Below, piece after piece: positions 1-64,000 of a DNA stretch of 64,000 bases. Where the stretch lies: sequence record OL451225.1, one strand, 5' to 3'. The position numbers were made by a program, and so were the translations under genes. The DNA is from Escherichia phage P896. The notes under the pieces were generated by a model. It saw only the letters and a program-made list of their open reading frames with translations. It had not been told where the DNA came from and ran no database searches. The number at the start of each line of letters is the position of its first letter. Position 1 is the stretch's first letter.

Positions 1-191
1 GACGGACCAGCAAAAATAGTCAAACCTGACTGCATACCACCATCTAGTGCACCGCTGATTGCAATGTTCAGCATCGGGATTTTTGTACGAACTACATCTT
101 TACCATTAAAGAACTTGGACTTGGTAAGAGTCGCGGTCATTTTGGATGTAGAAGCTTTAATCAAACGGGATTTCAAATCTGCAATAGACAT
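1..191 (-). CDS. uvsX: UvsX recombinase (RecA-like), N-terminal fragment; gene continues beyond the window start
   Basis: Minus-strand translation from ATG at 191 reads MSIADLKSRLIKASTSK...SKFFNGKDVVRTKIPMLNIAISGALDGGMQSGL, matching the recalled T4 UvsX N-terminus. Absent from the ORF track because there is no stop inside the window. Confidence 0.7.
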   Translation of the reverse strand, partial: MSIADLKSRLIKASTSKMTATLTKSKFFNGKDVVRTKIPMLNIAISGALDGGMQSGLTIFAGP

Positions 192-276
192 TCATTTTTT
201 CCATAGGCACCATCATATTTTTCTCACAGGTTTAAGATATGATAATTATATCACTGTATTTTTAGAGCAATTAATG

Positions 277-780
277 TTAGTTAATACCTTGGCGTGCTTT
301 CTCTTTAGCTACACATTTATTAATATAGCTCAGACGGTTTTGAGCAGAACGCTGATACATATCGCGGTACTCATTAGCTTTTGGAGAACCCGTCTCCGCT
401 GCCTGATAAGCTTCTGCGCGCATGATGTTTATCTGCATATTGATATATGACATGCAGACCTGCGAAATCTGGTTAACAGTATCCAGGTCATTTTGTCGCT
501 TGGTTTCTGCTTCCAGCTTGGCAATGATTTCGTCATGCTTCGCAGCTTGCTCGCGTTTGTACTCAATTTCTTGTTGAGCATATTTCGCGCAGTTGTTTCC
601 ACATTGATTGTTGTCGCGTTTGTAGATAAGTCCAGTACCACCTTTGAAATCAAAGGAACCATTATGCACCTGACGGTCTGCAGCAATTCGCGCTTTACCA
701 ATCTCGTTGGCATTAACAACATCACCCTGGTAAGCACAACCAGATAGCAGCATAACAGCTGCGATAGCTAACTTTTTCAT
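277..780 (-). CDS. predicted lipoprotein, 167 aa (signal peptide with LSGC lipobox)
   Basis: ORF 277..807 trimmed to the internal ATG giving MKKLAIAAVMLLSGC. Sits where T4 carries beta-gt and gene 42. Confidence 0.55.
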   Translation of the reverse strand: MKKLAIAAVMLLSGCAYQGDVVNANEIGKARIAADRQVHNGSFDFKGGTGLIYKRDNNQCGNNCAKYAQQEIEYKREQAAKHDEIIAKLEAETKRQNDLDTVNQISQVCMSYINMQINIMRAEAYQAAETGSPKANEYRDMYQRSAQNRLSYINKCVAKEKARQGIN

Positions 781-930
781 TGTATTTTCCTCAATTAAAA
801 CATTCATAGCGGGCTTGGAGCCCCAAAAATACCCAACCCAAAATTAAAGTTGGAATCATATGTGGAGTCATTATTGCCCAGTAGATTGACATACTAAAAA
901 ATGCAATCAGTACAATAATTGTAATTATCT

Positions 931-1173
931 TCATTTTGCTTCCTTGATGATAATTACTTGTGCATTTGATTTACGTTCAGCAACGAGTGCCCAGATAAAT
1001 GCAATAAACCATCCGACCATTGTCCAACCTAACAGGAGGTTAACAAAGAAGATTCCGCAATTACTTTTGGTTCCACGCAGTAGCGCGATAATCCACGGCA
1101 GAAAATATACCAGTGCAGCCAGGAAGAAAGAACCAGCCCCAAGAACAACAGTACCCGCAATTAATGCTTCCAT
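931..1173 (-). CDS. imm: small two-helix membrane protein, Imm-like (superinfection immunity) by position
   Basis: ORF 931..1245 starts on GTG; trimmed to ATG at 1173 preceded by GAGGA. 80 aa with two hydrophobic helices, immediately downstream of gene 43 as imm is in T4. Confidence 0.5.
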   Translation of the reverse strand: MEALIAGTVVLGAGSFFLAALVYFLPWIIALLRGTKSNCGIFFVNLLLGWTMVGWFIAFIWALVAERKSNAQVIIIKEAK

Positions 1174-1189
1174 TTTAATATCCTCAAGT

Positions 1190-1245
1190 TTGTAATCAGT
1201 AGTTGATGGAACAATCATACGGCAATCCTTTGCCGTTGTAAACAC
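1190..1245 (-). promoter_or_regulatory. sigma70-type early promoter cassette (minus-strand -35 GTTTACA, 17-bp spacer, -10 TATGAT) with CGGCAA/TTGCCG inverted repeat in the spacer
   Basis: Read directly on the minus strand upstream of the imm-like start; same architecture recurs across the window. Confidence 0.5.
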
Positions 1246-3960
1246 TTAAAAATCAAACATATCAAAAAGAGTTGCTTTCTTTTCGTAATCAACCTTTGCA
1301 GCTTCGGAGAAACCTGTTAATGGCTTAACAAAAGTCTTCTGGAACAGTGTGTTGTAGTCCATCCACTGCAGAACCTGGTCACGGATTTCAATCGGGAGTT
1401 CAATCCCAGATGGCCATGCAATCACGGTTTCACCAAACGGGTTGCCGACTTTGAGCGGAAGTACATACACCTTTTCCCCTTCCATGATTTGCGGAACAGT
1501 CTTCAGACCTTTAGTTGCACGCATATATGCAAGCACACCTTTGATATGAGCCGGACACTTAAATCCAGGGAAACCGCCTTCATTATATTTCTGGATGTTG
1601 TTAACCGATGATACACCTGCGATGGTCATGTAGTTAAGCTCATTAAATTCCTTATTGAATTCCTTGAAGTATGTCTGCAGAGATTCTTCACCTTCTTGCA
1701 GCATACGGCGGATACATTCTTTCAGAGCTTTCTGACATGCCTTTGGAGTACTCGACTTTTGAGTTTCCAGACCCATGATTTTCAGTTTCGGAACAGCATA
1801 TCGTGTGCCTTCCATATCGTACACGTTCAACGCATAACGCTTCTTCGCTGTCCAGAATCCACCAACACCCTTCGAACCCAGTGGAGGACATGCAATCGCC
1901 TCACGGTCCATAAACATAAGGTGCTGTTTGTTGTTCATGTATTCAGCCAGCTCACGGAAAGCTTTATCGATTGCCGGTTCCAGACGGTCTTTCGCAAACT
2001 TGTCCATGAAGTCAACCAGGTGGTTTGTATCGCGGAATTTAGATTCACCACCAACCTTTTTAATCAGGTTATCGCACTGGATATAAATGGAGTCAGTGTC
2101 ACCATAGAATACGTAGGTTTCGCCGCTTGTCCCACAGACACTATCGAAGTATTCGTTAACTTTACGCTCAATCCACTGCAATGCAAGTTGTCCGAAAGAT
2201 GTAATCGCGGTTGCATTTCGCAGGTCAAAGTAACGGAACCATATATTGCCCAGAGCGCCATAACAACTGTTGATAAGCAGTTTACGGTTAATCTGTGCGG
2301 TCATGCCTGCAACTTCTTCCATCTGCGCTTTGTACAGCATACCATTTAGGACTGTTTGATTCAGACCATGCAGGGCCGTTTTCATATTGTCATCAAAGTC
2401 ATGACGATAATCAACTTCAGGCTCGGTTGTACCAGTTCCTGGATTACGCAGAGCTTCCTTAATCAGTTCACCATTACGTTGAGCCGCAAGCATATAGCCT
2501 TTGTGTTCTTTACGCTGATTAAACACCTTGGTGACTTCTGTCGGAATAATACCCGCAACATCTTTAAAATACATCATACCATTTGGAGCACAACTAAATG
2601 TATCAGATGGACGGTCAGCAGTTCCTGCAATGTATTCGTACATCGGCGCTGGCGCAAATGACCCGGCAATCGTTTCTGGACTGATGTTAATCTGTCGGAT
2701 AATGCTTGGATACAGAGATGTTAAGTCACAGCTCATTACATATTTGTATGCGTTCGGAATCGGTTCCTTAACAAATGCACCAGGGAACGATTGGCGAACA
2801 TGTGATTTGGTTTCCGGAATGACTTTGTTTTGAGTCTTCAGGCTGTTAAAGATAATCGCATCCCAAGTTTTGATTGGGCTGAATACAGACTGAATCTGCA
2901 TTTTTGCATAATAACCCATTGACTGGCTCAGGTTAATAAACTGCCGCTTACGGTCAATCTGCACAACACGATAAACGTCGATGATGTTATAAGAAATATA
3001 CCGCTGGTGATTTGATTCACGCAGTTTAGAAATCGGGCCATCATACGGGAGTTTACCAACACCCAGTTCAGATTCCGCAACATAATCCAACGAATAAGAC
3101 GGTTGGTTTGTGAAGCTGAACTTTTTATACAGGTCCAGATAATCCAGAACAGAGATACCCAGAATCTGAATGATTTCTTGTTCTTCACCAAAGCCGTTGT
3201 TAATGACTTTAACTTTTGTACGACGATGTGGGCTCAGACGTTTTGCCGTAGCTTCACCAAATACATTTTTAAGGCGGTTGTAGATATATGGAATATCAAA
3301 CTTCTCGATGTTCCAACCAGTTAACATAACCGGAGTTTTCTCGTTCCAGAATACCAAATACTGCTGGAGCATTTCTTCTTCTGAATCGAAAGCCATATAA
3401 ACAATTTTTTCCAGGATTTCTTCCGGGACTTCATCACCACCATCTTCCTGCAGCTTAGCAGCAATATCAATAGACCATTGCTCCACAGTGGCGTATGGTG
3501 AGCCCAAAAGGTCAAAGACATAGAATTTATCGTCTACCGAATCATAGTGCGTCAGGGCGTCAATAGGGTGACGTGCTTCAGACGGCTCAGGGAACCCATC
3601 AGGAGATGTCACCTCGATATCGAAGTTAGCCACACGGATTTTACTTGAATCGTATTTGATTTCGTGCGGGTAACGGTCGGACAAGTATGCGAGTTTAAAG
3701 TCGTCCATGCCCATGGCTTCGAGGCCCATGTCATTCATTCGCTTCATCCACTGGGATGCATCACGCATGGAATCGAATTCTTTTTTCACACAACCTTTAT
3801 TATAGATGTCTGTATACTTTGCAGCTTGGTCTTCACGGGCGTGCATAAACAAGCATGGAGCATAAGGGATTTCACGAACACGTTCATGACCATTCTTGTC
3901 AATATATCGTTCGTGTAGGTTGTCACCGATTTGTTCGATAGTTAAATAAAATTCTTGCAT
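1246..3960 (-). CDS. 43: DNA polymerase (family B), gp43
   Basis: 904-aa ORF with N-terminus MQEFYLTIEQIGDNLHERYID close to recalled T4 gp43; exonuclease and polymerase motifs (YGDTDS) present; ATG start with AAGGAAA RBS. Confidence 0.97.
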   Translation of the reverse strand: MQEFYLTIEQIGDNLHERYIDKNGHERVREIPYAPCLFMHAREDQAAKYTDIYNKGCVKKEFDSMRDASQWMKRMNDMGLEAMGMDDFKLAYLSDRYPHEIKYDSSKIRVANFDIEVTSPDGFPEPSEARHPIDALTHYDSVDDKFYVFDLLGSPYATVEQWSIDIAAKLQEDGGDEVPEEILEKIVYMAFDSEEEMLQQYLVFWNEKTPVMLTGWNIEKFDIPYIYNRLKNVFGEATAKRLSPHRRTKVKVINNGFGEEQEIIQILGISVLDYLDLYKKFSFTNQPSYSLDYVAESELGVGKLPYDGPISKLRESNHQRYISYNIIDVYRVVQIDRKRQFINLSQSMGYYAKMQIQSVFSPIKTWDAIIFNSLKTQNKVIPETKSHVRQSFPGAFVKEPIPNAYKYVMSCDLTSLYPSIIRQINISPETIAGSFAPAPMYEYIAGTADRPSDTFSCAPNGMMYFKDVAGIIPTEVTKVFNQRKEHKGYMLAAQRNGELIKEALRNPGTGTTEPEVDYRHDFDDNMKTALHGLNQTVLNGMLYKAQMEEVAGMTAQINRKLLINSCYGALGNIWFRYFDLRNATAITSFGQLALQWIERKVNEYFDSVCGTSGETYVFYGDTDSIYIQCDNLIKKVGGESKFRDTNHLVDFMDKFAKDRLEPAIDKAFRELAEYMNNKQHLMFMDREAIACPPLGSKGVGGFWTAKKRYALNVYDMEGTRYAVPKLKIMGLETQKSSTPKACQKALKECIRRMLQEGEESLQTYFKEFNKEFNELNYMTIAGVSSVNNIQKYNEGGFPGFKCPAHIKGVLAYMRATKGLKTVPQIMEGEKVYVLPLKVGNPFGETVIAWPSGIELPIEIRDQVLQWMDYNTLFQKTFVKPLTGFSEAAKVDYEKKATLFDMFDF

Positions 3961-4010
3961 TTGGTTTCCTTTATAGTCGAGTGATTGACTTTTGTTTTAT
4001 GACTTGACGC

Positions 4011-4031
4011 TATTATACTACAAAAGGGACC
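4011..4031 (-). terminator. stem-loop GGGAC-UUCG-GUCCC followed by U-rich tract, between regA and gene 43
   Basis: Hairpin with tetraloop and TTTTG run read on the minus strand; about 50 nt upstream of the gene 43 RBS. Confidence 0.5.
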
Positions 4032-4050
4032 GAAGTCCCTTTGCTTTAAA

Positions 4051-4419
4051 TCAATTACCAATTGTATATTTGGCTACGAGCTTCCAGTCGTCTTTTTGTT
4101 TGAAGGAGATAACACGGAAGTTATTTGTTACTGCGAACAATTCATTATGCTCTTCTTCTTTGATAGCGATTAAGCCCCAGTCTTCAAGCAGTTGAGCAAT
4201 GGAATCACGGCGCTGATAGTCTTCGCCATCAATATCCACCTGACGACCATCCATGCGCAGCATTTCTTTGAAGTGAACAATATAATAACGACCTTGCTTT
4301 TGGAGGATGTGGCAGCTCTGGTACAGCACACGGTCTTTATTATTTGCGATGCCCATACGGGTCAGAGTTTCTTTAACTTTCAGGAAGTCTTCAGGTTGCT
4401 TTAATGTAATTTCAATCAT
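4051..4419 (-). CDS. regA: RegA translational repressor of early genes
   Basis: 122 aa, same length and position (between 62 and 43) as T4 RegA. Confidence 0.85.
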   Translation of the reverse strand: MIEITLKQPEDFLKVKETLTRMGIANNKDRVLYQSCHILQKQGRYYIVHFKEMLRMDGRQVDIDGEDYQRRDSIAQLLEDWGLIAIKEEEHNELFAVTNNFRVISFKQKDDWKLVAKYTIGN

Positions 4420-4420
4420 T

Positions 4421-4999
4421 TTACCATTCCAATATTTGTTTTTTAATTTCTTTTTGTTCTTTCACATTACTGGTAACGGTCTTTAAGAATTCATCCGTTA
4501 CCAGACCTTTTGTCTTTTTCAAAACATCTTTAAGACTACCTTTGACTTTCAATGTTTCCATATACATCAAAGCATCATCTGCATTAATTGTATAATATTT
4601 CATTAAAAGCTTGAGCACAAGCTGAACGCTGACTACATCCGGTTCAGACTTGGCCCATTTGCCATAACGCTTGCCTTGCGGAACCGCATGCAGCAAATAA
4701 TTATAATGCTGCTGGTCTGTTAACCCGGAACCGATTAAGTTCATCACGTTCACCTGCATGATGCAATCAACATGTTGACTCAATGCGTTATCCAGCCAGA
4801 ATTTATTGTAGTTTTCCGATTGAATCAGGTTCCGTGGTTTTTTGCTAACGGTTATGTCGTTAAGAATCGCGAACAATTCATTTTCTGCTTTCTCTTTGTA
4901 TGAATCGGACAATTCCTGAATTTTGTTAAAGTCGCGTGATTTCCACGCAACCTCATGTTCGTTTAATTGAACGTCATCATCAAAGAGACTTACAGCCAT
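4421..4999 (-). CDS. 62: clamp loader small subunit gp62
   Basis: 192 aa; N-terminus and synteny with gp44 match T4 gp62. Confidence 0.88.
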   Translation of the reverse strand: MAVSLFDDDVQLNEHEVAWKSRDFNKIQELSDSYKEKAENELFAILNDITVSKKPRNLIQSENYNKFWLDNALSQHVDCIMQVNVMNLIGSGLTDQQHYNYLLHAVPQGKRYGKWAKSEPDVVSVQLVLKLLMKYYTINADDALMYMETLKVKGSLKDVLKKTKGLVTDEFLKTVTSNVKEQKEIKKQILEW

Positions 5000-5949
5000 T
5001 TCATTTCCCCAGCCAGTTGAGCAAACAAATAAGTCAAGTGAACTTCGGTATTGGCCGCAATGCCATGGTACTGATTATTCTCACCTACAATCTCATACAT
5101 GCGGATGATACTTGCACCAGTCAGTTTGCCATACATTTCATCAGCCAGCTTTGCGATGAAGCTTGAATAATCATTTGCATGCTTAGGAGCCAGGCCACGG
5201 AGAACTTTAAAGTTACGGTCCTTAAGGGCATCAATCACATCATCAATTGGTGTGCGATTGTTTGTCACGATACTCAGAATACCAGAATCGATAACACCCT
5301 TTGCCGAGTAACGGTCAAGCTCGTTAATTGTCTTACGCAGGTCCGGGAAGTTATGCTTAACCAGAGCAGCAACAACTTTCAGGTCTTCGATTTCAACGCC
5401 TTCATTTTTACATACCGCAACTGCACGATGAATCATCTCTTTCATCATGGTAGTCTGGTCAGCCGGAGTTGCTTCACCGAACTTAATGACGCGACAACGA
5501 GACTGCAACGGAGTAATGATGCCATCAATATTGTTCGCGGTCATAATGATTGAACAGTTGCTCGAATAAGCTTCCATAAAGCTACGGAGGTGCCGTTGTG
5601 ATTCAGCCAGACCTGCACGGTCGAACTCATCGATAACGATTACCTTGCGGCGACCTTCGATTGATTTGGATGATGCAAAGCGAGTCAATTCATTACGCAC
5701 AAAGTCAATTCGACAATCGGAGCCGTTAACAAACAGCATATCAGAATTCGTATCTGCGCACATAGCTTTTGCAACTGTTGTCTTACCAGTACCAGGGGAA
5801 CTACTGACCAGAATCAAGTTAGGAATCAAACCTTTTTTAACAATCGCCTCTAATGTTTCTTTATCATGAGCCGGGAGAATACACTCTGATAATGTACCTG
5901 GGCGGTATTTTTGTTCCCACATGAATTCTTTGTCATTAACCGTTAACAT
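4990..5949 (-). CDS. 44: clamp loader ATPase subunit gp44 (AAA+)
   Basis: 319 aa; Walker A SSPGTGKTT and DEFD Walker B; position between 45 and 62. Confidence 0.95.
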   Translation of the reverse strand: MLTVNDKEFMWEQKYRPGTLSECILPAHDKETLEAIVKKGLIPNLILVSSSPGTGKTTVAKAMCADTNSDMLFVNGSDCRIDFVRNELTRFASSKSIEGRRKVIVIDEFDRAGLAESQRHLRSFMEAYSSNCSIIMTANNIDGIITPLQSRCRVIKFGEATPADQTTMMKEMIHRAVAVCKNEGVEIEDLKVVAALVKHNFPDLRKTINELDRYSAKGVIDSGILSIVTNNRTPIDDVIDALKDRNFKVLRGLAPKHANDYSSFIAKLADEMYGKLTGASIIRMYEIVGENNQYHGIAANTEVHLTYLFAQLAGEMKWL

Positions 5950-6005
5950 ATATTTTCCTCATATTAGTTTCTACTTTGTACTCCATGGGGTCAAAGCCCC
6001 ATTTA

Positions 6006-6701
6006 TTAATCTTGGAATTCGTGGCTAGAGCCTTGTTCCATTGCAATCACATAGCTTGCTTGTGTGCCTTCAAACTTCGTAGCAAATTTATCATCTTTCG
6101 CCCAAAGCATAACACGGTAATCAGCCGGAATCATTTTCATGTTCAGTTTGTTAATGATAAATTTGAACGCTGCATCGCCTTCATAATCACCACACACCAG
6201 GGAATACAATGGACGCGTTAATTCTTTATCTTCGAGCTGGTTATAACCATGGATAACAATCTTACCGTCTTTGTTGGTGATTGCAAAAGTATCCAGAGAC
6301 AAACCACCAGCCACACGCAGAAGCTGCTGCAGGTCACTACCTTTCAGGTCGAAGATAACCTTAGCTACCGGGAAAGGAATCTTCTTAGCAGGGAACACGA
6401 TAGTGCTCGGGTCAGCTGCAGGCCAGTGAATCGTTGAACGTTGGTCTTTGATAATGATATTCGATGCATCTTCAGCCAGGGATACTTCAGCTTGGTCAGT
6501 TACCAGGCCCAGAATACTTAAGAAGCCGTTCAGGTCATAAATTGCAGCTTCAAAGTCAATTGTATCATTGATTTCAGATTCACCATATGACGCTCCAGTT
6601 ACAGAACGAGTCAGGATGGTATTACCCGGCTTAAGCATAATGCCAGAGTAAATGGAAGTGAAGTTTTTCAGAACTGCGATAGTGTCTTTAGAGAATTTCA
6701 T
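6006..6701 (-). CDS. 45: sliding clamp gp45
   Basis: 231 aa; N-terminus MKFSKDTIAVLKNF close to recalled T4 gp45 MKLSKDTTALLKNF. Confidence 0.95.
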   Translation of the reverse strand: MKFSKDTIAVLKNFTSIYSGIMLKPGNTILTRSVTGASYGESEINDTIDFEAAIYDLNGFLSILGLVTDQAEVSLAEDASNIIIKDQRSTIHWPAADPSTIVFPAKKIPFPVAKVIFDLKGSDLQQLLRVAGGLSLDTFAITNKDGKIVIHGYNQLEDKELTRPLYSLVCGDYEGDAAFKFIINKLNMKMIPADYRVMLWAKDDKFATKFEGTQASYVIAMEQGSSHEFQD

Positions 6702-6731
6702 TTAATTACCTTTTATTCAAATCAAAATTAA

Positions 6732-7139
6732 TTAAGCAACAACTGCCATTTGTTTGCGGATAGCTTCTGGAAGAGATTCAATATACTCTGGAAGTTGCGC
6801 AGCAATAATAGAACCAGCTTGCACCAGATGGTCGTCAGAGTTAACACAATAATCATCTTCAAGACGTTCGGAACCGTCGCGGTCGATAACCAGTTTAGCA
6901 CCAGCAGCCAGTGAATCGTTGTAGTGATTGCGCATCAGTTCAATCCACTTATCAGATACATCAGTATCAATCACACCATACAACATGAATTTAACTTCTT
7001 GAGGAAGTGATTTCAAACGGGTGGCAGATGCTTCATCACATGCCAGGACCCAGGATTTGCGGACGCGGTTTTGGTTATGTGGGTTGGCGTCGGTGCGGAT
7101 GGTTTTAACTTGGATATCTTTAGCAGTTACGTTGTTCAT
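6732..7139 (-). CDS. rpbA: RNA polymerase binding protein RpbA (by position)
   Basis: ORF 6732..7163 begins on TTG; trimmed to ATG at 7139 preceded by AGAGAGAAT; lies between 46 and 45 as in T4. Confidence 0.55.
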   Translation of the reverse strand: MNNVTAKDIQVKTIRTDANPHNQNRVRKSWVLACDEASATRLKSLPQEVKFMLYGVIDTDVSDKWIELMRNHYNDSLAAGAKLVIDRDGSERLEDDYCVNSDDHLVQAGSIIAAQLPEYIESLPEAIRKQMAVVA

Positions 7140-7163
7140 AATATTCTCTCTATTCATTATCAA

Positions 7164-7355
7164 TTAATCAAAGTATTCATATGCAAACCAGGCTTTGTGT
7201 CTGTTCGCGATTATTTTAACATATTCTTCACCGAAAGCGTTTTGTAAGTCACGTTCAGTAACAAGGTGTTCATCTTTCGAAAAGGTATTAACTAACACAT
7301 ACCGTTTAATTTCAGGGACAGCCAGTAAATGCTGCCCGGTTAAGAAGTCAGCCAT
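7164..7355 (-). CDS. hypothetical protein, 63 aa
   Basis: ORF 7164..7415 begins on TTG; trimmed to ATG at 7355 with AGAGG RBS. Confidence 0.4.
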   Translation of the reverse strand: MADFLTGQHLLAVPEIKRYVLVNTFSKDEHLVTERDLQNAFGEEYVKIIANRHKAWFAYEYFD

Positions 7356-7389
7356 AATAGCCTCTATTATAACATCCTTGTTTAAAGCA

Positions 7390-9072
7390 TTATTCCATAA
7401 CAGTGAATCGACCAACTTTTTTCATCTGGAGATGTTGCCCGTATGCTTCCGGGTCATGGTCTCGGTGACTGATAATAAAGATGTTGGTGTCTTCCAATTT
7501 GTTCAGGATGGTAGCAATTGCTTTAACCCCCTCTACATCAGTAGCTGAATCGAAAACTTCGTCCAGAATCAAGGTGTTAATATTAACACCAGATACTTTC
7601 GCAGCAATATCACGCCATGTAAACAGCAATGCAATATCGATACGAGCTTTTTCACCTTGGCTAAATGATGCATAGCTGAAGTCTTCACGTCCACGAGATT
7701 TAATCGTTTCGTTGAACTCTTCATCTAACGTAAAACTATAATCAGCTTCCATAACTTTAAGGTAAGCGTTTATCTGCTTATTAAAGATAGGAATATATTT
7801 CTTAATAATAGCACCTTTGATACCGGAATCTTTCAACATATCCGTTAGGATACCACGTTGATATTTTTCCATCACAAGGTCGGATTTCTGTTTGACTATT
7901 TTATCAAGCTGGTCTTGAAGCATTTTAATGTCTGCCGCATGGTCAATGAATTCTGACTTAGCTTGCTCGATTAATGCTTTAACCTTTTTAGCTTTTTCGA
8001 CAGTCTGGACTAAGGTTTGTTTCTTAGTTTGAATGTCTTGAGCTATTGTACGTTGTTTTTGTCTTGCAGCAGAATACGCATCAAATTGCTCCTGAACAGC
8101 GTTCTGGCGAGCTTTATGGTTATCAGCTGATACATTACATTCTTCAATCTTTGACTCAATCCTGGCGACAATGGGGTCTCCTGGATGCAACTGACTGGCA
8201 CAAGTCTGACAACAACCACCTTTCTCGTACAGACCAACAACCTTTCGGTAATCGTCTATCTTCGACTTAATCAGGAATGATTCCTGCTTTAACTTCGTGA
8301 GTTCATGCTCAGGGTCTTCTCCCAAGATTATCTCGGTCAGTCTTGTCGTTGCTTCTTCGATAGTCGTTTTGATTCCACGTGCTTCCGTAGCAAGTTCATC
8401 ATACATCGTTTGTAGCCGCAACAGATTATCACCTGATAATTTTCTTTGACGGTCTTCGTTGTCCTGATAGATTTTAATCTGTTGAACAATACCATCATGC
8501 TGCACATCCATCACCTGGATTTGACTATTGACTTCGCGGATAAGAGATTTGTTCAGCTTATCCATATCGGCCAGTACAGAAACCTCTAAAAGGTCTTCGA
8601 CAAGTTTTCTTCTTGCAGGAGTGGATAGGCCCATAAAAGGGGTATATCCAGCTGTGCCGAGTACGACAATCTGTTTGAAGCTTGCATAGGACATTCCGAT
8701 AAGCTGTTCAAATTCCGCTTGGAAGTCTTTACTGCTGGCAGATTCATCAAGACGTTTACCGCCACAAGAGATTTCAAAAACATTGGGTTTTTGCCCGCGT
8801 TTGATATAGTATTCTTTTCCATCATATTCCATCCACAATTCAACGAGCATATCTTTTTTGTTGCTCGAGTTAATCAACTGGCCTTTCTTTACATCACGGA
8901 AAGGCTTACCGAACATAGCAAAGGTAACCGCTTCAAGGAACGTAGATTTACCCGCGCCATTCTTACCGGTGACCAGAGTTTTTTGGACTTTATCCAGTTC
9001 AACAGTAATCGGTTGAGCACCAACCGACATAATATTTTTATAGATAACTTTCTTAAGCTTAAAAGTCTTCAT
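7390..9072 (-). CDS. 46: recombination endonuclease subunit gp46 (SbcC/Rad50-like ATPase)
   Basis: Walker A GKNGAGKST near N-terminus, long coiled-coil middle, C-terminal signature/Walker B; start set at MKTFKL (T4 gp46 begins MKNFKL). Confidence 0.93.
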   Translation of the reverse strand: MKTFKLKKVIYKNIMSVGAQPITVELDKVQKTLVTGKNGAGKSTFLEAVTFAMFGKPFRDVKKGQLINSSNKKDMLVELWMEYDGKEYYIKRGQKPNVFEISCGGKRLDESASSKDFQAEFEQLIGMSYASFKQIVVLGTAGYTPFMGLSTPARRKLVEDLLEVSVLADMDKLNKSLIREVNSQIQVMDVQHDGIVQQIKIYQDNEDRQRKLSGDNLLRLQTMYDELATEARGIKTTIEEATTRLTEIILGEDPEHELTKLKQESFLIKSKIDDYRKVVGLYEKGGCCQTCASQLHPGDPIVARIESKIEECNVSADNHKARQNAVQEQFDAYSAARQKQRTIAQDIQTKKQTLVQTVEKAKKVKALIEQAKSEFIDHAADIKMLQDQLDKIVKQKSDLVMEKYQRGILTDMLKDSGIKGAIIKKYIPIFNKQINAYLKVMEADYSFTLDEEFNETIKSRGREDFSYASFSQGEKARIDIALLFTWRDIAAKVSGVNINTLILDEVFDSATDVEGVKAIATILNKLEDTNIFIISHRDHDPEAYGQHLQMKKVGRFTVME

Positions 9073-9322
9073 CGTAATAAGCATCCTTGATACATGATTC
9101 AGCCATATGGATTAATGCCTCTGGAGTATCATCTTCCATTACATTAAAGCTAAATTCCACGGCCCAATCGGTGACTACATAGACTTTGATAAGTTGACCA
9201 GTTTCCCGGTCAGTGATAGCTTCAAACCAATACTTAATAGTATTCGGTTGATTATCGTCGTCAACCACATCACATTCGCGGATATGCTCAAGTCCCGCTT
9301 CATTAAAATCATAAAGTCTCAT
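9059..9322 (-). CDS. hypothetical acidic protein, 87 aa, between genes 47 and 46
   Basis: ATG start; start overlaps gene 47 stop and end overlaps gene 46 start (coupled). Confidence 0.5.
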   Translation of the reverse strand: MRLYDFNEAGLEHIRECDVVDDDNQPNTIKYWFEAITDRETGQLIKVYVVTDWAVEFSFNVMEDDTPEALIHMAESCIKDAYYDEDF

Positions 9323-10338
9323 TGTTGCACCTCAAGATATAATTTGTTGGCCAATGCTTTGAGAGCTTTTGATTCTTTCTCATTGGCGTCAGGTAATGCA
9401 TCGATATATTCTGCCATCATATCTGTTAAGCGTTTTATGTCTAACTCTTCATCAGAGTCTGACGTATCAACACTGTTATCAACCTTATTGACAACACGCA
9501 ATTCATGCACACGCTTTTCTAATTCAGATTCGAACTTGGTCAGGTCTTTATCGACTTTTTCTACAATAACACGGACTGATAAGTCTTTGAAGTCGTCGTA
9601 GTTAATAGTTTCGTTTGGATAGAAAATCTTCCGATGCCAGGTGGTTTCATTCGGAATAAATTTCATCTCTTCGGTTTCGGTATCAAATTCCCAGAACCCG
9701 CGCGGGTCGTTCTCATCACCTGCTGTTAATGTCCATGGTGTCCCGATGTACTTAACGTTTGCGGCTTCTGAAATGGTATGAAAGTGACCAGACCAAACTT
9801 GCTTGTACTTCTTAAGGAAATCAGGCTCAAGTCCGTGGGATTTCAATCCTTTATAGAAATAAAACCCGGTTAATTCCCAGTGACCGATGCAATATTCAGC
9901 CCCAGAAGTTTTGATGTGTTGATGAATGTCAGTTGCGTTCTCGTCACACATCCATGGAATCATATCAATCTGATAACCGTCAAAATCAACAGTCGTTGGC
10001 TTATCGTAGATTTTAACATGGTCATACTTATTCAGGAGTTCAGTGATAGCATTGGGATGAATCTTATTCTTCAGATTCATGTCATGGTTCCCGACTATCG
10101 TGTGCATAGTAATTCCTGCTTCACGAAGGAGTTCCATAATCTCACGGCTGAATTCCATCGTCTTATGCGTTACGGCCTTACGGACGTCAAAAATATCACC
10201 ATATTGAATCCAGACTTTAATCCCATTCGCTTTGGAATATGCAATCGCCTGTAAAATACCATCGCGTTGAATGTTTTGAGCCCATGGGTCGTCAGCTTTG
10301 ACACCCAAGTGCCAATCACCTAAATTTAAAATTTTCAT
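9319..10338 (-). CDS. 47: recombination endonuclease subunit gp47 (SbcD/Mre11-like phosphoesterase)
   Basis: Trimmed from TTG at 10365 to MKILNLGDWHLGVK (T4 gp47 start); calcineurin-like phosphoesterase motifs GDxxD, GNHD. Confidence 0.93.
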   Translation of the reverse strand: MKILNLGDWHLGVKADDPWAQNIQRDGILQAIAYSKANGIKVWIQYGDIFDVRKAVTHKTMEFSREIMELLREAGITMHTIVGNHDMNLKNKIHPNAITELLNKYDHVKIYDKPTTVDFDGYQIDMIPWMCDENATDIHQHIKTSGAEYCIGHWELTGFYFYKGLKSHGLEPDFLKKYKQVWSGHFHTISEAANVKYIGTPWTLTAGDENDPRGFWEFDTETEEMKFIPNETTWHRKIFYPNETINYDDFKDLSVRVIVEKVDKDLTKFESELEKRVHELRVVNKVDNSVDTSDSDEELDIKRLTDMMAEYIDALPDANEKESKALKALANKLYLEVQQ

Positions 10339-10478
10339 AAGCCAAGCACCGTTATCGCAATGCAAAATAAAATTATTGAAATGAACCCGTCAGGAGTGGA
10401 AAAGAATCCTATCCAACAAGCTCGTGTGAATGTATAGAATGCCATGAATAGCACGACATATCCTAAAAATAATTCCAT
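10335..10478 (-). CDS. small hydrophobic membrane peptide, 47 aa
   Basis: Not in ORF track (below 60 aa). ATG with GAGGAG RBS; stop overlaps gene 47 start (ATGA). Confidence 0.4.
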   Translation of the reverse strand: MELFLGYVVLFMAFYTFTRACWIGFFSTPDGFISIILFCIAITVLGL

Positions 10479-10525
10479 ATGTTCTCCTCAGTTGGTTCAT
10501 TTTATCATCCCGAATATAAAGCAAA

Positions 10526-10547
10526 AAGGAAGCACTAGGCTTCCTTT
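10526..10547 (-). terminator. hairpin GGAAGC-n4-GCUUCC followed by UUUUUGCUUU
   Basis: Inverted repeat plus T-run read on the minus strand. Confidence 0.45.
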
Positions 10548-10708
10548 CCAATTAATACACCATACAGAGGTTCATGAGAAGACCTGAACTTGATAGGCTT
10601 ATAGGTAATAGTACCTTCATTTTCTGCTTTAATACGAGCGGCTTCAAATTGAAGTATCATCTCATTTTTGTCAGATTTAATCTTATCAAAATCCGTCGAA
10701 TTCGTCAT
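10535..10708 (-). CDS. possible small ORF, 57 aa
   Basis: ATG 8 nt after GAGG; below the ORF-track cutoff; weak support. Confidence 0.25.
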   Translation of the reverse strand: MTNSTDFDKIKSDKNEMILQFEAARIKAENEGTITYKPIKFRSSHEPLYGVLIGKEA

Positions 10709-10766
10709 TCATATGACCTCTTAAACTTTTTCGTATTCGTCGTTCATTAGCCTGCTGTCCATGTTA

Positions 10767-10973
10767 TCATCGTTGCCACCATTTCTTAAGTTGATGTGAG
10801 TCTACCCAAACTTTGGATGTCGGCTCAATTTTAACAATACCTTTTGGAACACCATAAGGGCCAAGGAGCTTACATTCGGTTTCGGACTGCTTGATACAGA
10901 TATTACCGTATGAGCGAAGTCTGAAAGCGGCTCCAATAAGAAGCCGTTTAAAAGGTTTATTTACTAATGCCAT
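10767..10973 (-). CDS. hypothetical protein, 68 aa
   Basis: ORF track; ATG start; lies where T4 has alpha-gt. Confidence 0.45.
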   Translation of the reverse strand: MALVNKPFKRLLIGAAFRLRSYGNICIKQSETECKLLGPYGVPKGIVKIEPTSKVWVDSHQLKKWWQR

Positions 10974-11268
10974 TTACGATTTCCCAAATTTGTTTGCGAG
11001 TAGAATCCCACATCAACTTAATCAGGTCTTCCGTAACGGGTTGGCGGTAAATCCCACGCAGTTTAACTAAAGCGTATTTGTATGCTTCAAAATTGTTTTC
11101 CAGCACTGCGCCTTGAGCATGCTTATTCAGTCGTGCAATTTCACGAGCATTCTTTTTCAGAATCTTCGCTGCTTGGCTGGTTGCTTCAAGTGCGTTCGCT
11201 TCTTCGAGACGTTCCTGTGCTTCTTCAATCTGCTTATCGGTCAGTTGAGAAATATCTGGAGCTTGCAT
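10957..11268 (-). CDS. hypothetical protein, 103 aa, helical
   Basis: ORF track. Confidence 0.5.
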   Translation of the reverse strand: MQAPDISQLTDKQIEEAQERLEEANALEATSQAAKILKKNAREIARLNKHAQGAVLENNFEAYKYALVKLRGIYRQPVTEDLIKLMWDSTRKQIWEIVNGISK

Positions 11269-11269
11269 A

Positions 11270-11503
11270 TTAATCCTTGGGAGTTAACTCAATTGTAAAA
11301 TATAGATTAGCATTATCCACATGATAACGGTAATCAACGTTATTATCCGGTGAAGTAAATTCCAGATTCCGGACGTTTAAAGGGTCGATATCAATTGGAA
11401 GACCTTTTATGTCTCGCAGATAAAGTTTAATGAAATATGGGAGCGCCGTAAAGTCTTCCTCGATTTTATCTAAAAAATCGGTAATATCAAATTGATGTTC
11501 CAT
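11270..11503 (-). CDS. hypothetical protein, 77 aa
   Basis: ORF 11270..11521 begins on GTG; trimmed to first ATG. Confidence 0.4.
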
Positions 11504-12044
11504 ATAAAAAATCCAAATCACCCTCTTTATCTTTGGCGCTCTTATCAGACCCTGGCGCTTTAACTAAGGAGGATTCGTACTGTGTCATTTTGTCGTAGAT
11601 GTCCTGGATAAATGTTTCATCAGCCAGAGCCACCATATCGTCATCACGTGAATCGTATACGTTATGGACGAAGTAGCTATATTTCTTTGCCATTTCTTTA
11701 CGTTCTTTTTTGATACGCTGAACGAAAGCATTGAAGCAAGCCATTGTTATGTAAGCATGTGGATTATCGTATTTTGTTTCGTCGAAGTTGTGAAGACCTT
11801 TTATTGCGGCCTCAATTCCGTCCGCTATCATTTCTTGCTTCCAGGATTGGGTATATCCGGAGAAGTTGAAACGTTTGCTAAGACCTTCGGCTATAAGCAT
11901 AATCGCCAGACCAATAACATCGTTCTGGCGAATAATTTTGTTCGGGTCAGTGTTCGCATTCAGCTTCTGTTTCCACTCCGAAATAGCTTTCAAAAGCTCT
12001 TTATTATTTACATAGTTATTCTTGGTTAATTTAATTTCGTTCAT
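11487..12044 (-). CDS. 55: late-transcription sigma factor gp55
   Basis: 185 aa; internal segments ([39 protein letters not shown]) match recalled T4 gp55 almost exactly. Confidence 0.93.
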
Positions 12045-12092
12045 ATCGCCTCACTTAGTATATGAATATTATATCATCCTTTATACAAAGCA

Positions 12093-12359
12093 TTAGCGAA
12101 GTAAACAGTAAGCCTGGAAGACCTTCTCCATAATTGCCTTAAATTCATGGATGTCAATATAAGGGATAACCTCGGCATCACTAATGAATTCCATCAGACG
12201 GTCATGCTCGTTGCGGTATTGTCCTTCATTCAACATGCCGATATGGGACTCCCACGAGCCATACCCTTCTACGTGTGGGAAGAATGTTATTTTCATGAAT
12301 TCATCCACCCAAAACGTTCCCAGGTCCTGGATGGATATCATTGTATGATTGATGTGCAT
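12093..12359 (-). CDS. hypothetical protein, 88 aa
   Basis: ORF track; ATG start. Confidence 0.5.
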   Translation of the reverse strand: MHINHTMISIQDLGTFWVDEFMKITFFPHVEGYGSWESHIGMLNEGQYRNEHDRLMEFISDAEVIPYIDIHEFKAIMEKVFQAYCLLR

Positions 12360-12625
12360 CAGTACACCAATTGAGCAGCTTCTAAAACATCATCAAGCTT
12401 ATCAAACTGGTCAATATAATCAATCCCACCAACTTCATCTTTAGCATACAACCAATATTGGTGGAATTCATATTCAATAATAAAGTGGTCACCTTCAATC
12501 TGGAGAACCCCATCACCATTAAATTGAACTGCATAACCCGTAAAGCGGACATCATTCAGGAGTTCTTCTTTCATAGTAATCATTTCCAAGTTTTTATCGT
12601 AATTAGAGAGTTTTATTTTAATCAT
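12359..12625 (-). CDS. hypothetical protein, 88 aa
   Basis: ORF track; stop/start overlap with the downstream gene. Confidence 0.5.
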   Translation of the reverse strand: MIKIKLSNYDKNLEMITMKEELLNDVRFTGYAVQFNGDGVLQIEGDHFIIEYEFHQYWLYAKDEVGGIDYIDQFDKLDDVLEAAQLVY

Positions 12626-12881
12626 TTAAGTAGTCCAGGAATTCGTCTAATGTCATGCCTTCCGCCCAAGCTTCCCAAGCATCGATTTTAGTGTACTTGG
12701 TTTTAGTACACATAGGATAGATTCTGAATTCATATCCCATTGCAATGAAATAATTTAAAGTCCTTTGTAAATAGTATCCTTGGCTAATTTTATGAGCTCG
12801 GCGAATTCCATTAGCATACGTATGTTTGTAAGATACTATCACCGCAACACCTTCAGGTAATTCAATAGCAGGACACATCAT
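12618..12881 (-). CDS. hypothetical protein, 87 aa
   Basis: ORF track. Confidence 0.5.
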   Translation of the reverse strand: MMCPAIELPEGVAVIVSYKHTYANGIRRAHKISQGYYLQRTLNYFIAMGYEFRIYPMCTKTKYTKIDAWEAWAEGMTLDEFLDYLND

Positions 12882-13204
12882 TTCGCACCCTTAATAATTT
12901 TCAGGTCAACAAAACCTTTCTTACGCTGGGAATTCATGCGCTTGATGGCTTTGTCAGAAACTTCTTTGTTTTCACGTGGAAGCGGCAGACCAAACGCTAC
13001 TACATCAAATTCATTCAGGATATACTGGACAAGGCTTTCACGAATACGCGCTTTACCCATTGTCTGACCTTCTGCAATAATTAGCTTCTGTACATCGCCT
13101 TCCCACTGGTCCAGAATTTCAGGGGTAACGAAACCAGATTTCATCAGAGTGTTGACTTTAGCAAACGCGAAATTAGCGATGGTGTTAGTGATAGATGCAG
13201 TCAT
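12878..13204 (-). CDS. hypothetical protein, 108 aa
   Basis: ORF track; ATG start. Confidence 0.5.
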   Translation of the reverse strand: MTASITNTIANFAFAKVNTLMKSGFVTPEILDQWEGDVQKLIIAEGQTMGKARIRESLVQYILNEFDVVAFGLPLPRENKEVSDKAIKRMNSQRKKGFVDLKIIKGAK

Positions 13205-13239
13205 GATATATTCCTCAGTCTCATTAAATTAAAATTTTA

Positions 13240-13276
13240 TTATCCTGGGGTCATTATACCATGACCCCGTTGGTTT
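13240..13276 (-). promoter_or_regulatory. stem-loop GGGGTCAT/ATGACCCC with a TATAAT hexamer in the loop (promoter-cassette-like; no clear -35)
   Basis: Inverted repeat and hexamer read on the minus strand; function uncertain. Confidence 0.3.
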
Positions 13277-13474
13277 TTATTGCGCTTTAGCCGCTTTCCA
13301 GCCTTCATACATCATTGCGGCTGATATTAATATCGCTCCTGAACAACTTGAATACTTGTGATTCCAAAACCAGTTTAGAAAAACTTCGTCATCGATACCT
13401 TGAGCTATCATATTTTCAAAGAACTGACGACGAGCTTCAGCAATTCGCTGTGATAATTTAGATTCAGGGTTCAT
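13277..13474 (-). CDS. hypothetical protein, 65 aa
   Basis: ORF track; ATG start. Confidence 0.45.
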   Translation of the reverse strand: MNPESKLSQRIAEARRQFFENMIAQGIDDEVFLNWFWNHKYSSCSGAILISAAMMYEGWKAAKAQ

Positions 13475-13606
13475 TTAAATTTTCCAGTTACCGTTTTCAT
13501 CAATAAATTCAATCCAGTCATTTACTGACCACTTGGTTGTATCGCCTTTTGGAGCAGAATTTAAAGCGTATAATCCTTGTTTAAAAAGCATTCGTTTGAT
13601 ATTCAT
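13475..13606 (-). CDS. possible small protein, 43 aa
   Basis: ORF 13475..13699 trimmed to ATG at 13606 with GAGGAAAAC RBS to remove overlap with the upstream gene. Confidence 0.3.
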   Translation of the reverse strand: MNIKRMLFKQGLYALNSAPKGDTTKWSVNDWIEFIDENGNWKI

Positions 13607-13613
13607 GTTTTCC

Positions 13614-13907
13614 TCAGCTGTAACGATAGCACTCGTTTGATTTACGTTTTGCAACACGGTGAGAAGTATTATAATCAAAATCATCCTCAACGTATACATC
13701 TTTTTTCAACTGACGAACTTCTTTACGCAGTTGACGATTCATCTCATTCTTGACTTCTGAATCAACGCCACGCATACGCTTCCATTTGTCTGAACGGAAG
13801 ATATTTTCTTCAACTTGTTCCTGACTTACACCATCAGGCGCTCGGCGACGCCCTGAATAATAAAAATCTTTTACAGACAATTCTTTGCGACGAATAGTTT
13901 TACCCAT
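13614..13907 (-). CDS. hypothetical basic protein, 97 aa
   Basis: ORF track; ATG start. Confidence 0.5.
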   Translation of the reverse strand: MGKTIRRKELSVKDFYYSGRRRAPDGVSQEQVEENIFRSDKWKRMRGVDSEVKNEMNRQLRKEVRQLKKDVYVEDDFDYNTSHRVAKRKSNECYRYS

Positions 13908-13909
13908 AG

Positions 13910-14164
13910 TTACCTCAGCAGTTTGTATCCAATAAGCTTTTTAATGTACTGGATATCTTTGACATCCAAATCCAACTTAAGGTCTTTCAGACGGTCGACC
14001 AGGGTCAAAAAGGTTACATGTTTCCAATTCTTCACTGGGCAACAATAAGTCTTAGGACCATTTGCAATTTCAATATTTTTATCTGTGACGGTGATAAAAA
14101 TCAAACGTTCATCATCAAGATTAAGGGTGGCGACATTTTTCATTGAATGTAATTTCAGGCTCAT
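13910..14164 (-). CDS. hypothetical protein, 84 aa
   Basis: ORF track; ATG start. Confidence 0.5.
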   Translation of the reverse strand: MSLKLHSMKNVATLNLDDERLIFITVTDKNIEIANGPKTYCCPVKNWKHVTFLTLVDRLKDLKLDLDVKDIQYIKKLIGYKLLR

Positions 14165-14343
14165 AATTTAGGTCCTTTTGCAACTGTATTGAACAAGCTA
14201 CGGTCACACACCATCAACGGAGCATCAGGCCATTTCAAAGGACGATACCATACATCTTGGTCCGTCACTTTGGTTACTTGCACAGGATAGCCATTTACTG
14301 AATAATACTGGTCGGCTTTAATTTCTTTATCTTCAATAACCAT
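14161..14343 (-). CDS. hypothetical protein, 60 aa
   Basis: ORF 14161..14421 trimmed to ATG at 14343 (GAGGAAAAC RBS); the removed N-terminal residues are translation of the promoter cassette. Confidence 0.4.
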   Translation of the reverse strand: MVIEDKEIKADQYYSVNGYPVQVTKVTDQDVWYRPLKWPDAPLMVCDRSLFNTVAKGPKL

Positions 14344-14350
14344 TTTGTTT

Positions 14351-14410
14351 TCCTCATCAGTAGTTGATGGGATAATGATACACCGTTCAAAGGGGCTTGT
14401 ACACCCCTTT
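14351..14410 (-). promoter_or_regulatory. early promoter cassette (-35 GTGTACA inside a GGGG/CCCC hairpin, -10 TATCAT, conserved leader ATTATCCCATCAACTACTGA)
   Basis: Read on the minus strand; member of the GATGGGATA class of repeats. Confidence 0.5.
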
Positions 14411-14728
14411 TTAATCTTCAATTAAGTCCTGGTCATACCCCAGGGATATCAGTTTTGTTTTAAAGGCAGGAATATTTGTCATTTTTTCATCATTGACAAA
14501 AATCACTGGGTAACGAATGTTAAGGGTAGGATATCCAGCACGCTTAGCCAAAGACACGATTAATGGCCTGTCATAAGCGATTTCAGAGCCTTGTTTGTTA
14601 AGGACTGAATAGAATGTATAAGGAAGGTTTAAGGAGCCCAGAAGGCTCCTGACGTGCATACAACCTGGGCATCGACCGACTTCTTCGGGGATACCATAGA
14701 TTTCAATCTTAGTCGAGTTTTGGTCCAC
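14411..14728 (-). CDS. nrdH: glutaredoxin-like protein NrdH (CPGC active site)
   Basis: 105 aa thioredoxin-fold protein with CPGC upstream of nrdG/nrdD as in T4; start is GTG with AAGGAG RBS. Confidence 0.65.
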   Translation of the reverse strand: MDQNSTKIEIYGIPEEVGRCPGCMHVRSLLGSLNLPYTFYSVLNKQGSEIAYDRPLIVSLAKRAGYPTLNIRYPVIFVNDEKMTNIPAFKTKLISLGYDQDLIED

Positions 14729-15008
14729 AGGAAATCACTCCTTGGTAGTTCCAGGTTTTAATAACTTCTTCATCGCTGGCAGTTGCGTACGGGACATAAA
14801 CCTGAATAAGGAAACCCGTGTCATCGAAAGAGAAATAAACCGTCGGTTTGATTCCATGAATCTCAGACAATGCATAGATGTCTTTAAGGTCTTCTTCCTT
14901 ACCGACAAAGAATTCCGGGTCCAGGTCACAGTCGTGGAAGTACCATTCATCACCGAACTTGTCCCATGCGGTCCAATTAGTAGCTACATATTCTTCAAAA
15001 CGTTTCAT
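14709..15008 (-). CDS. hypothetical protein, 99 aa
   Basis: ORF track; ATG start. Confidence 0.5.
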   Translation of the reverse strand: MKRFEEYVATNWTAWDKFGDEWYFHDCDLDPEFFVGKEEDLKDIYALSEIHGIKPTVYFSFDDTGFLIQVYVPYATASDEEVIKTWNYQGVISCGPKLD

Positions 15009-15220
15009 TCTTTCACCTTCAGCATTTTTGCAATGGTACTATGAATAGTCTGGATTCTTTTGTTGAATTCAGAGCTTTCGAGGCCAGGATTGGTGCTTAA
15101 CCAACCGATAATAACAAACAGCAAACCAAACGGGATAGCCAGAATAAGCAGACAAACGATGAACAAAACAAGCGTTATGTTTGCCAGAATATCTGCTGTA
15201 GCATTACGAAATTTATTCAT
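15005..15220 (-). CDS. small membrane protein, 71 aa
   Basis: ORF 15005..15244 begins on TTG; trimmed to ATG at 15220 with AAGGGT RBS; two hydrophobic segments. Confidence 0.45.
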   Translation of the reverse strand: MNKFRNATADILANITLVLFIVCLLILAIPFGLLFVIIGWLSTNPGLESSEFNKRIQTIHSTIAKMLKVKE

Positions 15221-15334
15221 ATTTACCCTTAATTGATTAACCAAGCATTGATAAACACTAAACTATACTGCGAATAAAATTCTGGACCAAAACGAAAAAT
15301 CATATCATTTATAGTATCCATAATGTAATTCAAT

Positions 15335-15805
15335 TTAATCATGTTTCCACACCCCATCGGTATTTGACCAAAGTCGCTGATTATCCGACCCTCGCCACAG
15401 TTTTTTGGTCGGAAGATTTTTCTCATACTTCCCATCAATAATAACATCAACATATTTAAGCATTTCTAGTTGTTTAATATCTTCAAACTTATATCCTGTC
15501 CACATCCAAATGCTTTTATTGGGATAAAGATTTTTAATAGTTTGAACCACAGAGTGAATAACATCTCGGTTATCAGGATAGAGAGGGTCTCCTCCGGTTA
15601 TAGTTAATCCTTCTATATAATCATTATTCAAACATTCAATTAATTGTTCTAGTGTTTTACCAGTAAATGGAACACCATTTCTAGCATTCCATGTTGATTT
15701 ATTATAACACCCTTCGCATTTATGCAAACAACCTGTAACGAAAAGAACGACCCTGCATCCAGGGCCATTCACAAAATCGCAAGGATAAAATCTATCATAA
15801 TTCAT
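15335..15805 (-). CDS. nrdG: anaerobic ribonucleotide reductase activating protein NrdG (radical SAM)
   Basis: 156 aa with Cys cluster CLHKCEGC; directly downstream of nrdD. Confidence 0.9.
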   Translation of the reverse strand: MNYDRFYPCDFVNGPGCRVVLFVTGCLHKCEGCYNKSTWNARNGVPFTGKTLEQLIECLNNDYIEGLTITGGDPLYPDNRDVIHSVVQTIKNLYPNKSIWMWTGYKFEDIKQLEMLKYVDVIIDGKYEKNLPTKKLWRGSDNQRLWSNTDGVWKHD

Positions 15806-17619
15806 TGGTGTTTAACCCTATGCATGATTTCTTTATTTTTGCCGAGATTAAATCCGCGTTCGTTCGGATTTCCCAAATAACCACAAGTTCTTCTTATTGT
15901 GTTCATCTTTTTAGGGTCAGTTTCTCCACAAATAGAACAAACAAATCCGTTTTCAGTAGGAGTCATTTCATGGGTACTTCCACATGTAAAACATTTATCT
16001 ACTGGCATATTAACACCAAAATAATCTAAATGTTGTGCAGCATAATCCCACACAGCCTCAAGACCTTTTAGGTTATTTTTCATATCAGGAAGTTCAACAT
16101 AAGAAATGTGACCGCCTGTCGCAATGAAATGATACGGTGCTTCGCGAGAAATCTTTTCAAACGGAGTAATATTTTCTTCTACTGAAACATGGAAACTATT
16201 AGTGTACCAGCCTTTATCAGTAACATCTTTTACACTTCCATATTTTTCAGTATCAAGTTTACAGAAGCGATAGCACAGGTTTTCAGCAGGAGTAGAATAC
16301 AAGCTAAAAGCAAAACCGGTTCTTTCGGTCCACTGCTTAAGACGAGCATTCATTTTAGTTAAAATTTCTTGCCCAATATCACGACCGACAAGAATATTCA
16401 ATTCGTGAATACCAATGTATCCCAAAGACACTGAACTTCTACCGTTTTTAAATAACTCAATTATATCATCATCGGGTTTAAGACGAACCCCGAATGCACC
16501 TTCTTGGTAAAGAATAGGAGCAACAGTCGCTTTAACTCCTTTTAAGGAATTAATTCTACACATCAAAGCTTCAAAACACAAATCCATTCGCTCATTGAAC
16601 AATTCAGTAAATTTCTGTTCATTGAACTGTGTTCCAATATAAGAATCTAACGCAATACGAGGAAGATTCAGTGTTACAACGCCAAGATTATTACGCCCAT
16701 CAAGAATTTCATTACCAGCCGAATCTTTCCATACGCTCAAGAAACTACGGCAACCCATCGGAGAAACAGGAACTGAAGAACCGGTAATAGCTTTATTATT
16801 CTTAACCGAAATAATGTCAGGATACATTCTTTTGCTTGCACACTCTAAAGCAAGCTGCTTAATATCATAGTTCGGGTCGTCTTTATAAAGATTAACACCT
16901 TCTTCAACGAACATAACAAGTTTAGGGAAAATAGGAGTTATCCCATCACGACCAAGACCTTTAATACGATTTTTCAGAATTGCTTTCTGAATCATTCGTT
17001 CGGTCCAGTCAGTTCCGGTACCAAATGTAATTGTCACAAAAGGAGTCTGACCATTTGAGCTAAAGAGAGTATTTACTTCATATTCATAAGCTTGGAATGC
17101 GTCGTATACGTCTTTTTCTGTTTTAGATTGTGCATAATTCAACGCATCAGTGATTTGCCATTTTTCCGCGTCCTCAATATGTTTCGCATAGGTACGTTTA
17201 ACATAAGGAGAAAGTACTTTATCTACATTCGCAAAAGTCGTTCCGCCATATTGATGGGAAGCAACCTGTGCAGTAATTTGTGCCATAATTGCAGTAGCAA
17301 CACTGATTGATTTAGGAGTTTCAATCTGTGCATTACCGAGCTTAAACCCGTTCTCAAGCATTCCTTTTAAATCTACTAAACAGCAATTAGTAAATGGAAG
17401 AGCAGGGGAATAATCAATATCATGGAAATGAATAATTCCACTTTCATGTGCTTTCATAATAAAAGACGCGACCATATTTTTGGCAATGTGTTTAGATACA
17501 ATACCAGCCATAAGGTCCCGTTGAGTTGGAAAAACACGAGAATCTTTATTAGCATTCTCGTTTAAAAGGTCTTTATTAGTTTTATGAATCAATCCTTCAA
17601 TTTCGTTTTCAATTGTCAT
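15802..17619 (-). CDS. nrdD: anaerobic ribonucleoside-triphosphate reductase NrdD (uninterrupted, no intron)
   Basis: 605 aa, same length as T4 NrdD; C-terminal glycyl-radical region and Cys-x2-Cys zinc site present. Confidence 0.95.
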   Translation of the reverse strand: MTIENEIEGLIHKTNKDLLNENANKDSRVFPTQRDLMAGIVSKHIAKNMVASFIMKAHESGIIHFHDIDYSPALPFTNCCLVDLKGMLENGFKLGNAQIETPKSISVATAIMAQITAQVASHQYGGTTFANVDKVLSPYVKRTYAKHIEDAEKWQITDALNYAQSKTEKDVYDAFQAYEYEVNTLFSSNGQTPFVTITFGTGTDWTERMIQKAILKNRIKGLGRDGITPIFPKLVMFVEEGVNLYKDDPNYDIKQLALECASKRMYPDIISVKNNKAITGSSVPVSPMGCRSFLSVWKDSAGNEILDGRNNLGVVTLNLPRIALDSYIGTQFNEQKFTELFNERMDLCFEALMCRINSLKGVKATVAPILYQEGAFGVRLKPDDDIIELFKNGRSSVSLGYIGIHELNILVGRDIGQEILTKMNARLKQWTERTGFAFSLYSTPAENLCYRFCKLDTEKYGSVKDVTDKGWYTNSFHVSVEENITPFEKISREAPYHFIATGGHISYVELPDMKNNLKGLEAVWDYAAQHLDYFGVNMPVDKCFTCGSTHEMTPTENGFVCSICGETDPKKMNTIRRTCGYLGNPNERGFNLGKNKEIMHRVKHQ

Positions 17620-18089
17620 TTTAAACTCTTTCTAAGCTGCTTCTTAAATGAAGCCATTAATTGTGTTTTTGTGTCAGATTCATTATAATTCATACCGTTC
17701 AAAAGCATTTCCCGAATCATTTCTTCTTTCCCCAGGCGACCGAACTCTTTGGCTTTGTCTGCCACAAAATTAGGGTGAATATTGTTTTCGGTATAATCAG
17801 ATTTCAGATAGACAAGCAAACTCTCTAACCATTCCAGGTAGTCAACATCGCGACCTTTTAGACCCGAACGGCTGAACTTATGCTTCATTTGTCCTTCTGT
17901 TCCATTGCACAGATTGCATAGTAACCCGCGAACCTTACCGGCTTTTGGTCCGTTCAATTCGTGGTCATGGTCAAGATGGTTGGCCTGAACATCAGAGTCC
18001 AAATCACGGTGGCAAATTGGACACTTACCAGCTTGTGCATCATAAAGTTTTTGTTTTTCTTCTTTGTATAATTTGCCAGTCAACAACAT
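17616..18089 (-). CDS. 49: recombination endonuclease VII (gp49, Holliday junction resolvase)
   Basis: 157 aa, zinc-binding CPICH...HDHE...CNLCN motifs; position after nrdD as in T4. Confidence 0.9.
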   Translation of the reverse strand: MLLTGKLYKEEKQKLYDAQAGKCPICHRDLDSDVQANHLDHDHELNGPKAGKVRGLLCNLCNGTEGQMKHKFSRSGLKGRDVDYLEWLESLLVYLKSDYTENNIHPNFVADKAKEFGRLGKEEMIREMLLNGMNYNESDTKTQLMASFKKQLRKSLK

Positions 18090-18124
18090 AATAAACCCTT
18101 ACCATTATTAGATAAGGGTATTTA

Positions 18125-18310
18125 TTATTTTTCAAATGTGCTATAGAACGAACGATGCAACCGTTTAAATTGACGAATCATCTTTTTGGTAGGACGAGTA
18201 TACAATCCTACACAGGTGGCCATAAACTGGTCAGTAGGACTTCCTTTGATAAGAAGTTTCCAGACCTTGTCACCGTTTAACTTTTCGGTATAGACTAATT
18301 TAGTTTTCAT
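18125..18310 (-). CDS. hypothetical protein, 61 aa
   Basis: ORF track. Confidence 0.4.
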   Translation of the reverse strand: MKTKLVYTEKLNGDKVWKLLIKGSPTDQFMATCVGLYTRPTKKMIRQFKRLHRSFYSTFEK

Positions 18311-18579
18311 TAAACAATCCTAAAACAAGGATAATGGCAGTCAACGTTACCATTATCAATTATCATATACTCAGTGATACAGGTCCATGACCCTTCAATT
18401 TCTATGGTATCAAAAAGGTATTCATCTGTTTCAACAACGTCCCAAACATTACATTCAACGTCAGGGTCAAAACGTTGTCTTAACGCATGGATAACATCAC
18501 CATTTTTAAATCCTGCGTCTTGAAGCTCTTTCATAAAACCTGATTGAGCAGCATGAATATTAACAATTTCTAAAAACAT
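18310..18579 (-). CDS. hypothetical protein, 89 aa
   Basis: ORF track; ATG start. Confidence 0.5.
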   Translation of the reverse strand: MFLEIVNIHAAQSGFMKELQDAGFKNGDVIHALRQRFDPDVECNVWDVVETDEYLFDTIEIEGSWTCITEYMIIDNGNVDCHYPCFRIV

Positions 18580-18752
18580 TAAAAGACCTCATCAGAAAAG
18601 CGGAGTTGAGCTTCAAGCCAATGAATGTAGTCAGCTGCAGCAAAAATTAAAGCAGATTCTTCATCAGGTAACTTACGGGAATCCGACAATTCGTAAAGTG
18701 AATGTTCAATCAGACGGCCTTTATGACGGCCAACTTCAATTTTGGTACTCAT
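18579..18752 (-). CDS. possible small protein, 57 aa
   Basis: Below ORF-track cutoff; ATG start; stop overlaps the downstream start (TAATG). Confidence 0.35.
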   Translation of the reverse strand: MSTKIEVGRHKGRLIEHSLYELSDSRKLPDEESALIFAAADYIHWLEAQLRFSDEVF

Positions 18753-18869
18753 ATCCAAACTCCATATCGATTAAATCATTGTTTGAAGGTTCATTATAAT
18801 CTATTTCGGAATCGTTGTAAACCGGTTCCTCTGGCTCGACGGTTTCCCATCGAGCGGTATACCATGGTT

Positions 18870-19190
18870 TTATAGCGTAATCCATTCTCGGATAGTTTGG
18901 GTTACGACACGTTCTTGGAGCTTAACCAGTTCAACAGTCGGGACCATATGGTCCCAGTCGGTATGATAAGAGCCGGTACGAGTTTCGTTTACAGCCACAT
19001 GCACATTATGTTTTTTGCTGAAATAAATTGCCTGGCGATATTGGTATTTGCCGGTTTGTGTCCATTCGCCTAATTCAACCGGAACCAGGTAGTCCGAAAA
19101 TTCAAACTCGTATGATTCAGTAAACGCATCATGGTCTTCAATGATTTCGCTTAAAACAGCATCAACATCTAATTCATTTTCAATAGTCAT
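18870..19190 (-). CDS. hypothetical protein, 106 aa
   Basis: ORF track; ATG start. Confidence 0.5.
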   Translation of the reverse strand: MTIENELDVDAVLSEIIEDHDAFTESYEFEFSDYLVPVELGEWTQTGKYQYRQAIYFSKKHNVHVAVNETRTGSYHTDWDHMVPTVELVKLQERVVTQTIREWITL

Positions 19191-19495
19191 TGGTCACTCC
19201 AATAGCTTGATACTTCAAAATCAGGCTCGCCGTTTTCCCAGTACCAAGGACCAACCGGATGCCAATCGCCATGCTTATCTTCTTCATATTCTTCAGATTC
19301 AAGCCCAACGTATTGCCATTGGACTTCATAAGCAGTGCCGCCGATTACAACAGTGTTCTCACCATACGGGTGAGCCACAGCAAAGTCAATACCTTCTGCT
19401 TTAGCCAACCAAACCATATATTCGTATAGTTTATATTCCAGGTCATCTTCGGTACCATCACCTAGAAAAATGGTTTGTTCGTTTAATTCAATCAT
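19187..19495 (-). CDS. hypothetical acidic protein, 102 aa
   Basis: ORF track; ATG start. Confidence 0.5.
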   Translation of the reverse strand: MIELNEQTIFLGDGTEDDLEYKLYEYMVWLAKAEGIDFAVAHPYGENTVVIGGTAYEVQWQYVGLESEEYEEDKHGDWHPVGPWYWENGEPDFEVSSYWSDQ

Positions 19496-19680
19496 AATTC
19501 CACCATAAATTCAAATAGCTGGTCACGTACACAAGTATCAGTCCAACCCCATTCGTTGGCTTCTTCTTTTAACCAATCCGGGAGATTTGCCAATACGGTT
19601 TCTTTACTAGGCGCGGGAGTATCAAACTCTCTCGTCAACTCTCTTGCGCAGGTTTTATAGGCCATATCAAATTCAGTCAT
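19492..19680 (-). CDS. hypothetical protein, 62 aa
   Basis: ORF track; ATG start. Confidence 0.45.
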   Translation of the reverse strand: MTEFDMAYKTCARELTREFDTPAPSKETVLANLPDWLKEEANEWGWTDTCVRDQLFEFMVEL

Positions 19681-19838
19681 TTAAAGTTCCAGAATGAAGC
19701 ACCAACCAGAAATAAAGGCCAACAAATCATAGACGTCAGCCACCAACAAAAGTCACCTGAATCATCTAATTTAGCTAGGGTCTTAGCATAACCAATACCG
19801 ATGATAAGATACAAAACAACCAACATTAATTCAATCAT
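19677..19838 (-). CDS. small membrane peptide, 53 aa
   Basis: Below ORF-track cutoff; both ends overlap neighbours by ATGA (coupled between nrdC and the next gene). Confidence 0.4.
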   Translation of the reverse strand: MIELMLVVLYLIIGIGYAKTLAKLDDSGDFCWWLTSMICWPLFLVGASFWNFK

Positions 19839-20098
19839 TTGAAATACGCTCGCAGTTGGTCAAAGCCACCAATATGACTTCCATCAGGGGCAAATACCTG
19901 TGGCAAGGTCAAACCAATTTGAGATTCACGACCAAGTGCCGCCAGGAGTTGAGCAATCTTCTCATCATCAAACACACCTTTTTCTGGCATAACGTTGATG
20001 AACTCGTAAGGTTGTTTTTTAACATCCAAAAAACGTTTTGCATTATCGCAGAATACACAGCGATGAATAGATGAATCATAACCATATACTTTAAACAT
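19835..20098 (-). CDS. nrdC: glutaredoxin/thioredoxin NrdC
   Basis: 87 aa; MFKVYGYDSSIHRCVFCDNAKRFL and C-terminal GLTLPQVFAPDGSHIGGFDQLRAYFK match recalled T4 NrdC closely. Confidence 0.88.
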   Translation of the reverse strand: MFKVYGYDSSIHRCVFCDNAKRFLDVKKQPYEFINVMPEKGVFDDEKIAQLLAALGRESQIGLTLPQVFAPDGSHIGGFDQLRAYFK

Positions 20099-20099
20099 A

Positions 20100-20342
20100 T
20101 TATTCCTTAATTCCTAATACTTGTTTGAAGGTCTCAGTATAATCGGGGTATTGACCGGTTTGTTCTTTATGTTTGACCATAATACCATAAACTTCTGAAC
20201 GCATATTATTATATGAACGAGTTAAAGCAGATTTCAATACTGAATAACTATCCGGAAGTTTACCGTGTTCTTTATAATAGGCCAGAGTTAATTCACGGAC
20301 CGCCTTATCAGCAGTCTCAAGATATTCTTTACGCTTTGCCAT
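20100..20342 (-). CDS. hypothetical protein, 80 aa
   Basis: ORF 20100..20357 begins on TTG; trimmed to ATG at 20342. Confidence 0.45.
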
Positions 20343-20622
20343 TTTCTTCTCGCTCAAATTTGTGTTTGCAATGTCTGCATTTATAACGAAGATTACTAGT
20401 CTGCCAATGGACTAACTGGACCTGTTCAGTTCCACATTCTGGACAGTTTGGAACGCTCTTAGAAGCACGTTCCCGGCGGCGAACCATAGCCATTACCATA
20501 TCCCAATCAGGAACCTGACTATAATCATCAGTCCAGTTTATAAGACCTTTATTAACCCCCGCTGCGGGGGTCCATTCTGGAAATGCAGTTTCTGCAATAT
20601 CTTCAGCTAAACGTTGTTTCAT
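20329..20622 (-). CDS. small zinc-ribbon protein (CPxCG...RYKCxHCxHKF)
   Basis: 97 aa with two Cys pairs resembling the Zn-ribbon of IS1595/InsA-type transposase N-termini; no transposase catalytic domain follows. Confidence 0.5.
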
Positions 20623-21608
20623 TTCAGCAGCTCCAGAGCTTGTTCCAGTTTATCCAGACGATTGGTTGATTCTTCCCAAAGTCGCTTGGCTTTAGTATAG
20701 TCTTCAGTTGCCTTTTTATTAACAGCAAGAGCTTTATTATACGCCATTTCCAGAGCAATAATTTCAGGCGCTTTTTGTTTCACTGGCTCATTGTTCAGAT
20801 TATCAATCAGGTCTTCAAGGGTGGTTTCTTGTGGTGCATTCATAATTTCCTCACTTTTCTTTTTATGGATTTCTGTAACAGTTGGTTGCTTTGCACATTT
20901 AACTTCGCGTAATGTCACCACAATTTTCCAACCTTTCCAACCATGAGTACTGGTGATAGGGTCTACTTTAATTTTTTCAACAGTGCGCATATAGTTAAGG
21001 GCACACACCAGCTGATGAGTAAGCGTACAGGCAACATCAAGATACTTTTTGACATTTTCTGGAGTAGCCACCGGCGTAAAGAACTCATGCTTAACTGTAA
21101 TAATTACCTGGTTTTCACCAGACTCTTTAACCTTTATCATGTGCTCAGCCAAATGGGAGATAGTGCGAAAATCACCGCCCATCAATTTTGTCGCTGATTT
21201 TATGATAGACATTTTATTATCTCTGAATTCACGAGCCCAGCAATGTGCGAATTCAGAAACAGTATAGCCTTGTTTATCAAGGTAGTATTTTTCAACATCG
21301 CCAAACCAATGATACCCAATTGTACCTTTACCGCGGTTGGATTCAACACCAAACTTATGAAGAAGGTCTTTATTAACCAGGTACGCCAGGACTCTGGAAC
21401 CTTTAAAAGTTTTCTTGATATCATCATTACCGGCACGACTCGCAATAGTTGCAATGTCTTTCTTGAAGCGACCAGATGCAACAATCGTCGAATCAATCTG
21501 ATTTAACCAATAATTGATAATTAAAAGGATAGCCGATTCGCCTGTCAATGGTTTTACTTTTGTGTCGATAGTTGCGTTAAAGGCCTGGATATATTCGTTA
21601 CGTGTCAT
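20619..21608 (-). CDS. hypothetical protein, 329 aa
   Basis: ORF track; ATG start; translationally coupled to the zinc-ribbon gene; no recognisable motif. Confidence 0.6.
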   Translation of the reverse strand: MTRNEYIQAFNATIDTKVKPLTGESAILLIINYWLNQIDSTIVASGRFKKDIATIASRAGNDDIKKTFKGSRVLAYLVNKDLLHKFGVESNRGKGTIGYHWFGDVEKYYLDKQGYTVSEFAHCWAREFRDNKMSIIKSATKLMGGDFRTISHLAEHMIKVKESGENQVIITVKHEFFTPVATPENVKKYLDVACTLTHQLVCALNYMRTVEKIKVDPITSTHGWKGWKIVVTLREVKCAKQPTVTEIHKKKSEEIMNAPQETTLEDLIDNLNNEPVKQKAPEIIALEMAYNKALAVNKKATEDYTKAKRLWEESTNRLDKLEQALELLK

Positions 21609-21629
21609 AGTGTTCTCCTCATAAAGTAG

Positions 21630-21670
21630 GAATTCATTATACTCCCTCCATCCTTGGAAGTAAACATTAT
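21630..21670 (-). promoter_or_regulatory. early promoter (-35 GTTTAC, 18-bp spacer, -10 TATAAT)
   Basis: Hexamers read on the minus strand just upstream of the 329-aa gene. Confidence 0.55.
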
Positions 21671-22572
21671 TTTAATGCTAAAATCGCCGCCTGCAATTTA
21701 TTGCGTTGTGTTTCCATGTTCTTGATGCGATTCAGAACATCCTGGATACCCTTTTTCTCATCTTCAATCAGACCATTTAAGCGGTTGACTGATTCCTGGA
21801 TAGCATCAGCATGATGTTTCTCAATAGGCTTCATTGATGGGTTAAAGATTCCAAGAGAGCTAGCCGGTTTGACTTTCCATTGGTACATATTTTTAACGTC
21901 CAGCGGTGAAATAGGCTGTGTTTTATATTGACCTGCAAATGCTGGACCATATGATGCGGATGATGCGATAGGGGTACGTTCTGTCATTTCTGGTTCCTTT
22001 TTCTCCTGATAAGGAGCGTAAGACAAAAGATATTCTTTAGTCAATTTAATATCAATGGTTATAGTTTTAAGGAATTTTTCCGTTTGGTGGATATAATTTG
22101 TATCTTCTTCAAACGTGTATGCTTCAACAGCATGGCGCATATAAAACAGCGCAATACCCATAACCTCTTTAAAGGTATCACAAAGAGCAACATCACCCTT
22201 GGTGGTTGGCTTGAACTTAATCTGCACACCATCATTCTTGATATTGATAATCAAGTTACTGGAGGTAAAATTATAGTTCTTGATGTTAACTGGAGCTTTA
22301 CGAATACGAAGTCCAGCTGCCAGGATTTCCTTGATACTCTTACGAACTGTGACACCAAACAAAAACGCAGGGCGGCGGCAGTAATCATTCAGAGAGTTAA
22401 TTCTTACAATACGTTGACCATACCCCTGGGTGGCAGAACCAGATTTGATTTTGCCAAAGTTAACCAGAGAATTCATCGCAATAAGACGGGTTGCACGTCC
22501 TTCACGCTGTTCAAATCGAGAATATTCTTTACGTGTTTTAATGTTCATATCAGAGTCCAAATAATTTTTCAT
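21667..22572 (-). CDS. hypothetical protein, about 300 aa
   Basis: ORF track; start uncertain (ATG at 22572 or 22548, neither with a strong RBS). Confidence 0.55.
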   Translation of the reverse strand: MKNYLDSDMNIKTRKEYSRFEQREGRATRLIAMNSLVNFGKIKSGSATQGYGQRIVRINSLNDYCRRPAFLFGVTVRKSIKEILAAGLRIRKAPVNIKNYNFTSSNLIINIKNDGVQIKFKPTTKGDVALCDTFKEVMGIALFYMRHAVEAYTFEEDTNYIHQTEKFLKTITIDIKLTKEYLLSYAPYQEKKEPEMTERTPIASSASYGPAFAGQYKTQPISPLDVKNMYQWKVKPASSLGIFNPSMKPIEKHHADAIQESVNRLNGLIEDEKKGIQDVLNRIKNMETQRNKLQAAILALK

Positions 22573-22765
22573 AGAGTTTAGCGATAGGCCACAGAATTAG
22601 CATACATAACCAGGCAAAGCAAAATACTGGCCATACAAATGTAATGAATACCGCATCATAGCTTGATTCAATTTTAACCGGGTTCCATGCGCCTGTTTTA
22701 TGCGCAATCAAAGCAGTAATAAATCCTATCACAAGATAAGCAAGAATAAAACCAATAATTTCCAT
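22550..22765 (-). CDS. small membrane protein, 71 aa
   Basis: ORF track; ATG start; two hydrophobic helices. Confidence 0.45.
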   Translation of the reverse strand: MEIIGFILAYLVIGFITALIAHKTGAWNPVKIESSYDAVFITFVWPVFCFAWLCMLILWPIAKLYEKLFGL

Positions 22766-22767
22766 AA

Positions 22768-23613
22768 TTAATCCTTAAGAAGATTTAGGATATCGATATA
22801 TTTCTGACGTTCAGCCTTGGCTTTAGCATTCAGACCGGAGAGTCGGAAAATCTCATCATCTTGTTGTTGAATTGTAACATTCAAGCAAGTAAGCAAATTG
22901 CTAAAATACTCAATCTGGGCTTGATGCTTCTCATTGCTTCGCACTGGAACAGGTTCCATTTTAGGAGCTTGTTCTGAAGAGTCTTCAGCCAGGTCTTTAA
23001 TTTTATAAAGTTTAATACGCTGACCTGCTCCAGTTTCGGCATCACCAAAACTAAGAACACCATGCTGTTCTAATTCAGACAAGGCCAATCGGAGATGGAA
23101 CTTCCAGTTGTCATATTGACAACCACTGTAATGGGAAATGGTATACTCATTTTCATTTCTGGGGTGGTTAACAATACTAAAGATAATCCAATCACCCGAA
23201 CCATTGGTTTTAAAGGTCATTTGTTTATCTTGACCTTTTGCAAGGCGAGCACCTAGTGCTAGTAAACGTCGTTGGTTGGCATGAAGGTCTTTAACCACTT
23301 CATCAAACGTCATGGTGTTAATCGCACGACCATAAAGGTCGTAGCCTTTGTTATATTTTTTAAGAATAATTTTGGCATTAGCACGAGACAACATACCTGT
23401 TTTACGAAGAGTTTTCATGACTCGGTCTTCTAACGTAAACGAACCTTTAGTCTTGTCAAAGATTTTAGTGAAGTCATTTTTAACAGTACAAACATTGAAC
23501 TTGTCCCACATCATATATAGAACCTTTTCAACCACTTCTTTAGAACTCGGGATACGACCAAATTTAATAACTTTTTTAACTTCAGAACGAATTTCATTAA
23601 TTGCTTGTGACAT
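22768..23613 (-). CDS. hypothetical protein, 281 aa
   Basis: ORF track; ATG with GAGGAAA RBS. Confidence 0.6.
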   Translation of the reverse strand: MSQAINEIRSEVKKVIKFGRIPSSKEVVEKVLYMMWDKFNVCTVKNDFTKIFDKTKGSFTLEDRVMKTLRKTGMLSRANAKIILKKYNKGYDLYGRAINTMTFDEVVKDLHANQRRLLALGARLAKGQDKQMTFKTNGSGDWIIFSIVNHPRNENEYTISHYSGCQYDNWKFHLRLALSELEQHGVLSFGDAETGAGQRIKLYKIKDLAEDSSEQAPKMEPVPVRSNEKHQAQIEYFSNLLTCLNVTIQQQDDEIFRLSGLNAKAKAERQKYIDILNLLKD

Positions 23614-23676
23614 AATAATTTCCTCAATAGATTAATCAAAGGTCAGAACCATTATACCATCCTTGGTATAAAGCGT

Positions 23677-24201
23677 TTATGCGAGAACCGTCTTTAAACG
23701 CTCTTCAAACTTCTGAAGGAGTACCTGGCGCTCTGCTCTTTGTTTGGTATAGGTTTCAATACGCTCTGAAGTGAGATTGTATTGTTCATTAACTGATTCC
23801 CTCATGAATTCAGGAATCTCTTTACACGCCTTGATTTCATTGAACTTATCAAGCACCGCTTGTTGTTCAGCAATCAGACCATCATAATATTGGATATCTG
23901 ATTTGATGTTTTGTACATCAGATTCAGTAGGCATATTTTTCTTCGCTCTTGTCGCTTGATATTCTGCATTAGTCTCTCTTGACCAGAACAAAGAGCGGTT
24001 TTTGTTGGTGTTTTTATACACATCAACAATACCAACTGAATCAACAGTCACAATCCAGTTCCAGGCGTTTTTATAAGTCTGACCACCTGATACTGTAATC
24101 TCACCTGCACAAGCAACATCATTAAAGAACTTGCTTTGCGCTTCTGATTTAAAATTACCATTATTGTAATTAATCAGATTAAAGATTGATTTTGCGTCCA
24201 T
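23677..24201 (-). CDS. hypothetical protein, 174 aa
   Basis: ORF track; ATG with GGAGAATAAA RBS. Confidence 0.55.
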   Translation of the reverse strand: MDAKSIFNLINYNNGNFKSEAQSKFFNDVACAGEITVSGGQTYKNAWNWIVTVDSVGIVDVYKNTNKNRSLFWSRETNAEYQATRAKKNMPTESDVQNIKSDIQYYDGLIAEQQAVLDKFNEIKACKEIPEFMRESVNEQYNLTSERIETYTKQRAERQVLLQKFEERLKTVLA

Positions 24202-24211
24202 TTTATTCTCC

Positions 24212-24268
24212 AGTATTTGGTAACTCAGTATGGGAACATTATACGTCTATCCCCATACTATGTACACA
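24212..24268 (-). promoter_or_regulatory. early promoter cassette, CAGTATGG class (inverted repeat AGTATGGG/CCCATACT around the -10)
   Basis: Repeat read directly; upstream of gene 23677..24201. Confidence 0.5.
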
Positions 24269-24269
24269 T

Positions 24270-24572
24270 TTAATTAAAAGTTCTTTCAGTATTTTCACCA
24301 CTGAACCAGACGCTCTTAACGGCTTGCTGGGCACGATGAAGCTGCTCTGCCATATAAACACCAAGGGCCTCGGCTTTACGTGTCCTGTGAGCTTCTGCGG
24401 CGACCATTTGCAGCTTATCCATCATGATAAGAGCTTTACATTTCTCCTTCAGAGCATATCGCTTCTTCTCTTCTGGAGTTTTGACCATTCCTCTTAACTT
24501 GTGCATTTTCAGCTTAAAATGGTCAGCAGATTTCAGACATGCATCAATCATGTCAAGTTCATACTTCTTCAT
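24270..24572 (-). CDS. hypothetical protein, 100 aa
   Basis: ORF track; ATG with GAGGAA RBS. Confidence 0.5.
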   Translation of the reverse strand: MKKYELDMIDACLKSADHFKLKMHKLRGMVKTPEEKKRYALKEKCKALIMMDKLQMVAAEAHRTRKAEALGVYMAEQLHRAQQAVKSVWFSGENTERTFN

Positions 24573-24578
24573 AATTCC

Positions 24579-24785
24579 TCACTTGCGACGACGTTTTGGT
24601 AATGGTTTAGGGAAGAACATTGCTTTACCTGCAGGGGTCAAAGTCACACGCAAAGCATTACCAATACCAAGGGATGCTTTAACCAGACCTTTGGCTTTTA
24701 ACTCACCAAATGCTTGACGTTGTTCAGGGTCACGAGTGTTAACCATCAGACCTTTTTCACCAGCAGCTTTGATTAATTCTAACAT
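24579..24785 (-). CDS. hypothetical basic protein, 68 aa
   Basis: ORF track; ATG with GGAGAATAAA RBS; C-terminal KRRRK tail. Confidence 0.45.
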   Translation of the reverse strand: MLELIKAAGEKGLMVNTRDPEQRQAFGELKAKGLVKASLGIGNALRVTLTPAGKAMFFPKPLPKRRRK

Positions 24786-24794
24786 TTTATTCTC

Positions 24795-24860
24795 CGTTTG
24801 TTTATTTGGTAACTCAGTATGGAATCATTATGCCTCATGACCATCTGGTTGTACATTACT
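24795..24860 (-). promoter_or_regulatory. early promoter cassette, CAGTATGG class
   Basis: Conserved TTGGTAACTCAGTATGGAATCATTATGC block on the plus strand; follows the terminator of the nucleotidyltransferase gene. Confidence 0.5.
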
Positions 24861-24892
24861 TTTTAAAATAAAAAAGGACCCCGAAGGGTCCT
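24861..24892 (-). terminator. intrinsic terminator GGACCC-UUCG-GGGUCC plus UUUUUUAUUUU
   Basis: Perfect 6-bp stem with UUCG loop and T-run on the minus strand, immediately after the stop of gene 24899..25909. Confidence 0.7.
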
Positions 24893-24898
24893 TAGAAT

Positions 24899-25909
24899 TT
24901 AACGATAATAGGAATTATGGTTGTCAAGATATACCTCTTCAACAAACTTGTCCCAGAACTTCATGTCCACCTTCGCAGGCATACCGTTCTTAGCAGCCTG
25001 AATGGCCAGGACTTCAACTTCATCGACGGTATTTTCCAACAGGCCTTGGACTACTTTAAAAGGCATATCACCAGCTTTTATTGCTTTAATAACAGAAGCA
25101 TTTTTAAGCGGATAAACCAAATCGCCGGTTTGATAGATTTCCTTCAACTGGTATCCAGCACGATAAGCATGGCTCAGAGCTTTCCAGTCAATACCTTCAT
25201 TGGCTTCTGCCTTACGAGCACGTTCACCATATTCGGCATCGAGCTTATTCAGAGATTGCTTGAGCTCGATTAAAGACAGGGTGGTTTGGTACTTACGTCC
25301 AAGAACAGTATAGAACGTTTGAGGACCTGTTTTCTCGTGGTTATGGAATACCCATTCACAGAACTCATTTTCAGGGAGTCTGTGTTTGATATCTTCTACC
25401 TTAGTGCGACGTTGCTTAGTCGAACCGTCTTCTTGATAATCGACCCACTGTTCAGGAATCTGGTTAACGATTGTCAGTACACCACGCAGTGCAGCCAATC
25501 GAGAACCTTTAACACCATATTTGGAAGCTTGCTTACGGACATACCCCAAATAGGCTTTCATGTTAGTTGTATAGAACCGCGAACGGTTATCCTGAATAAA
25601 CTTCCATACATCTGGTAAATCGGATTTGACAACCAGGTCAGCCGGTGTGTGAATCATGTCCAGGGCAACGGTTTCGCCATCGGCTGCCAGTTTAAAGAAA
25701 TATTTCAGACTATAAAGTTCATGGTCAACATCATCTTTTGTATTTTTGGTAGCCGTGTTATTCGTGTTCAGGTTTGTATGGTTCATCGCGGTTCCGAGCA
25801 GGATATCTCGCGGATGAGGAACGAAGATTTCTTTAAAATCAACATCAGATTCCGGAGTACTTGTTCCATAAAGGTGGGAGCCAAAATATCCCTTCATAAC
25901 AGTTCTCAT
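24899..25909 (-). CDS. Pol-beta-superfamily nucleotidyltransferase, 336 aa
   Basis: N-terminal GS-x10-DVD (YFGSHLYGTSTPESDVDF), the minimal nucleotidyltransferase motif; ATG with GAGGA RBS. Confidence 0.6.
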   Translation of the reverse strand: MRTVMKGYFGSHLYGTSTPESDVDFKEIFVPHPRDILLGTAMNHTNLNTNNTATKNTKDDVDHELYSLKYFFKLAADGETVALDMIHTPADLVVKSDLPDVWKFIQDNRSRFYTTNMKAYLGYVRKQASKYGVKGSRLAALRGVLTIVNQIPEQWVDYQEDGSTKQRRTKVEDIKHRLPENEFCEWVFHNHEKTGPQTFYTVLGRKYQTTLSLIELKQSLNKLDAEYGERARKAEANEGIDWKALSHAYRAGYQLKEIYQTGDLVYPLKNASVIKAIKAGDMPFKVVQGLLENTVDEVEVLAIQAAKNGMPAKVDMKFWDKFVEEVYLDNHNSYYR

Positions 25910-26358
25910 TTTTTGTCCTCGAAGTGGATTACCGGACAGACCTTAGATTTACGAGCTTTAATGTACTGGATAACAATGTTTTCTTTAATTTCCTTTCCTT
26001 CACGTTTAGCTTTAATTAGTTGCCATTCCTTTTCTTCTTTACGTAAATCATACCAGGCCCATAAACTCATTATACAATACACAATACCAACGGCTACCGC
26101 TAGAATAAGGGCCAGTGTAACCAGTCCTAAAATAAAACCTAAACTTAAACCAACAGGAGTACTCAATACAAAGAAATGCTCTAATACACCAGCACCTGCA
26201 ACAGTTAAGCCGAAAATAGTACTACCTGCAAGCACAGAACACATAAAGCACGCCCAAACCATTTTCCAGAAGTATGCGCATAATGAGCGCGGACGCGAAT
26301 AACTGGCATAAAAACGGTCGTGTAGTTTAACGTGCCAAGAGTTTGTATTGATAATCAT
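25906..26358 (-). CDS. membrane protein, 150 aa, coupled to the nucleotidyltransferase gene
   Basis: Two to three hydrophobic helices then a charged C-terminal tail; stop overlaps the nucleotidyltransferase start by 4 nt; AAGGAAAA RBS. Confidence 0.55.
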   Translation of the reverse strand: MIINTNSWHVKLHDRFYASYSRPRSLCAYFWKMVWACFMCSVLAGSTIFGLTVAGAGVLEHFFVLSTPVGLSLGFILGLVTLALILAVAVGIVYCIMSLWAWYDLRKEEKEWQLIKAKREGKEIKENIVIQYIKARKSKVCPVIHFEDKK

Positions 26359-26368
26359 AATATTTTCC

Positions 26369-26929
26369 TTAAGAGTTCATAGTTGGGATAACAGAGTTCA
26401 GATAAGAGACTAAAACTTTTAGCTCGTCTTTAGTAAATACAACTTCACTTTCACCGTCATGTCTTTGGACAATGGACAACAAGTCACGGCCGTTATGTTG
26501 ATGCACAGTCAGTTCAGTATTATAATCTAATTCCTCTTCATCGCCTTCAAACGTTTCGCTAGAGCGAATCAGTGCGTCTTGACCAGGGACTTTCCATTCA
26601 ACTTCTGGCTTGCATTCTTCCTGGAACAGTTTGAAAATACAATCAAAGAATTTATCAGAATCGCTGATGCTCAGACATTCAATACCATTTTCTAAATTAA
26701 ACCCGTTTTCGTTTTTATAGATATAGGCATACATATCATCATTGATATCAACAGGAGCACTAGCACGACCATTAAGATAATCGTGTCTATCCAAAACCAT
26801 TAAATCATAAAGCGGTTTAATATCAGCGATAGTCAGTACGATTTTATCGTCTTCTTGACAAAGCTCAATTGCGTTATTAACTACTTCAGCGGTCAGTTCG
26901 CCAAACAATTCAGTTGTTTCAATAATCAT
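26369..26929 (-). CDS. hypothetical acidic protein, 186 aa
   Basis: ORF track; ATG start. Confidence 0.55.
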   Translation of the reverse strand: MIIETTELFGELTAEVVNNAIELCQEDDKIVLTIADIKPLYDLMVLDRHDYLNGRASAPVDINDDMYAYIYKNENGFNLENGIECLSISDSDKFFDCIFKLFQEECKPEVEWKVPGQDALIRSSETFEGDEEELDYNTELTVHQHNGRDLLSIVQRHDGESEVVFTKDELKVLVSYLNSVIPTMNS

Positions 26930-26939
26930 TTTCTGTTCC

Positions 26940-27155
26940 TCAACGGTTATGTTTTAAAATACTATAAAGAGCTTCTACTTGGCTTGCATCCAGGTAAATA
27001 ACATCATCATCTTGCTCAATGGAAATCCCACCAGTATTACCTTTAACAAAATTACATTCGCACACTTCAACTGGACGGTATACGTCACCAACTGGATGCT
27101 CAGGCTCCAGAACAATCACACCATTTTCAGAATTACCACTTGGGTCATATAACAT
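26940..27155 (-). CDS. hypothetical protein, 71 aa
   Basis: ORF 26940..27230 begins on TTG; trimmed to ATG at 27155 with GAGGAAA RBS. Confidence 0.4.
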   Translation of the reverse strand: MLYDPSGNSENGVIVLEPEHPVGDVYRPVEVCECNFVKGNTGGISIEQDDDVIYLDASQVEALYSILKHNR

Positions 27156-27246
27156 TACAGTTTCCTCGCTAACCATGAAAAGAATAAACCAATTAAAACA
27201 GGCCCTACAGCCATTGTTAACCAAGCCCAAGGTTCAAGATAGTAAA

Positions 27247-27504
27247 TCATCTCATGCTCCTATGCCAACAGTTTCTTGGCTCACGTTTAAAAATTTCATC
27301 ATGCATTGATTGACAACCAACACAATATATCACGCCTTTAATCGCTTGTCTCCGCGCTTCAGGAATTTTTTCGTCGCAGTCAAAACAGAATTCAGCAGAC
27401 TCCCTTTCAACTGCAACTTGTGCTCTCGCATGGGTGATAGCGGCCTGTACAACCGCTTCCATCTCTAACTGTTCAGCACCATCTTTTGCAAATCCAACAG
27501 CCAT
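27247..27504 (-). CDS. TraR/DksA-family C4 zinc-finger protein, 85 aa
   Basis: CFDCDEKIPEARRQAIKGVIYCVGCQ matches the TraR/DksA C4 signature (C-x2-C-x3-IPxxR-x9-C-x2-C). Confidence 0.6.
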   Translation of the reverse strand: MAVGFAKDGAEQLEMEAVVQAAITHARAQVAVERESAEFCFDCDEKIPEARRQAIKGVIYCVGCQSMHDEIFKREPRNCWHRSMR

Positions 27505-27686
27505 TATTCTTTCAACCCATTCAGATAAGCAATTAATTCTTCTTTAGAGCTCTTTAAATCGCGCTCACATACTTCTACCCCAGAATATGAATAACCTTCG
27601 CAATGTTCAACAGCTAGTTCATAAGAGTTGATTTCAACATCACGAGCAAGTTTAAGGATTTTTTCAATCTGTTCAATAGTTAACAT
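27504..27686 (-). CDS. hypothetical protein, 60 aa
   Basis: ORF track; ATG start. Confidence 0.4.
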   Translation of the reverse strand: MLTIEQIEKILKLARDVEINSYELAVEHCEGYSYSGVEVCERDLKSSKEELIAYLNGLKE

Positions 27687-27690
27687 AATG

Positions 27691-27927
27691 TCACCAGTAT
27701 TTGTTAATGTTAGAAATCAATTCTTGGACTTGTGTGTTTTTCAGCTTGCACCCGCAACTTTTTAATGTTTCTTTAAAAAGCTCAACATCTTTAAGTTGTT
27801 CCTTTTCTAGGCGGATTCTATATCCTCTGTAATCAGCAAATATGCTTCTGTCATCAAATATCTTAATTTCAAGAATATGATTATTGGTTTCATATTCCAA
27901 TGAAACCATGGTATTTGTAAGTTTCAT
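27691..27927 (-). CDS. hypothetical protein, 78 aa
   Basis: ORF track; ATG start. Confidence 0.45.
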   Translation of the reverse strand: MKLTNTMVSLEYETNNHILEIKIFDDRSIFADYRGYRIRLEKEQLKDVELFKETLKSCGCKLKNTQVQELISNINKYW

Positions 27928-28130
27928 TATTCCACCACATATGATAATGAGAAAATTGCTGATGAAAGATGGGTAGCATCTTCTTCACACAGTTCAAATG
28001 GAGCTTTCTGTAAGAGTTCAACCACTTCTTCATCAGTGACACTGTCCATAAAGATTGCATAATCATTAAGATAGATAACAACCTCATCACCAGTATTAAC
28101 TGCATCAATCTTGATATTTTTAATTCTCAT
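27927..28130 (-). CDS. hypothetical acidic protein, 67 aa
   Basis: ORF track; ATG start. Confidence 0.45.
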   Translation of the reverse strand: MRIKNIKIDAVNTGDEVVIYLNDYAIFMDSVTDEEVVELLQKAPFELCEEDATHLSSAIFSLSYVVE

Positions 28131-28140
28131 TGTGTTCTCC

Positions 28141-28195
28141 TCAGTAGTTGATGGGATAATAGTACACCCTTTTTATGGTGATGTAAACCCCTAAA
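28141..28195 (-). promoter_or_regulatory. early promoter cassette (-35 GTTTACA, 17-bp spacer, -10 TACTAT, leader ATTATCCCATCAACTACTGAGGAGA)
   Basis: Read on the minus strand upstream of gene 27927..28130. Confidence 0.55.
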
Positions 28196-28202
28196 TGAAA
28201 AA

Positions 28203-28228
28203 AGGTCCACCCGAAGGCAGACCTTTTG
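28203..28228 (-). terminator. hairpin with UUCG loop followed by UUUUUUCAUUU
   Basis: Imperfect 8-bp stem (two G-U pairs) plus T-run directly after the stop of gene 28231..28614. Confidence 0.5.
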
Positions 28229-28230
28229 AA

Positions 28231-28614
28231 TTACTCTAGTGTTAACAGATACTTAGTCTGAAAGAAAACTCCAACGATATCGTCCAGAGTCGATTGAATA
28301 GCCTTGGGTACAACTTTATAGACTCTTTCCGAGCTTTTAATCATTTCATCTAAAAACAAAATTGTATCTTTCGGCAAGTCCGAGGCGGACGGTAATGCAG
28401 CTTTGTATTGTTTCCCGCTGTAACCTAACCATTGCTCACTGAACTGGTCGAGTGGACCTTGGATTTCTGTGAAGTAGAAATCATAAGCTTTATGGCGGGC
28501 GTAACTTTTGGTTTCAAGATGGGCGGACTTAAAATAAGCCAAAGAGACTAACAACCACCCAATATATGAATCCACCTCAGACCCACGACCCGTTACGAAA
28601 TCATCAAATTTCAT
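28231..28614 (-). CDS. hypothetical protein, 127 aa
   Basis: ORF track; ATG start. Confidence 0.5.
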   Translation of the reverse strand: MKFDDFVTGRGSEVDSYIGWLLVSLAYFKSAHLETKSYARHKAYDFYFTEIQGPLDQFSEQWLGYSGKQYKAALPSASDLPKDTILFLDEMIKSSERVYKVVPKAIQSTLDDIVGVFFQTKYLLTLE

Positions 28615-28897
28615 CTTCCAATTTTACCTTCATTAATTTAGCGTACTCTCTCGCCGCAGCTTTACCATCGCTTTTGCAGGTAATTTCAGTTTCGCATTGG
28701 CTTTTGTTGTTCCATTCAGTCTTGATAAACGCCCAGAACTGTTCGGATTGGTGCACGCTTGGTTCTTTGAATTGCGAATAAATCTTCATCGCACTATCTG
28801 CATATTGGGTAAACTTCCCCTCTGTTGCAGAGGACAGATTTGGGCCTAAACAACCCAGGAGTATTAGACTTAATGAAAGTCCTCGAATAAGGTCCAT
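28604..28897 (-). CDS. rI: lysis-inhibition regulator RI-like periplasmic protein
   Basis: 97 aa with signal-anchor; SEQFWAFIKTEW, conserved Cys pair and YAKLMKVKLEDE resemble recalled T4 RI; position upstream of tk as in T4. Confidence 0.55.
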   Translation of the reverse strand: MDLIRGLSLSLILLGCLGPNLSSATEGKFTQYADSAMKIYSQFKEPSVHQSEQFWAFIKTEWNNKSQCETEITCKSDGKAAAREYAKLMKVKLEDEI

Positions 28898-28969
28898 AAG
28901 GACTCCTATTGTTGGTCATGATTACGCTTTGCAGCCTTAACATAGCGGAATACTAGTTAGTAACTGTAT

Positions 28970-29245
28970 TTATAGACGTTTAAAATTAAAGCAATACTCT
29001 GAAAATAAACTTGCAAAATTACGTTCAACCCAGACCCGTTGTTTTGGACTGGTAATCGTTGACAAATAGTATGCTTGTTGCAGGCTTATTCCGTTTTTAT
29101 TGGGGCACTCTTTGTTGAACGAGTGATAGGTACTTGCAACGATTTCGACTTCGCGCTCATACCTTTCCTGGTCCTGTTGCATAGGAACAAAAACCAAAAC
29201 CAGGAATATCAAAATAGAGATATACGTCCAAACCTTGTATACCAT
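28970..29245 (-). CDS. small membrane protein, 91 aa
   Basis: ORF track; N-terminal hydrophobic helix. Confidence 0.45.
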   Translation of the reverse strand: MVYKVWTYISILIFLVLVFVPMQQDQERYEREVEIVASTYHSFNKECPNKNGISLQQAYYLSTITSPKQRVWVERNFASLFSEYCFNFKRL

Positions 29246-29252
29246 GCGAACC

Positions 29253-29825
29253 TCAGCTTGTTAATTCGAGCCAATGTTTTCTGCACAAAGATACGTACGA
29301 TTCATTCCCACCGACCAATACTTGCTCGCCGTCCTTTACAGCAGCACCGTCGATTACTCGAGCGGTCATGGTTGCTTTCCGGCCGCAATGACAGACGCCC
29401 TTTAATTCAACCAGTTTATCCGAAATAGCCAGAAGTCTGGCCGAACCGGGAAATAATTGACCCCGAAAATCTGTTCTTAACCCGTAACACATAACGGGGA
29501 TATTGTAATTATCAACCACTTGAGCTAACTGGTCAATTTGCTCTGGTAACAAAAATTGAGCTTCATCGACCAGGACACAATGGATATCCTTTTGAGACTC
29601 GGCCCATTTATAGAATTCAAACAGGTTCATGTCGGCCGTTACCAGGTTTGCTTCCTGGCTAATACCAATGCGTGATTTAATTTCAGATTCCGAGTCCCGA
29701 TTATCAATAACAGGTTTTAGCAAAAGCACACTCATTCCACGCTCTTTATAGGAATAAGCTGCAGTCAGCAATGAAGCTGTTTTGCCTGCATTCATTGCTG
29801 CGTAATGATAAATTAAACTCGCCAT
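29253..29825 (-). CDS. tk: thymidine kinase
   Basis: 190 aa; P-loop MNAGKTASLL, VDEAQF, C-terminal zinc ribbon CxCG; matches recalled T4 Tk. Confidence 0.93.
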   Translation of the reverse strand: MASLIYHYAAMNAGKTASLLTAAYSYKERGMSVLLLKPVIDNRDSESEIKSRIGISQEANLVTADMNLFEFYKWAESQKDIHCVLVDEAQFLLPEQIDQLAQVVDNYNIPVMCYGLRTDFRGQLFPGSARLLAISDKLVELKGVCHCGRKATMTARVIDGAAVKDGEQVLVGGNESYVSLCRKHWLELTS

Positions 29826-29834
29826 GTCACCTTC

Positions 29835-30020
29835 TTATTCTGTAATACTTTCCAGATAATTTTCTAAATCGTCTGAAGCCTTATTAAGGGCTTCTAGCGC
29901 TTTATAATAGTCTTCACGGGAGTAATATTCTGTATGAAGTTCTTCGTCGTATTCGCTTTTAGCATCAACAACAGTTTCAATCATATCCAGAATTTTATTT
30001 TTCTGTTCTTTAGTAATCAT
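29835..30020 (-). CDS. hypothetical acidic protein, 61 aa
   Basis: ORF track. Confidence 0.4.
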   Translation of the reverse strand: MITKEQKNKILDMIETVVDAKSEYDEELHTEYYSREDYYKALEALNKASDDLENYLESITE

Positions 30021-30028
30021 AATATACC

Positions 30029-30214
30029 TTAAAGAGTATTCACATAAGCAATTAATTCGTTTTCTTTCTCATCAAACCGATTAGCAAATTCTTCCAGATG
30101 TTCGGCATCTATCGGGCCGTATTCATCATAAAAGGCGTTTGCTTCTGTATGCTCATCCAAAAGCTCATGGATAAGCTCAAATAATCTACTTTTCTGACTA
30201 ATGCTTAAACTCAT
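30029..30214 (-). CDS. hypothetical acidic protein, 61 aa
   Basis: ORF track. Confidence 0.4.
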   Translation of the reverse strand: MSLSISQKSRLFELIHELLDEHTEANAFYDEYGPIDAEHLEEFANRFDEKENELIAYVNTL

Positions 30215-30438
30215 TTCGGTTCCCCATATCGTACAAATTTAGGATGTTCGCAATCACCAGAATGAAAACCTTCACCCTTATGATTAGAACATCCTTTATT
30301 AGAACAGTACCACCAGTAATCATATTCGCAATTCATTTCATCGTTGCATAAAGCTGCGATTACTGGCCATTCACATTTTTCACATTTGGCCGTTTTAAGA
30401 ATTCGGGCTTGGCTCATAACCATTGCACCTTTAAGCAA
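30211..30438 (-). CDS. Cys-rich small protein, 75 aa
   Basis: ORF track; about ten Cys including CxxC pairs. Confidence 0.45.
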   Translation of the reverse strand: MLKGAMVMSQARILKTAKCEKCEWPVIAALCNDEMNCEYDYWWYCSNKGCSNHKGEGFHSGDCEHPKFVRYGEPK

Positions 30439-30626
30439 TATTCTTCTACGTGCTGTTTACGTTTATTTTTATCTATAAAAGTATATTCAACATATTCACC
30501 GATATACCATTTATCAGTGTTGTGCTGACTTTTTATAGGACATTTGGTTACTCGAGTTTCGGTCCAGCGTCGAATAATTTCCGCTTTGTTTTTAGGGTCA
30601 AACGGATGTGGGTAATGTGCTTTCAT
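30414..30626 (-). CDS. hypothetical protein, 70 aa
   Basis: ORF track. Confidence 0.4.
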   Translation of the reverse strand: MKAHYPHPFDPKNKAEIIRRWTETRVTKCPIKSQHNTDKWYIGEYVEYTFIDKNKRKQHVEEYCLKVQWL

Positions 30627-31077
30627 AATCCACCACTATTAAATCAATGTCAGGAGTAAACATATCAATTAATTGAGATACCTTATCCCAATCACCACCA
30701 GCAATACCACAACCAATACGAGGAATATAAATTACCGGTTTAAACAAAAGGGTTTCTGCTTGTAGATTTAATTCTATCATACAATTTACTAAAGCGCCAT
30801 AATCAAGATTAGGGCCTGGCTCGTATTGCGTATACAAGTTATAGCACATGCCAAAACCTGTCGGCTTATGTTTAAAAACAATAGACATATCGCCTAATTT
30901 ATCGCGAGAACCATATTCAGTAGTGGTTTTATCTATTTCTAAAACTTTTGGATAAGCCTTCGCCAACTGTCCAGCTACGCCAGAACCCATTGTGTGAAAG
31001 CAGTTACAACCATGTGCAATAATATTGCCTTGAAGAAAGAGGGCGACGATATCGCCCTTAATATACTGGGTAATCAT
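30598..31077 (-). CDS. macro-domain protein (ADP-ribose binding or processing), 159 aa
   Basis: GDIVALFLQGNIIAHGCNCFHTMGSGVAGQLAKA and later IPRIGCGIAGGDW match the two glycine-rich ADP-ribose-binding loops of macro domains. Confidence 0.65.
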   Translation of the reverse strand: MITQYIKGDIVALFLQGNIIAHGCNCFHTMGSGVAGQLAKAYPKVLEIDKTTTEYGSRDKLGDMSIVFKHKPTGFGMCYNLYTQYEPGPNLDYGALVNCMIELNLQAETLLFKPVIYIPRIGCGIAGGDWDKVSQLIDMFTPDIDLIVVDYESTLPTSV

Positions 31078-31433
31078 TTAGAGTTCAATCCTCTATTATA
31101 TGAATCCACTAACCTGTCAACCATACTGGTGCAGGCCGCCTTATATTTTGCACTTGACAGAATGCAATCCATTTCAAATAATTTCTTTTCATATTTGTTG
31201 GATAATACATTCTTTTTCAAAAGCGTATGTTCAACATCATTTTGACCATCTTTATAGGCTGCGGTGAGCTTGGCACTGAACCGGATTACACAATCCACAT
31301 TGCTTGATGCGCAATAATCTTTAGCCGTCCTCGTTGCATATTCTACGATGCTGTTGTTGTCGTCGCTCTGTACTGAAGCTATTCCTCCCGTGCTGAATAC
31401 TAACCCTATGGCTAAAGTGATAACTCTTACCAT
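31074..31433 (-). CDS. secreted protein, 119 aa (signal peptide)
   Basis: N-terminal MVRVITLAIGLVFSTGGIASVQS signal peptide; four Cys. Confidence 0.5.
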   Translation of the reverse strand: MVRVITLAIGLVFSTGGIASVQSDDNNSIVEYATRTAKDYCASSNVDCVIRFSAKLTAAYKDGQNDVEHTLLKKNVLSNKYEKKLFEMDCILSSAKYKAACTSMVDRLVDSYNRGLNSK

Positions 31434-31435
31434 TT

Positions 31436-31978
31436 TTAATCCACCGTTTTTAATAGGCCTCGTGATTTTAAGTAGTTAGCTTTTTCTAGGACCTGTGAAG
31501 CATACTTATTACCAGCTTTCACATTCCACCCTGCGTTATATGATGATAGTGTTTTCCTTATATCCCCCTTATGAATATTTAACCAATATGAAAGCTCAAT
31601 ATAAGCCCAGCGTGCACTGTTCTCTCTCTTGCTTATCATCTTGATTATTTCTTTATCTGTCATTGTCCACCCAACCTGTTTCACGCGTTCGCGCACGGTT
31701 GGAAGATAATTTTGGAATATACCATATGCATGATGCTTATCTTTATTTAATCCAGTATTAACCCCAGCAGAACTTTCCTGCCAGGTTAAACCAGCCATGA
31801 TATATCCCAAACCATTATGTTGGTGCGGATTTTCTTTGTACTTGCCATTTTTCTGGAACTGTTCTCCAAACGCATAAGCATATTGGAGGTTCTCCATTTG
31901 TTCATTACTGAAAGTAGGCTCTACGCTATGGGCAGACATACTAACTGTCAATAGTAAGGTGGCGATTACTTTTTTCAT
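31436..31978 (-). CDS. exported SLT-like lytic transglycosylase, 180 aa
   Basis: Signal peptide then WQESSAG...AYGIFQ (catalytic Glu-Ser plus GLMQ-like motif); at the position of T4 vs.1, next to regB. Confidence 0.5.
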   Translation of the reverse strand: MKKVIATLLLTVSMSAHSVEPTFSNEQMENLQYAYAFGEQFQKNGKYKENPHQHNGLGYIMAGLTWQESSAGVNTGLNKDKHHAYGIFQNYLPTVRERVKQVGWTMTDKEIIKMISKRENSARWAYIELSYWLNIHKGDIRKTLSSYNAGWNVKAGNKYASQVLEKANYLKSRGLLKTVD

Positions 31979-31988
31979 GAATTCCCCA

Positions 31989-32447
31989 TTAGATATAAAT
32001 CACTTTTGTGCTAATTTTTCCTTCCAGACGATTAGAGTTAACAAACGCCATACGACAACACATGGTCGGAGACTTCCCAGGAAGAGCTGGGTTAACTGTC
32101 ATTCCTAACCATAGGTTCTTGTCTGTGATTTCCAGACGAAGTGGACGATAGTTCACATTCGGGTCAATTTGTGCTTCAACTTCCGGGAGTGGTTTCATCT
32201 CCAGGAATTCAACGATTTCTTTTACATGTGGTGTGATTTTTCCAAACAAATCAAAAACATATTGTTCATCAATTTCACGTTGGATTGCACGGTCCAACAG
32301 GTGTGGACTGTACTTAATGAAGAATGCCTCAAGGCCTGCTTCTTTACAAGCCTTGTTGATAGCATTATTAATTTTGAGGAACTCCGTTTCAAAAATGCGA
32401 CGAAGTTTATTGCGGCGAATGTAAACACTTGAATCGATAGTAGTCAT
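31989..32447 (-). CDS. regB: RegB site-specific endoribonuclease (by synteny, length and recalled sequence)
   Basis: ORF 31989..32504 trimmed to ATG at 32447 (AAAGGAGATAATC RBS) gives 152 aa, about the recalled T4 RegB length; lies between the SLT-like gene and the vs-like genes. Confidence 0.5.
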   Translation of the reverse strand: MTTIDSSVYIRRNKLRRIFETEFLKINNAINKACKEAGLEAFFIKYSPHLLDRAIQREIDEQYVFDLFGKITPHVKEIVEFLEMKPLPEVEAQIDPNVNYRPLRLEITDKNLWLGMTVNPALPGKSPTMCCRMAFVNSNRLEGKISTKVIYI

Positions 32448-32503
32448 GATTATCTCCTTTTGTTTGATGGGATAATCATAACTCATTTCAATCTGCTTGT
32501 ACA
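32448..32503 (-). promoter_or_regulatory. early promoter cassette, GATGGGATA class
   Basis: Conserved GTTTGATGGGATAATCATA block plus GTACA -35-like element upstream of regB. Confidence 0.45.
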
Positions 32504-33083
<580 letters not shown>

Positions 33084-33087
<4 letters not shown>

Positions 33088-33317
33088 TTCACTTCCTCGC
33101 CAGTTGCGATATCATATTCTACTAAACGAAGGCCTTCAGTCCAACCTTGCACGGAGATATAGGTAGACGGGTAAATCATTTCTTTACCATTCCACCGACC
33201 GCCATCCCAGACTTCCAGAAAGTCTTGTTCACCTGGTCCATTAAACCATTCAACAAATCTTTTCAGAGCTTCATCAGAGCCTTCAATTGTCAATTTAGAC
33301 ATATTTTTTCCAATCAC
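33084..33317 (-). CDS. hypothetical protein, 77 aa
   Basis: ORF track. Confidence 0.45.
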
Positions 33318-33594
33318 TAATTAATCGCACATCCTGGTCATAGGTCAGGAGGCTACGAGTGATAATACCCTTACACGGTCCAGAAATAAATTCCAGAGTA
33401 AAGTAAGGAACCAACTTCATCAAGCGAATACTCGGAGCAGTGCAACGAAATCTGGACCCAATAAAAGGCCCAGACAAAAACACATACTCAAAGAAATTTG
33501 CTTTATTAAAGATTTCAAAATTCTTTACGAAATCTTCTGACCTAACCTTTGGAATAAAATAGATTTGGTCAAAAAGCTCTTCATGGGTCATCAT
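33295..33594 (-). CDS. hypothetical protein, 99 aa
   Basis: ORF track. Confidence 0.45.
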   Translation of the reverse strand: MMTHEELFDQIYFIPKVRSEDFVKNFEIFNKANFFEYVFLSGPFIGSRFRCTAPSIRLMKLVPYFTLEFISGPCKGIITRSLLTYDQDVRLISDWKKYV

Positions 33595-34118
33595 TGCATT
33601 CCTATCACAAAGAACAGTGGCAAAGGCTTATCACCTTGACACATAAATTTATTCATCATTACCTGATAAGCTTCATAGAACTTATCCATTGCAGGGAGGC
33701 GAATAGGTTCTTCAATAATGATTAAAAGACGCGTAAAACGCAATCCACGGTACTTATGGAAATTATCTTCATCAAGGAAACTGCGTACAGTATCATAGAC
33801 AACGAATCCAGGTCGTTCAACATTAAGATGTGGTTGGGCCTTAGAAACCTGTTTTATTACATTACAAATTTCTCGTGAGCGATGTGAAGAACTCGACATA
33901 ACAATCACATCATTACCTTTAGAAACCCAATCAGCTGCGAACTGTGCAATGGCACTTGTTTTACCTGTTTGTCTTCCACCGTCAAGTCTCAGAGTGCCAA
34001 ACTCTTGCATTCTTGAAGCGGGTTCATACCAGGTGTATTGGTCTGAATCTAATCGTTCAATGGCGCGTTCAGCGAAGGCGTGCATTAAGGTTAGATAAAT
34101 GGGAGTTAAAAATTTCAT
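33591..34118 (-). CDS. small P-loop protein, 175 aa (Walker A GGRQTGKTS)
   Basis: ORF track; Walker-A-like GxxxxGKT motif near residue 47. Confidence 0.5.
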   Translation of the reverse strand: MKFLTPIYLTLMHAFAERAIERLDSDQYTWYEPASRMQEFGTLRLDGGRQTGKTSAIAQFAADWVSKGNDVIVMSSSSHRSREICNVIKQVSKAQPHLNVERPGFVVYDTVRSFLDEDNFHKYRGLRFTRLLIIIEEPIRLPAMDKFYEAYQVMMNKFMCQGDKPLPLFFVIGMQ

Positions 34119-34278
34119 AATTGTCTCTTAGTTGTGGGGCCATTCCTTGGCACATAATTCGTCCATGTATCCGTATGTAAACCCTTTACCGCACTTGGGC
34201 TCGACCTTATTACAGGTAGGGAAAGGCCCATCACTCAGAGGACACGAAGTTCATGAGGAGAGGGTCGGCTTGCCTTTA

Positions 34279-34578
34279 TTAGAAAGAACCAGAACCTTTA
34301 ATTGTGTTCTGGCGACCTTTATTTTCCAATTCAGAATGGTCAATTTCATATGCTTGTGCCACGCCAAAAGCCTTTTTAACTTTAGCTAAAGAACCTTTAG
34401 ATGTAACAATATTAAAAGTATTACCTTTGGTAAAATCAACCAAATCCACTTGTACACCTTGTTTACCGAGGCTTGCGACAATAGCATCAACATATTGTTG
34501 GTCTAAATTGCCCTGGACTCCAATTTGGAATGCTTTAGGAGCTTTGGCTTCAGTAATAAATTCTTGATAAGTTTTCAT
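34279..34578 (-). CDS. internal-protein-like head protein with N-terminal capsid-targeting-like sequence MKTYQEFITE
   Basis: 99 aa starting MKTYQEFITEA; matches the recalled T4 internal protein targeting sequence (MKTYQEFIAE). Confidence 0.6.
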   Translation of the reverse strand: MKTYQEFITEAKAPKAFQIGVQGNLDQQYVDAIVASLGKQGVQVDLVDFTKGNTFNIVTSKGSLAKVKKAFGVAQAYEIDHSELENKGRQNTIKGSGSF

Positions 34579-34632
34579 TTTATTCTCTCTAAGTTGATGG
34601 GATAATTATGCACTATCCCATCAAAAAGTAAA
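34579..34632 (-). promoter_or_regulatory. early promoter cassette (-35 GTTTAC, 17-bp spacer, -10 CATAAT bracketed by GATGGGATA/TATCCCATC)
   Basis: Read on the minus strand upstream of the internal-protein-like gene. Confidence 0.55.
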
Positions 34633-34635
34633 CAG

Positions 34636-34899
34636 TTATGCTTTACCGCCAGAAACAATACCAAAGGTCTCAAAGTCCCATTCAATATCGTCAACATCAA
34701 CTTTCTTACCAGCAACCACGAATGCGATTTCGCGACGTTTTGCATAGGTGACAATTTCTTTACCATCGCCGCCAAAGAAAGAATAACCATTGCGCTTCAT
34801 GGTGCCAAAGTCTTCAGCATCACCAGCGAATGCGCGGACTTTAAAGGAACCAGCAGGAGCTTTGGCAGATTCAGTAATAAATTCTTGATAAGTTTTCAT
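34636..34899 (-). CDS. internal-protein-like head protein (MKTYQEFITE start)
   Basis: ORF 34636..34938 trimmed to the internal ATG that yields MKTYQEFITESAKAP; 87 aa. Confidence 0.55.
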   Translation of the reverse strand: MKTYQEFITESAKAPAGSFKVRAFAGDAEDFGTMKRNGYSFFGGDGKEIVTYAKRREIAFVVAGKKVDVDDIEWDFETFGIVSGGKA

Positions 34900-34947
34900 T
34901 TTATATTCCATTGTTTGGTTGATAAAATCATTATACAACCTTTTTAG

Positions 34948-35364
34948 TTAAGCGTACACAGCTTTCCCATAGTATTTGTACCAGGTAGGCTTTTGAGAAA
35001 TTTTCTCATTCAGTCTGGCTTGACTGATTTCAATTGACCAGATTGATGGTTGATAATCATTCTTCCATTCATCAGGAATATCATTTAAATCTTGGGTAGA
35101 AATATCTTTTATGTTAAACCCTCGCTTTAAACATTCCGCAATAAGTTCTTGATGACGGTTTTTAAGGAACAAAAGCTTATCATAAAAGAAGGTGACATGA
35201 CCAGTCCCTAAAAGAAAAGATGATGGGATTTTAAAGTCAGAAACCTTTTTACCATTTTGCACATGCTTACGAACAGCACCAAACACGCGAGGAAGTTCAC
35301 GATATTCGGCCATAAGATGTTGGTCAGCAAGTTCAGATACCAGGGTCAAATTAATGCGAGTCAT
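34948..35364 (-). CDS. denV: endonuclease V (pyrimidine dimer DNA glycosylase) DenV
   Basis: Trimmed to [31 protein letters not shown]..., near-identical to recalled T4 DenV; 138 aa as in T4. Confidence 0.92.
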
Positions 35365-35423
35365 GTTTGTTCTCCTATGTTTGTAGGAGAACATTATATC
35401 ACACGTATCGTGGAAGTAAACTG
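35365..35423 (-). promoter_or_regulatory. promoter-like element with -10 TATAAT followed by hairpin GTTCTCCTA/TAGGAGAAC that contains the denV RBS
   Basis: Read on the minus strand. Confidence 0.4.
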
Positions 35424-35726
35424 TTATTTACCTTTAATTGCTTTAGCTGCTTCGATAGCCGCTTGCTGAAGGTCATCCATAGACATGCCGAACTTAGAAG
35501 CAAAGTTATCAATTTTCTTTTCGACAGAATTCAAAGGCTTGGCCTGTTTACCTTCGTTAGCGCCAGGGAGAGCTAGAATACGCTCTTTGTCAATATAAAG
35601 GCTTACAAGTTTCTTACGGTCTTTATCTGGTAAATCATGAAATGAATGGGCCTTTTTATTTACAGCGGCTTCTAATTTACCTGCACTTACGCGCGCTTCG
35701 GTGATAAATTCTTTATACGTTTTCAT
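35424..35726 (-). CDS. internal-protein-like head protein ([10 protein letters not shown] start)
   Basis: 100 aa; N-terminal capsid-targeting-like sequence; between denV and e, where T4 has ipII/ipIII. Confidence 0.6.
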
Positions 35727-35734
35727 ATTTTACC

Positions 35735-36226
35735 TTATTTGTATGCGCTAAAAGTTCCGGTACGGAACGTTTCTATAACTCGTTTGGCTCGGTTCGGAGT
35801 CTGGACTTTATACCATCTCGAGTCGGCCAGTTCTTTGGCGGCGGCTTCCCACGATTTGGCCTTCAACAATCGCATACCCTTAGGAAAACCAGCAACACCA
35901 GCAACACCCATCTGGAATACCATATTAATGAGTGCACAACGACGAACTTCATCTAGCACATCATAAACAGGTTTTAAGACAGGGTGTCTCAAGATTCCGG
36001 CTTTAGCTTTTTCGACCGAACGGTTAAACAATGTTTCAGCTTCGTGCTGGGTTATGCGACCATTACAGACGCGACCCATGAGCTTGTCGAGCTCGGCACG
36101 AGCAACATCTTTTGATGGGTTCTTAGTTATCAGTTGCCCGATACCAATGGTCCAAAAGCCTTCGGTATCTTTATACAAATCCAACTTACAACCTTCATCT
36201 ATGCGTAACATTTCGAATATATTCAT
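35735..36226 (-). CDS. e: lysozyme (endolysin), gene e
   Basis: 163 aa; [12 protein letters not shown]...KDTEG.WTIGIG...[12 protein letters not shown]...RWY...TPNRAKRVI matches recalled T4 lysozyme. Confidence 0.95.
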
Positions 36227-36252
36227 AATACCCCCTTATATAGGGGTATTTA

Positions 36253-36705
36253 TTATCCGAAAATTTGAGTCATTACCTTGTACATCGATTTACCCATCAC
36301 GTATTGCCATTGGCTCGGTTTAATCAGAGCAAATGCATCAAACTCTGGGACTGTACTGCCATCCGGAAAGGTATGATAGGCAGAGCATTTACTGTGTCTG
36401 AATTGTTCATGCTCGACAGGAACCGTATACAAAAACAGGTGAAGGTTTTTGTTATCTGAATAACGGAACTCACCGAGGTCTTTTAAGAATGCCGGGTCGT
36501 ATTGGGTAAACCCAGTTTCTTCTTCGGTTTCACGAATAGCCGCTTCAATTGGGGATTCATCAGCTTCAACATGACCCTTAGGGATGTCCCATTTGTGTGC
36601 AGGCATACCTGGTTTACGAGAACCGGTCACACGACCCATGAATAACTCTTTATCTTCGGTCATGAAAATAATGCCAGCAGATAATTCCTTCACTTTCTTA
36701 CTCAT
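36253..36705 (-). CDS. nudE: Nudix hydrolase NudE
   Basis: ORF 36253..36780 begins on GTG; trimmed to ATG at 36705 gives 150 aa, close to the recalled T4 NudE length; Nudix box GHVEADESPIEAAIRETEEETG. Confidence 0.75.
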   Translation of the reverse strand: MSKKVKELSAGIIFMTEDKELFMGRVTGSRKPGMPAHKWDIPKGHVEADESPIEAAIRETEEETGFTQYDPAFLKDLGEFRYSDNKNLHLFLYTVPVEHEQFRHSKCSAYHTFPDGSTVPEFDAFALIKPSQWQYVMGKSMYKVMTQIFG

Positions 36706-36934
36706 CGTCACGTTCCCAAGATTTTTTAAAGATTTCGGCCATAATAATTTCAACGCGTGTTTCTGTTGATGGGCTTTCACTATCAGTTATTTGCACCATA
36801 TAGTCAGAAATCGGGCAGAACATATCCAAGTCAGTTTCTAAATCATCTTTGATTTTCTCTTCTGATGTACCTGTATCATAGGAATACAGATAAGAATCAC
36901 ATGACTCGGATTTAATATAAATTGCAATACTCAT
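36698..36934 (-). CDS. hypothetical acidic protein, 78 aa
   Basis: ORF track; ATG with GAGGAA RBS. Confidence 0.45.
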   Translation of the reverse strand: MSIAIYIKSESCDSYLYSYDTGTSEEKIKDDLETDLDMFCPISDYMVQITDSESPSTETRVEIIMAEIFKKSWERDDE

Positions 36935-37515
36935 TTACGGCATTCCTCAATAAAAGAGTTTAATGTATTTTTCTTGGCGATATCATCATATACCTTTTTA
37001 ACTTTAGAAATACGAAAAGGTACTTCAATAGCCATAGTCCATAAAAATGATGCAATAAGTCCAACAGCAGCAGAAGAAATGCACGCGCCCATTACAGCCA
37101 CAGGTGCTTCATTTTTACCCGTCAAGAAAAACCACAGGATTGGTAAAAATAAGATTCCAGCCCAGGCATAAAACCTGGAACAAATTAACTTATCAAATTC
37201 ATCTTTCCAGGTACGAAATCCATATTTCTTGCTATAAGAAATTAATGGGTCGGGTGTCTGTTCTTTGAGTGGTTCCGGTTGATACCCATTAACAATATAT
37301 CCCATTTTATATTCCTTAATTAAAAGCTCTTTCACATGACGATTGCATCGCGACCAATCAACATTTTCCACCTTGATTCCTTCATCACCATCGTCAAGGT
37401 TCGCCCAATATTTTTTGGTAATCATAAATTCATCTCTTGATACAATTATACCTGCATTTTCTGCCCGACGGATGAAGTTTACATCAACACCCATACAACC
37501 AGGTTCATACAGCAT
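36931..37515 (-). CDS. membrane protein, 194 aa, C-terminal FIEECRK tail
   Basis: ORF track; two hydrophobic helices near the C-terminus; tail motif shared with three genes at 41765..43011. Confidence 0.55.
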   Translation of the reverse strand: MLYEPGCMGVDVNFIRRAENAGIIVSRDEFMITKKYWANLDDGDEGIKVENVDWSRCNRHVKELLIKEYKMGYIVNGYQPEPLKEQTPDPLISYSKKYGFRTWKDEFDKLICSRFYAWAGILFLPILWFFLTGKNEAPVAVMGACISSAAVGLIASFLWTMAIEVPFRISKVKKVYDDIAKKNTLNSFIEECRK

Positions 37516-38201
37516 TACCAGCCCTCCATAGGAAATTCCAGATATACTTGAGCATTAACGCGGATTTCATTGGTGATTTTATTAACGCGGTCAGTTTTAC
37601 GAGATACGCGACCAAACCAGCGCCAACCATTACCAACCGTTTTTGTTCCAGTATGCCAGGTCTGCCAGTTGAATTCACACAACGTGCGGTCAGGAGCTTC
37701 TTGAACTAAAAGTTCACCCGCCTTGATTTTTTCCAGAACTTCCTGATGCCACTGGCGATAGATAAGTTCGCCATCAGGAATCTGACTGAATTCTGAAGTT
37801 CCCAGAGCAAAATGAGTAGGGCAAACAGAAGCGTTAACCAGACCCAGGATGTGTTCAGAATGGTAACGAGGGTTATCATAATCAGGTTGTCCTGCTGTAA
37901 TAAAATGTTGTCCTGCTGGAATATCTGGACGTGGTACATCATCATGGTGATACCCAGGGATAGCAGGATACCAACCAGGCATCAACATATGGACGCGAGA
38001 GTCAAATACAACCTGGTCAGTGTTCCAATCATCCGGCAGGTTCATGATGAAGCTGCGAGTAATAGGACCGCCATTATCAAAAGCGAAGGCTAACGAGCTG
38101 TTGAAGAACATAGTTTCGTTTTTGATTTTATCGTTAGAAATTTTACCAGCAAATTGACCAACTTCACGCATTTGACTATTAAAAGTTTTTGAGCTATTCA
38201 T
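37515..38201 (-). CDS. hypothetical protein, 228 aa
   Basis: ORF 37515..38339 trimmed to ATG at 38201 (GAGGAAAAT RBS); His/Asp-rich segment HHDDVPRPD. Confidence 0.55.
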   Translation of the reverse strand: MNSSKTFNSQMREVGQFAGKISNDKIKNETMFFNSSLAFAFDNGGPITRSFIMNLPDDWNTDQVVFDSRVHMLMPGWYPAIPGYHHDDVPRPDIPAGQHFITAGQPDYDNPRYHSEHILGLVNASVCPTHFALGTSEFSQIPDGELIYRQWHQEVLEKIKAGELLVQEAPDRTLCEFNWQTWHTGTKTVGNGWRWFGRVSRKTDRVNKITNEIRVNAQVYLEFPMEGW

Positions 38202-38211
38202 GATATTTTCC

Positions 38212-38448
38212 TCAGTATTCTTCATCATATTCAAAGTCTTCATCAAACTCGGGTTCCAGAGAAATTTCTTCTTCCGGGTGGAATTCACAAGGGAAGTATT
38301 CCACTTCACCACAATCGGCGTCATAGGACTGGAAATCAATTTGGATTACGGTTTCGGATACAACAATAACTTCAGCAACCAAGTCACCTGCAATTTCCAT
38401 TCCAACTTTAACATCTTTAGCTTTGATAGTATTCATTTTATTCTCCAA
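38212..38448 (-). CDS. hypothetical strongly acidic protein, 78 aa
   Basis: ORF track; C-terminal EEEISLEPEFDEDFEYDEEY. Confidence 0.5.
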   Translation of the reverse strand: MENKMNTIKAKDVKVGMEIAGDLVAEVIVVSETVIQIDFQSYDADCGEVEYFPCEFHPEEEISLEPEFDEDFEYDEEY

Positions 38449-38449
38449 T

Positions 38450-38502
38450 TTGGTAACTCAGTATGGAATCATTATGCACTGACTCCATACTGATGTACAC
38501 AC
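38450..38502 (-). promoter_or_regulatory. early promoter cassette (-35 GTGTACA, 17-bp spacer, -10 CATAAT, inverted repeat CAGTATGGA/TCCATACTG bracketing the -10)
   Basis: Read on the minus strand; clearest copy of the CAGTATGG class. Confidence 0.6.
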
Positions 38503-39462
38503 TTATTTTGTGAAAGGACGAATTAAATGTTGGTTAGCCTTAAAGCGTTTAACATAGTCTTCGCGACCCAGGGTGTTGTACATATTAACCACTTCCTGGT
38601 AATGTTCCCAGGCATACTCGCGGAACCATCCAGAAGTAATGGAGGTACAGACTTTTTCCAGCGCAATATGGAAGCTCACAGATGGAGAGATATTGAACTC
38701 ATTAGGAACCTGCGAACGCTCCAGAGCGAGCACACATGCTTCTTCATAAACCCCTGCCAGTTTAATAATCTCAGGGAGTGCTTCAAATTTTTCACGCGAG
38801 GTCATGACTTCTGAATCATCCTTCATATAAAACTTATATGCAGGCTTATCAGCAAGCGCCACAGCCTCGTGGATGGAGTCATGGTCAAGGGTGTAGATTG
38901 TATCATTAAAGAAAGTTTTCTTGCCCACGTCTAGTTTAGGGTGACTGTATGACAGTGTTTCTGCCTGACGCTGCAGCATGATTTTCTGCAGTTCATCATT
39001 AAGAACAATACCCTTATTGCGAAGGTAATTAATATGACTCATGGTCTTCAGGAAGAATGGATTGTTCTTCAGGTAACGATGAGACAATTTAATCGCCAGA
39101 CAAATATCAGGCGTCGCCCAATAGAAACCTGTAAGACGGTCTTTCTTAATATGATTTTCAGCGTATTTCAAGAGACGATAACTTGAGGTGAAATCTTCGT
39201 CTTGAAGCTCACCAGTAATTTCTCGTACGTTGGTCAGGGCACGGACAATATAAGCTTCAAAATAGGTTTCTTTGCCATTGTACATACATTTAAAAGCTTG
39301 GACATCAGGGTTATCCACAGGAACATGAGCACCGAACATACGTGCTTTAAAGTGGTTCCAAGAACCCTGGTCAGCGATAAAGTCCCAATCAGAGTTTTCA
39401 ATTTTCTGACTTTCAATCAGACCAGCGTTATGTAATGCACGAGAACCAATAACTAACATCAT
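38503..39462 (-). CDS. hypothetical protein, 319 aa
   Basis: ORF track; ATG with GAGGAAAAT RBS; no firm motif. Confidence 0.6.
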   Translation of the reverse strand: MMLVIGSRALHNAGLIESQKIENSDWDFIADQGSWNHFKARMFGAHVPVDNPDVQAFKCMYNGKETYFEAYIVRALTNVREITGELQDEDFTSSYRLLKYAENHIKKDRLTGFYWATPDICLAIKLSHRYLKNNPFFLKTMSHINYLRNKGIVLNDELQKIMLQRQAETLSYSHPKLDVGKKTFFNDTIYTLDHDSIHEAVALADKPAYKFYMKDDSEVMTSREKFEALPEIIKLAGVYEEACVLALERSQVPNEFNISPSVSFHIALEKVCTSITSGWFREYAWEHYQEVVNMYNTLGREDYVKRFKANQHLIRPFTK

Positions 39463-39475
39463 AATATTTTCCTCA

Positions 39476-39643
39476 TTAGTAAAGACGAGTTACTTCATAT
39501 TTTCCAAGTGCCGATTTTTTCGCTTCAATTCGTGAGGCAGCAAGATTGGCGGCCTCTAGTGAAGAAAATTGAACCACTTGAGAAGTATTCTGTCTTACTC
39601 CACCTTGCGGGTGAGTGACAAAAACAATAAGAACATTATACAT
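39476..39643 (-). CDS. possible small protein, 55 aa
   Basis: Below ORF-track cutoff; ATG with GAGGAAAAT RBS filling the gap between two genes. Confidence 0.35.
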   Translation of the reverse strand: MYNVLIVFVTHPQGGVRQNTSQVVQFSSLEAANLAASRIEAKKSALGKYEVTRLY

Positions 39644-39653
39644 AATATTTTCC

Positions 39654-39854
39654 TCAAATAATACCGTATGCGTAAATATCTCTTTTAATGCAGGAAACTA
39701 CTTCTTCCAGAGAATCACAAACACGTTCTGTGACGCCTGCGTAATCACCACTGATGGTTACTTTAATGCCATCAGAAACTTCCTGGAGATTAACCTCCAG
39801 TTGGTTGACTTTGGCTTCGTTCAGAACTTTGATTAATTCGTTTGCGATAGACAT
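39654..39854 (-). CDS. hypothetical protein, 66 aa
   Basis: ORF track. Confidence 0.45.
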   Translation of the reverse strand: MSIANELIKVLNEAKVNQLEVNLQEVSDGIKVTISGDYAGVTERVCDSLEEVVSCIKRDIYAYGII

Positions 39855-39918
39855 TTTTATTCTCCTGTTCTGATAACGTGATTGTCATCAGTTGATAGGA
39901 GTATAGTAACACAGTTTT

Positions 39919-40263
39919 TTAGACTTGTATACTGCTTCTACAATATTCTAAAAATAATTTATCGTTGTCTACCGTATCCCAACGACGCCAAGATGGATTC
40001 CAGACCAGAGCGTTGTCACCGCAATCATTGAGCTTAAAATGGTCGTAGTACATAGCTATATGTCTGGTTTCGTCACCAGAGAACCCCAGTATAGGCTCAC
40101 CGTGAGTATGATACATATGATGATGCATTGAGAGGTCGCATTTGTAAAACATCTCACGTTTACCACGAACGAACAAGAAGGCTTGCCCATTCATATAGAA
40201 TTCTTTATCTGTTTTCAAAAGATATTTGAATACCGAATCTTTATGCATAATTCCTCCTACCAC
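39919..40263 (-). CDS. hypothetical His-rich protein, 114 aa
   Basis: ORF track; MHHHMYHTHGE segment. Confidence 0.5.
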   Translation of the reverse strand: MVGGIMHKDSVFKYLLKTDKEFYMNGQAFLFVRGKREMFYKCDLSMHHHMYHTHGEPILGFSGDETRHIAMYYDHFKLNDCGDNALVWNPSWRRWDTVDNDKLFLEYCRSSIQV

Positions 40264-40278
40264 ATCCTTGTGATTAAA

Positions 40279-40506
40279 TTATTTTCCTAACGAAATGCGA
40301 GTAGGTTTTTTACCGAAATATTCTTCATAGGAACCATCTAAACGACCCGCTTTAGACCGACAATACGAATCATACTTTTTGTAATAAGCCAACTCGGTAT
40401 TGTAACGTGGATGTCTATCAGCCATAATAATACTTAACGGCCAACCTTTGGCGTAATCACGAAGACCATTTATTTTACGAATATATCTTTTCTTTAATTT
40501 TAACAT
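40279..40506 (-). CDS. hypothetical basic protein, 75 aa
   Basis: ORF track. Confidence 0.45.
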   Translation of the reverse strand: MLKLKKRYIRKINGLRDYAKGWPLSIIMADRHPRYNTELAYYKKYDSYCRSKAGRLDGSYEEYFGKKPTRISLGK

Positions 40507-40733
40507 GAACTTGGGTACCAGATTTTACCATCGGCACTAGCAACGAAGGTGCGACCAGCTTCTTCCCCATAACAAGAGCTGTTCAACCAGTCTTCAAGAC
40601 GGACTTCGCCGTCATAATCATCAAGCTCAACACCAAAATCTTGAGCAGAAGCCATATCTTTTACTTTCTTATACAGTGCAGCCAGTTCAAGGGCGGCTTT
40701 TTCTAATTCAGCACGTTCAACAGCAGTAGTCAT
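40500..40733 (-). CDS. small acidic protein, member 1 of a W-x-SS-x-x-C C-terminal paralog array (ends KIWYPSSC)
   Basis: ORF track; N-terminal helix and C-terminal Cys as last residue. Confidence 0.5.
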   Translation of the reverse strand: MTTAVERAELEKAALELAALYKKVKDMASAQDFGVELDDYDGEVRLEDWLNSSCYGEEAGRTFVASADGKIWYPSSC

Positions 40734-40742
40734 TTTATCACC

Positions 40743-40970
40743 TTAGCAAGACATAGAGGAGTTAAACCAGAAACCTTTACCATCTGGGATACCGTAATCA
40801 CCACGAATCCAGTCATACTCTTCGTATTCTGGACAACCCGCAGGAATATATCGTTGAAGACTGTCAGCATACACATGAAAGTATTCACCAGTTTTATCGG
40901 CCAGTTGTTCACCTTCACAGATTAGTGCACGGATTTGGTCTTCAATTTCTTTAACAGTTTTAGCAGTCAT
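40743..40970 (-). CDS. small acidic protein, member 2 of the paralog array (ends GFWFNSSMSC)
   Basis: ORF track. Confidence 0.5.
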   Translation of the reverse strand: MTAKTVKEIEDQIRALICEGEQLADKTGEYFHVYADSLQRYIPAGCPEYEEYDWIRGDYGIPDGKGFWFNSSMSC

Positions 40971-40979
40971 TTTATTTCC

Positions 40980-41177
40980 TTAGCATTCATAAGAGGAGGA
41001 CACCCAGGAGCCACCCGTAATTGTAATACAGCCATTGTAAATCGTGATATGACGGTCCAGATGGTTTTCACCTTCGATATAGATATCAGCTTCTTCACGC
41101 TCTTCTTTACAAATCTGGATAACGTTTTCAATAGCTGCCGCGGCAGTACGGATTGCACAATCTAGTTCACGAGACAT
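40980..41177 (-). CDS. small acidic protein, member 3 of the paralog array (ends GGSWVSSSYEC)
   Basis: ORF track. Confidence 0.5.
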   Translation of the reverse strand: MSRELDCAIRTAAAAIENVIQICKEEREEADIYIEGENHLDRHITIYNGCITITGGSWVSSSYEC

Positions 41178-41186
41178 AATAATTCC

Positions 41187-41468
41187 TTAACATTCAGCAG
41201 AAGAGGACACCCAACCACCATTTTCCAGGTCAGTTGTATAGTCATGAGTATTAACAATAGCCCATTCAGGATGACCATGTTCTTCCCAATGAGCAAGGTC
41301 AGCTTTCAGGGCACCAGGAGAATAATAGTCACCGCCCATACCGCGAGCAGGGTATATATTAAAATGAGTCTCATATTTGTCTGCAATTTCCTCGGCACGA
41401 CGAATAGCTTTATGGATGTCATTTACTGCGTTAGCCAGTTCTTTATTTTTACGGTAATCATTCATCAT
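41187..41468 (-). CDS. small acidic protein, member 4 of the paralog array (ends GGWVSSSAEC)
   Basis: ORF track. Confidence 0.5.
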   Translation of the reverse strand: MMNDYRKNKELANAVNDIHKAIRRAEEIADKYETHFNIYPARGMGGDYYSPGALKADLAHWEEHGHPEWAIVNTHDYTTDLENGGWVSSSAEC

Positions 41469-41477
41469 AACGTTTCC

Positions 41478-41768
41478 TTAGCACATTGCCGAAGAGGAGA
41501 CCCAAGCACCAACTGTAACGACACCGTTTTCAACTTCACCGCCGTTGTTTTCAATTTCATTTTTAAACCACTGGGAGCATTCATAACCGACAGGATAATA
41601 TGTACGGCCCGAACCATAATCACCGGTACCAAATTGGATACCATATTCATCTGCGATTTCTTCACAGTGTTTTTCAATTTCAGAGGTCTTATTTAGAAGA
41701 GAATAGATAGCTTTTTCTGCAGATTTCTCATCATAATACTTGGGGATAGCAATTTCAATTTTATTCAT
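41478..41768 (-). CDS. small acidic protein, member 5 of the paralog array (ends GAWVSSSAMC)
   Basis: ORF track. Confidence 0.5.
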   Translation of the reverse strand: MNKIEIAIPKYYDEKSAEKAIYSLLNKTSEIEKHCEEIADEYGIQFGTGDYGSGRTYYPVGYECSQWFKNEIENNGGEVENGVVTVGAWVSSSAMC

Positions 41769-42118
41769 GATTTACATTCCTTAATAAAGGTTTCAAGTTC
41801 ATTGCGTTTTGTTTTGTCTAGGAACTTATTATACTCAGCCATTGCTGAAGCATATCTCTTCCGACTAGGAGCATTCACGGCATTTGTGTGACAGATATCA
41901 TACACAACAGGGATAAAATAAGACACAACAGCCGGAGCGATTATCATAAAGAAGCCCATCTCAATAGGCATCACTCCCTCGATTGCAGCCATAACCGTGG
42001 TCATTACCAGGCCAACCAGGCCGCCAAGCATGGCGGTGACAATCCCTAATAATAAATTGGCACCAATATCATATTCAGCCAATTGATAAACATGTGATGC
42101 AAGACTAGGCCGTTCCAT
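41765..42118 (-). CDS. membrane protein, 117 aa, C-terminal FIKECKS tail
   Basis: ORF 41765..42211 trimmed to ATG at 42118 (AAGGAGG RBS); three hydrophobic helices. Confidence 0.5.
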   Translation of the reverse strand: MERPSLASHVYQLAEYDIGANLLLGIVTAMLGGLVGLVMTTVMAAIEGVMPIEMGFFMIIAPAVVSYFIPVVYDICHTNAVNAPSRKRYASAMAEYNKFLDKTKRNELETFIKECKS

Positions 42119-42464
42119 TACGAACCTCCTTAATAAATTCTTCGGCGCATTTAATTTTGTGCTCTTCTTGTAGGGAAACACATTTTTGTTCCCACTCTTT
42201 AACTCGTCCACGATATCCTTTATTCATATGATTTTGATGCCACACATTTATCAATACCATACACAGGACTGTAATAAAAGGAGCTGCAATTACTAGCGTC
42301 CAGGCGACTCCAACACTAATGATATTCATATCCCCACAAAGCACCATCATTATAACCCCAACGATGCACATGGACAAAGCTCCAAATGGAGGCATAAGGT
42401 CTTTATCAATCTTGTCTGCGTATACAAATTTTTCTGGTTTACTTGGCAGATATAACGTTCGCAT
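42105..42464 (-). CDS. membrane protein, 119 aa, C-terminal FIKEVRN tail
   Basis: ORF 42105..42500 trimmed to ATG at 42464 (AAAGGGG RBS); two hydrophobic helices. Confidence 0.5.
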   Translation of the reverse strand: MRTLYLPSKPEKFVYADKIDKDLMPPFGALSMCIVGVIMMVLCGDMNIISVGVAWTLVIAAPFITVLCMVLINVWHQNHMNKGYRGRVKEWEQKCVSLQEEHKIKCAEEFIKEVRNGTA

Positions 42465-43011
42465 TTTTAACCCCTTTAGCATATTCACGACATTCAGCAA
42501 TAAAACGATTAAGCTTACGTTTCCGTTTACGACTCTCTAATGTGTACTCAGCCGCCAAATCAAGAAGCTCATCTTTATCATAATTTTTAATATCAGTATA
42601 AGTTGGGCGGCGGTCAACCATTCCAAAGTGGTCACCATTTTCCAACATCAAATAACACACCAAATGGTCATCATCGTTCGCATTAATAAGTTGCCTATAA
42701 TCATCTGGGTCATTTAACGCATACACGGAATAACTCAGCCCACCGAATTCCACTCGTTGAATACCTAGATTTACATCAATAATTTCCAAGGCATCTGCAA
42801 AAGAAAGGTCTTCAGCTAAAGCAAAAATAAAAGGCAATTTTGTAGTATCACCGCGGCTAGTTGTTCTTCTTAAGAAATCATTGGAATAACCCAAGTCACC
42901 GCGGATTCTATAAAGAACTGTGTTAGTTTCAGTGGCAAGACCACTACCGCCAAACCAGTCTACATTTGATAGAAGGTCAGTATATAAGCTCATAATTTTC
43001 TCCTCTCCCAA
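42439..43011 (-). CDS. hypothetical protein, 190 aa, C-terminal RFIAECRE motif
   Basis: ORF track; soluble; shares the tail motif with the adjacent membrane proteins. Confidence 0.55.
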   Translation of the reverse strand: MGEEKIMSLYTDLLSNVDWFGGSGLATETNTVLYRIRGDLGYSNDFLRRTTSRGDTTKLPFIFALAEDLSFADALEIIDVNLGIQRVEFGGLSYSVYALNDPDDYRQLINANDDDHLVCYLMLENGDHFGMVDRRPTYTDIKNYDKDELLDLAAEYTLESRKRKRKLNRFIAECREYAKGVKNANVISAK

Positions 43012-43036
43012 TTAGGGGGCAAAGCCCCCTTTTATC

Positions 43037-43630
43037 TTACTTAAGTGAATTGATGTATTCTTCAATGTCAGCGGACGTGGTATCCACACCAACCTGTGGA
43101 CCTTTGAAGGTTTCAACACGCATCAGAGTGTCTTCAATATCAATCTTGGTCAATGCAGCGATTTCAACAACATCATCTGCGGTTGCAATACCTAGGGCAG
43201 ACACCTTACGGGTTTCGCGGATGTATTCCAGTTTAACAGCTAGTTCCTGACGAGAGTCATCCAGCTCTTTAACTTTCAATTTAATTTCATTACGCATTTC
43301 AACATAATCATCTGCCTTCTTACGAAGTTGTTTAGCAGTGCGACGATACAGGAGACCCAGTTTAGCATGGACCTGGACATCAGCACCATCAGCAATCAGT
43401 TTTCGGATTTCACGCTCTTTTGAAGCGGCAAGCTGGTCTTTTTCATTCGCTAACTCGCGGATGCGTTTTTCTTCATTAACAGACTTAACATGGGCAGTCT
43501 GGAGCTCAGTAATCTTATCAATCAGGGTAGAAGCTGCTTTAGTATACTGGTCTTCAATAGACAGGTTTTGCGCCATTGCAGTACCCAGTTTGGAGCGGAT
43601 GAATTCAACAATTTTCTTTAAAGTATTCAT
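43037..43630 (-). CDS. coiled-coil protein, 197 aa (PspA-like architecture, low confidence)
   Basis: ORF track; long heptad-rich helices; similarity to PspA is architectural only. Confidence 0.5.
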
Positions 43631-43660
43631 GGTATTTCCTTCAGATGGTTAAAGTTTTAT

Positions 43661-43705
43661 TATCCAGGGAACATACTATCATGTTCCCAGAGGTATGTAA
43701 ACATT
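43661..43705 (-). promoter_or_regulatory. early promoter (-35 GTTTACA) with GGGAACAT/ATGTTCCC inverted repeat around a TAGTAT -10
   Basis: Read on the minus strand upstream of the coiled-coil gene. Confidence 0.45.
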
Positions 43706-44104
43706 TTATTTCATTTTTGCGAGGCAGATTTCATTGGCTTCCCATTGAGCTTGCTTAATAATAGCTTTGGATACAGGAACCTTTTGACCATAAGTTTTTG
43801 ACGTTGAGAGAACAATATATTTGTTTGCCTCATTATGCCAACCCCATGATTTTTCACCATGAGTACCTTTAACTACAGCTGACACCTCAACAGAACAACC
43901 ATCAGCGCCAATCTTGGTATCAACAATCCATTCATTTCGCTTAATTGCTTCTTCCAATGCTGCCGCTTCCGCCATCCAGTGCGTTTCAGGGTCTATTTGT
44001 TCAATCTCACGAGTTAACGCAGCTCCCAGGTCTTTTGCATATTTTTGTTGCTCTGGGGTTAATGAGTCATATAACTTTTTCATTTCTTTATCTTCAATAT
44101 TCAT
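43706..44104 (-). CDS. hypothetical protein, 132 aa
   Basis: ORF 43706..44134 trimmed to ATG at 44104 (GAGGAAAAT RBS); a GGGGC-GAAA-GCCCC hairpin lies just upstream of the RBS. Confidence 0.5.
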   Translation of the reverse strand: MNIEDKEMKKLYDSLTPEQQKYAKDLGAALTREIEQIDPETHWMAEAAALEEAIKRNEWIVDTKIGADGCSVEVSAVVKGTHGEKSWGWHNEANKYIVLSTSKTYGQKVPVSKAIIKQAQWEANEICLAKMK

Positions 44105-44138
44105 AATATTTTCCTCAGGGGGCTTTCGCCCCAATCAT

Positions 44139-44444
44139 TTAGATTTTGTTTTCCTGCACACCATAATAAAGTTCATCAGACACAATATCCAGGATGCGGC
44201 GAACATATTCATCATGGTATTGGCAGTCAAAATCAAATGCAACAGTAGTTTCCGCTTCACGAGTGAATTTAACTTGCACATTCAGGTGATTAACAACGTT
44301 AGTTAATTTATCAGTAAAGAACTCTTTTGCTACCGCCTGTTGGACTTGCACTTTGAACTTGGTGTTACGAATCATATTTTCAGCAGATGCGAAATTACCA
44401 GTTTTATCAAAGTCAACAAGCGCCAGGTTGATGATGAATTTCAT
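44139..44444 (-). CDS. hypothetical protein, 101 aa
   Basis: ORF track; ATG with GGAGAATAAA RBS. Confidence 0.5.
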   Translation of the reverse strand: MKFIINLALVDFDKTGNFASAENMIRNTKFKVQVQQAVAKEFFTDKLTNVVNHLNVQVKFTREAETTVAFDFDCQYHDEYVRRILDIVSDELYYGVQENKI

Positions 44445-44525
44445 TTTATTCTCCAGTGTTTTATTTGGTAACTCAGTATGGAATCATTATGCCTTAAAGC
44501 AGGGGGCTTGTATACCCCTTTTTAA
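44445..44525 (-). promoter_or_regulatory. early promoter cassette, CAGTATGG class, with GGGG/CCCC hairpin over the -35
   Basis: Conserved TTATTTGGTAACTCAGTATGGAATCATTATGC block. Confidence 0.5.
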
Positions 44526-44969
44526 TTAAATTTCAAATTCTTTGCGGAAGTTGGAAGCATAAGACTGAACTGATGCTTTGTTGAATCCAAACTCACGCAC
44601 AATCATATCAATAACAGCTCTGCGAGCAGCACCATTAGACATATTAACAGTTTTGAACATATCATAGCATAAATCTTTGTTGCTCATACCGGAGCGTTTA
44701 GGTGCCTTACGTTCAGCTTTTGGTTCAGCTTTAGGAGTAGGTTTAACTTCTGGTTTAACCTGTCCATCATTCAGACCTTTAAAAATTTTACCTGCCAGAG
44801 TTGCCAGTTTAGCAGCTTCGCCACGAGTGATACCAAATACTGCCGGGTTAAATGAAATACCTTCAGCTGTCAGACGTTTGAAGAACATACGTGCTGCGGA
44901 TTGTGCTTCAGCTTCAGAAGAGTTGTTTAATGCCAGTTTAACATACTTAACCAGTTTTGAAGTTTTCAT
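44526..44969 (-). CDS. hypothetical two-domain protein, 147 aa (Pro/Lys-rich linker)
   Basis: ORF track; C-terminal 35 aa (NGAARRAVIDMIVREFGFNKASVQSYASNFRKEF) shared with gene 45422..45847. Confidence 0.5.
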   Translation of the reverse strand: MKTSKLVKYVKLALNNSSEAEAQSAARMFFKRLTAEGISFNPAVFGITRGEAAKLATLAGKIFKGLNDGQVKPEVKPTPKAEPKAERKAPKRSGMSNKDLCYDMFKTVNMSNGAARRAVIDMIVREFGFNKASVQSYASNFRKEFEI

Positions 44970-45042
44970 TTTATTATCCCGTTTGTTTATTTGTTAACTC
45001 AGTATGGAATCATTATGCCTTAGTTAAATTCCAAAGTACATA
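44970..45042 (-). promoter_or_regulatory. early promoter cassette, CAGTATGG class
   Basis: Conserved GTTAACTCAGTATGGAATCATTATGC block upstream of gene 44526..44969. Confidence 0.45.
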
Positions 45043-45339
45043 TTAATTTTCAGAAGTTGGGAAATAAACTTCAAAGTCATACATGTTTACTACTGCAGAC
45101 GCGATTGCTTGGTACTGCATACCCAAGAAAGTTTTCTTGTTCTTACGCCACAAGTTAACCATTTCTGTTTTGATGCATGCCAGGGAGTAGTTGGATGCAG
45201 GATACTGTTTGATGATTGCAACAACTTCTTCAGAAGCAGTTTCGCACAATTCATTCAGTTGAGCTTCAATTTTAGCAGAAATGATTGCTTTGTTTTCTTC
45301 TTGAGCTTGGGTAGCGTGCCATGCAGGTGCGTTGAACAT
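45043..45339 (-). CDS. hypothetical protein, 98 aa
   Basis: ORF track; ATG with GGAGAATAAA RBS. Confidence 0.5.
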   Translation of the reverse strand: MFNAPAWHATQAQEENKAIISAKIEAQLNELCETASEEVVAIIKQYPASNYSLACIKTEMVNLWRKNKKTFLGMQYQAIASAVVNMYDFEVYFPTSEN

Positions 45340-45421
45340 TTTATTCTCCAGTGTTTTATTTGTTAACTCAGTATGGGATAATTATACACTATCCCACCTG
45401 GAAGTAAAACACTTTTCTCAA
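45340..45421 (-). promoter_or_regulatory. early promoter cassette (-10 TATAAT bracketed by ATGGGATA/TATCCCAC)
   Basis: Read on the minus strand. Confidence 0.5.
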
Positions 45422-45847
45422 TTATTTTTGAGCTTTGCGGAAGTTGGATGCATATGACTGAACAACAGTCTTTTTGATATCATGGGTGGTAACCAGAACA
45501 TCAATCAGAGCGCGACGAGCTGCATTATCATTCATATCAATTTCTGCAAATGCCTGGAAGCAAATGTCACGAGCGTTACCAGATTTGGACTGGATTTTTT
45601 CTTCTTTAACTTCTTCAATTGGGAATTCAATCATTTCAGCTTGGATTAATTCAATGATAGATTCTTTTGACTGTTTGGTGTTTACCTTCAGTTCAGAATT
45701 AAGGGACTTGGCGATGGCAACAATCTGGGTTGAAGTCAGATGAATAAGTGCATCTTCACGAATGCAGATTTCACATACTTCGTCAGCAACCATTTTGTTA
45801 GTGATGCGGGTAACAGAGAATGCAGAGGTCAGGGTCAGGAAGTTCAT
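45422..45847 (-). CDS. hypothetical protein, 141 aa, paralogous C-terminal domain
   Basis: ORF track; C-terminal NDNAARRALIDVLV...VVQSYASNFRK shared with gene 44526..44969. Confidence 0.5.
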   Translation of the reverse strand: MNFLTLTSAFSVTRITNKMVADEVCEICIREDALIHLTSTQIVAIAKSLNSELKVNTKQSKESIIELIQAEMIEFPIEEVKEEKIQSKSGNARDICFQAFAEIDMNDNAARRALIDVLVTTHDIKKTVVQSYASNFRKAQK

Positions 45848-45945
45848 TTTATTTCTCCAAAGTTTTGTTTTGATTCAGTGTGTAACTCAGTATGGAATCA
45901 TTATGCACCCGGTCAATCCGGATGTACACTACTTTTTGAAGAAAA
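45848..45945 (-). promoter_or_regulatory. early promoter cassette (-35 GTGTACA, 17-bp spacer with CCGG inverted repeat, -10 CATAAT, CAGTATGG leader)
   Basis: Read on the minus strand. Confidence 0.5.
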
Positions 45946-45970
45946 TTTCAAATTTATTCGGGGTATAAAA

Positions 45971-45994
45971 AAACCCCAACCTTTCGGAAGGGGC
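45971..45994 (-). terminator. hairpin CCCCUUCC-GAAA-GGUUGGGG (GNRA loop, two U-U mismatches) followed by UUUUUUUAUA
   Basis: Read on the minus strand after the stop of gene 46033..46416. Confidence 0.45.
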
Positions 45995-46032
45995 CATACC
46001 TTGTCGGGGTTCCACCTGCAAGGCAAGTGTTC

Positions 46033-46416
46033 TTATCCGCGAGCAAAGGCCATTGCAGCGCGTTCGTTGGCACGGTCAGTGATGTTCAAGAATTTATCAC
46101 GAGCGATTTCGATTGGAGCACCAACCCAGTCAGCGGCACCATTACCTGGAGACTGTTTAGGACGAACCATATAAGTTGAAACTTTGGAACCAGCTAGTTT
46201 AGCACCAGGTGCTGCTGCGTTTTTAACATCTTTAGCTTTGATGCCAAACCCAGTTACGATACCCCAAGAAACGCCATTAACTGGTTTCTTGAACATAACA
46301 CGGTCACCAATTGAAACACCGGCTTTTTCTGGAGCCACTAAAGAAAATTTGCCAGCTTCAGTCAGTACGGATTCGGTGATGGTATTGCGATTTAAAAATT
46401 CTGCATATGTAAGCAT
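46033..46416 (-). CDS. hypothetical protein, 127 aa
   Basis: ORF track; ATG with GGAAAAA RBS. Confidence 0.5.
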   Translation of the reverse strand: MLTYAEFLNRNTITESVLTEAGKFSLVAPEKAGVSIGDRVMFKKPVNGVSWGIVTGFGIKAKDVKNAAAPGAKLAGSKVSTYMVRPKQSPGNGAADWVGAPIEIARDKFLNITDRANERAAMAFARG

Positions 46417-46458
46417 TTTGTTTTTCCATTATTAGGGTTGTTGTTAATATTTATATTC

Positions 46459-46521
46459 CATAGTACCGGATGCACCATCCGCTCGGATTTCTCATACTAC
46501 CGGACGCACCGTCCGCTCTGG
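46459..46521 (-). ncRNA. candidate structured RNA or regulatory element: two tandem 28-bp repeats each forming a 6-bp hairpin with a compensatory base-pair change
   Basis: CGGATGcacCATCCG and CGGACGcacCGTCCG differ by a T-A to C-G covarying pair; lies in a 237-bp ORF-free gap downstream of the tRNAs. Confidence 0.3.
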
Positions 46522-46653
46522 AAAAACTCCGTAAAAGGGTGCGCCGTTTCTGCTGTGATATAAGGGGACATCAACAAATCGTAAAGATTTATTAATGCCA
46601 GTCCTTAAACAGGGAACATCAGTCCGACGACTTACCGGTAGCGACCCGGTTTC

Positions 46654-46893
46654 TCATTCAATTGTAATAGCTAATTTGACTTTAACAACCTTATAATTGG
46701 AATCAAGGTCATTGAATTCCATAAAATTTGTTGCTAATCTGCGAGTCGGGAAACTTAGATATTTATTATGCTCAGGTGGAGCAGTTAATGCAAACCATGG
46801 GACTTGTTTATCATTTTCATCAAACTCATCAAAGCTATAAACCAGCTCGTTGCTGGTTATATCCATAACTGCATATGATTCACTAATAACCAT
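46654..46893 (-). CDS. hypothetical protein, 79 aa
   Basis: ORF 46654..46938 begins on TTG and would overlap tRNA-Arg; trimmed to ATG at 46893 with GAGGATATT RBS. Confidence 0.45.
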   Translation of the reverse strand: MVISESYAVMDITSNELVYSFDEFDENDKQVPWFALTAPPEHNKYLSFPTRRLATNFMEFNDLDSNYKVVKVKLAITIE

Positions 46894-46908
46894 AATATCC
46901 TCAGTAAT

Positions 46909-46985
46909 TGGTCGGGGTGGTGGGATTCTAACCCACAACCTACGGTTTAGAAGACCGTTGCTCTATACAATTAAGCTACACCCCG
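46909..46985 (-). tRNA. tRNA-Arg (anticodon UCU), CCA encoded
   Basis: Minus strand folds as a cloverleaf: acceptor CGGGGUG/CACCCCG, anticodon loop CUUCUAA, T-loop GGUUAGAAUCC, 3' ACCA. Confidence 0.75.
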
Positions 46986-47061
46986 GGTGGCCCCATCCGG
47001 ACTTGAACCGGAAACCTGCCAGTTATGAGCCGGATGCTCTAACCAATTGAGCTACAGGGCC
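46986..47061 (-). tRNA. tRNA with CAU anticodon (Ile2-type or Met), directly abutting tRNA-Arg
   Basis: GGCCCUGUAGCUCAAUUGGUUAGAGC D-arm, anticodon loop CUCAUAA, T-arm UCCGGUUCAAGUCCGGA; acceptor has two G-U pairs and the anticodon stem one mismatch. Confidence 0.6.
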
Positions 47062-47066
47062 TAAAA

Positions 47067-47342
47067 TTAAATTACAAATCCAGCGGGAGCATTATCATCT
47101 TTAGCCATATGCTGAATTGTATGATAAGTCATTTCTTCTGGTGCAACCAGATAAGCCGCCGTATTAACCAACGGGATTAATTTGACTTTATTGAATGTTG
47201 AACAACCAATTGACATAAAGGTTTCGCCTGTTGGATGCTGAATTTCGCCAAATTGACACTCATACGAAATAGAGCAACGTTTGGTAGTGGTTGTCTTTGT
47301 TTTAGGGTCATAAAAAGCTAATTTTAATACTAACATAAACAC
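47067..47342 (-). CDS. hypothetical protein, 91 aa
   Basis: ORF track; start codon not verified. Confidence 0.4.
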   Translation of the reverse strand: MFMLVLKLAFYDPKTKTTTTKRCSISYECQFGEIQHPTGETFMSIGCSTFNKVKLIPLVNTAAYLVAPEEMTYHTIQHMAKDDNAPAGFVI

Positions 47343-47457
47343 CTCAAGTAAAATTAAGTAAAGTAAGTTTGATTAATAGCACATGCTATTATGAAAGGTT
47401 CTTTGAGGGAAGAACCTTTGGTAATAGAGGGTACTTATTAATAATAACGCGTTTTTG

Positions 47458-47934
47458 TTAAAGCATATCAAGCGCTTTAACAGATGGGATTCGGATTTCT
47501 TCTTCGATTATATATAGCTTAACATAAGAAATTACACGCATGAAATCGCCATCATATTCGCAAGCCATACCAAGGAGCTCAGTAAGGGATTCATTCAGGT
47601 AGTATGCTTCTTCATCATCATTCAGCAATGCATCTAAATCTTCTACACCCAGAACCTTACTTAAAAATTCATGGGTTAACTGGCCAGATTTTACGCCAGA
47701 TGCAATGTGGGCAATAACCAAGTGTTTAACCACATCCCATTCTGAATTACCACATTTATTGCGGTTGTTACAATGTGAACCATGGAAAAGTTCCAGGATA
47801 TATTTGTACTGTTGGATTTCTTGTTCTTCTACGCCAAATACCGTTTGGGTTTTATAGTTGTCACCATCATTTTCCCAGGTTTCAATTTCAATCACATAAC
47901 CTTTAGGGATGGTCTGACCAAATTTAATATTCAT
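47458..47934 (-). CDS. hypothetical protein, 158 aa
   Basis: ORF track. Confidence 0.5.
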   Translation of the reverse strand: MNIKFGQTIPKGYVIEIETWENDGDNYKTQTVFGVEEQEIQQYKYILELFHGSHCNNRNKCGNSEWDVVKHLVIAHIASGVKSGQLTHEFLSKVLGVEDLDALLNDDEEAYYLNESLTELLGMACEYDGDFMRVISYVKLYIIEEEIRIPSVKALDML

Positions 47935-47936
47935 AA

Positions 47937-48317
47937 TCAGCCCTCATCAACAATAGTATGTGTATTGGCATTAACAATCTGCCACCAGTCAAAACGGTTG
48001 GAACCATAACAAGACTTCTTCTCGTTTTCTTTAATGATATCACGCAGTTCATCTTCAGTCGCAGCTTTTGCAATTAAGTCAGCATAACCGCCACGAGGAT
48101 AATAGTTATCACCAGCAAAGAGCAAAAAGTTTGTTTTGATATTCTTGAATTCTTCAAGAGTAATAACTGTTCCACCAGGTTGAACAATATCTACATAACT
48201 ATACCCTAATTTTTGAGCTTCATCTACCGCTTCAAGCAGGGTGTCATGTGCCCACCCAATTTGACAATCTGGTTTTTCAGATGGATTTGCCTGATAATCC
48301 GCATACACTTTATACAT
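47937..48317 (-). CDS. hypothetical protein, 126 aa
   Basis: ORF 47937..48365 trimmed to ATG at 48317 with AAGGTGAG RBS. Confidence 0.5.
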   Translation of the reverse strand: MYKVYADYQANPSEKPDCQIGWAHDTLLEAVDEAQKLGYSYVDIVQPGGTVITLEEFKNIKTNFLLFAGDNYYPRGGYADLIAKAATEDELRDIIKENEKKSCYGSNRFDWWQIVNANTHTIVDEG

Positions 48318-48318
48318 T

Positions 48319-48504
48319 TTACTCACCTTTAGAGATTTTATCCATAACGAAAGAGATTGAACCAATTAAAAATGCAACTACTAAAGAGATTATATTCTCA
48401 GAAGTTGAAAGCATATTCAACATAAAGCCAGCAAACATGCTAAAACCAAAAGCGGTAACAGCAACAAAGGCAGTAACATTTCTAATTAATTCGCAACGTT
48501 TCAT
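48319..48504 (-). CDS. small membrane protein, 61 aa
   Basis: ORF 48319..48537 trimmed to ATG at 48504 (GAGGAGAATAAA RBS); the removed residues MIIPSTTEENK are translation of the promoter cassette. Confidence 0.45.
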   Translation of the reverse strand: MKRCELIRNVTAFVAVTAFGFSMFAGFMLNMLSTSENIISLVVAFLIGSISFVMDKISKGE

Positions 48505-48561
48505 TTTATTCTCCTCAGTAGTTGATGGGATAATCATACTACAGTTATCCCATCACGTACA
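48505..48561 (-). promoter_or_regulatory. early promoter cassette, GATGGGATA class (inverted repeat GATGGGATAA/TTATCCCATC)
   Basis: Read directly. Confidence 0.5.
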
Positions 48562-48840
48562 CTAAATTTTTGTATATTGTCCAGCTTTAACTTTTTTCAG
48601 TTCACGAGGGCTTACCGCGTAAGTGAATGGAGCATTCCAGGAAGAACTGACTTTGTAACCTTTAGTCAACATCATTGCTGAAACTTTCTTGTTATCAGGA
48701 CCGTTTTCGCCTTTAACAAGAAACAACTCAAATGCGCCCCCATCAACCGGTTTGGCCTTAACCATCAGATGTCCTTTCAGGTCTTCCAGCATATCCGGGT
48801 GACTAATTGATTCGTTAATAAATTCTTGATAAGTTTTCAT
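48562..48840 (-). CDS. internal-protein-like head protein (MKTYQEFINE start)
   Basis: 92 aa with N-terminal capsid-targeting-like sequence. Confidence 0.55.
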   Translation of the reverse strand: MKTYQEFINESISHPDMLEDLKGHLMVKAKPVDGGAFELFLVKGENGPDNKKVSAMMLTKGYKVSSSWNAPFTYAVSPRELKKVKAGQYTKI

Positions 48841-48895
48841 TAGTAGCTCCAGTAGTTGATGGGATAATTATACTGCAACTATCCCATCGTGTACA
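48841..48895 (-). promoter_or_regulatory. early promoter cassette (-35 GTACAC, 16-bp spacer, -10 TATAAT bracketed by GATGGGATA/TATCCCATC)
   Basis: Read on the minus strand. Confidence 0.55.
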
Positions 48896-49195
48896 TTACA
48901 TTTTTGAACCACGAATTACACCATAAGCGGCGAAGTCGTCAGAAATATCTTTAGGTGAGTTCTTACCAGTTTCAATGAAGGCAATGCTTGACTTCTGACT
49001 AAAAGAGGTAATTTTGTTATAGTTGGAGTCAAGGAAGGTATAACCATTTTTGCGTAGCTGGTCAAAGTCTTCAGCGTCGCCTTTGCCTTTGAAGTCAACC
49101 CATTTGTAGGTGTTTTTCTTCTGAAGACCCAGAGGCCAGGTTTTTGCTTCTGCCAGGTAATTGTTTTCTACCAAAAATTCATGAAAAGTTTGCAT
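48896..49195 (-). CDS. internal-protein-like protein (MQTFHEFLVE start)
   Basis: 99 aa; divergent targeting-like N-terminus. Confidence 0.5.
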   Translation of the reverse strand: MQTFHEFLVENNYLAEAKTWPLGLQKKNTYKWVDFKGKGDAEDFDQLRKNGYTFLDSNYNKITSFSQKSSIAFIETGKNSPKDISDDFAAYGVIRGSKM

Positions 49196-49203
49196 TTGAA
49201 ATC

Positions 49204-49476
49204 CTATTTTAGATAAATTGCATATTTTTTATAACCAGCTGTCTCATGACGGAGACCCTTGTCATTGGCAAAACGCTCAATGTTATTAATTTGGTTCTGG
49301 TCAAGTTCTGAAATGTCAAACGCGAAAAAGTTGCGTTTGTTACCAATTGTTATATGGTCAGTCAAGTCAATGCTATACAGGTGATTGATATTGTCAATCA
49401 TAGCTTTGACTGCTTTACTAATTTTTACTTCTTCATTCAGTTGGGACTCGTTGAAAAGTTCATTGAAAGTTTTCAT
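49204..49476 (-). CDS. internal-protein-like protein (MKTFNELFNE start)
   Basis: 90 aa; divergent targeting-like N-terminus. Confidence 0.5.
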   Translation of the reverse strand: MKTFNELFNESQLNEEVKISKAVKAMIDNINHLYSIDLTDHITIGNKRNFFAFDISELDQNQINNIERFANDKGLRHETAGYKKYAIYLK

Positions 49477-49484
49477 AAGAAACC

Positions 49485-49817
49485 TTATTTATATAGTTTT
49501 GCCAGTTCTTTACGTCCGCGAGCAGACATAATAAATTGTTCATCGCCAATTTTAAAATAAGCCATACCACCGTCAACAGCGATACCAATTTCTTTAGTAC
49601 CTTCTTTGCCTTTCCACTTGCCACCAGATTTCAGAACAGCTTCAACTGCAGCTTTGGAATATTTGGACGTTTGAAAACGTTCATTACCAATCTGAAAGAA
49701 AACACCATCTGCATTTTTGGTTAAACCAAATTTCAGAGAGCCTTCACTATCATCAATTGATTTGGTCTCATTGATGGCGGATTCGGCTAAAAACTCGTTG
49801 TAAGTTTTGATGTTCAT
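49485..49817 (-). CDS. internal-protein-like protein (MNIKTYNEFLAE start)
   Basis: ORF 49485..49850 trimmed to ATG at 49817 with GGAG RBS; 110 aa. Confidence 0.5.
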   Translation of the reverse strand: MNIKTYNEFLAESAINETKSIDDSEGSLKFGLTKNADGVFFQIGNERFQTSKYSKAAVEAVLKSGGKWKGKEGTKEIGIAVDGGMAYFKIGDEQFIMSARGRKELAKLYK

Positions 49818-49877
49818 ATTAACTCCGTTTGTTCGTTGGTGTAGGAACATAATACTGCGCCTACACTCATTTGTACA
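49818..49877 (-). promoter_or_regulatory. early promoter (-35 GTGTACA, 17-bp spacer, -10 TATTAT inside GTGTAGG/CCTACAC inverted repeat)
   Basis: Read on the minus strand. Confidence 0.5.
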
Positions 49878-50562
<685 letters not shown>

Positions 50563-50563
<1 letters not shown>

Positions 50564-51240
50564 TATATTACCTTATTAATTTTATCAAAAAGTTCATCGA
50601 GTGTGCCATCGTTTTTAATAACAATGTCACTAGCTAGTGGTGGAAGTCCAGCTTCCGTAATGTGTGTATCAGTAGAATGATTTGCTTCATCGCGTTCTAC
50701 AAAGATTATTGTAGCACCCATCGCCCGAAGCGAATCAAGTTCGTTCTTTTGGCGAACATCTGGGACAACGTAATATTTATATCCAGAATAGAGGTTGTCA
50801 AGATAGTCGCATGCAAAAGTTTTAATCCAAAACATGCTGTCGAACTCTGTACAAACGATGTCAGTTCCAAGGGTCTGCATGAAACGTCTAACTGTCCAGG
50901 GCTCAACATTATTTAGTGTGTGAAATTCAATAATTTTACGAACCATATCTGGATTCGGAAGGTCAAGATTATATTGTTGTTTCAACCATTCAAGAGCATC
51001 AACCAGAAGAATATAAGCTTCGGTGTTGTTCATTATCAAGGTTTTTTCACGGTCATAACCTTGCCCGTCAAAATTTTCCAGGGTCAAATTGTGTGGCAGG
51101 TCTTGACGAATCCACGCTTTATAAAGCGCTTCTTTAATCGGACCAGCAAGCTGCCACTTTGTTCCATTTTGACTAATAACATAATCAGCAGTCGTATCTT
51201 TACCGCTGCGTTTTTTACCCACAATCGCAATTAATTTCAT
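50563..51240 (-). CDS. 1: deoxynucleoside monophosphate kinase gp1
   Basis: 225 aa; P-loop IVGKKRSGKDT; position before genes 3-2-4. Confidence 0.88.
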
Positions 51241-51836
51241 ACGTTTCTCATAGATGGATGCATTGACTTAGACCTGATTTCCTGTTGCATTGCTGCATTA
51301 CTATCAATCTGTGGTCTACCTTCTATTATTATACCATCAATTTCTACAGCAAAAGACTTAAAGTTAAAAGTTGCTGTTGCATTGATAGCCGGGTCAGAAT
51401 CTTCTTTATACGAATACTGAATCTCTGACAGGTCGGACGGCCATGCTCCATAGTAATGGATTGACATGACAATTTTGTCCTTGTTGTTATCTAAGATATG
51501 AAGCGTGACCGCTTCGGGACGACCCTTCGGATGCCATGCTTTTGATTCGTGTGTGATGTAGTTGTTGAGCGAGAGCATCCATTTATAGATGTCAAGCCAT
51601 GCTCTTAGGTCTTTGTCACACAGAAAGTTAACAATCAGGGGGTCGAATTCTATTGTACTACCAGGAAGACTGGAGCGATTTATACCTTGTGTTCCCCCAG
51701 GGACATCCGTTACAGGAATGTGAACTCCAGGGAGGGTAACGTCTTGAACGTTTAGTTTAAAGGTCTGTGTGAGGTTTGAATCGCTTACCTCTAATATAAA
51801 GTTAGTCGTGTTAGTTTGATTATATAAACCTGACAT
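51237..51836 (-). CDS. 3: tail sheath stabiliser / tail completion protein gp3
   Basis: ORF 51237..51998 trimmed to ATG at 51836 (AAGGTG RBS) to remove the 77-nt overlap with gene 2. Confidence 0.7.
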   Translation of the reverse strand: MSGLYNQTNTTNFILEVSDSNLTQTFKLNVQDVTLPGVHIPVTDVPGGTQGINRSSLPGSTIEFDPLIVNFLCDKDLRAWLDIYKWMLSLNNYITHESKAWHPKGRPEAVTLHILDNNKDKIVMSIHYYGAWPSDLSEIQYSYKEDSDPAINATATFNFKSFAVEIDGIIIEGRPQIDSNAAMQQEIRSKSMHPSMRNV

Positions 51837-51921
51837 AATGCACCTTGTTTGCTTTAAAACAATCAGTGTTATAATGGTTCTAGACCTTTTGTCCTTACAA
51901 ATAACACTGACCGATAATAGA

Positions 51922-52755
51922 TTATGAATTTCTCCATACTTTCTGGGAAGAGAATCTTTTGCCTTTCGACATAAATTGTTGCAATGGAAGCATAACAACG
52001 TTTGCCCAGTCGCTGGGCTTGATTTCAGTAATAGTACCTTTTATATTGCCAGGTATATATGCTTTAATCATCTGGTCAGCCCCTTTAAATCCCTTCACCT
52101 TTGACCAATCAATTTTCAGATGAGTCTTGTTCGTAATCGTAGGAGTATTAGCATATTGCTTAAGAAGTTCCTCAAGGAATTCTTGACGTGCCTTTGGTGG
52201 AATATAGTGCAAGTTCAAACCATACATCAAATTGTGCTTACCTAGTCCAAGATAAATGATTAACGGGTATTTGTCCCAGTACGGAAGAGTATCCTTATGC
52301 TTTGCATCATAGATATAAGCATAAATCTTACCTGGTTGAGGTTTAGCCGTTACGTGGCCACGAACTGATTTCTTAATTGTCTCGGCGAACCATCTGGCAG
52401 ATTTGGTGTTGCTTGCAGCACCTTCGTTAGCAATCTTATCTCTTATGCTCTTCCTAAAACTATTCACCATTATCAGCTGGCGTTCAGCCTTCGTAAGTTT
52501 ACCAGCAGGTTTCTTTTTGAGCTTGGATACTTTATAAGCAGTCTGAATTCTCGAATGGTATCTTGACATGCTTTTGGTAAAGGTCGAATAGTTGATTCCT
52601 TTCTCTTCAGCAAACTTCTTCGAGGTCATTCCCTTTTCTTTTGCTGTATAAAATTCAACCCCTATCTCAACCCATTGTTGTTCGGATTTACTGGGTTTCG
52701 GACCCGGTTTATCTGCAGATTCATTGATAAATGTAAAAATACTCATCCTTTCCAT
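51922..52755 (-). CDS. 2: DNA end protector protein gp2
   Basis: 277 aa, basic; position between genes 4 and 3; start could be 52755 or 52746. Confidence 0.8.
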
Positions 52756-53192
52756 CCTAATTTTTTCAGTGAGTTTTCAGTGATTATCCTGAACGTTATA
52801 CCCATCTTATCAGCTGTAGCTTGCGCAGCTTTCCATTTGTCAGAGTTAACGCTCCAGGTGTACATCTCATTAATAAATCTCTTTTTACTCGCAGTGGTAT
52901 TATTGGCCGGTTTGGTTGGGGGTCTTGTTTCTTTTAATGGCTTAACTTCGAAAAAGAACTGTTGCCCCGTATCGAACTTAACCCAGAAATCCATATAATA
53001 TCTGCGTTTTTTCCCTTCAGCGTTGCAGAAGTATGGAATAATCACAGTCTCAGAACCCCATTGAACAACGTTCGGATGGTTGTCGAGCCATCTCATCAGC
53101 CACGCCTCCCAGCTTGACCGGTATTGTATTTTCTTCCAGTCGCCCTTATATTTTTCTATATTAGTGGGCTTGAATTTCCCGGAGTATGCCAT
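52743..53192 (-). CDS. 4: head completion protein gp4
   Basis: 149 aa; ATG with AGGAGG RBS; late promoter TATAAATA 30 nt upstream. Confidence 0.85.
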
Positions 53193-53218
53193 ATAGCCTC
53201 CTAATAAATATTGATATA

Positions 53219-53228
53219 CTTATTTATA
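53219..53228 (-). promoter_or_regulatory. T4-type late promoter TATAAATA for gene 4 (minus strand), inside the palindrome ATTTATAAAT
   Basis: Exact TATAAATA on the minus strand; the plus strand reads TATAAATG toward gene 53. Confidence 0.6.
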
Positions 53229-53240
53229 AATGGAGGCTTT

Positions 53241-53843
53241 ATGCTTTTTTCATTTTTTAACCCAATTGATTATGATGCGAAAACAATCAGAAAAAACTCG
53301 GCATCATTGACGAAAGAAGACGTCTTAAGCATTCCAATGACTGACATCTTCAGAAACTACCGCGCTTATTTCGATAAGGTCGCTGCTAATTATACACCCA
53401 AAACCTATTACATCGCAGGAGCTCCGAGACCTGAAGAACTTGCATATCAGCTCTATGGGAACACGCAACTCTATTGGGTTCTCCTGATGATTAATGACAT
53501 CTATGACCCTTATTATGGTTGGCTCGGCTCTCAGGAATCATCCTATCAGGCATCTATTCAGAAATATTCGAATGTCGGTGGTAACCAGGTCCTTTATCAT
53601 GTGAATGAAGATGGTGAGAAGTTCTGGAACCTTGTATCTTATCCTGATAATCCATACACCTGGTACGATAAAGGTGACCGCAACAGATTATATCCGCAAT
53701 ACGAAGGCCCATTGGCTGCAGTGGATATCTATGAAGATGCTATCCGTAAAAATGAATACAAACGCGAAATAAAAATAATTGACCCAGAAGATATTGAGTC
53801 ATTTATTTCCGCATTAATCCGTGAAATGGAAAAGGCACTCTAA
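53241..53843 (+). CDS. 53: baseplate wedge protein gp53
   Basis: ORF 53211..53843 trimmed to ATG at 53241 with GGAGG RBS; 200 aa; divergent from gene 4. Confidence 0.85.
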   Translation: MLFSFFNPIDYDAKTIRKNSASLTKEDVLSIPMTDIFRNYRAYFDKVAANYTPKTYYIAGAPRPEELAYQLYGNTQLYWVLLMINDIYDPYYGWLGSQESSYQASIQKYSNVGGNQVLYHVNEDGEKFWNLVSYPDNPYTWYDKGDRNRLYPQYEGPLAAVDIYEDAIRKNEYKREIKIIDPEDIESFISALIREMEKAL

Positions 53844-54478
53844 TGTTTTATTATGTATATAAAATAACCAATAATATTAACGGCAAATTTTATATCGGGG
53901 CGCATAGTACATCAAATATGGATGATGGATATATGGGCTCAGGTAAATTAATTAAACGTGCCATACTAAAATATGGCATTGAAAATTTCAAAAAAGAAAT
54001 ATTAAAATTTGTTGATTCCAAACAAGAAATGTATGAACTTGAAAAGGAACTTGTTGTTCTTAATGAAAACTCATACAATTTAAAACCAGGCGGCTCCGGT
54101 GGATTTTTAAAACATGATAACTTTAAAGGTCGAAAACATAGCCAGAAAACTAAAGATATTATGAGTGCAAATAACTCAGGTAAAAATAATCCCATGTATG
54201 GAAAAAAGCGAGACCAGCATGGAGTAAATGCACCAAATTATGGCAAAAAATGTTCAGAAGAGAAAAAGAAGATTCTTTCTGATAAGCTTAAAAAGCATTT
54301 TGAAAATGAGCAGACAATAACTAAGAACATGGGGTTTATACCAACGTCGGTTGAAACCCGTTATGTATCTCGACATATTAAAAAGTTAGGATTTGATTTT
54401 TACCAATTCAATCGAAATATATGTGAGCATAATATTTCCATAGTTAAAAATATTTTAAAACAGAGGAAGGCTTTATGA
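53843..54478 (+). CDS. GIY-YIG homing endonuclease (Seg-like)
   Basis: N-terminal YVYKITNNINGKFYIGAHS...GYMGSG (GIY-YIG motif) and C-terminal NUMOD3-like repeats (GRKHSQKTKDIMS, GKKCSEEKKKILS); AT-rich; start overlaps gp53 stop (TAATG), stop overlaps gp5 start (ATGA). Confidence 0.8.
   Translation: MFYYVYKITNNINGKFYIGAHSTSNMDDGYMGSGKLIKRAILKYGIENFKKEILKFVDSKQEMYELEKELVVLNENSYNLKPGGSGGFLKHDNFKGRKHSQKTKDIMSANNSGKNNPMYGKKRDQHGVNAPNYGKKCSEEKKKILSDKLKKHFENEQTITKNMGFIPTSVETRYVSRHIKKLGFDFYQFNRNICEHNISIVKNILKQRKAL
53843..54478 (+). mobile_element. free-standing homing endonuclease gene inserted between baseplate genes 53 and 5
   Basis: T4 has no gene between 53 and 5; GIY-YIG ORF fills the junction exactly. 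Confidence 0.6.
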
Positions 54479-56217
54479 TTAATATGTCAGATAATGTAAG
54501 TTGGTTCGTCGGGGTTGTCGAAGACCGAATGGACCCACTTCAGCAAGGTCGTGTGCGTGTTCGTGTATGGGGTATGCATCCATATGAGAAAGCACAAGGG
54601 CCTGTTAAAGGTATCAGAACCGAAGACCTTCCTTGGATGTCTGTATTGATGCCGACATCATCTGCATCAGTTTCTGGGATTCAAACGGCCATGACTGGTA
54701 TGGTCCCGGGTACTCAAGTATATGGTCACTTTTTAGACAAGTGGAAGCTCAACGGTCTTGTTATTGGTACGTATGGTTCAGCCTCAAGACAAAAAGCAAA
54801 TCCTAACGAAGGTTTCTCTGACCCCACAGGGCAATACCCACTTTATGTTGGTAATGATGCTGCAGCGCTTAACCGTGGCGGTGAAGTCGGTTATGATGCA
54901 ACTTCGAACGTAATTCAGGATGCGAACCTTGACCTTGGTATTAACCCCGATGGTCTTGATTTGAGTCAGGTTAAACCGGATGATAATCCTAATTTCACAA
55001 TTGAAAATATGCTCCACCGTGATGAAGGTCTTCGTTTGAAAGTATATTGGGACACCGAAGGATATCCAACTATAGGTATAGGGCACTTAATTGCACCACA
55101 ACCTATTAGAGATATGAATCAGATAAACAAAATATTATCTAATCAAATAGGTCGTGAAGTTAAAGGTAACCCTGGTGCAATATCAATGGACGAGGCTTCT
55201 AAGTTATTCCAAGAAGACCTTAAAAAAGTTCAAAATGATATAGGTAGGCATAGTGTTGTGGGTCCGGTTTACAATAAAGAAAACCGTTCGAGACAAATGG
55301 CTCTTGAAAACATGGCTTTCCAAATGGGATTAGGTGGATTGGCTAAATTCCGTGGAATGCTTAGCGCAATGTTAGTAGGTGATTATAAAAAGGCATTTGA
55401 GGAAGCACGTAATTCAGTATGGTTTAACCAAACTAAAGGACGTGCATCAAGGGTATCAATGATTATCCTTACCGGTAATATGGAATCATATGGTATTATG
55501 GCCCCCAAAGAAAGAGCGTTTAAAGGGCGTTCATATAGGATGATTCAAACCTTTACAGCCCCTGTAAATTCAGACCCTGCTGACCCGTGGACTCCAGAAG
55601 ATACAAGGATTCTGTTTAAAGAGCCAGAATCAAGTTACAAGGGCGAATATCCTTACGTGCAGACAATGCAAACCGAAGGCGGGCATGTACAGGAATTCGA
55701 TAATACCCCTGGGCAAGAACGTTATCGACTGATTCATCCGACCGGTTCCTATGAGGAAGTTGCACCAGATGGTCGTAAGACTTCGAAGACAGTGGCTGAT
55801 GGTTATTATATGACCCAGGGCGATTCGAGTACTTACGTTGGTGGTAATAATAAAGTCAACGTTGGTGGTGATGAAACCTATTATAATATGGCTAACGTTC
55901 GACGTCAGACTGATGGAAACGAAAGTATTCATATCAGAGGGAATGAAACCAAAACTATCGAAGGCGATGGTACAATTATCGTCAAAGGTAATGTAAGTAT
56001 TCTTGTCGAAGGTAATGCTGAAATAACTGTTAAAGGTGATGCAAAAACTCTTGTCGAAGGTAACCATGATTATACGGTAAATGGTAATGTCAAATGGTCC
56101 GTTAATGGAAATGTTGATATGACTGTGGCTGGCAACTGGTCCGAAACAATGTCAACAATGAGTTCAATTGCATCTGGTCAATATACTATCGATGGTTCGA
56201 GGATTGACATTGGCTAA
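54475..56217 (+). CDS. 5: baseplate hub and tail lysozyme gp5
   Basis: 580 aa; N-terminal OB domain, central T4-lysozyme-like domain (LHRDEGLRLKVYWDTEGYPTIGIGHLIA), C-terminal beta-helix repeats. Confidence 0.95.
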   Translation: MINMSDNVSWFVGVVEDRMDPLQQGRVRVRVWGMHPYEKAQGPVKGIRTEDLPWMSVLMPTSSASVSGIQTAMTGMVPGTQVYGHFLDKWKLNGLVIGTYGSASRQKANPNEGFSDPTGQYPLYVGNDAAALNRGGEVGYDATSNVIQDANLDLGINPDGLDLSQVKPDDNPNFTIENMLHRDEGLRLKVYWDTEGYPTIGIGHLIAPQPIRDMNQINKILSNQIGREVKGNPGAISMDEASKLFQEDLKKVQNDIGRHSVVGPVYNKENRSRQMALENMAFQMGLGGLAKFRGMLSAMLVGDYKKAFEEARNSVWFNQTKGRASRVSMIILTGNMESYGIMAPKERAFKGRSYRMIQTFTAPVNSDPADPWTPEDTRILFKEPESSYKGEYPYVQTMQTEGGHVQEFDNTPGQERYRLIHPTGSYEEVAPDGRKTSKTVADGYYMTQGDSSTYVGGNNKVNVGGDETYYNMANVRRQTDGNESIHIRGNETKTIEGDGTIIVKGNVSILVEGNAEITVKGDAKTLVEGNHDYTVNGNVKWSVNGNVDMTVAGNWSETMSTMSSIASGQYTIDGSRIDIG

Positions 56218-56251
56218 TATACTTCCAATGAGCACTGACTTAGGAGACTCC

Positions 56252-56749
56252 ATGGAAGGAGCTTCAATCGATGTTACGTTTACAGCTCAATTAGAAACAA
56301 ACGAAACATTAGTCGAAATAAATATAACTGAATATGAGGCCACCCCTGGCGTTAATGTTGAGGGTAATCATCTTTATGGTGTTTATGAATCCGTGTTCGG
56401 ATTTGCAGATGATGCGCTTAAATACCGACTTAACGATGAATTCAAAACTGCCGGTTCATGGGAAGACCTTCCTACCGATAAGAGTACTCAATTGTATCTC
56501 TGGAGGGCCCCAGCGAGCCTCCAGAAGGTCTTTTCATACACGGTAACCCTAACCTATGACTTTCAAGAAGAGAGCTCTGGTGGAGACACAGGGAGCTCTG
56601 GTGGCAGTAATAGCCATGCAGGTAATGAGACCGACCCACCTCCTGCTCCAGTAAGAAAGACAATGACAAAAGTTTACACAAAAACTATCGTCGGTAACTG
56701 GTCAAGGTGGGCAGATAAATTACGTTCATACGTATACGCGAGGGATTAA
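56252..56749 (+). CDS. hypothetical protein at the gene 5.1 position, 165 aa
   Basis: ORF 56168..56749 trimmed to ATG at 56252 with AGGAG RBS. Confidence 0.55.
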
Positions 56750-57042
56750 TGGCTGGATTAAGTTTCAATCAATGTGTTACAGCAGGTCACGAAGCATGGC
56801 CACCGACTGTAATCAATGCAACTCAAGGTAAAGTATTCACCGGGGGAATTCCTGTATTAGTTGCCGGAGACCCTATTACCGAGCATACCGAAATTAAAAA
56901 ACCATATGAAACCCACGGCGGAGTAACACAACCGAGAACTCCAAAGGTATTCGTTACCGGTAAGAAAGCTGTTCAAATGGCAGACCCGATTTCATGTGGT
57001 GATACTGTGGCTCAAGCCTCATCAAAAGTCTTTATAAAATAG
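56749..57042 (+). CDS. 5.4: PAAR-repeat spike-tip protein gp5.4
   Basis: 97 aa PAAR-like protein between gp5 and gp6. Confidence 0.8.
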
Positions 57043-57050
57043 GAAATAAA

Positions 57051-59009
57051 ATGGCTACTCCTACGAATTACCAATTAACAAGAACCGTTAACGCTATCCC
57101 AAAAGTATTTGTGGGAGCTACGTTTGAAGAAATTAAAAAGAACATCATTGACTGGCTATCAAGCCAGGATGAATTTAAGGATTATGATTTCGTAGGTTCG
57201 CGAATGAATATCCTGATTGATATGCTTGCATATAATACATTGTATATGCAACAGTTTGCTAACACGGCAGTTTATGAATCATTTATCGGAACTGCAAACC
57301 TAAGGTCTTCGGTTGTTCAGGCTGCACAGGATAATGGTTATCTTCCATCTTCACGTTCGGCCGCAAAGACTTCGGTTATGTTAACATGTTCTCACGCTCT
57401 CCAACCATCGAATATTGAAATCCCGCGCGGGACTAAGTTCCTGGCTTATGCTCGTGATACATCAGCTGACCCCTATATGTTTGTCACAACGGATAATGTA
57501 ATCGCGGTAAAAGACATTAACAACCAATATCTGCCGATTGTATCCCTTGCGCAAGGTCGCATTATTCGTACTGAACTTTTGTATGACCCGAAACAACCTA
57601 TTCTTATTCGTGACCCGGATATTGACCGAAAAGAAGTTAAGCTTTTTGTGAACGGTATCGAGTGGACTGACTGGACAAACAAATCAATGGTTCATGCTGG
57701 CTCAACGTCCACCATTTTCTATATGCGTGAAACTGTTGATGGTAATACCGAATTCTTCTTCGGTGAAGGCGAATCGACCAAATCTGTTGCTGGTGGCGTA
57801 TTGGAAGCCAACTATATTGGTGGATTGAAACCCGTACAGGATTCAACAATTGTTATCGAATATCTTCGCACATCAGGGGCTGATGCAAATGGTGCAGTTG
57901 ATTTCAGCTATGCAGACTCCTTGACTTATATCACTGTTGACAAGATTACCGAAAACTACAATAACGATAAAGATTACGTTGGAGCTGATGGCGGTGGTGA
58001 CCCGGAAGATATTGAACGAATCCGTGAACTGGCTGTAGTTAAACGTGAAGCGCAGATGCGTGCTGTCACCGGGACCGATTATGATACCTTCGTATCAGAA
58101 AGATTCGGCTCAATCGTACAAGCCGTACAGACGTTTACGGACGCAAATAAACCTGGATATGCGTTTATATCAGTTAAACCTAAATCGGGCTTGTATCTCA
58201 CCGCAGTGCAGCGTGAGGACATCAAAAACTACCTTAGTGAGTTCAACGTATCGACAATTACACCATCAGTTATTTCTCCTGATTATTTGTTCCTTAAACA
58301 CAATATCAAAGTGTCTTATGCGCTGAATAAATTACAGGAATCTGAACAGTGGTTGCAAGCACAAATCATTAACCAGATTGACCGCTATTATATTGATGAA
58401 GTTGAATTGTTTAACCACAGTTTTGCTAAATCGAAAATGCTCACTTATGTGGATAATACTGACCATAGTATTTTGGGTTCGTCTGCAACGGTGACAATGG
58501 TTCGCGAAGTCTTGAACTTCTTTAAGACTCCAGAATCCGGCATTAAATATTATAATCAATATACTAATAGGTCGGTGGAATCAAGCGAATTCGAATTCGT
58601 TCCAACAAACCAAAGCGATACCGTTACCTCCTATAACGTCCGTATTGTAGCGACTGACCGCAACTCATCTGGTGATGGTAAAATGGTCATTGGCCCGTTC
58701 CGTCCAGGTGATGTTCAGCTTAATGCGAATATTCAACCTTATACAGGTAATGACTTTAATAAGATGGCTGCGCCTGCTGACCAGACTCAATACTTTGTAA
58801 TCGGTGAAATCGATTATTGGTCTGATTATATCTTCTGGGATATCGCCGCGATTGGTTTGACTTCGGACCGTTTTGAAGTGCAAACAATCGAACTATATGC
58901 GGGTCCAGACCAGGACAACATCTATACAAAAGACGGTTCGCTTATCGTATTCGAAAATGACCTTCGTCCACATTATACGACTATTAATTTAGAACCAATT
59001 ACATTATAA
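57051..59009 (+). CDS. 6: baseplate wedge protein gp6
   Basis: 652 aa (T4 gp6 about 660), position before gene 7. Confidence 0.9.
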   Translation: MATPTNYQLTRTVNAIPKVFVGATFEEIKKNIIDWLSSQDEFKDYDFVGSRMNILIDMLAYNTLYMQQFANTAVYESFIGTANLRSSVVQAAQDNGYLPSSRSAAKTSVMLTCSHALQPSNIEIPRGTKFLAYARDTSADPYMFVTTDNVIAVKDINNQYLPIVSLAQGRIIRTELLYDPKQPILIRDPDIDRKEVKLFVNGIEWTDWTNKSMVHAGSTSTIFYMRETVDGNTEFFFGEGESTKSVAGGVLEANYIGGLKPVQDSTIVIEYLRTSGADANGAVDFSYADSLTYITVDKITENYNNDKDYVGADGGGDPEDIERIRELAVVKREAQMRAVTGTDYDTFVSERFGSIVQAVQTFTDANKPGYAFISVKPKSGLYLTAVQREDIKNYLSEFNVSTITPSVISPDYLFLKHNIKVSYALNKLQESEQWLQAQIINQIDRYYIDEVELFNHSFAKSKMLTYVDNTDHSILGSSATVTMVREVLNFFKTPESGIKYYNQYTNRSVESSEFEFVPTNQSDTVTSYNVRIVATDRNSSGDGKMVIGPFRPGDVQLNANIQPYTGNDFNKMAAPADQTQYFVIGEIDYWSDYIFWDIAAIGLTSDRFEVQTIELYAGPDQDNIYTKDGSLIVFENDLRPHYTTINLEPITL

Positions 59010-59025
59010 GCCTCTTCGGAGGCTT
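59008..59025 (+). other. RNA hairpin AAGCCUC-UUCG-GAGGCUU between genes 6 and 7 (no U-tract)
   Basis: 7-bp perfect stem with UUCG tetraloop overlapping the gene 6 stop and preceding the gene 7 RBS. Confidence 0.5.
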
Positions 59026-59037
59026 TAAGGAATCTTA

Positions 59038-62000
59038 ATGACTGTTAAAGCCCCTTCTGTTACTAGCTTGCGGATTGATAAACTATCTGCCAACCAGGTT
59101 AGTATTAAATGGGATGATGTAGGCTCCAACTTTTACTATTTTGTGGAGATTGCACAAATCACAGAAAATGGAGTACGCATCCCAACTAGAGATTTAATTT
59201 GGCGCGACCTTGGTTATACCGCAGACAATGAATGGTTCGAGCAGGAATATATTCGTCCGTTGACAAGTTATCAGATGCGTGTGTCTGTTGCGGCAATGGG
59301 CTTCGAACGGTCTGATTGGGAATATACCGAGGAATTTGAAACCTTTGCAACGAACGCATATACTTTTGAACATATGCGTGAATTTAGTTTGGCCAATAAA
59401 TTCATTGAAGAAAAATTCACCAATAACAATCAGAGCTATATCAACTTTAACAATGATGCTATTATGGCTTCATTGATGTCCGAAGACTTTACATGGACTT
59501 CTGCTTATTCTCATTTGTCTTCAATTTCGAACTATGTTTTGCAAGAAGACCAATATCATGAAATCCAGGGACCGATTCAAGCAGTTTGTGTTGACCAAAA
59601 CCGCACGATGCTTGCTGAACTCGGTGGCGTGCTTTATCTGTTCGAACGCTTTCAGCCGATGGTTAAAGTCTCCAATGACAAAGGTCAGAACTGGTATTAC
59701 ATAAGACTCTTTAATGAGCGTATCGGTAACCCTGTGTCAAGAACTGTATATTACCAGACCGATACCACAACTTATGTTCTGGGGTATGACCGCATATTCT
59801 ATGGCCGTCAATCAAGCGACATAAGATGGTCTGCAGATGATGTTCGATTCAGTTCTGAAGATATTACATTTGCTAAAGTCGGTTCAGATATTAACCTTGG
59901 ATTTGATATTGAAATCTTCGGGAACTATGCAAGACTTCCTGCCTATATTTCACAAATAGCTGAAGCTATCACGGTTTCAGATGATTTCATTTATGTTGCG
60001 GCTCGTGGTCGTGTGTATAAAGCAAAAACCTCTGATGCACCGATTGATACAACTCCAGGGTCTCCGACCTTCGGTGAAAAACTATTTGAAACTGGCTACA
60101 GTACAATTACGACGAACCCTAAAGCAGTTTGTTATAAAATGGATTCAGTCCAAGGTCATACGTTTGCATTAATTACGGGTGAAGTTAAAGAAGAAAGACA
60201 AGACCCAACTAAACCTGAAAATGTTGTTGACTCTCTGGATAAAGGTGTTTATAAATTAGACCCTGATACTGATACATGGACGAGAGTTTTTGGTAATACA
60301 GAAGAAGAACGTCGTCGAATCGAACATGGCTATGCGAGCATGTCAACTGATGGCATCGAAGTGTTCTTTAGCTCCAGTAACTTCAAATATTCGGTTGAGC
60401 CTGATACTGAACTACCTCTTAAATATCCTGATGAAGTTAATGAAGCAGTCAAATACGTTTACGATGAGCAATGGATACATGATAAGCATTACCTGATGAT
60501 GAGCTTCAGAGCTGGCGAAGATTCTGGCTTCGAAGAGTTCAAACCAGGCCGTATGACTTACTATGCAGAGCCGTTCTTTAACTGGTCAAGACGTGACGAT
60601 ACTCGTTGTTGGATTACGACTTCAGACCGAGCAATGGTCGTCTATAATGATGTTCTTTATCAATATATCATCGATACATTTGGTGGAACTTCCCCGGAAC
60701 GTATCGTGCATGAATATTGGAACAAAGGTCGAGTAACGATTACTGCACCTAACATTGAATTCAATGGCTTTAAAAAATATGCATCCGGGATTATGCTTCA
60801 TAAAAATACCGGGGAATTAATTGGCTATTTTGAATTTGACTATCGCGTGCGTGATGAAGTGCGTATCATCTGGAAGCCAAAAGAAATTATGCTTATGGCT
60901 GAACTACAAAACCAGGAACATGATATTCCGTGGACTCCGGAAAATGAGAATAAGGAAAAAGACCCGGACTTGCAACCACTGTTAACGAAGATGGTTCCGG
61001 ATAGTTATCTTTTACAGGATAGTAAATTTGAAAAATTCTGTGAATACTATTTGCAGTTCATCAGTGATGGCTCCGGTACATACTATAACAACCTTTTGAA
61101 TCTTATTCGCAACCAATATCCGCGCGAGGAAGATGCATGGGAATATCTCTGGAGCGAAATGTACAAACGCAACATTTACCTCTCCAAGGAAAAACGTGAC
61201 GAAGCTGTTCGATTCTTCCAGGCCCGACAGTCTGATTTTTGGGCAACAAAAGGCACAGAAGCGTCTTATAAATTCCTGTTCAAATTGCTGTATAATGAAG
61301 ATGTTGAAATTGACATCGAATCCAAGAACGGAACCGAGTATGATATTGTAGTTGAATCTGATAATATCAGTGAAGACATTGTAGGCCAAACCATTTATAC
61401 CGCAACTGGTCGCAGTAATGTGACTTATATGGAGCGCGATTATAAAGATGGTAAATTAAGATGGCGTATTACTATTCATAACCTCCTGGGACGTTTTATT
61501 GTTGGACAAGAAATTAAATCAGAAAGAACCTCATTCGAGGGGATGATTGTACAAGGTGTTCGTGGTAAAGAGTTGTTGAGTAACAACATCGATTATATTA
61601 ATCGTAATCGCTCTTATTACGTAATGACAATTAAGTCAAACCTTCCGACCTCCCGTTATCGTAATGACGTTTTGAGATTCGTTCACCCGGTTGGATTTGG
61701 ATTCATCGGTATCACGTTGCTGACAATGTTTGTTAACGTTGGTTTGACTCTTAAACACACCGAGACAATCATTAATAAATTAAGTAACTATAGATGGTCT
61801 TCTGGTATTCCATCAGAATGGAATGACCGAGTTGCAGTGATTGGTGTTGATGGTACTATTGAGAAAAACCCTACCACAGGTGAAGCAATATATAACATCG
61901 CTCCTAATGCTGGCCAACCATTCCCATTACCAGCCGATTATGATGCCGAGAACGATTTCTCTATGTTCTATGGATTGTTACCGTCACAACGTCGTGGAAA

Positions 62001-62133
62001 ATATAGTCCACTGTTTGACCAGTCAGCTGTTACATTCTCGAACTGGAGAGCATTAGTTGACCAACGTCTTAAAGATGATATTGGTAATCCAAGAGACCCG
62101 GTTAATCCTACACAGGTAAATGTAAATGAATAA
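59038..62133 (+). CDS. 7: baseplate wedge protein gp7
   Basis: 1031 aa (T4 gp7 1032 aa); position between 6 and 8. Confidence 0.92.
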   Translation: MTVKAPSVTSLRIDKLSANQVSIKWDDVGSNFYYFVEIAQITENGVRIPTRDLIWRDLGYTADNEWFEQEYIRPLTSYQMRVSVAAMGFERSDWEYTEEFETFATNAYTFEHMREFSLANKFIEEKFTNNNQSYINFNNDAIMASLMSEDFTWTSAYSHLSSISNYVLQEDQYHEIQGPIQAVCVDQNRTMLAELGGVLYLFERFQPMVKVSNDKGQNWYYIRLFNERIGNPVSRTVYYQTDTTTYVLGYDRIFYGRQSSDIRWSADDVRFSSEDITFAKVGSDINLGFDIEIFGNYARLPAYISQIAEAITVSDDFIYVAARGRVYKAKTSDAPIDTTPGSPTFGEKLFETGYSTITTNPKAVCYKMDSVQGHTFALITGEVKEERQDPTKPENVVDSLDKGVYKLDPDTDTWTRVFGNTEEERRRIEHGYASMSTDGIEVFFSSSNFKYSVEPDTELPLKYPDEVNEAVKYVYDEQWIHDKHYLMMSFRAGEDSGFEEFKPGRMTYYAEPFFNWSRRDDTRCWITTSDRAMVVYNDVLYQYIIDTFGGTSPERIVHEYWNKGRVTITAPNIEFNGFKKYASGIMLHKNTGELIGYFEFDYRVRDEVRIIWKPKEIMLMAELQNQEHDIPWTPENENKEKDPDLQPLLTKMVPDSYLLQDSKFEKFCEYYLQFISDGSGTYYNNLLNLIRNQYPREEDAWEYLWSEMYKRNIYLSKEKRDEAVRFFQARQSDFWATKGTEASYKFLFKLLYNEDVEIDIESKNGTEYDIVVESDNISEDIVGQTIYTATGRSNVTYMERDYKDGKLRWRITIHNLLGRFIVGQEIKSERTSFEGMIVQGVRGKELLSNNIDYINRNRSYYVMTIKSNLPTSRYRNDVLRFVHPVGFGFIGITLLTMFVNVGLTLKHTETIINKLSNYRWSSGIPSEWNDRVAVIGVDGTIEKNPTTGEAIYNIAPNAGQPFPLPADYDAENDFSMFYGLLPSQRRGKYSPLFDQSAVTFSNWRALVDQRLKDDIGNPRDPVNPTQVNVNE

Positions 62134-63130
62134 CTCTACCGTAGTTTACCGTTCGATTGTTACATCAAAATTCAGAACGGAAAAAATGTATAACTTCTAC
62201 AGCGTCATCGGAGATGGCGCCACTGAAAATACAATGTATGTCACGTTCGGTCGTGCAGAACCATGGGCTGCAAACGAGAACGACCCGGGCTTTGCTCCAC
62301 CTTATCCGGTTGATGATGCTCAAGGTGTTGAAGATGTTTGGACTAATATGATGGGCGCAGTCAAGGTGTATAAATCCATGCTTGACTGCGTGGTTCCTCG
62401 TAAGGATTGGGGTGATGTTCGTTATCCTAACCCGCTGAACTTTCAGATTGGCGAAATCGTCGTAAGTAATACCGCACCATATAACCGAACTGATGTTGGT
62501 AAAGGTTGGATGGTTTATCGTTGTGTGGATGTTCCTGAATCTGGGACCTGTTCGATTTATTCCATCACTAATAAGCAAGAATGTCTTAAGCTTGGTGGTA
62601 AATGGACTTCAGACTATGCTTCCAGCCGTGCACCATCAGGGACTGGTGATACTGAAGGACGTGTTGATATGGGTGATGGTTATCTCTGGGAATATCTCTA
62701 TGAGATTCCACCTGACGTATCCATTAACCGTTGTACAAACGAATATATCGTTGTCCCATGGCCAGAAGAAATTGCAGAAGACCCAGAACGCTGGGGATAC
62801 AAAGATAACCTGACATGGCAGCAAGATGATTATGGTTTAATCTATCGTATCAAAGGAAATACAATTCGATTCAAGGCTTTCATGGATTCGATTTATTTCC
62901 CTCAGTTCAGTCTTCCAGGTAACAAAGGTTTTAGACAGATTTCAATTGTCGCTAACCCTCTGGAAATCAAAGCTGCACCTAATGACCCGAATATCAAAGC
63001 AACAAAAGAATATTACGATGCTATTGATTTGAGTCGACATTCTGGTGAAATGATTTACATGGAAAACAGACCACCTGTTTATCGTGCGATGGACCAAACC
63101 GAAGAAGTAAATATTATTTTTGAATTCTAA
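62126..63130 (+). CDS. 8: baseplate wedge protein gp8
   Basis: 334 aa (same as T4 gp8); start overlaps gene 7 stop. Confidence 0.92.
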   Translation: MNNSTVVYRSIVTSKFRTEKMYNFYSVIGDGATENTMYVTFGRAEPWAANENDPGFAPPYPVDDAQGVEDVWTNMMGAVKVYKSMLDCVVPRKDWGDVRYPNPLNFQIGEIVVSNTAPYNRTDVGKGWMVYRCVDVPESGTCSIYSITNKQECLKLGGKWTSDYASSRAPSGTGDTEGRVDMGDGYLWEYLYEIPPDVSINRCTNEYIVVPWPEEIAEDPERWGYKDNLTWQQDDYGLIYRIKGNTIRFKAFMDSIYFPQFSLPGNKGFRQISIVANPLEIKAAPNDPNIKATKEYYDAIDLSRHSGEMIYMENRPPVYRAMDQTEEVNIIFEF

Positions 63131-63133
63131 CTA

Positions 63134-63161
63134 GGGACCTTCGGGTCCCTTTTTTATTTTA
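63134..63161 (+). terminator. intrinsic terminator GGGACC-UUCG-GGUCCC plus UUUUUUAUUUU after gene 8
   Basis: Perfect 6-bp stem, UUCG loop, T-run on the plus strand. Confidence 0.7.
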
Positions 63162-63167
63162 TAAATA
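63160..63167 (+). promoter_or_regulatory. T4-type late promoter TATAAATA for gene 9
   Basis: Exact TATAAATA 28 nt upstream of the gene 9 ATG, immediately after the gene 8 terminator. Confidence 0.65.
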
Positions 63168-63194
63168 TAGCTATATCAATAATGAGGCTTACCT

Positions 63195-64000
63195 ATGATT
63201 AATCAAACCCCAAAACTTTTAATAGATGTCGGCGAAATTGGTAACGCCAGCACCGGCGATATCTTATATGATGGTGGTCGTAAAATTAACGAAGATTTTA
63301 ATAACGTCTATAATACCTTTGGTGACCAACGTCTTTATTCAATCGATAATGGCCAGAACTCTCAGGTCTTGCACGCTACAGGTTATTATCAAAAAGCAAC
63401 AAACATAATCGAATGGAACACTCCTGTTGCGCTTGGTTCTCTTCGTGATGTCGATACCTCCAAGGGTGTTGTTACTGCCAGGATTGCCCGCGGTAAAATG
63501 GGTGAAGGTATTATCTTCATTAACTCTAACGGGACTTTATCACCAACTCAATCTCTGGAAATCGAACTTCAAGGCACAGATACTTTCGTTTCGGCTCCGA
63601 CCAACAAAATTCGCTTCACAAGCCCTTATACAAAGATTACTCTTTGGTGTATCGATGACGCAAACGGCGTTGGCACCTGGGATTATTCAATCGAAAATAT
63701 GTTTGGTGTAAAACATATTCCTTTAGACCGAACTTATAATATTGGTCTGAACGCAAGAGATATTCCGATTGCATTGCGCGGTGATTTCAAAACAATGAAA
63801 CTTTTGTTAACCGCTATATCGACCGATGAAACTAAATACAAAGCATCAGAGGTCATGCTCTTTGTAGACACTCAAGCTAACCAAGTGTATAGCACAGAAT
63901 ACGGTGTATTGCGTCGTGGTCACGTGAATGACGATGATGAGTTATATACCATTAACTTTAAAATAGGCGCTGACAACTTCGTTACGGCGACCGTAAGCGC
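63195..64000 (+). CDS. 9: baseplate wedge / tail-fibre socket protein gp9, N-terminal 268 codons (runs off the window end)
   Basis: Translation MINQTPKLLIDVGEIGNASTGDILYDGGRKINEDFNNVYNTFGDQR... matches recalled T4 gp9 (MFIQEPKKLIDTGEIGNASTGDILFDGGNKINSDFNAIYNAFGDQR); absent from the ORF track because no stop lies in the window. Confidence 0.88.
   Translation, partial: MINQTPKLLIDVGEIGNASTGDILYDGGRKINEDFNNVYNTFGDQRLYSIDNGQNSQVLHATGYYQKATNIIEWNTPVALGSLRDVDTSKGVVTARIARGKMGEGIIFINSNGTLSPTQSLEIELQGTDTFVSAPTNKIRFTSPYTKITLWCIDDANGVGTWDYSIENMFGVKHIPLDRTYNIGLNARDIPIALRGDFKTMKLLLTAISTDETKYKASEVMLFVDTQANQVYSTEYGVLRRGHVNDDDELYTINFKIGADNFVTATVS

What the first reader, a model, noticed from the sequence alone, without database searches (positions are those of the whole stretch)
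277..11486. Cytosine-modification genes are missing from their T4 positions
Between uvsX and imm, where T4 has beta-gt and gene 42 (dCMP hydroxymethylase), this phage has only a 167-aa lipoprotein gene. Between gene 47 and gene 55, where T4 has alpha-gt, there are only three or four small novel ORFs. This suggests the phage does not make glucosyl-hydroxymethylcytosine DNA, or does so with relocated or different enzymes. That fits the rich set of candidate anti-defence proteins elsewhere in the window.
Basis: inference. Interest (0 to 1): 0.55.

Follow-up and report, generated by a model that had tools for sequence, protein, structure and literature searches.

The report
T4-like phage lacking cytosine-modification genes
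This T4-like coliphage (genus Gaprivervirus) lacks every known gene for sugar-decorated cytosine, which is already documented for the genus, but its relatives' "thymidylate synthase" carries the one active-site change known to turn that enzyme into a dCMP methylase, so the DNA probably carries 5-methylcytosine.

Summary
The window is a Gaprivervirus: 97.7% nucleotide identity to Shigella phage SP18 and collinear with SP18 22,854-86,262.

**Observation: mostly right.** T4 gene 42, beta-gt, alpha-gt and T2-type beta-alpha-gt have no homolog in the window or anywhere in SP18. All 32 Gaprivervirus records share the same compact uvsX-lipoprotein-imm-43 layout. Two details are wrong:
- The ORFs between genes 47 and 55 are not novel. 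They are T4 47.1 and a-gt.2 to a-gt.5.
- The lipoprotein is a conserved neighbour (JS98 gp043), not a replacement.

**What is missing.** Sister genus Dhakavirus (JS98) carries the five-gene arabinosyl-5-hydroxycytosine cluster at this exact slot. That cluster is also absent here.

**What is kept.** The genus keeps gp56 dCTPase, alc, denB, denA, cd, frd and gp1, all under strong purifying selection. Two papers (2021, 2025) already noted this paradox and proposed an unknown base.

**New lead.** Every full-length Gaprivervirus td read (17 cluster members and representatives, plus VR7 read from its genome) has Asp at E. coli ThyA position 177. 115 of the 116 nearest Tevenvirinae td have Asn. Asp177 is the experimentally established switch from dUMP to dCMP and is shared with the validated Xp12 dCMP methylase. 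The likely outcome is 5-methylcytosine DNA.

**Limits.** td lies outside the window, and no chemical data exist.

The parts
1..191 (-). uvsX, N-terminal part (the gene runs off the left end of the window)
   Evidence: tblastn with JS98 UvsX: 77% identity over 61 aa. Start codon read.
192..276 (.). 85-bp spacer at the slot where T4 carries segA, beta-gt and gene 42, and where JS98 carries the five-gene arabinosyl-5-hydroxycytosine cluster gp038-042
   Evidence: Sequence. T4 layout, JS98 layout. No hits for any of these proteins.
277..807 (-). Lipoprotein with lipobox LLSGC (167 aa from the second ATG at 780). Homolog of JS98 gp043, which VR7 annotators named '42.1'. Function unknown.
   Evidence: 52% identity to JS98 gp043, E=9e-44. 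Weak N-terminal match to T4 Imm.1, E=0.002. No Pfam or NCBIfam hit.
791..934 (-). Small membrane ORF, homolog of JS98 gp044 / RB69 orf054c
   Evidence: tblastn 56% identity, E=9e-11
931..1173 (-). imm, superinfection immunity protein
   Evidence: 69% identity to JS98 Imm and 51% to T4 Imm. Pfam PF14373.
1246..3960 (-). Gene 43 DNA polymerase. It would have to accept the modified dCTP.
   Evidence: 904-aa ORF. SP18 gp43 annotation lies under the match.
9319..10338 (-). Gene 47, recombination endonuclease subunit
10335..10478 (-). 47.1 homolog
   Evidence: 82% identity to T4 47.1, E=3e-21
10479..10534 (.). 56-bp spacer where T4 carries alpha-gt and mobB. It overlaps a terminator-like hairpin at 10522-10550.
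   Evidence: T4 layout. No alpha-gt hit. Hairpin.
10535..10708 (-). a-gt.2 homolog (DUF5486)
   Evidence: 58% identity to T4 a-gt.2. Pfam PF17588.
10767..10973 (-). a-gt.3 homolog
   Evidence: 46% identity to T4 a-gt.3, E=1e-13
10957..11268 (-). a-gt.4 homolog (DUF2654)
   Evidence: 42% identity to T4 a-gt.4, E=3e-21. Pfam PF10849.
11270..11521 (-). a-gt.5 homolog (DUF5491)
   Evidence: 39% identity to T4 a-gt.5, E=3e-12. Pfam PF17595.
11487..12044 (-). Gene 55 late sigma factor, the right-hand landmark
50563..51240 (-). Gene 1 dNMP kinase. This is the only step of the proposed modified-dCTP pathway that is encoded inside the window.
   Evidence: phmmer to T4 Dnk structure 1DEK, E=1e-57. T4 gp1 supports incorporation of 5-methyl-dC made by Asp177 enzymes (bioRxiv 10.1101/2024.12.05.627091).

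Best explanation
The window comes from a Gaprivervirus. This genus of T-even-type phages has lost the whole cytosine-hypermodification island that sits between uvsX and imm in its relatives. In T4 the island is gene 42 plus beta-gt. In RB69 and JS98 it is the 5-hydroxy-dCMP synthase plus the arabinosylation genes. The genus also has no alpha-gt.

The phage nevertheless keeps the T4 machinery that excludes and punishes ordinary cytosine: gp56 dCTPase, Alc, DenB and DenA. So its own DNA is most likely not ordinary.

The proposed route is as follows.
1. gp56 converts dCTP to dCMP.
2. The phage's 'thymidylate synthase' Td carries Asp instead of Asn at the pyrimidine-specificity position (E. coli ThyA 177). 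It methylates dCMP to 5-methyl-dCMP with methylene-tetrahydrofolate.
3. The overlapping frd gene (DHFR) recycles the dihydrofolate.
4. gp1 kinase (in the window) and host NDP kinase raise the product to 5-methyl-dCTP.
5. gp43 (in the window) incorporates it.
6. dTMP would come from deamination of the 5-methyl-cytosine nucleotide by Cd, or from host ThyA.

Shown: the gene absences, the retention and selection of the other genes, and the Asp177 substitution in all relatives. Inferred: the enzyme's activity, the base in the virion, and that this particular genome carries the same td.
For: **Identity and absences**
- The window is 97.7% identical to SP18 and collinear with it.
- There is no homolog of T4 gp42, alpha-gt or beta-gt, of T2-type beta-alpha-gt, or of JS98 gp038-042. 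This holds for the window and for the whole SP18 genome.
- A thymidylate-synthase-family HMM finds only td in SP18.
- The same compact locus occurs in all 32 Gaprivervirus records.

**Retained genes**
- SP18, VR7 and VR25 keep alc, denB, denA, ndd, cd, td and frd, and SP18 also keeps gp56 and gp1.
- Within-genus dN/dS is 0.06-0.09 for alc, 0.07-0.11 for denB, 0.03-0.04 for td, 0.04 for cd and 0.09 for frd. Housekeeping genes nrdA, nrdB and gp32 give 0.02-0.14.

**The Asp177 substitution**
- Td reads LGLPFDIGSYG in SP18, in all four Gaprivervirus protein clusters, in 13 further full-length cluster members and in VR7, which was read from its genome.
- 115 of the 116 nearest Tevenvirinae td have PFNIASYA. 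These include JS98, Bp7 and the T4-type RB phages.
- Position equivalence was checked against the T4 thymidylate synthase structure 1TIS.
- The experimentally validated Xp12 dCMP methylase also has Asp there.
- All other catalytic residues and the C-terminus are thymidylate-synthase-like.

**Literature**
- N177D switches thymidylate synthase to dCMP and gives 5-methyl-dCMP (PMC8670742).
- Five of seven Asp177 homologs made 5-methyl-dC in vivo with T4 gp1. Phages with 5-methylcytosine DNA make dTTP by deamination (bioRxiv 10.1101/2024.12.05.627091).
- CpG methylation blocks Alc (Kashlev 1993, as cited in PMC8056088).
- The paradox and an 'unknown base' were stated in PMC8056088 and PMC12115623.
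Against: - No chemical or restriction data for any Gaprivervirus DNA were found in the library.
- td lies about 120 kb from the window in SP18 coordinates. The window's own genome is not in the phage collection (best hits 93-97%), so Asp177 in this genome is an extrapolation.
- Fully 5-methylated DNA should be a substrate for E. coli McrBC, McrA and Mrr. Yet some members list K-12 hosts, and no clear Arn homolog is annotated in SP18.
- It is untested whether gp56 spares 5-methyl-dCTP, and whether DenB ignores 5-methylcytosine.
- Alc divergence (46-55%) is the same between all three genera, so it says nothing specific.
- Two of seven Asp177 enzymes tested by others did not give 5-methyl-dC.
Confidence: 0.6

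Rival explanations
1. The DNA contains ordinary cytosine. The modification island was simply lost. gp56 works mainly as a dUTPase and pool balancer, as in RB49 and RB43. Alc and DenB have drifted to functions or specificities that no longer harm the phage's own cytosine DNA.
For: - No known base-modifying enzyme is found by homology.
- Phages with canonical DNA such as RB43 and RB49 also keep gp56 and denA (PMC8056088; PMC12115623).
- Gaprivervirus DenB is unusually divergent: 42-43% identity to T4 and JS98, which are 62% identical to each other.
Against: - alc and denB are intact and under strong purifying selection (dN/dS 0.06-0.11).
- Published tables show alc and denB co-occurring with cytosine replacement in every other genus.
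- gp56 is 85% identical to JS98 gp56 and 70% to T4 gp56.
- This view does not explain a fixed, selected Asp177 in td, which would cost the phage its own dTMP synthase.
Confidence: 0.15
2. The Asp177 Td makes a different C5-substituted dCMP, for example 5-hydroxymethyl-dCMP. It would then functionally replace gene 42, and the base would be left unglycosylated or finished by unrecognised enzymes.
For: - Asp at this position is shared by dCMP hydroxymethylases (T4 gp42 Asp179) as well as by methylases.
- Two of seven Asp177 homologs tested by others did not give 5-methyl-dC.
Against: - Td keeps every thymidylate-synthase catalytic residue (R21, E58, W80, Y94, C146, H147, R166, S167, D169, H207, Y209) and the C-terminal ...MAV that closes the site for hydride transfer.
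- T4 gp42 and the JS98 5-hydroxy-dCMP synthase have Thr after the catalytic Cys and lack that C-terminus.
- N177D point mutants of true thymidylate synthases give 5-methyl-dCMP.
- frd overlaps td and is conserved, as expected if dihydrofolate is produced.
- No glycosyltransferase is detectable.
Confidence: 0.12
3. An unrelated, still unrecognised enzyme among the many ORFs of unknown function makes a new non-canonical base. Asp177 in td would then be incidental.
For: - This is the reading offered in the literature (PMC8056088, PMC12115623).
- Many window ORFs have no Pfam hit or only DUF hits.
Against: - Judged from the SP18 annotation notes, ORFs with no stated JS98 or T4 counterpart are nearly all under 150 aa.
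- The two larger exceptions are gp130 (RB69-like, 218 aa) and gp165. The window itself lacks gp165.
- No candidate enzyme domain was seen.
- A sufficient candidate, Td Asp177, already exists.
Confidence: 0.1
4. This particular phage, unlike its sequenced relatives, carries gene 42 or glycosyltransferases in the roughly 106 kb of genome outside the window.
For: The genome outside the window was not available. The window is a mosaic not identical to any deposited genome.
Against: - SP18 was searched end to end and has none.
- Published genus-level tables mark the hydroxymethylase as absent.
- The T4 and JS98 positions for these genes lie inside the window and are empty.
Confidence: 0.03

Closest known systems
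Gaprivervirus phages SP18, VR7, VR20, VR25 and VR26 (Tevenvirinae)
   Same: - 93-98% nucleotide identity and full synteny over the window.
- Identical compact uvsX-lipoprotein-imm-43 and 47-47.1-a-gt.2..5-55 layouts.
- The absence of a hydroxymethylase, with alc, denB, 56 and denA retained, is already published for the genus (PMC8056088, PMC12115623).
   Different: The window is a new mosaic member. It has a SegA-like homing endonuclease between gp53 and gp5. It lacks SP18 gp165. It has two tRNAs rather than three. Several 0.3-1 kb segments have no SP18 match.
Dhakavirus JS98 and Mosigvirus RB69: arabinosyl-5-hydroxycytosine system
   Same: - Same genome chassis.
- The lipoprotein (JS98 gp043), the small membrane ORF (gp044), imm and the a-gt.2-.5 ORFs are all shared.
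- There is no alpha-gt or beta-gt in either.
   Different: - JS98 has five extra genes between uvsX and the lipoprotein. They are the 5-hydroxy-dCMP synthase homolog gp039, a glycosyltransferase-like protein, a kinase, a phosphatase and a nucleotidyltransferase-kinase (PMC13326640). None has a homolog here.
- JS98 td has Asn177. Gaprivervirus td has Asp177.
Phage T4 glucosyl-hydroxymethylcytosine system
   Same: gp56, gp1, cd, frd, td, alc, denA, denB and ndd are all present in the genus, and the gene order is conserved.
   Different: There is no gene 42, alpha-gt, beta-gt, segA, mobB or dam. Td has Asp instead of Asn at the specificity position.
Xanthomonas phage Xp12: complete replacement of C by 5-methylcytosine through a thymidylate-synthase-family dCMP methylase
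   Same: - Asp at E. coli ThyA position 177, and loss of Phe149, in the thymidylate-synthase homolog.
- DHFR and a dCMP-deaminase-family gene are also present.
- The logic matches: a methylase, a kinase, and deamination for dTMP supply.
   Different: - Xp12 is an unrelated siphovirus. Its enzyme aligns with Td only with many gaps and substitutions and also differs at H147, Q165 and the C-terminus.
- The Gaprivervirus enzyme is a recent derivative of T4-type Td: 68-70% identical to its nearest Tevenvirinae td and full-length aligned to T4 Td 1TIS.
- The three genes are clustered in Xp12. Here td and frd overlap and cd lies about 10 kb away.
- The Gaprivervirus additionally has T4-type dCTPase, Alc and DenB.
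- 5-methylcytosine is proven for Xp12 and only predicted here.

Membership tests
T4-type glucosyl-hydroxymethylcytosine system | dCMP hydroxymethylase (gene 42) | tested here: not met
   tblastn and phmmer with T4 gp42, plus a thymidylate-synthase-family HMM, against the window and the whole SP18 genome. Only td is found.
T4-type glucosyl-hydroxymethylcytosine system | DNA glucosyltransferases (alpha-gt, and beta-gt or beta-alpha-gt) | tested here: not met
   No tblastn hit below E=0.56. No glycosyltransferase domain in 30 window ORFs.
T4-type glucosyl-hydroxymethylcytosine system | dCTPase gp56, dNMP kinase gp1, and the cytosine-DNA-directed Alc and DenB | tested here: met
   gp1 is in the window. 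gp56, alc and denB are in SP18, and alc and denB also in VR7 and VR25, intact and under purifying selection. Apart from gp1 these were not testable in the window's own genome.
RB69/JS98-type arabinosyl-5-hydroxycytosine system | 5-hydroxy-dCMP synthase (thymidylate-synthase homolog, RB69 gp48 / JS98 gp039) | tested here: not met
   tblastn and phmmer with JS98 gp039: no hit in the window or SP18.
RB69/JS98-type arabinosyl-5-hydroxycytosine system | Arabinosyltransferase and NDP-arabinose synthesis genes between uvsX and imm | tested here: not met
   JS98 gp038, gp040, gp041 and gp042: no hit. The slot is an 85-bp spacer. The RB69 gp3 slot between rIIA and gene 39 holds only small ORFs in SP18.
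Xp12-type 5-methylcytosine replacement (thymidylate-synthase-family dCMP methylase) | Thymidylate-synthase homolog with Asp at E. coli ThyA position 177 | tested here: met
   Met in all Gaprivervirus td examined: four cluster representatives, 13 further full-length members, and VR7 read from its genome. Not testable for this genome, because td is outside the window.
Xp12-type 5-methylcytosine replacement (thymidylate-synthase-family dCMP methylase) | Enzyme methylates dCMP, and virion DNA has 5-methyl-dC replacing dC | not testable with these tools
   Needs an enzyme assay and nucleoside LC-MS. No published data were found.
Xp12-type 5-methylcytosine replacement (thymidylate-synthase-family dCMP methylase) | Companion DHFR and a dCMP-deaminase-family enzyme for dTMP supply | tested here: met
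   frd overlaps td. cd is present, with dN/dS 0.04. Xp12 has the same trio. The substrate range of Cd is untested.
Genus Gaprivervirus | High nucleotide identity and synteny with the type members | tested here: met
   97.7% identity to SP18 over 12.5 kb and collinear over 64 kb.

The most novel reading that the evidence does not exclude
Gaprivervirus phages would be the first T-even-type coliphages that replace cytosine with 5-methylcytosine. They would have discarded the ancestral hydroxymethyl or hydroxy-cytosine glycosylation island. A single Asn-to-Asp change, plus neighbouring F149L, A179G and A182G changes, would have converted their own thymidylate synthase into a dCMP methylase. dTMP would then be obtained by deaminating the methylated cytosine nucleotide. 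This would be a natural replay of the classic N177D/N229D specificity-switch experiment, and it would answer the 'unknown base' question raised in 2021 and 2025.
Probability: 0.55. Interest if true: 0.75.

Novelty: new variant of a known kind. Interest (0 to 1): 0.6.

Why it matters
- Gapriverviruses are being proposed for phage therapy.
- The base in the DNA determines sensitivity to restriction, to type IV systems (McrBC, GmrSD/BrxU) and to CRISPR. It also determines transduction risk and which sequencing chemistry works.
- A specific, cheaply testable candidate (Td Asp177 giving 5-methyl-dC) turns an open question into a one-week experiment.
- It would also document how a phage can swap one cytosine modification for another by re-tooling a housekeeping enzyme.
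- The enzyme still scores as 'thymidylate synthase' in annotation pipelines, passing the TIGR03284 cut-off. That explains why genome surveys missed it, and it suggests that other mis-annotated cases exist.

Tried and rejected
- **Relocated T4 genes.** tblastn of T4 gp42, alpha-gt, beta-gt and dam, and of T2-type beta-alpha-gt, against the window and all of SP18 found nothing.
- **JS98/RB69-type cluster.** No hits.
- **Hidden thymidylate-synthase-like gene.** phmmer and an HMM over all six-frame ORFs of 50 aa or more found only td.
- **Other modification routes.** These were DNA methyltransferase plus TET plus glycosyltransferase, or other enzymes, inside the window. Pfam on 30 ORFs gave only DUFs, an RlaP-type nucleotidyltransferase (T4 NrdC.11 homolog), a Macro domain and y05I domains.
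- **Lipoprotein as a functional replacement.** Rejected. It is a conserved neighbour that coexists with the modification cluster in JS98.
- **'Novel' small ORFs.** Rejected. They are T4 homologs.
- **Alc divergence as a sign of changed specificity.** Rejected. Alc is equally divergent between all three genera. DenB divergence is only suggestive.
- **Finding the window's own genome to read its td.** No record is better than 93-97% over the variable part.
- **Experimental data.** The VR7 and VR5/7/20 papers are not held. The Yersinia Gaprivervirus paper reports no restriction or modification data.
- **Promoter and terminator scans of the two empty slots.** Nothing above shuffled expectation except one hairpin.
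Full report
**1. What the window is**

The first 12.5 kb match Shigella phage SP18 at 97.7% identity. About 30 other records of the genus Gaprivervirus (Tevenvirinae) match at 92-97%, including VR7, VR20, VR25, VR26, UPEC01, P479, DK-13, MN01 and CJ20. The whole 64 kb is collinear with SP18 22,854-86,262, with a handful of indels. No deposited genome is identical, so this is a new mosaic member of a known genus.

**2. Checking the observation**

The minus-strand gene order is as follows:

| Coordinates | Gene |
|---|---|
| 1-191 | uvsX (partial) |
| 277-807 | lipoprotein |
| 791-934 | small membrane ORF |
| 931-1173 | imm |
| 1246-3960 | 43 |
| between 3960 and 9319 | regA, 62, 44, 45, rpbA, 45.2, 46, 46.2 |
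| 9319-10338 | 47 |
| 10335-10478 | 47.1 |
| 10535-10708 | a-gt.2 |
| 10767-10973 | a-gt.3 |
| 10957-11268 | a-gt.4 |
| 11270-11521 | a-gt.5 |
| 11487-12044 | 55 |

T4 has segA, beta-gt and 42 between uvsX and imm. It has alpha-gt and mobB between 47.1 and a-gt.2. tblastn with T4 gp42, alpha-gt and beta-gt gives nothing better than E=0.59 in the window or in the complete SP18 genome. The T2-type beta-alpha-gt gives nothing better than E=0.56.

So the absence is real. Two details in the finding are wrong:
- The ORFs between 47 and 55 are not novel. They are the same small ORFs that flank alpha-gt in T4 (E 1e-12 to 1e-21). Three of them also hit Pfam DUFs.
- The lipoprotein is not a stand-in for the missing genes. 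It is the homolog of JS98 gp043 (52% identity), and in JS98 it coexists with a modification cluster.

The compact layout is genus-wide. All 32 Gaprivervirus records hold this 1.3-kb stretch, from the start of uvsX into gene 43, within 1.3-1.55 kb.

**3. The right comparison**

In JS98 (Dhakavirus, the sister genus) the uvsX-imm slot holds five genes, gp038-gp042, annotated as RB69 orf047c, 048c, 045c, 051c and 052c-like. A 2026 study showed that RB69 gp48 is a thymidylate-synthase homolog that makes 5-hydroxy-dCMP. Its neighbours are the arabinosyltransferase, nucleotide kinase, phosphatase and NDP-sugar enzymes for arabinosyl-5-hydroxycytosine. That study lists Dhakaviruses among the carriers (PMC13326640).

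None of the five JS98 proteins has a homolog in the window or in SP18. The slot here is an 85-bp spacer. T4, RB69 and JS98 all carry a thymidylate-synthase-family enzyme at this position, so loss in the Gaprivervirus lineage is the parsimonious reading (inference).

**4. The paradox, already in the literature**

SP18, VR7 and VR25 keep alc, denB, denA, ndd, cd, td and frd. SP18 also keeps gp56 dCTPase (85% identical to JS98, 70% to T4) and gp1. In T4, dCTPase, Alc and DenB make sense only if the phage's own DNA lacks ordinary cytosine (established T4 genetics; summarised in PMC2993671).

Two comparative papers noted exactly this for Gaprivervirus.

I added a selection test within the genus (SP18, VR7, VR25):

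| Gene | dN/dS |
|---|---|
| alc | 0.06-0.09 |
| denB | 0.07-0.11 |
| denA | 0.02-0.10 |
| td | 0.03-0.04 |
| cd | 0.04 |
| frd | 0.09 |
| nrdA, nrdB, gp32 (comparison) | 0.02-0.14 |

These genes are in use. They are not decaying remnants.

**5. A candidate that had been overlooked**

I aligned SP18 'td' with T4 gp42 and JS98 gp039 to build a family profile. The alignment showed that SP18 Td reads QRSVDVFLGLPFDIGSYG. Canonical thymidylate synthases read PFNIASY at this point.

The Asn is E. coli ThyA N177 (L. casei N229), the residue that hydrogen-bonds O4/N3 of uracil. Changing it to Asp converts thymidylate synthase into a dCMP methylase (Liu and Santi 1992; Hardy and Nalivaika 1992; as cited in PMC8670742). 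dCMP hydroxymethylase has Asp179 at the same position.

A search of 5.8 billion proteins gave the following:
- Four clusters at 86% identity or more to SP18 Td, all with Asp.
- 116 next-best Tevenvirinae td at 64-70% identity. Of these, 115 have Asn, including Dhakavirus (Bp7), T4-type RB phages and other Tevenvirinae td.
- All 13 further full-length cluster members have Asp. These include VR25, VR26, UPEC01, DK-13, P479, MN01 and CJ20. VR7, read directly from its genome, has Asp too.

The position was confirmed by alignment to the T4 thymidylate synthase crystal-structure sequence 1TIS. The Xp12 enzyme has Asp at the same column. It is a thymidylate-synthase homolog that was shown experimentally to make 5-methyl-dCMP, in a phage whose DNA has 5-methylcytosine in place of C.

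Other features of Gaprivervirus Td:
- All other thymidylate-synthase catalytic residues and the C-terminus are retained. This favours reductive methylation over hydroxymethylation.
- Further substitutions fixed in the genus cluster near the pyrimidine pocket: F149L, A179G and A182G.
- Phe149 is also replaced in Xp12 and in a second T4-like Asp177 lineage found on a metagenomic contig.
- td overlaps frd (DHFR), which is needed to recycle the dihydrofolate that methylation produces.
- The protein still passes the NCBIfam thymidylate-synthase cut-off. This explains why surveys scored the genus as lacking a base-modifying enzyme.

**6. Proposed mechanism**

1. gp56 converts dCTP to dCMP.
2. Td(Asp177) converts dCMP to 5-methyl-dCMP, with Frd recycling the folate.
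3. gp1 converts this to 5-methyl-dCDP. gp1 is in the window at 50563-51240, and matches T4 Dnk at E=1e-57.
4. Host Ndk converts this to 5-methyl-dCTP.
5. gp43 incorporates it into DNA.

Supporting literature:
- T4 gp1 supports this route in vivo.
- 5-methylcytosine blocks Alc action (Kashlev 1993, as cited).
- dTMP could come from Cd acting on the methylated nucleotide, as in 5-methylcytosine phages, or from host ThyA.

Which steps are shown and which inferred:
- Shown: the gene presence and absence, the selection, and the substitution.
- Inferred: the activity of Td, the selectivity of gp56, DenB and Cd, the base in the virion, and that this genome's td matches its relatives.

**7. Weak points**

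- No chemical or restriction data for any Gaprivervirus were found. The two VR-phage papers are not held.
- td is outside the window.
- Fully 5-methylated DNA should be attacked by McrBC, McrA and Mrr. Some members list K-12 hosts, and SP18 has no annotated Arn.
- Two of seven Asp177 enzymes tested elsewhere did not yield 5-methyl-dC.
- Alc divergence is uninformative. DenB divergence is only suggestive.

**8. Verdict**

The genes are absent, but the flanking ORFs are ordinary T4 homologs.
There is no glucosyl-hydroxymethylcytosine and no relocation. A different enzyme for a different base is likely.
- The absence itself is already known for the genus.
- The explanation offered here is an Xp12-like 5-methylcytosine pathway built by re-tooling the T4-type td. 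It is a new variant of a known kind. I did not find it in the papers searched, and it is directly testable.

Noticed in passing
SP18 locus L003:16588-16821 (-), with counterparts in VR7 (L007:12011-12244) and VR25 (L008:14752-14985). Outside the window.: A 77-aa paralog of the N-terminal part of Alc sits next to the full-length alc in Gapriverviruses. It is conserved (dN/dS about 0.22) and absent from JS98 and T4.
   Followed up: partly
window 53843-54478 (+): A GIY-YIG, SegA-like homing endonuclease ORF lies between gp53 and gp5. It is 42% identical to T4 SegA over 115 aa, and it hits NCBIfam group I intron endonuclease just under the cut-off. SP18 lacks it.
   Followed up: partly
window 56035-57039 (ORF 56168-56749, +): Between gp5 and gp6, SP18 has a 2-kb gene (gp165, RB43ORF205w-like). 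The window instead has about 1 kb of unrelated sequence, with a 193-aa ORF that has no family hit.
   Followed up: no
window 21667-22572 (-): An intact 301-aa DUF7235 protein. The SP18 record splits the homolog into two ORFs (gp092 and gp093), so SP18 probably has a frameshift or a sequencing error.
   Followed up: no
window 30598-31077 (-): The Tk.4 homolog carries a Macro domain (Pfam PF01661, E=5e-8). It may act on ADP-ribose and is possibly a counter-defence function.
   Followed up: no
window 46909-47061 (-), with flanks 46032-46537 and 46965-47940: The window has only two tRNA genes (Arg-tct, Met-cat), against three in SP18. The surrounding 0.5-1 kb segments have no SP18 match, so this is a hypervariable patch.
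   Followed up: no
L012 (Logan contig SRR24146912_91236), td at 3953-4831: A second T4-like lineage has an Asp177 td (P0069, 67% identical to SP18 Td) downstream of frd.2, frd.1 and frd. The substitution is therefore not confined to Gaprivervirus.
   Followed up: partly
Alignment of td homologs, E. coli ThyA position 149: Every Asp177 enzyme aligned has lost Phe149 (Leu in Gaprivervirus, Met in P0069, Ser in Xp12). 114 of the 116 nearest td outside the genus keep Phe at this position; the exceptions are one Ala and the Met of P0069. This may be a co-varying second specificity determinant next to H147.
   Followed up: partly
SP18 denB, L003:46568-47122 (-). Outside the window.: Gaprivervirus DenB is only 42-43% identical to both T4 and JS98 DenB, which are 62% identical to each other. 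Most other proteins compared do not show such a genus-specific jump (MotA and, less so, Frd do).
   Followed up: partly
IMG/VR loci L013-L035: 23 viral contigs encode the motif GLPFDI[G/A]SY[G/A]. Besides VR20, VR25 and VR26, they include contigs of about 5-57 kb that are clearly not T4-like genomes, so close relatives of this Asp177 motif occur in other phage types.
   Followed up: no
window 10522-10550 (-): A 12-bp-stem terminator-like hairpin lies at the 3' end of a-gt.2, exactly at the spacer where T4 has alpha-gt and mobB.
   Followed up: no

What the first reader, a model, noticed from the sequence alone, without database searches (positions are those of the whole stretch)
277..1173. Lipoprotein plus Imm-like membrane protein downstream of the polymerase: candidate superinfection-exclusion pair
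A two-helix 80-aa membrane protein at the imm position is followed by a lipoprotein with a clear LSGC lipobox and a Cys-containing soluble domain. Phage-encoded lipoproteins commonly block the phage's own receptor or DNA entry. The pair has its own early promoter at 1190..1245.
Basis: inference. Interest (0 to 1): 0.45.

Follow-up and report, generated by a model that had tools for sequence, protein, structure and literature searches.

The report
T-even imm cassette with Imm.1-type lipoprotein
Downstream of the DNA polymerase gene of this T4-like coliphage sit the known superinfection-immunity gene imm, a tiny conserved membrane gene, and a lipoprotein related to the never-studied T4 gene imm.1, so the genes are ordinary and already annotated but the lipoprotein's role is still open.

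Summary
The features are real, but there are three genes, not two. The window is a Gaprivervirus (VR7/SP18-like T-even phage). On the minus strand, after gp43, lie:
- imm (931-1173; Pfam Imm_superinfect, 51% identical to T4 Imm);
- a 167-aa lipoprotein (277-780; LLSGC lipobox, four conserved Cys).

A GTTTACA-N17-TATGAT promoter-like site (1242-1214) precedes them and keeps its position in other genera.

The lipoprotein falls in PHROG 1754 with T4 Imm.1, which has no known function. It does not match the Pfam model of Imm.1 (DUF5481). No solved or predicted structure resembles it beyond generic helical hairpins.

For a link to exclusion: family members sit next to imm in four genera at two different loci, and next to spackle in Mosigvirus.

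Against an obligate pair or receptor masking:
- Four other genera carry the lipoprotein directly after gp43 with no adjacent imm, and PEi20 has no imm or spackle anywhere.
- Imm.1 is 98% identical in T4, T2 and T6, which use different receptors.

Verdict: imm is known; the lipoprotein is a new member of an uncharacterised family. An exclusion role is plausible but untested. Interest is modest.

The parts
1214..1242 (-). Early-type promoter-like site, GTTTACA-N17-TATGAT, immediately after the gp43 stop codon (1246-1248) and 41 nt upstream of the imm ATG
   Evidence: Consensus scan gives 10 of 12 matches. The position is conserved after the gp43 stop in VR7, VR25, JS98, PM2, CBH8 and IME523. Function is not shown.
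1219..1236 (-). 7-bp hairpin ACGGCAA-AGGA-TTGCCGT inside the promoter spacer. It is probably the 3' hairpin of the gene 43 transcript.
   Evidence: A hairpin is present at the same place in most of the eight related genomes folded, with different stem sequences and mostly an AGGA-type loop.
931..1173 (-). imm: 80-aa inner-membrane superinfection-immunity protein homologue with two hydrophobic helices
   Evidence: PF14373 E=5e-18. phrog_1039 'immunity to superinfection' E=1.5e-30. 51% identical to T4 Imm. Hydropathy. dN/dS 0.17-0.22.
791..934 (-). 47-aa two-helix membrane ORF (T4 Y02C / '42.1' family). Its start overlaps the imm stop codon (ATGA).
   Evidence: phrog_3610 E=7.6e-27. 57% identical to a 49-aa ORF placed identically after T4 imm. 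VR7 annotates it as gp42.1. A homologue in a metagenomic locus carries Pfam PF26865 Phage_T4_Y02C. Also found in PEi20, IME523, CBH8, EcS1 and PM2.
277..780 (-). 167-aa lipoprotein precursor of the Imm.1 PHROG: signal peptide plus lipobox (residues 1-15), then a 152-aa soluble domain with four conserved Cys
   Evidence: phrog_1754 E=6.6e-47 over the full length. Lipobox and Cys pattern. AF2 model at pLDDT 79.8: helix 24-38, beta-hairpin 41-55, long helix 64-130, helices 135-163. dN/dS 0.04-0.08.
736..747 (-). Lipobox codons L12-S13-G14-C15. Cys15 is the predicted lipidated first residue of the mature protein, followed by Ala at +2.
   Evidence: Read directly from the sequence. The lipobox is kept in 27 of 28 family members.

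Best explanation
This is an early-expressed three-gene envelope cassette of a Gaprivervirus, placed between the DNA polymerase gene and uvsX.

imm encodes the inner-membrane protein that, by homology with T4 Imm, stops the DNA of later-arriving T-even phages from crossing the inner membrane. The 47-aa Y02C/42.1 protein is a second small inner-membrane protein, translationally coupled to imm.

The third gene encodes a lipoprotein. It is exported, lipidated at Cys15 and, having Ala rather than Asp at +2, probably sorted to the inner leaflet of the outer membrane. It would then project a disulfide-stabilised domain into the periplasm: a small beta-hairpin with the invariant GTGxxY...QCGxNC motif, followed by a long helical hairpin. 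It is a divergent relative of T4 Imm.1.

My best guess is that it is an accessory envelope-protection or superinfection-exclusion factor. It would act in the periplasm on something conserved, either the penetrating tail tip of incoming T-even phages or a general envelope structure. It would not mask a particular receptor, and it can work without Imm.

Shown: gene identities, family membership, lipobox and Cys conservation, synteny and purifying selection. Inferred: lipidation, outer-membrane sorting, disulfides, co-transcription, and any role in exclusion. The confidence given applies to the whole statement, including the inferred exclusion or envelope-protection role; the gene identities alone are about 0.9.
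For: Gene identity.

Operon-like packing comes from the sequence: an ATGA overlap between imm and the 47-aa ORF, then a 10-nt gap carrying GAGG before the lipoprotein ATG. A positionally conserved promoter-like site precedes the cassette.

Linkage of phrog_1754 lipoproteins with imm, in four genera and at two loci:
- T4, T2 and T6: 43, imm.1, imm, Y02C, 42.
- Mosigvirus: dmd, Imm.1-like, imm, sp. VR7 has other ORFs in that slot.
- Dhakavirus and Gaprivervirus: 43, imm, Y02C, lipoprotein.

The cassette is exchanged as a block. Between this window and VR25, dS is 1.85 for the lipoprotein and 0.94 for imm, but 0.28 for flanking gp43. The lipoprotein stays under strong purifying selection, with dN/dS 0.04-0.08.

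A periplasmic setting is indicated by the lipobox, the absence of any other hydrophobic segment, and four invariant Cys.

A conserved target is suggested by 98% identity of Imm.1 among T4, T2 and T6.
Against: - No experiment on any family member was found.
- The lipoprotein occurs without adjacent imm in four genera. In PEi20 it occurs without any detectable imm or sp in the genome. Imm occurs in about 1,485 phage records against about 780 with the lipoprotein family. Linkage is therefore facultative.
- The stretch after gp43 is a known plastic region, so adjacency could be positional rather than functional.
- Homology to T4 Imm.1 beyond the first 30 residues rests on PHROG membership and a shared Cys pattern. 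Pfam DUF5481 does not hit the window protein, and hhalign of the mature domains is weak.
- The fold gives no functional clue.
Confidence: 0.4

Rival explanations
1. Receptor-masking lipoprotein of the Llp/Cor type. The outer-membrane lipoprotein would bind the periplasmic face of the phage's own outer-membrane receptor and make it unusable. This would block adsorption by further phages and protect progeny from inactivation on cell debris.
For: It is a phage-encoded, probably outer-membrane lipoprotein with disulfide-forming Cys, expressed from an early-type promoter. Llp works this way on FhuA (PMC9586334).
Against: - The only similarity to the Cor PHROG is in the signal peptide (residues 1-17, E=0.022).
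- The mature protein is 152 aa and mainly helical, whereas Llp is 61 residues (PMC9586334).
- The gene lies in the replication region, not beside receptor-binding genes as llp does beside pb5.
- T4, T2 and T6 Imm.1 are 98% identical, although these phages use different receptors (OmpC/LPS, FadL, Tsx; textbook knowledge).
- About 30 Gaprivervirus records share a lipoprotein at 97% identity or more.
Confidence: 0.08
2. Envelope function unrelated to exclusion. The lipoprotein, and perhaps the 47-aa protein, would stabilise or remodel the infected cell envelope. Possible roles include lysis timing or lysis inhibition, resistance to lysis from without, control of vesiculation, or neutralising a host envelope-based defence. 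It would lie near imm only because the stretch after gene 43 collects small accessory early genes.
For: - The lipoprotein and the Y02C ORF persist in genomes with no imm or sp.
- In four genera the lipoprotein is the first gene after gp43, beside DNA-modification genes rather than imm.
- Gene order within the region is fluid.
- Strong purifying selection, with no sign of fast amino-acid change, fits a housekeeping-like role.
Against: In Mosigvirus the lipoprotein and imm moved together to a different locus and sit beside sp. That is hard to explain by position alone. No homology or fold match points to any specific envelope function.
Confidence: 0.35
3. The lipoprotein and T4 Imm.1 are not truly homologous. 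They would share only a lipoprotein signal peptide and a short tether motif, so the synteny argument built on Imm.1 would not apply to the window protein.
For: hhalign aligns only the first 30 residues with confidence. A global alignment of the mature domains has low probability. Pfam DUF5481 hits T4 Imm.1 at 239 bits but not the window protein. BFVD Foldseek did not return T4 Imm.1.
Against: - All five tested members from five genera match phrog_1754 over its full length, with E from 1e-29 to 1e-47.
- The global alignment puts three of the four Cys in register, together with a shared C-terminal xxN-x-C-V motif.
- The conserved post-Cys motif QG-VV---(D/E)(V/I)G is not part of a generic signal peptide.
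- The position after gp43 is the same as in Kanagawa- and Winklervirus.
Confidence: 0.15

Closest known systems
T4 Imm (Pfam PF14373 Imm_superinfect)
   Same: The 80-aa protein matches the Pfam model well above threshold. It is 51% identical to T4 Imm over its full length, has the same two hydrophobic stretches, lies in the same neighbourhood downstream of gene 43, and is followed by the same small overlapping ORF.
   Different: In T4 the lipoprotein gene imm.1 comes before imm and gene 42 comes after it. Here imm comes first, and genes 42 and beta-gt are not between 43 and uvsX. No phenotype has been tested for this phage.
T4 Imm.1 (Pfam DUF5481, PHROG 1754), an uncharacterised predicted lipoprotein
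   Same: Same PHROG, with full-length profile matches. Both have a lipobox, a conserved QG-VV---(D/E)VG tether motif after the lipid-anchor Cys, a similar Cys pattern (four Cys beyond the anchor in T4 Imm.1, two in the Mosigvirus form), a location near gp43 and imm, and an early-type promoter-like site upstream.
   Different: The window protein is 42 residues longer, carries the GTGxxY...QCGxNC motif that T4 Imm.1 lacks, and does not match the DUF5481 model. Gene order relative to imm is reversed.
T5 Llp and T1/phi80 Cor superinfection-exclusion lipoproteins
   Same: They are phage-encoded lipoproteins with Cys residues and a periplasmic location.
   Different: There is no sequence relationship beyond the signal peptide. 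The window protein is much larger and helical, is not adjacent to receptor-binding genes, and has relatives that are nearly identical among phages with different receptors.
T4 Spackle (gp61.3), periplasmic inhibitor of the gp5 tail lysozyme
   Same: It is an early periplasmic protein with a signal peptide and Cys residues that acts on a conserved part of the incoming tail (PMC7677548). In Mosigvirus its gene is contiguous with imm and the Imm.1-like lipoprotein gene.
   Different: Spackle is a soluble protein of about 97 aa with a different sequence. Its gene lies elsewhere in Gaprivervirus, between dmd and gene 61 in VR7. No similarity to the lipoprotein was detected.

Membership tests
Imm_superinfect (PF14373) / T4 Imm | Match to the Pfam model above the gathering score | tested here: met
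   65.1 bits against a cut-off of 27.9, covering profile positions 1-42 of 42. phrog_1039 E=1.5e-30.
Imm_superinfect (PF14373) / T4 Imm | Small protein of about 80 aa with two long hydrophobic segments, full-length similarity to T4 Imm | tested here: met
   Hydrophobic stretches at residues 3-34 and 39-66. 51% identity over 80 aa, E=4e-29.
Imm_superinfect (PF14373) / T4 Imm | Expression blocks DNA entry of superinfecting T-even phages | not testable with these tools
   Requires infection assays.
T4 Imm.1 family (PHROG 1754) | Full-length match to the PHROG profile | tested here: met
   Window protein E=6.6e-47, residues 1-161 on profile positions 2-147 of 148. T4 Imm.1 E=6.1e-43. Mosigvirus, Winklervirus and Kanagawavirus members E from 1e-29 to 1e-45.
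T4 Imm.1 family, Pfam DUF5481 (PF17578) | Match to the Pfam DUF5481 model | tested here: not met
   No hit for the window protein at E<=1, nor for the JS98, CBH8 and PEi20 homologues at E<=10. T4 Imm.1 scores 239 bits.
T4 Imm.1 family | Homology of the mature domain, not only the signal peptide and tether | tested here: inconclusive
   hhalign is confident only for residues 1-30. The global alignment places three Cys and the C-terminal N-x-C-V motif in register but has low probability.
Bacterial lipoprotein (Lgt/LspA/Lnt substrate) | Signal peptide with a positive n-region, a hydrophobic h-region and a lipobox [LVI][ASTVI][GAS]C | tested here: met
   MKK, then LAIAAVMLL, then L-S-G-C15. The lipobox is conserved in 27 of 28 relatives.
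Bacterial lipoprotein (Lgt/LspA/Lnt substrate) | Actual lipidation and sorting to the outer membrane | not testable with these tools
   Only the +2 rule can be read. The +2 residue is Ala here and A, Q, V or G in relatives, never Asp. That predicts Lol-dependent outer-membrane sorting.
Llp/Cor receptor-masking exclusion lipoproteins | Sequence or profile similarity of the mature protein | tested here: not met
   The Cor PHROG 1119 matches only residues 1-17, E=0.022. There is no PDB sequence or fold match to Llp.
Llp/Cor receptor-masking exclusion lipoproteins | Gene next to the receptor-binding protein gene, and specificity tied to one receptor | tested here: not met
   The gene lies between gp43 and uvsX. 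T4, T2 and T6 relatives are 98% identical.
Spanin outer-membrane subunit (Rz1-like) | Small proline-rich lipoprotein paired with or embedded in an inner-membrane spanin gene in the lysis region | tested here: not met
   The mature protein is 152 aa, helical and contains one proline. It lies in the early region with an early-type promoter. The T4-type spanin genes pseT.2 and pseT.3 are annotated elsewhere in PEi20.

The most novel reading that the evidence does not exclude
The Imm.1-family lipoprotein is an unrecognised third component of T-even superinfection exclusion. Anchored in the outer membrane, it would reach across the periplasm on its long helix and block the incoming tail tip or tube, alone or together with the inner-membrane proteins Imm and Y02C. 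This would explain why the genes travel together, and why phages lacking Imm and Spackle keep the lipoprotein.
Probability: 0.2. Interest if true: 0.6.

Novelty: new member of a known kind. Interest (0 to 1): 0.3.

Why it matters
Superinfection exclusion in T4 is a classic system. It is explained by only two proteins, Imm and Spackle, and the mechanism of Imm remains unknown. T4 itself carries a conserved, never-studied lipoprotein gene, imm.1, directly beside imm. This analysis shows that the window's lipoprotein is a relative of it. It also shows that the lipoprotein–imm linkage recurs in four genera, including a contiguous Imm.1-like, imm, sp cluster in Mosigvirus.

That makes a cheap test possible in the best-studied phage: delete or express imm.1 and its relatives and measure exclusion. 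If the result is negative, the family is just one more small envelope accessory protein of T-even phages. For this window, the practical result is a corrected annotation: three genes, one of them already well known.

Tried and rejected
- Sequence searches. PDB, NCBIfam and PADLOC gave nothing meaningful. Weak Pfam hits (FerB, DUF553) are below threshold and were rejected. The NCBIfam 'T6SS immunity lipoprotein' hit covers only the signal peptide.
- Family size. Large protein searches found a small, phage-only family: 16 representatives among 1.84 billion proteins, 17 clusters in the profile search, and 121 phage records, all Tevenvirinae. No bacterial homologue offers a functional hint.
- Literature. 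No paper studies imm.1, DUF5481 or phrog_1754. One search was swamped by unrelated matches.
- Arms-race idea. The cassette diverges far more than its flanks in VR25. However, dN/dS is low and dS is very high, so this is block replacement by recombination, not positive selection.
- Spanin and DNA-modification roles were considered and rejected (see the membership table). Proximity to arabinose-5-P isomerase genes in other genera is positional only.
- Rfam found nothing in positions 1-1500.

Full report
**Where the window comes from.** Positions 1-1400 match 32 phage records over at least 80% of their length, at about 94-98% identity. These include Shigella phage SP18 and Escherichia phages VR7, VR20 and VR26. 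VR7 and its relatives are classified as Straboviridae, Tevenvirinae, Gaprivervirus. The genes in question are on the minus strand:
- gp43 DNA polymerase, 1246-3960;
- an 80-aa ORF, 931-1173;
- a 47-aa ORF, 791-934;
- a 167-aa ORF, 277-780;
- uvsX, starting at 191.

**Checking the observation.** The 80-aa protein matches Pfam Imm_superinfect at 65.1 bits against a cut-off of 27.9. It also matches PHROG 1039 'immunity to superinfection'. It is 51% identical to T4 Imm over its whole length and has two long hydrophobic stretches.

The 167-aa protein begins MKKLAIAAVMLLSGC. That gives a positive n-region, a hydrophobic core and an L-S-G-C lipobox, followed by Ala at +2. It has no other hydrophobic segment. 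The longer reading from ATG 807 adds an acidic extension before the signal peptide and is not used in related annotations.

A TTTACA-17-TATGAT site lies at 1242-1214. The scan as a whole is not enriched over shuffles. However, the same GTTTACA/-10 arrangement sits directly after the gp43 stop codon in Gaprivervirus, Dhakavirus, Winklervirus, Mosugukvirus and one of the two Kanagawavirus genomes examined. It is absent from PEi20 and EcS1. Where present, it occurs whether the next gene is imm or the lipoprotein.

There is a third gene. The 47-aa ORF (791-934) starts at an ATG that overlaps the imm stop codon and ends 10 nt before the lipoprotein ATG. It has two hydrophobic stretches and matches PHROG 3610 at E=7.6e-27. 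It is 57% identical to a 49-aa ORF in exactly the same place after T4 imm, which is not annotated in the T4 RefSeq record. VR7 calls it gp42.1, and a metagenomic homologue carries Pfam PF26865 Phage_T4_Y02C. The unit is therefore a tightly packed three-gene cassette.

**What the lipoprotein is.** It matches PHROG 1754 (unknown function) over the full profile at E=6.6e-47. T4 Imm.1 is the predicted lipoprotein encoded between gene 43 and imm in T4. It matches the same profile at E=6.1e-43. Members from Mosigvirus, Winklervirus and Kanagawavirus match as well.

Direct comparison with T4 Imm.1 is convincing only for the first 30 residues. That stretch covers the signal peptide and a conserved QG-VV---(D/E)VG motif after the anchor Cys. 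A global alignment puts three Cys and a C-terminal N-x-C-V motif in register but is statistically weak. Pfam DUF5481, which describes T4 Imm.1, does not hit the window protein or its closer relatives. I therefore file it as a PHROG-level relative of Imm.1, not as a DUF5481 member.

The family is small and confined to phages. There are 16 representatives among 1.84 billion proteins and 121 phage records, all Tevenvirinae. Across 28 diverse members, G48, G50, Y53, C60, G61, C64, C109 and C156 are invariant.

The AF2 model built on that alignment has mean pLDDT 79.8. It shows a disordered tether, a helix (24-38), a beta-hairpin (41-55), a 67-residue helix (64-130) and two return helices (135-163). 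Nothing in PDB or BFVD resembles it beyond generic helical hairpins.

The gene is under strong purifying selection, with dN/dS of 0.04-0.08.

**Is it functionally tied to imm?**

Evidence for a link. PHROG 1754 lipoproteins are adjacent to imm in four genera, in two different genomic places:
- T4, T2 and T6: 43, imm.1, imm, Y02C, 42.
- Dhakavirus and Gaprivervirus: 43, imm, Y02C, lipoprotein.
- Mosigvirus: dmd, Imm.1-like, imm, spackle, near gene 41. In VR7 that same slot holds unrelated ORFs.

Movement of the lipoprotein and imm together to a second locus, next to the other known exclusion gene, is the best argument for a functional link.

The cassette also behaves as an exchangeable block. 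Against VR25, flanking gp43 and uvsX are 97-99% identical, while Imm, the 47-aa ORF and the lipoprotein are 66%, 51% and 77% identical. Synonymous divergence is 0.94-1.85 for the cassette genes against 0.28 for gp43.

Evidence against a link. In Kanagawa-, Winkler-, Kagamiyama- and Mosugukvirus, and in two metagenomic contigs, the lipoprotein follows gp43 directly. Behind it come an arabinose-5-phosphate isomerase gene, the Y02C ORF (seen in all but one of these loci) and a nucleotidyltransferase gene, with no imm. I fetched the whole PEi20 genome and found no Imm or Spackle homologue, either by tblastn or with an Imm profile run without filters. Imm is also much more widespread than the lipoprotein. 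The association is therefore real but facultative, and the lipoprotein must be able to act without Imm.

**Mechanism.**
- There is no similarity to Llp or Cor beyond the signal peptide.
- The protein is much larger and helical.
- The gene is not next to receptor-binding genes.
- Imm.1 is 98% identical in T4, T2 and T6, which by textbook knowledge use different outer-membrane receptors.

A conserved target fits better. Candidates are the penetrating tail tip of T-even phages, by analogy with Spackle inhibiting the gp5 lysozyme (PMC7677548), or a general envelope structure.

From the sequence I infer the following:
- export and lipidation at Cys15;
- Lol-dependent sorting to the outer membrane, because +2 is never Asp in the family;
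- two periplasmic disulfides;
- a long helix that could carry the C-terminal bundle well into the periplasm.

None of these points is shown. An equally serious alternative is an envelope function unrelated to exclusion, such as lysis timing, envelope stability or countering a host defence.

**Literature.** I found no study of imm.1, DUF5481 or PHROG 1754. One comparative-genomics paper only lists Imm.1 among T4-group-specific genes and speculates about exclusion (PMC5885020).

**Verdict.** The lipoprotein is a new member of a small, uncharacterised family that includes T4 Imm.1. The exclusion hypothesis is plausible from synteny but not established, and its receptor-masking version is disfavoured. 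Interest is modest. Its main value is a clear, cheap experiment on T4 imm.1.

Noticed in passing
window 791-934 (-); L010 (T4) 5228-5377 (-): A conserved 47-49-aa two-helix ORF overlaps the imm stop codon (ATGA) both here and in T4. It is not annotated in the T4 RefSeq record. It also occurs in genera that lack imm, after the arabinose-5-P isomerase gene.
   Followed up: yes
window 1219-1236 (-); same position in L001, L004-L009, L014: A hairpin directly after the gp43 stop codon lies inside the spacer of the promoter-like site. Most of the eight related genomes folded have a hairpin there, with different stem sequences and mostly an AGGA-type loop, which suggests a conserved RNA 3' structure for gene 43. 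T4 instead has a GC hairpin followed by a U-run. Rfam has no match.
   Followed up: partly
window 245-271 (-): ATTGCTCTA-12 nt-TATAAT lies upstream of uvsX (start at 191). It resembles a T4 MotA-dependent middle promoter. This was recognised by eye from the known consensus only.
   Followed up: no
window 192-276; L001 3192-3432; L003 1192-1533: The spacer between the lipoprotein gene and uvsX is 85 nt here. It is about 240 nt in VR7, and in phage 212 it holds two extra small ORFs (35 and 42 aa). This is an insertion/deletion hot spot among near-identical phages.
   Followed up: no
L011 1495-2530 (Mosigvirus p000v); L012 (AV110): In Mosigvirus the genes for the Imm.1-like lipoprotein, imm and spackle are contiguous between dmd and the gene 61 region. 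All candidate envelope-exclusion genes form one cluster there. The Mosigvirus lipoprotein has only two Cys beyond the anchor.
   Followed up: partly
L015, L007, L016-L018 (Edwardsiella phage PEi20, whole genome): No Imm or Spackle homologue is detectable anywhere in this T4-like genome, although the lipoprotein and the Y02C ORF are present. Either this phage excludes superinfection differently or not at all.
   Followed up: yes
public annotations of relatives: Annotation noise. T4 Imm.1 is named 'iduronate sulfatase' in RefSeq and 'immunity protein' in several records. The window lipoprotein's homologue is called 'capsid and scaffold protein' in PSD2001 and vB_YenM_P8. None of these names has support.
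   Followed up: no
L022 1180-1431 (phage T2): T2 carries an extra 83-aa ORF (T2_046) between gene 43 and imm.1 that T4 and T6 lack. This is another sign that the site is plastic.
   Followed up: no
alignment A4, row P0028: One distant family member has a hydrophobic N-terminus but no lipobox Cys (FMVAFG). It may be a soluble periplasmic version of the protein.
   Followed up: no

Follow-up and report, generated by a model that had tools for sequence, protein, structure and literature searches.

Four small, highly acidic proteins of a T4-like Escherichia phage come from unrelated conserved families

Among the closest described systems are the anti-restriction DNA mimics T7 Ocr (gp0.3) and T4 Arn, both encoded by phage accessory genes without late expression. 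In T4-like phages, the small genes without an ascribed function number well over 100, and some of them proved to encode inhibitors of bacterial immunity. The folds of DNA mimics diverge widely, and what makes a protein such a mimic is that its surface charges are arranged like those of DNA (PMC3902945); in a 2025 catalogue, DNA mimics make up 11 of the 268 anti-defence proteins. [quoted passage not shown] Genes 46.2 and 49.3 of T4, which are described as conserved hypothetical genes (PF25721 and PF26871, respectively), are orthologues of two of the genes considered here.

We have analysed a 64,000-nucleotide stretch (the window) of Escherichia phage P896 (OL451225.1), a T4-like phage with about 97% identity to Shigella phage SP18. 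A sequence-only reading of the window had singled out four small genes as encoding possible DNA mimics. The four proteins share with Ocr and Arn a small size, a very low pI, a comparable or higher charge density and, as judged from their genomic context, a lack of late expression. However, they have no sequence or profile similarity to either protein, and the models obtained for two of them are unlike the Ocr and Arn structures.

Identity and conservation of the four genes

All four open reading frames are present on the minus strand where the sequence-only reading had placed them (Table 1), and their counterparts are annotated as coding sequences in the close relative SP18 (gp46.2, gp49.3, SP18gp128 and SP18gp131, in this order; the last two P896 genes are called c3 and c4 below). 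For c4 the gene itself stands, but its start has to be moved: the ATG at 38436 is more likely than the position proposed before, 38448, since it is preceded by GGAG and agrees with both the SP18 annotation and the PHROG profile. The alternative start at 38448 is a TTG located 12 nt upstream, and falls within the ribosome-binding site of the ATG.

Table 1. Positions of the four acidic genes and of the c4 tail in the window
Feature	Coordinates	Strand	Length	Basis
gp46.2 homologue	9059..9322	−	87 aa	PF25721 T4_Y03C, phrog_2192, SP18 annotation
gp49.3 homologue	19187..19495	−	102 aa	phrog_4203, PF26871
c3, between e.2 and nudE	36698..36934	−	78 aa	phrog_2900
c4, rare accessory gene	38212..38436	−	74 aa from ATG	phrog_22890
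Acidic-aromatic C-terminal tail of c4 (EEEISLEPEFDEDFEYDEEY)	38215..38274	−		sequence

These are real, conserved genes from four mutually unrelated families without an ascribed function, and hhalign detected no relationship among the families (probability < 2%). They are tightly packed in operons, with overlapping starts and stops, on the same strand as the DNA-metabolism genes. That one or more of the four would not be a gene is hardly credible, even for c4, which is overlapped by an antisense ORF. A naive longest-ORF caller does prefer this 97-aa ORF (38200-38493, plus strand) over c4, but it is a Phe-rich complement of Glu codons, while a Shine-Dalgarno sequence precedes the c4 ATG, and each of the four proteins has a strong PHROG or Pfam match and is conserved at the protein level across genera. 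Among the papers covered by searches on 46.2, 49.3, Y03C and T4 anti-defence screens, none dealt with these four genes, and the accessory-gene preprint of Silas et al. does not mention their loci.

The first protein matches the whole of the PF25721 T4_Y03C profile (positions 1-85 of 85, E 1e-44, 151 bits, the cut-off being 27) as well as phrog_2192, and is 44% identical to T4 46.2, of which it is a clear orthologue at the same genomic position. The same holds for the second protein and T4 gene 49.3. It shares 77% sequence identity with the T4 '11.9 kDa protein in pin-nrdC intergenic region', matches phrog_4203 with an E value of 5e-47, and is present in 282 phage records; its homologues all carry PF26871 in the precomputed Pfam assignments. 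Its gene belongs to a cluster of small acidic genes that extends from gene 49 to nrdC, with its start and stop overlapping the neighbours, and the protein contains 18 aromatic residues. An assignment of gp49.3 as a CdiI immunity protein was considered and rejected: it came from single-sequence matches only (17 bits against a cut-off of 60; E 0.5 against 5hkq_I), a search of the PDB with the family profile gives no match at E ≤ 10, and CdiI is absent from the Foldseek list.

The c3 gene is wedged between e.2 (36931-37515) and nudE (36253-36705) and overlaps both. Its product, homologous to SP18gp128, matches phrog_2900 (E 2e-37) and is found in 309 phage records, including those of T4-like phages of Serratia, Salmonella and Enterobacter and of the jumbo phages CBB and GAP32; searches of Pfam, NCBIfam and the PDB gave no match. 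The c3 orthologue in phage EAWsc9 is labelled 'antitoxin', a name that finds no backing in Pfam, NCBIfam, PHROGs or the PDB. The gene names in that record are unreliable, since neighbouring ORFs of about 70 aa are called 'malate synthase', 'ovule protein' and 'transposase'.

The fourth family is much smaller in extent, with c4 present in only nine phage records. An exhaustive search among 1.8 billion proteins yielded 10 cluster representatives (two in a word-indexed search). The match to phrog_22890 (E 2e-35) covers residues 5-67 of the 78-aa reading, and a core of about 50 residues with the motif D-x-D-C-G-[ED]-x-[ED]-Y is conserved, followed by the acidic tail. The gene is missing in phage EAWsc9, otherwise 94% identical, in which the same two flanking genes are present. 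This presence/absence polymorphism, together with a spread over three phage groups, fits an accessory gene. An Intein/Hint-like N terminus was also considered for c4 and dismissed, the sole match (E 0.76 over 28 residues) being not significant.

Acidity and predicted folds

The strong acidity ascribed to all four proteins was borne out, with 24–31% Asp plus Glu, net charges between −13 and −21 and pI values of about 3.3–3.7 (3.3–3.65 in our own calculation; Biopython's 4.05 is the lowest value that its algorithm returns). Individually, the Asp/Glu content and net charge are 25% and −16 for gp46.2, 24% and −21 for gp49.3, 26% and −13 for c3, and 31% and −20 for c4. For calibration, T7 Ocr has 29% and −28, and T4 Arn 17% and −9. 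Per residue, the net charge is −0.17 to −0.27 for the four proteins, −0.24 for Ocr and −0.10 for Arn.

When ranked by net charge per residue among the 88 small genes of the window (≤130 aa, on the coding strand), the four take places 1, 2, 3 and 5. The charge distribution is continuous, since a net charge of −8 or lower is found for 18 of the 88 and at least 20% Asp plus Glu for 15. The four proteins form the extreme end of a continuum, and acidity is common to many neighbouring genes. One such neighbour is the tail-fibre chaperone gp57A (50333-50563), which resembles the four in size and acidity (76 aa, 21% Asp plus Glu, net −10) but has no sequence relationship to them. It lacks aromatic residues and has a high content of Ala, Gln and Leu, whereas the four proteins are aromatic-rich, and β-sheets are predicted in gp46.2 and gp49.3.

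Acidity and net charge are retained across the sampled homologues within each of the four families, while only 10–64% of the acidic positions are conserved at ≥90%; in the c3 family alignment, few acidic positions are conserved. Acidity is thus a trait of every family, with the acidic positions conserved in part only. In linear charge maps, most acidic residues of gp46.2 lie in loops, and the charge of c4 is concentrated in its tail, 13 of its 20 net negative charges being located in the last third of the protein. A tandem DUF7438 pair of the window (29835-30020 and 30029-30214), which the sequence-only reading had not listed, is equally acidic.

For gp46.2 and gp49.3 we have also obtained AlphaFold2 models. 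The gp46.2 model (pLDDT 90.4) comprises a short helix, a four-stranded meander and a C-terminal helix, with a tail of lower pLDDT than the body. The gp49.3 model is similarly confident (pLDDT 93.4, pTM 0.81). No structural neighbour was found in the PDB using Foldseek for either gp46.2 (best E 0.10, TM < 0.4) or gp49.3 (best E 0.09, TM < 0.4), and the BFVD matches of gp49.3 are confined to its own uncharacterised family. Both proteins are therefore predicted to be compact folded α/β domains that resemble no solved structure.

The 47-46 slot and the acidic-aromatic tails

The gp46.2 gene is flanked by those for the Mre11-like gp47 (9319-10338) and the Rad50-like gp46 (7390-9072/9084), both of which it overlaps. 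Its homologues, detected by tblastn in 743 phage records, always adjoin both nuclease subunits, and T4 and a Klebsiella Marfavirus have the same gene order, 47/46.2/46. Since gp46.2 is co-translated with the gp47/gp46 nuclease, it most plausibly modulates this nuclease or a competing host factor. In other lineages the 47-46 slot is occupied by unrelated small genes, and unrelated small acidic proteins fill it in Vibrio, Klebsiella and cyanobacterial T4-like phages. Given these unrelated occupants, the slot could also be a mere insertion hot spot, functionally unlinked to the nuclease. Two leads result from the analysis, namely gp46.2 in the 47-46 slot and the lineage-specific acidic-aromatic tail of c4. 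The positional one, a small acidic gene in translational coupling between the two Mre11/Rad50-like subunits in several distant lineages, is the more promising.

The acidic C-terminal run noted earlier for the fourth protein is present as described (Table 1). It is confined to the T4-like copies, with none in the Vequintavirinae, Stephanstirmvirinae or metagenomic homologues, and it varies in length (...PEFDEEY versus ...PEFDEDFEYDEEY). The tail of gp46.2 varies as well: the P896 protein ends in ...DAYYDEDF, T4 46.2 in ...CEVFDI and the Marfavirus copy in ...YDENV, so that the DEDF tip is absent in T4 46.2, whose net charge is −9 as compared with −16. Like T7 gp2.5 (...EEADEDGDF) and gp4 (...SNDTDF), gp46.2 (...YYDEDF) and c4 (...FEYDEEY) combine an Asp/Glu run with a C-terminal aromatic residue; no acidic tail ending in an aromatic residue is found in gp49.3 or c3. 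The C terminus of Ocr is also an acidic run (...EEYEEDEE). T7 gp2.5 is an SSB, whereas gp46.2 and c4 are not, and their tails are lineage-specific rather than family-wide. The gp46.2 model contains no OB fold and gave no SSB match better than E 0.4 in Foldseek, and the c4 profile search found no SSB.

Possible roles of the four proteins

The explanation that we favour, and regard as about evenly poised between right and wrong, is that the products are four small, unrelated, non-structural accessory proteins, each of which binds a protein partner in stoichiometric amounts; 'protein binder' is a default category here, and a broad one. As inferred from strand and context, they would be transcribed alongside the early/middle DNA-metabolism genes, and the acidic surface of each would bind a host or phage protein. 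In this scheme gp46.2 would modulate the Mre11/Rad50-like gp47/gp46 nuclease or a host factor competing with it, whereas the analysis pointed to no partner for gp49.3 or c3. The sporadic accessory protein c4 could dock onto a basic nucleic-acid-binding groove through its lineage-specific tail, which ends in an aromatic residue like that of T7 gp2.5.

The earlier proposal, by which one or more of the four would be genuine double-stranded-DNA mimics, appears rather doubtful. It is consistent with their small size and with a composition and pI that bring their charge density to that of Ocr and above that of Arn, with the conservation of net charge in each family, as a nucleic-acid mimic would show, with a genomic context suggestive of non-late expression, and with the patchy distribution of c4, which is typical of counter-defence genes. 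Lack of similarity to the known mimics does not exclude mimicry either, since these diverge in fold (PMC3902945). On the other hand, none of the four is homologous to Ocr, Arn or any PDB chain (phmmer and hmmsearch against PDB chains were negative for all four; hhalign probability < 1% against Ocr and Arn), and no characterised mimic (Ocr, ArdA, Arn, Gam, Ugi, p56 and others) is among the top 50 Foldseek matches of the gp46.2 and gp49.3 models, c3 and c4 having been compared by sequence only. Acidity is also widespread in the window, including in the known non-mimic gp57A, and many acidic positions are unconserved. To call small acidic phage proteins 'frequently' DNA mimics was an overstatement in view of the low base rate in the 2025 catalogue (11/268). 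The only evidence for mimicry is bulk composition, which is not specific, and the four proteins most likely form no coherent class of DNA mimics. It is likewise rather improbable that either at least one family is a new-fold nucleic-acid mimic or, separately, gp46.2 and the unrelated 47-46-slot proteins constitute an unrecognised class of Mre11/Rad50 regulators. The best candidates for such a mimic would be gp49.3 (net −21, a confident model, no PDB neighbour) and c4 (rare, with its acidic-aromatic tail), and the mimic would block a DNA- or ssDNA-binding host defence or repair protein. If there were a nucleic-acid mimic among the four, the short list of mimics would gain a new fold, and the protein might be of use for blocking a restriction, repair or defence enzyme. 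As it stands, the practical value is a negative one, in that acidity alone does not mark DNA mimics in such genomes.

Another reading is that the tails of gp46.2 and c4 (...EFDEDFEYDEEY) may act like SSB C-terminal tails. By this analogy they would plug basic ssDNA-binding or SSB-tail-binding pockets in competition with ssDNA or SSB, on replication, recombination or nuclease proteins such as gp46/47, gp32 partners or host SSB clients. In style, both tails resemble those of T7 gp2.5 and gp4. The gp2.5 tail makes contacts with replication proteins and is a competitor of ssDNA (PMC10359462), gp46.2 is encoded between the subunits of a DNA-end-processing nuclease, and the lower pLDDT of its tail fits a flexible tip. 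We nevertheless consider this unlikely, because the tails vary within families, as in T4 46.2 and the Marfavirus copy, the tail is wholly missing from distant c4 homologues, an OB fold is predicted for neither protein (for gp46.2, from its model), and the resemblance is that of a short, low-complexity motif. Less likely still is a role of some of the four in assembly, as chaperones, or in the virion, as minor components, instead of one directed at the host. The example of gp57A, a tail-fibre assembly chaperone of similar size and charge in the same window, would speak for such a role, as would the location of c3 within the operon of the lysozyme gene e and that of c4 just upstream of it. However, the neighbours of the four genes are DNA-metabolism and accessory genes, and c4 cannot be needed for assembly, since it is missing from near-identical phages. 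The late-promoter motif TATAAATA was not found near any of the four, which argues against late structural genes, and a scan for sigma-70-like promoters around c3 and c4 gave no more matches than expected by chance. An assignment as T4-type internal head proteins was rejected, as none of the four carries the capsid-targeting sequence MKTYQEFI(A/T)E; in the window, MKTYQEFITE is present on two internal-protein genes, at 34279-34578 and 34636-34899.

Families and neighbourhoods of the four acidic genes

The window shares about 97% identity with Shigella phage SP18 and with related Tevenvirinae (Gaprivervirus/Dhakavirus group) that infect Escherichia, and the names of its four small acidic genes follow the SP18 annotation: gp46.2, gp49.3 and two unnamed genes, called here c3 and c4. 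The open reading frames and translations agree with those described in the sequence-only reading, which had proposed the four as candidate DNA mimics from their Asp/Glu richness. All lie tight against the adjoining genes and overlap them at their starts and stops.

Coordinates, composition and setting of the acidic genes, reference proteins and nearby features
Feature	Coordinates	Strand	Length (aa)	D+E	Net charge	Setting
gp46.2	9059-9322	-	87	25%	-16	between gp47 (Mre11/SbcD-like) and gp46 (Rad50/SbcC-like)
small acidic gene	18310-18579	-			-12	gp49.3 run
gp49.2	18870-19190	-			-12	gp49.3 run
gp49.3	19187-19495	-	102	24%	-21	small-gene cluster, gene 49 to nrdC
small acidic gene	19492-19680	-			-8	gp49.3 run
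PF24449/PF24448 protein	26369-26929	-	186		-26	
DUF7438 paralogue	29835-30020	-	61	28%	-10	tandem pair
DUF7438 paralogue	30029-30214	-	61	25%	-11	tandem pair
internal head protein	34279-34578	-				next to denV
internal head protein	34636-34899	-				next to denV
c3	36698-36934	-	78	26%	-13	between e.2 and nudE
c4 flanking gene	37515-38201	-				
antisense ORF	38200-38493	+	97			opposite c4
c4 (as first read; ATG at 38436 favoured)	38212-38448	-	74	31%	-20	between 319-aa DUF7277/DUF7275 protein and 228-aa protein
c4 flanking gene	38503-39462	-				
gp57A	50333-50563		76		-10	tail-fibre chaperone
T7 Ocr			117	29%	-28	values from its own genome record
T4 Arn			92	17%	-9	values from its own genome record

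For c4 the gene itself stands, but the ATG at 38436 is favoured as its start codon over position 38448. This ATG has a GGAG upstream at the right distance and is consistent with both the 225-nt SP18 coding sequence and the start of the PHROG profile, and the alternative TTG at 38448 lies inside its ribosome-binding site. The Phe-rich ORF antisense to c4 misleads longest-ORF gene callers; it was rejected as a gene, being merely the complement of the c4 Glu codons. The two flanking genes are kept as a pair with or without c4 between them, and one record labels the 319-aa flank 'nucleotidyltransferase' and the 228-aa flank, which has no Pfam match, 'phytanoyl-CoA dioxygenase'. Elsewhere in the window, gp49.3 is one of four consecutive small acidic genes without functional annotation (18310-19680, minus strand).

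All four belong to catalogued families without a known function. Over its full length gp46.2 matches Pfam PF25721 (T4_Y03C, E 1e-44); its homologues, found in 743 phage records, invariably lie under or next to the two nuclease subunits. The gp49.3 protein matches phrog_4203, is a member of PF26871 and shares 77% identity with T4 49.3 (282 phage records), and c3 matches phrog_2900 (309 phage records, including Serratia, Salmonella and Enterobacter phages and the jumbo phages CBB and GAP32). The c4 family, phrog_22890, is rare, being known from 9 phage records; a word-indexed protein search returned two clusters, and exhaustive scanning of 1.8 billion proteins returned 10 representatives. Homologues are also found in Vequintavirinae and Stephanstirmvirinae, and c4 is missing between the same two flanking genes in phage EAWsc9, whose genome is about 94% identical there. 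Such a distribution is characteristic of a mobile accessory gene. Annotations are 'hypothetical protein' throughout, save for an 'antitoxin' given to the c3 orthologue in the EAWsc9 record; no library supports that name, and the other names in the record are plainly unreliable. Nothing on the four genes was found in the literature searched.

Acidity and its conservation

The acidity claimed for the four proteins was borne out, with isoelectric points of 3.3-3.65 by our own calculation (the 4.05 given by Biopython is the floor of its algorithm). The four take ranks 1, 2, 3 and 5 in net charge per residue among the 88 genes of ≤130 aa called on the coding strand. Values nevertheless grade continuously from gene to gene, the net charge being -8 or lower in 18 of the 88 and D+E at least 20% in 15. 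The DUF7438 tandem pair, absent from the original list of candidates, equals them in acidity, and the gp57A chaperone has a net charge of -10. Thus, acidity is frequent among small T4-like proteins, including at least one known non-mimic, gp57A. Among the larger genes, the 186-aa product listed in the table matches PF24449 and PF24448, the two domains of the T4 y05I-like 'putative transcription factor' family.

Net negative charge is retained in all sampled homologues of all four families; in T4 46.2 it is only -9. The share of query acidic positions that are acidic in at least 90% of the sampled homologues is 64% for gp46.2, 50% for gp49.3, 26% for c4 and 10% for c3. In c4 the conserved core reads A-x-D-V-x-V-G-M ... 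D-x-D-C-G-[ED]-x-[ED]-Y, and 13 of the 20 net negative charges lie in the last third of the protein. The terminal acidic run noticed from the sequence is indeed present, but it is a lineage-specific extension, variable in length (...PEFDEEY or ...PEFDEDFEYDEEY) and lacking in distant homologues.

Structure models and the question of DNA mimicry

Structures were predicted for gp49.3 and gp46.2, the two whose family alignments were usable. Confidence is very high for the gp49.3 model (pLDDT 93.4, pTM 0.81), which is built from a strand, one long and one short helix, and a multi-stranded antiparallel sheet. That of gp46.2 is confident (pLDDT 90.4, pTM 0.77), less so in the final residues, with a short helix, a four-stranded meander and a C-terminal helix; 14 of its 22 acidic residues are placed in loops. 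A search of 350,000 PDB chains gave no significant neighbour for either (best E 0.09 and 0.10, TM < 0.4), and therefore the two models resemble no solved DNA mimic. In the viral predicted-structure library BFVD, gp49.3 matched solely its own uncharacterised family, and its model may represent a small alpha/beta fold not described before. A weak resemblance between gp49.3 and a CdiI immunity protein disappeared once the family profile was used. Profile searches of all four families against PDB sequences gave no matches, and the families are related neither to each other nor to the phage anti-restriction mimics Ocr and Arn (hhalign probability < 2%).

Acidity is the one property that argues for DNA mimicry, and this compositional criterion is also met by many neighbouring genes. 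Known DNA mimics are so divergent that prediction from sequence is hard (PMC3902945), so the lack of similarity to them lowers the probability of mimicry and does not bring it to zero. DNA mimics are also uncommon to begin with, making up 11 of the 268 phage anti-defence proteins in a 2025 catalogue. DNA mimicry by these proteins is a possibility with a low prior, and we consider it unlikely that there is a true mimic among the four. Most likely, they are four unrelated accessory proteins, each working through a bound partner protein.

A role as internal head proteins was rejected, none of the four beginning with the capsid-targeting sequence MKTYQEFITE. That sequence starts the two genes next to denV, which form the hypervariable internal-protein locus of T4-like phages. 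The late-promoter motif TATAAATA was not found near any of the four genes, the nearest upstream of c3 and c4 being 8 kb off, and all four share the strand of the DNA-metabolism genes. Their context therefore fits non-late, non-structural expression, a timing that we infer from these two features.

Acidic-aromatic tails and the slot between gp47 and gp46

In this lineage gp46.2 ends in ...YYDEDF and c4 in ...EFDEDFEYDEEY, an acidic run closed by an aromatic residue like those of T7 gp2.5 (...EEADEDGDF) and gp4 (...SNDTDF). In gp2.5 the tail makes contact with replication proteins and is a competitor for the ssDNA-binding site (PMC10359462). By analogy the tails of gp46.2 and c4 might act in the same way; since they are not conserved across their families, we keep this as a hypothesis and regard it as very improbable.

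The gp46.2 gene is probably translationally coupled between both subunits of the phage Mre11/Rad50-like nuclease. T4 and a Klebsiella Marfavirus share the order 47/46.2/46, and in more distant T4-like phages the slot is occupied by a small overlapping ORF of another family: a 75-aa ORF in Vibrio phage KVP40 (net -8, family unassigned), a 95-aa ORF in Klebsiella phage Matisse (net -10) and an 89-aa DUF3110 protein in cyanophage S-RIM8 (net -8). In an Acinetobacter phage the slot contains a 196-aa metallophosphatase. The slot would be either an insertion hot spot or a site where unrelated small acidic proteins play an analogous role at the nuclease. In many T4-like lineages it holds a small ORF, usually acidic and overlapping its neighbours, from the families T4_Y03C (46.2), DUF5487 (46.1) and DUF3110 (cyanophage), the KVP40 and Slopekvirus ORFs being unassigned.
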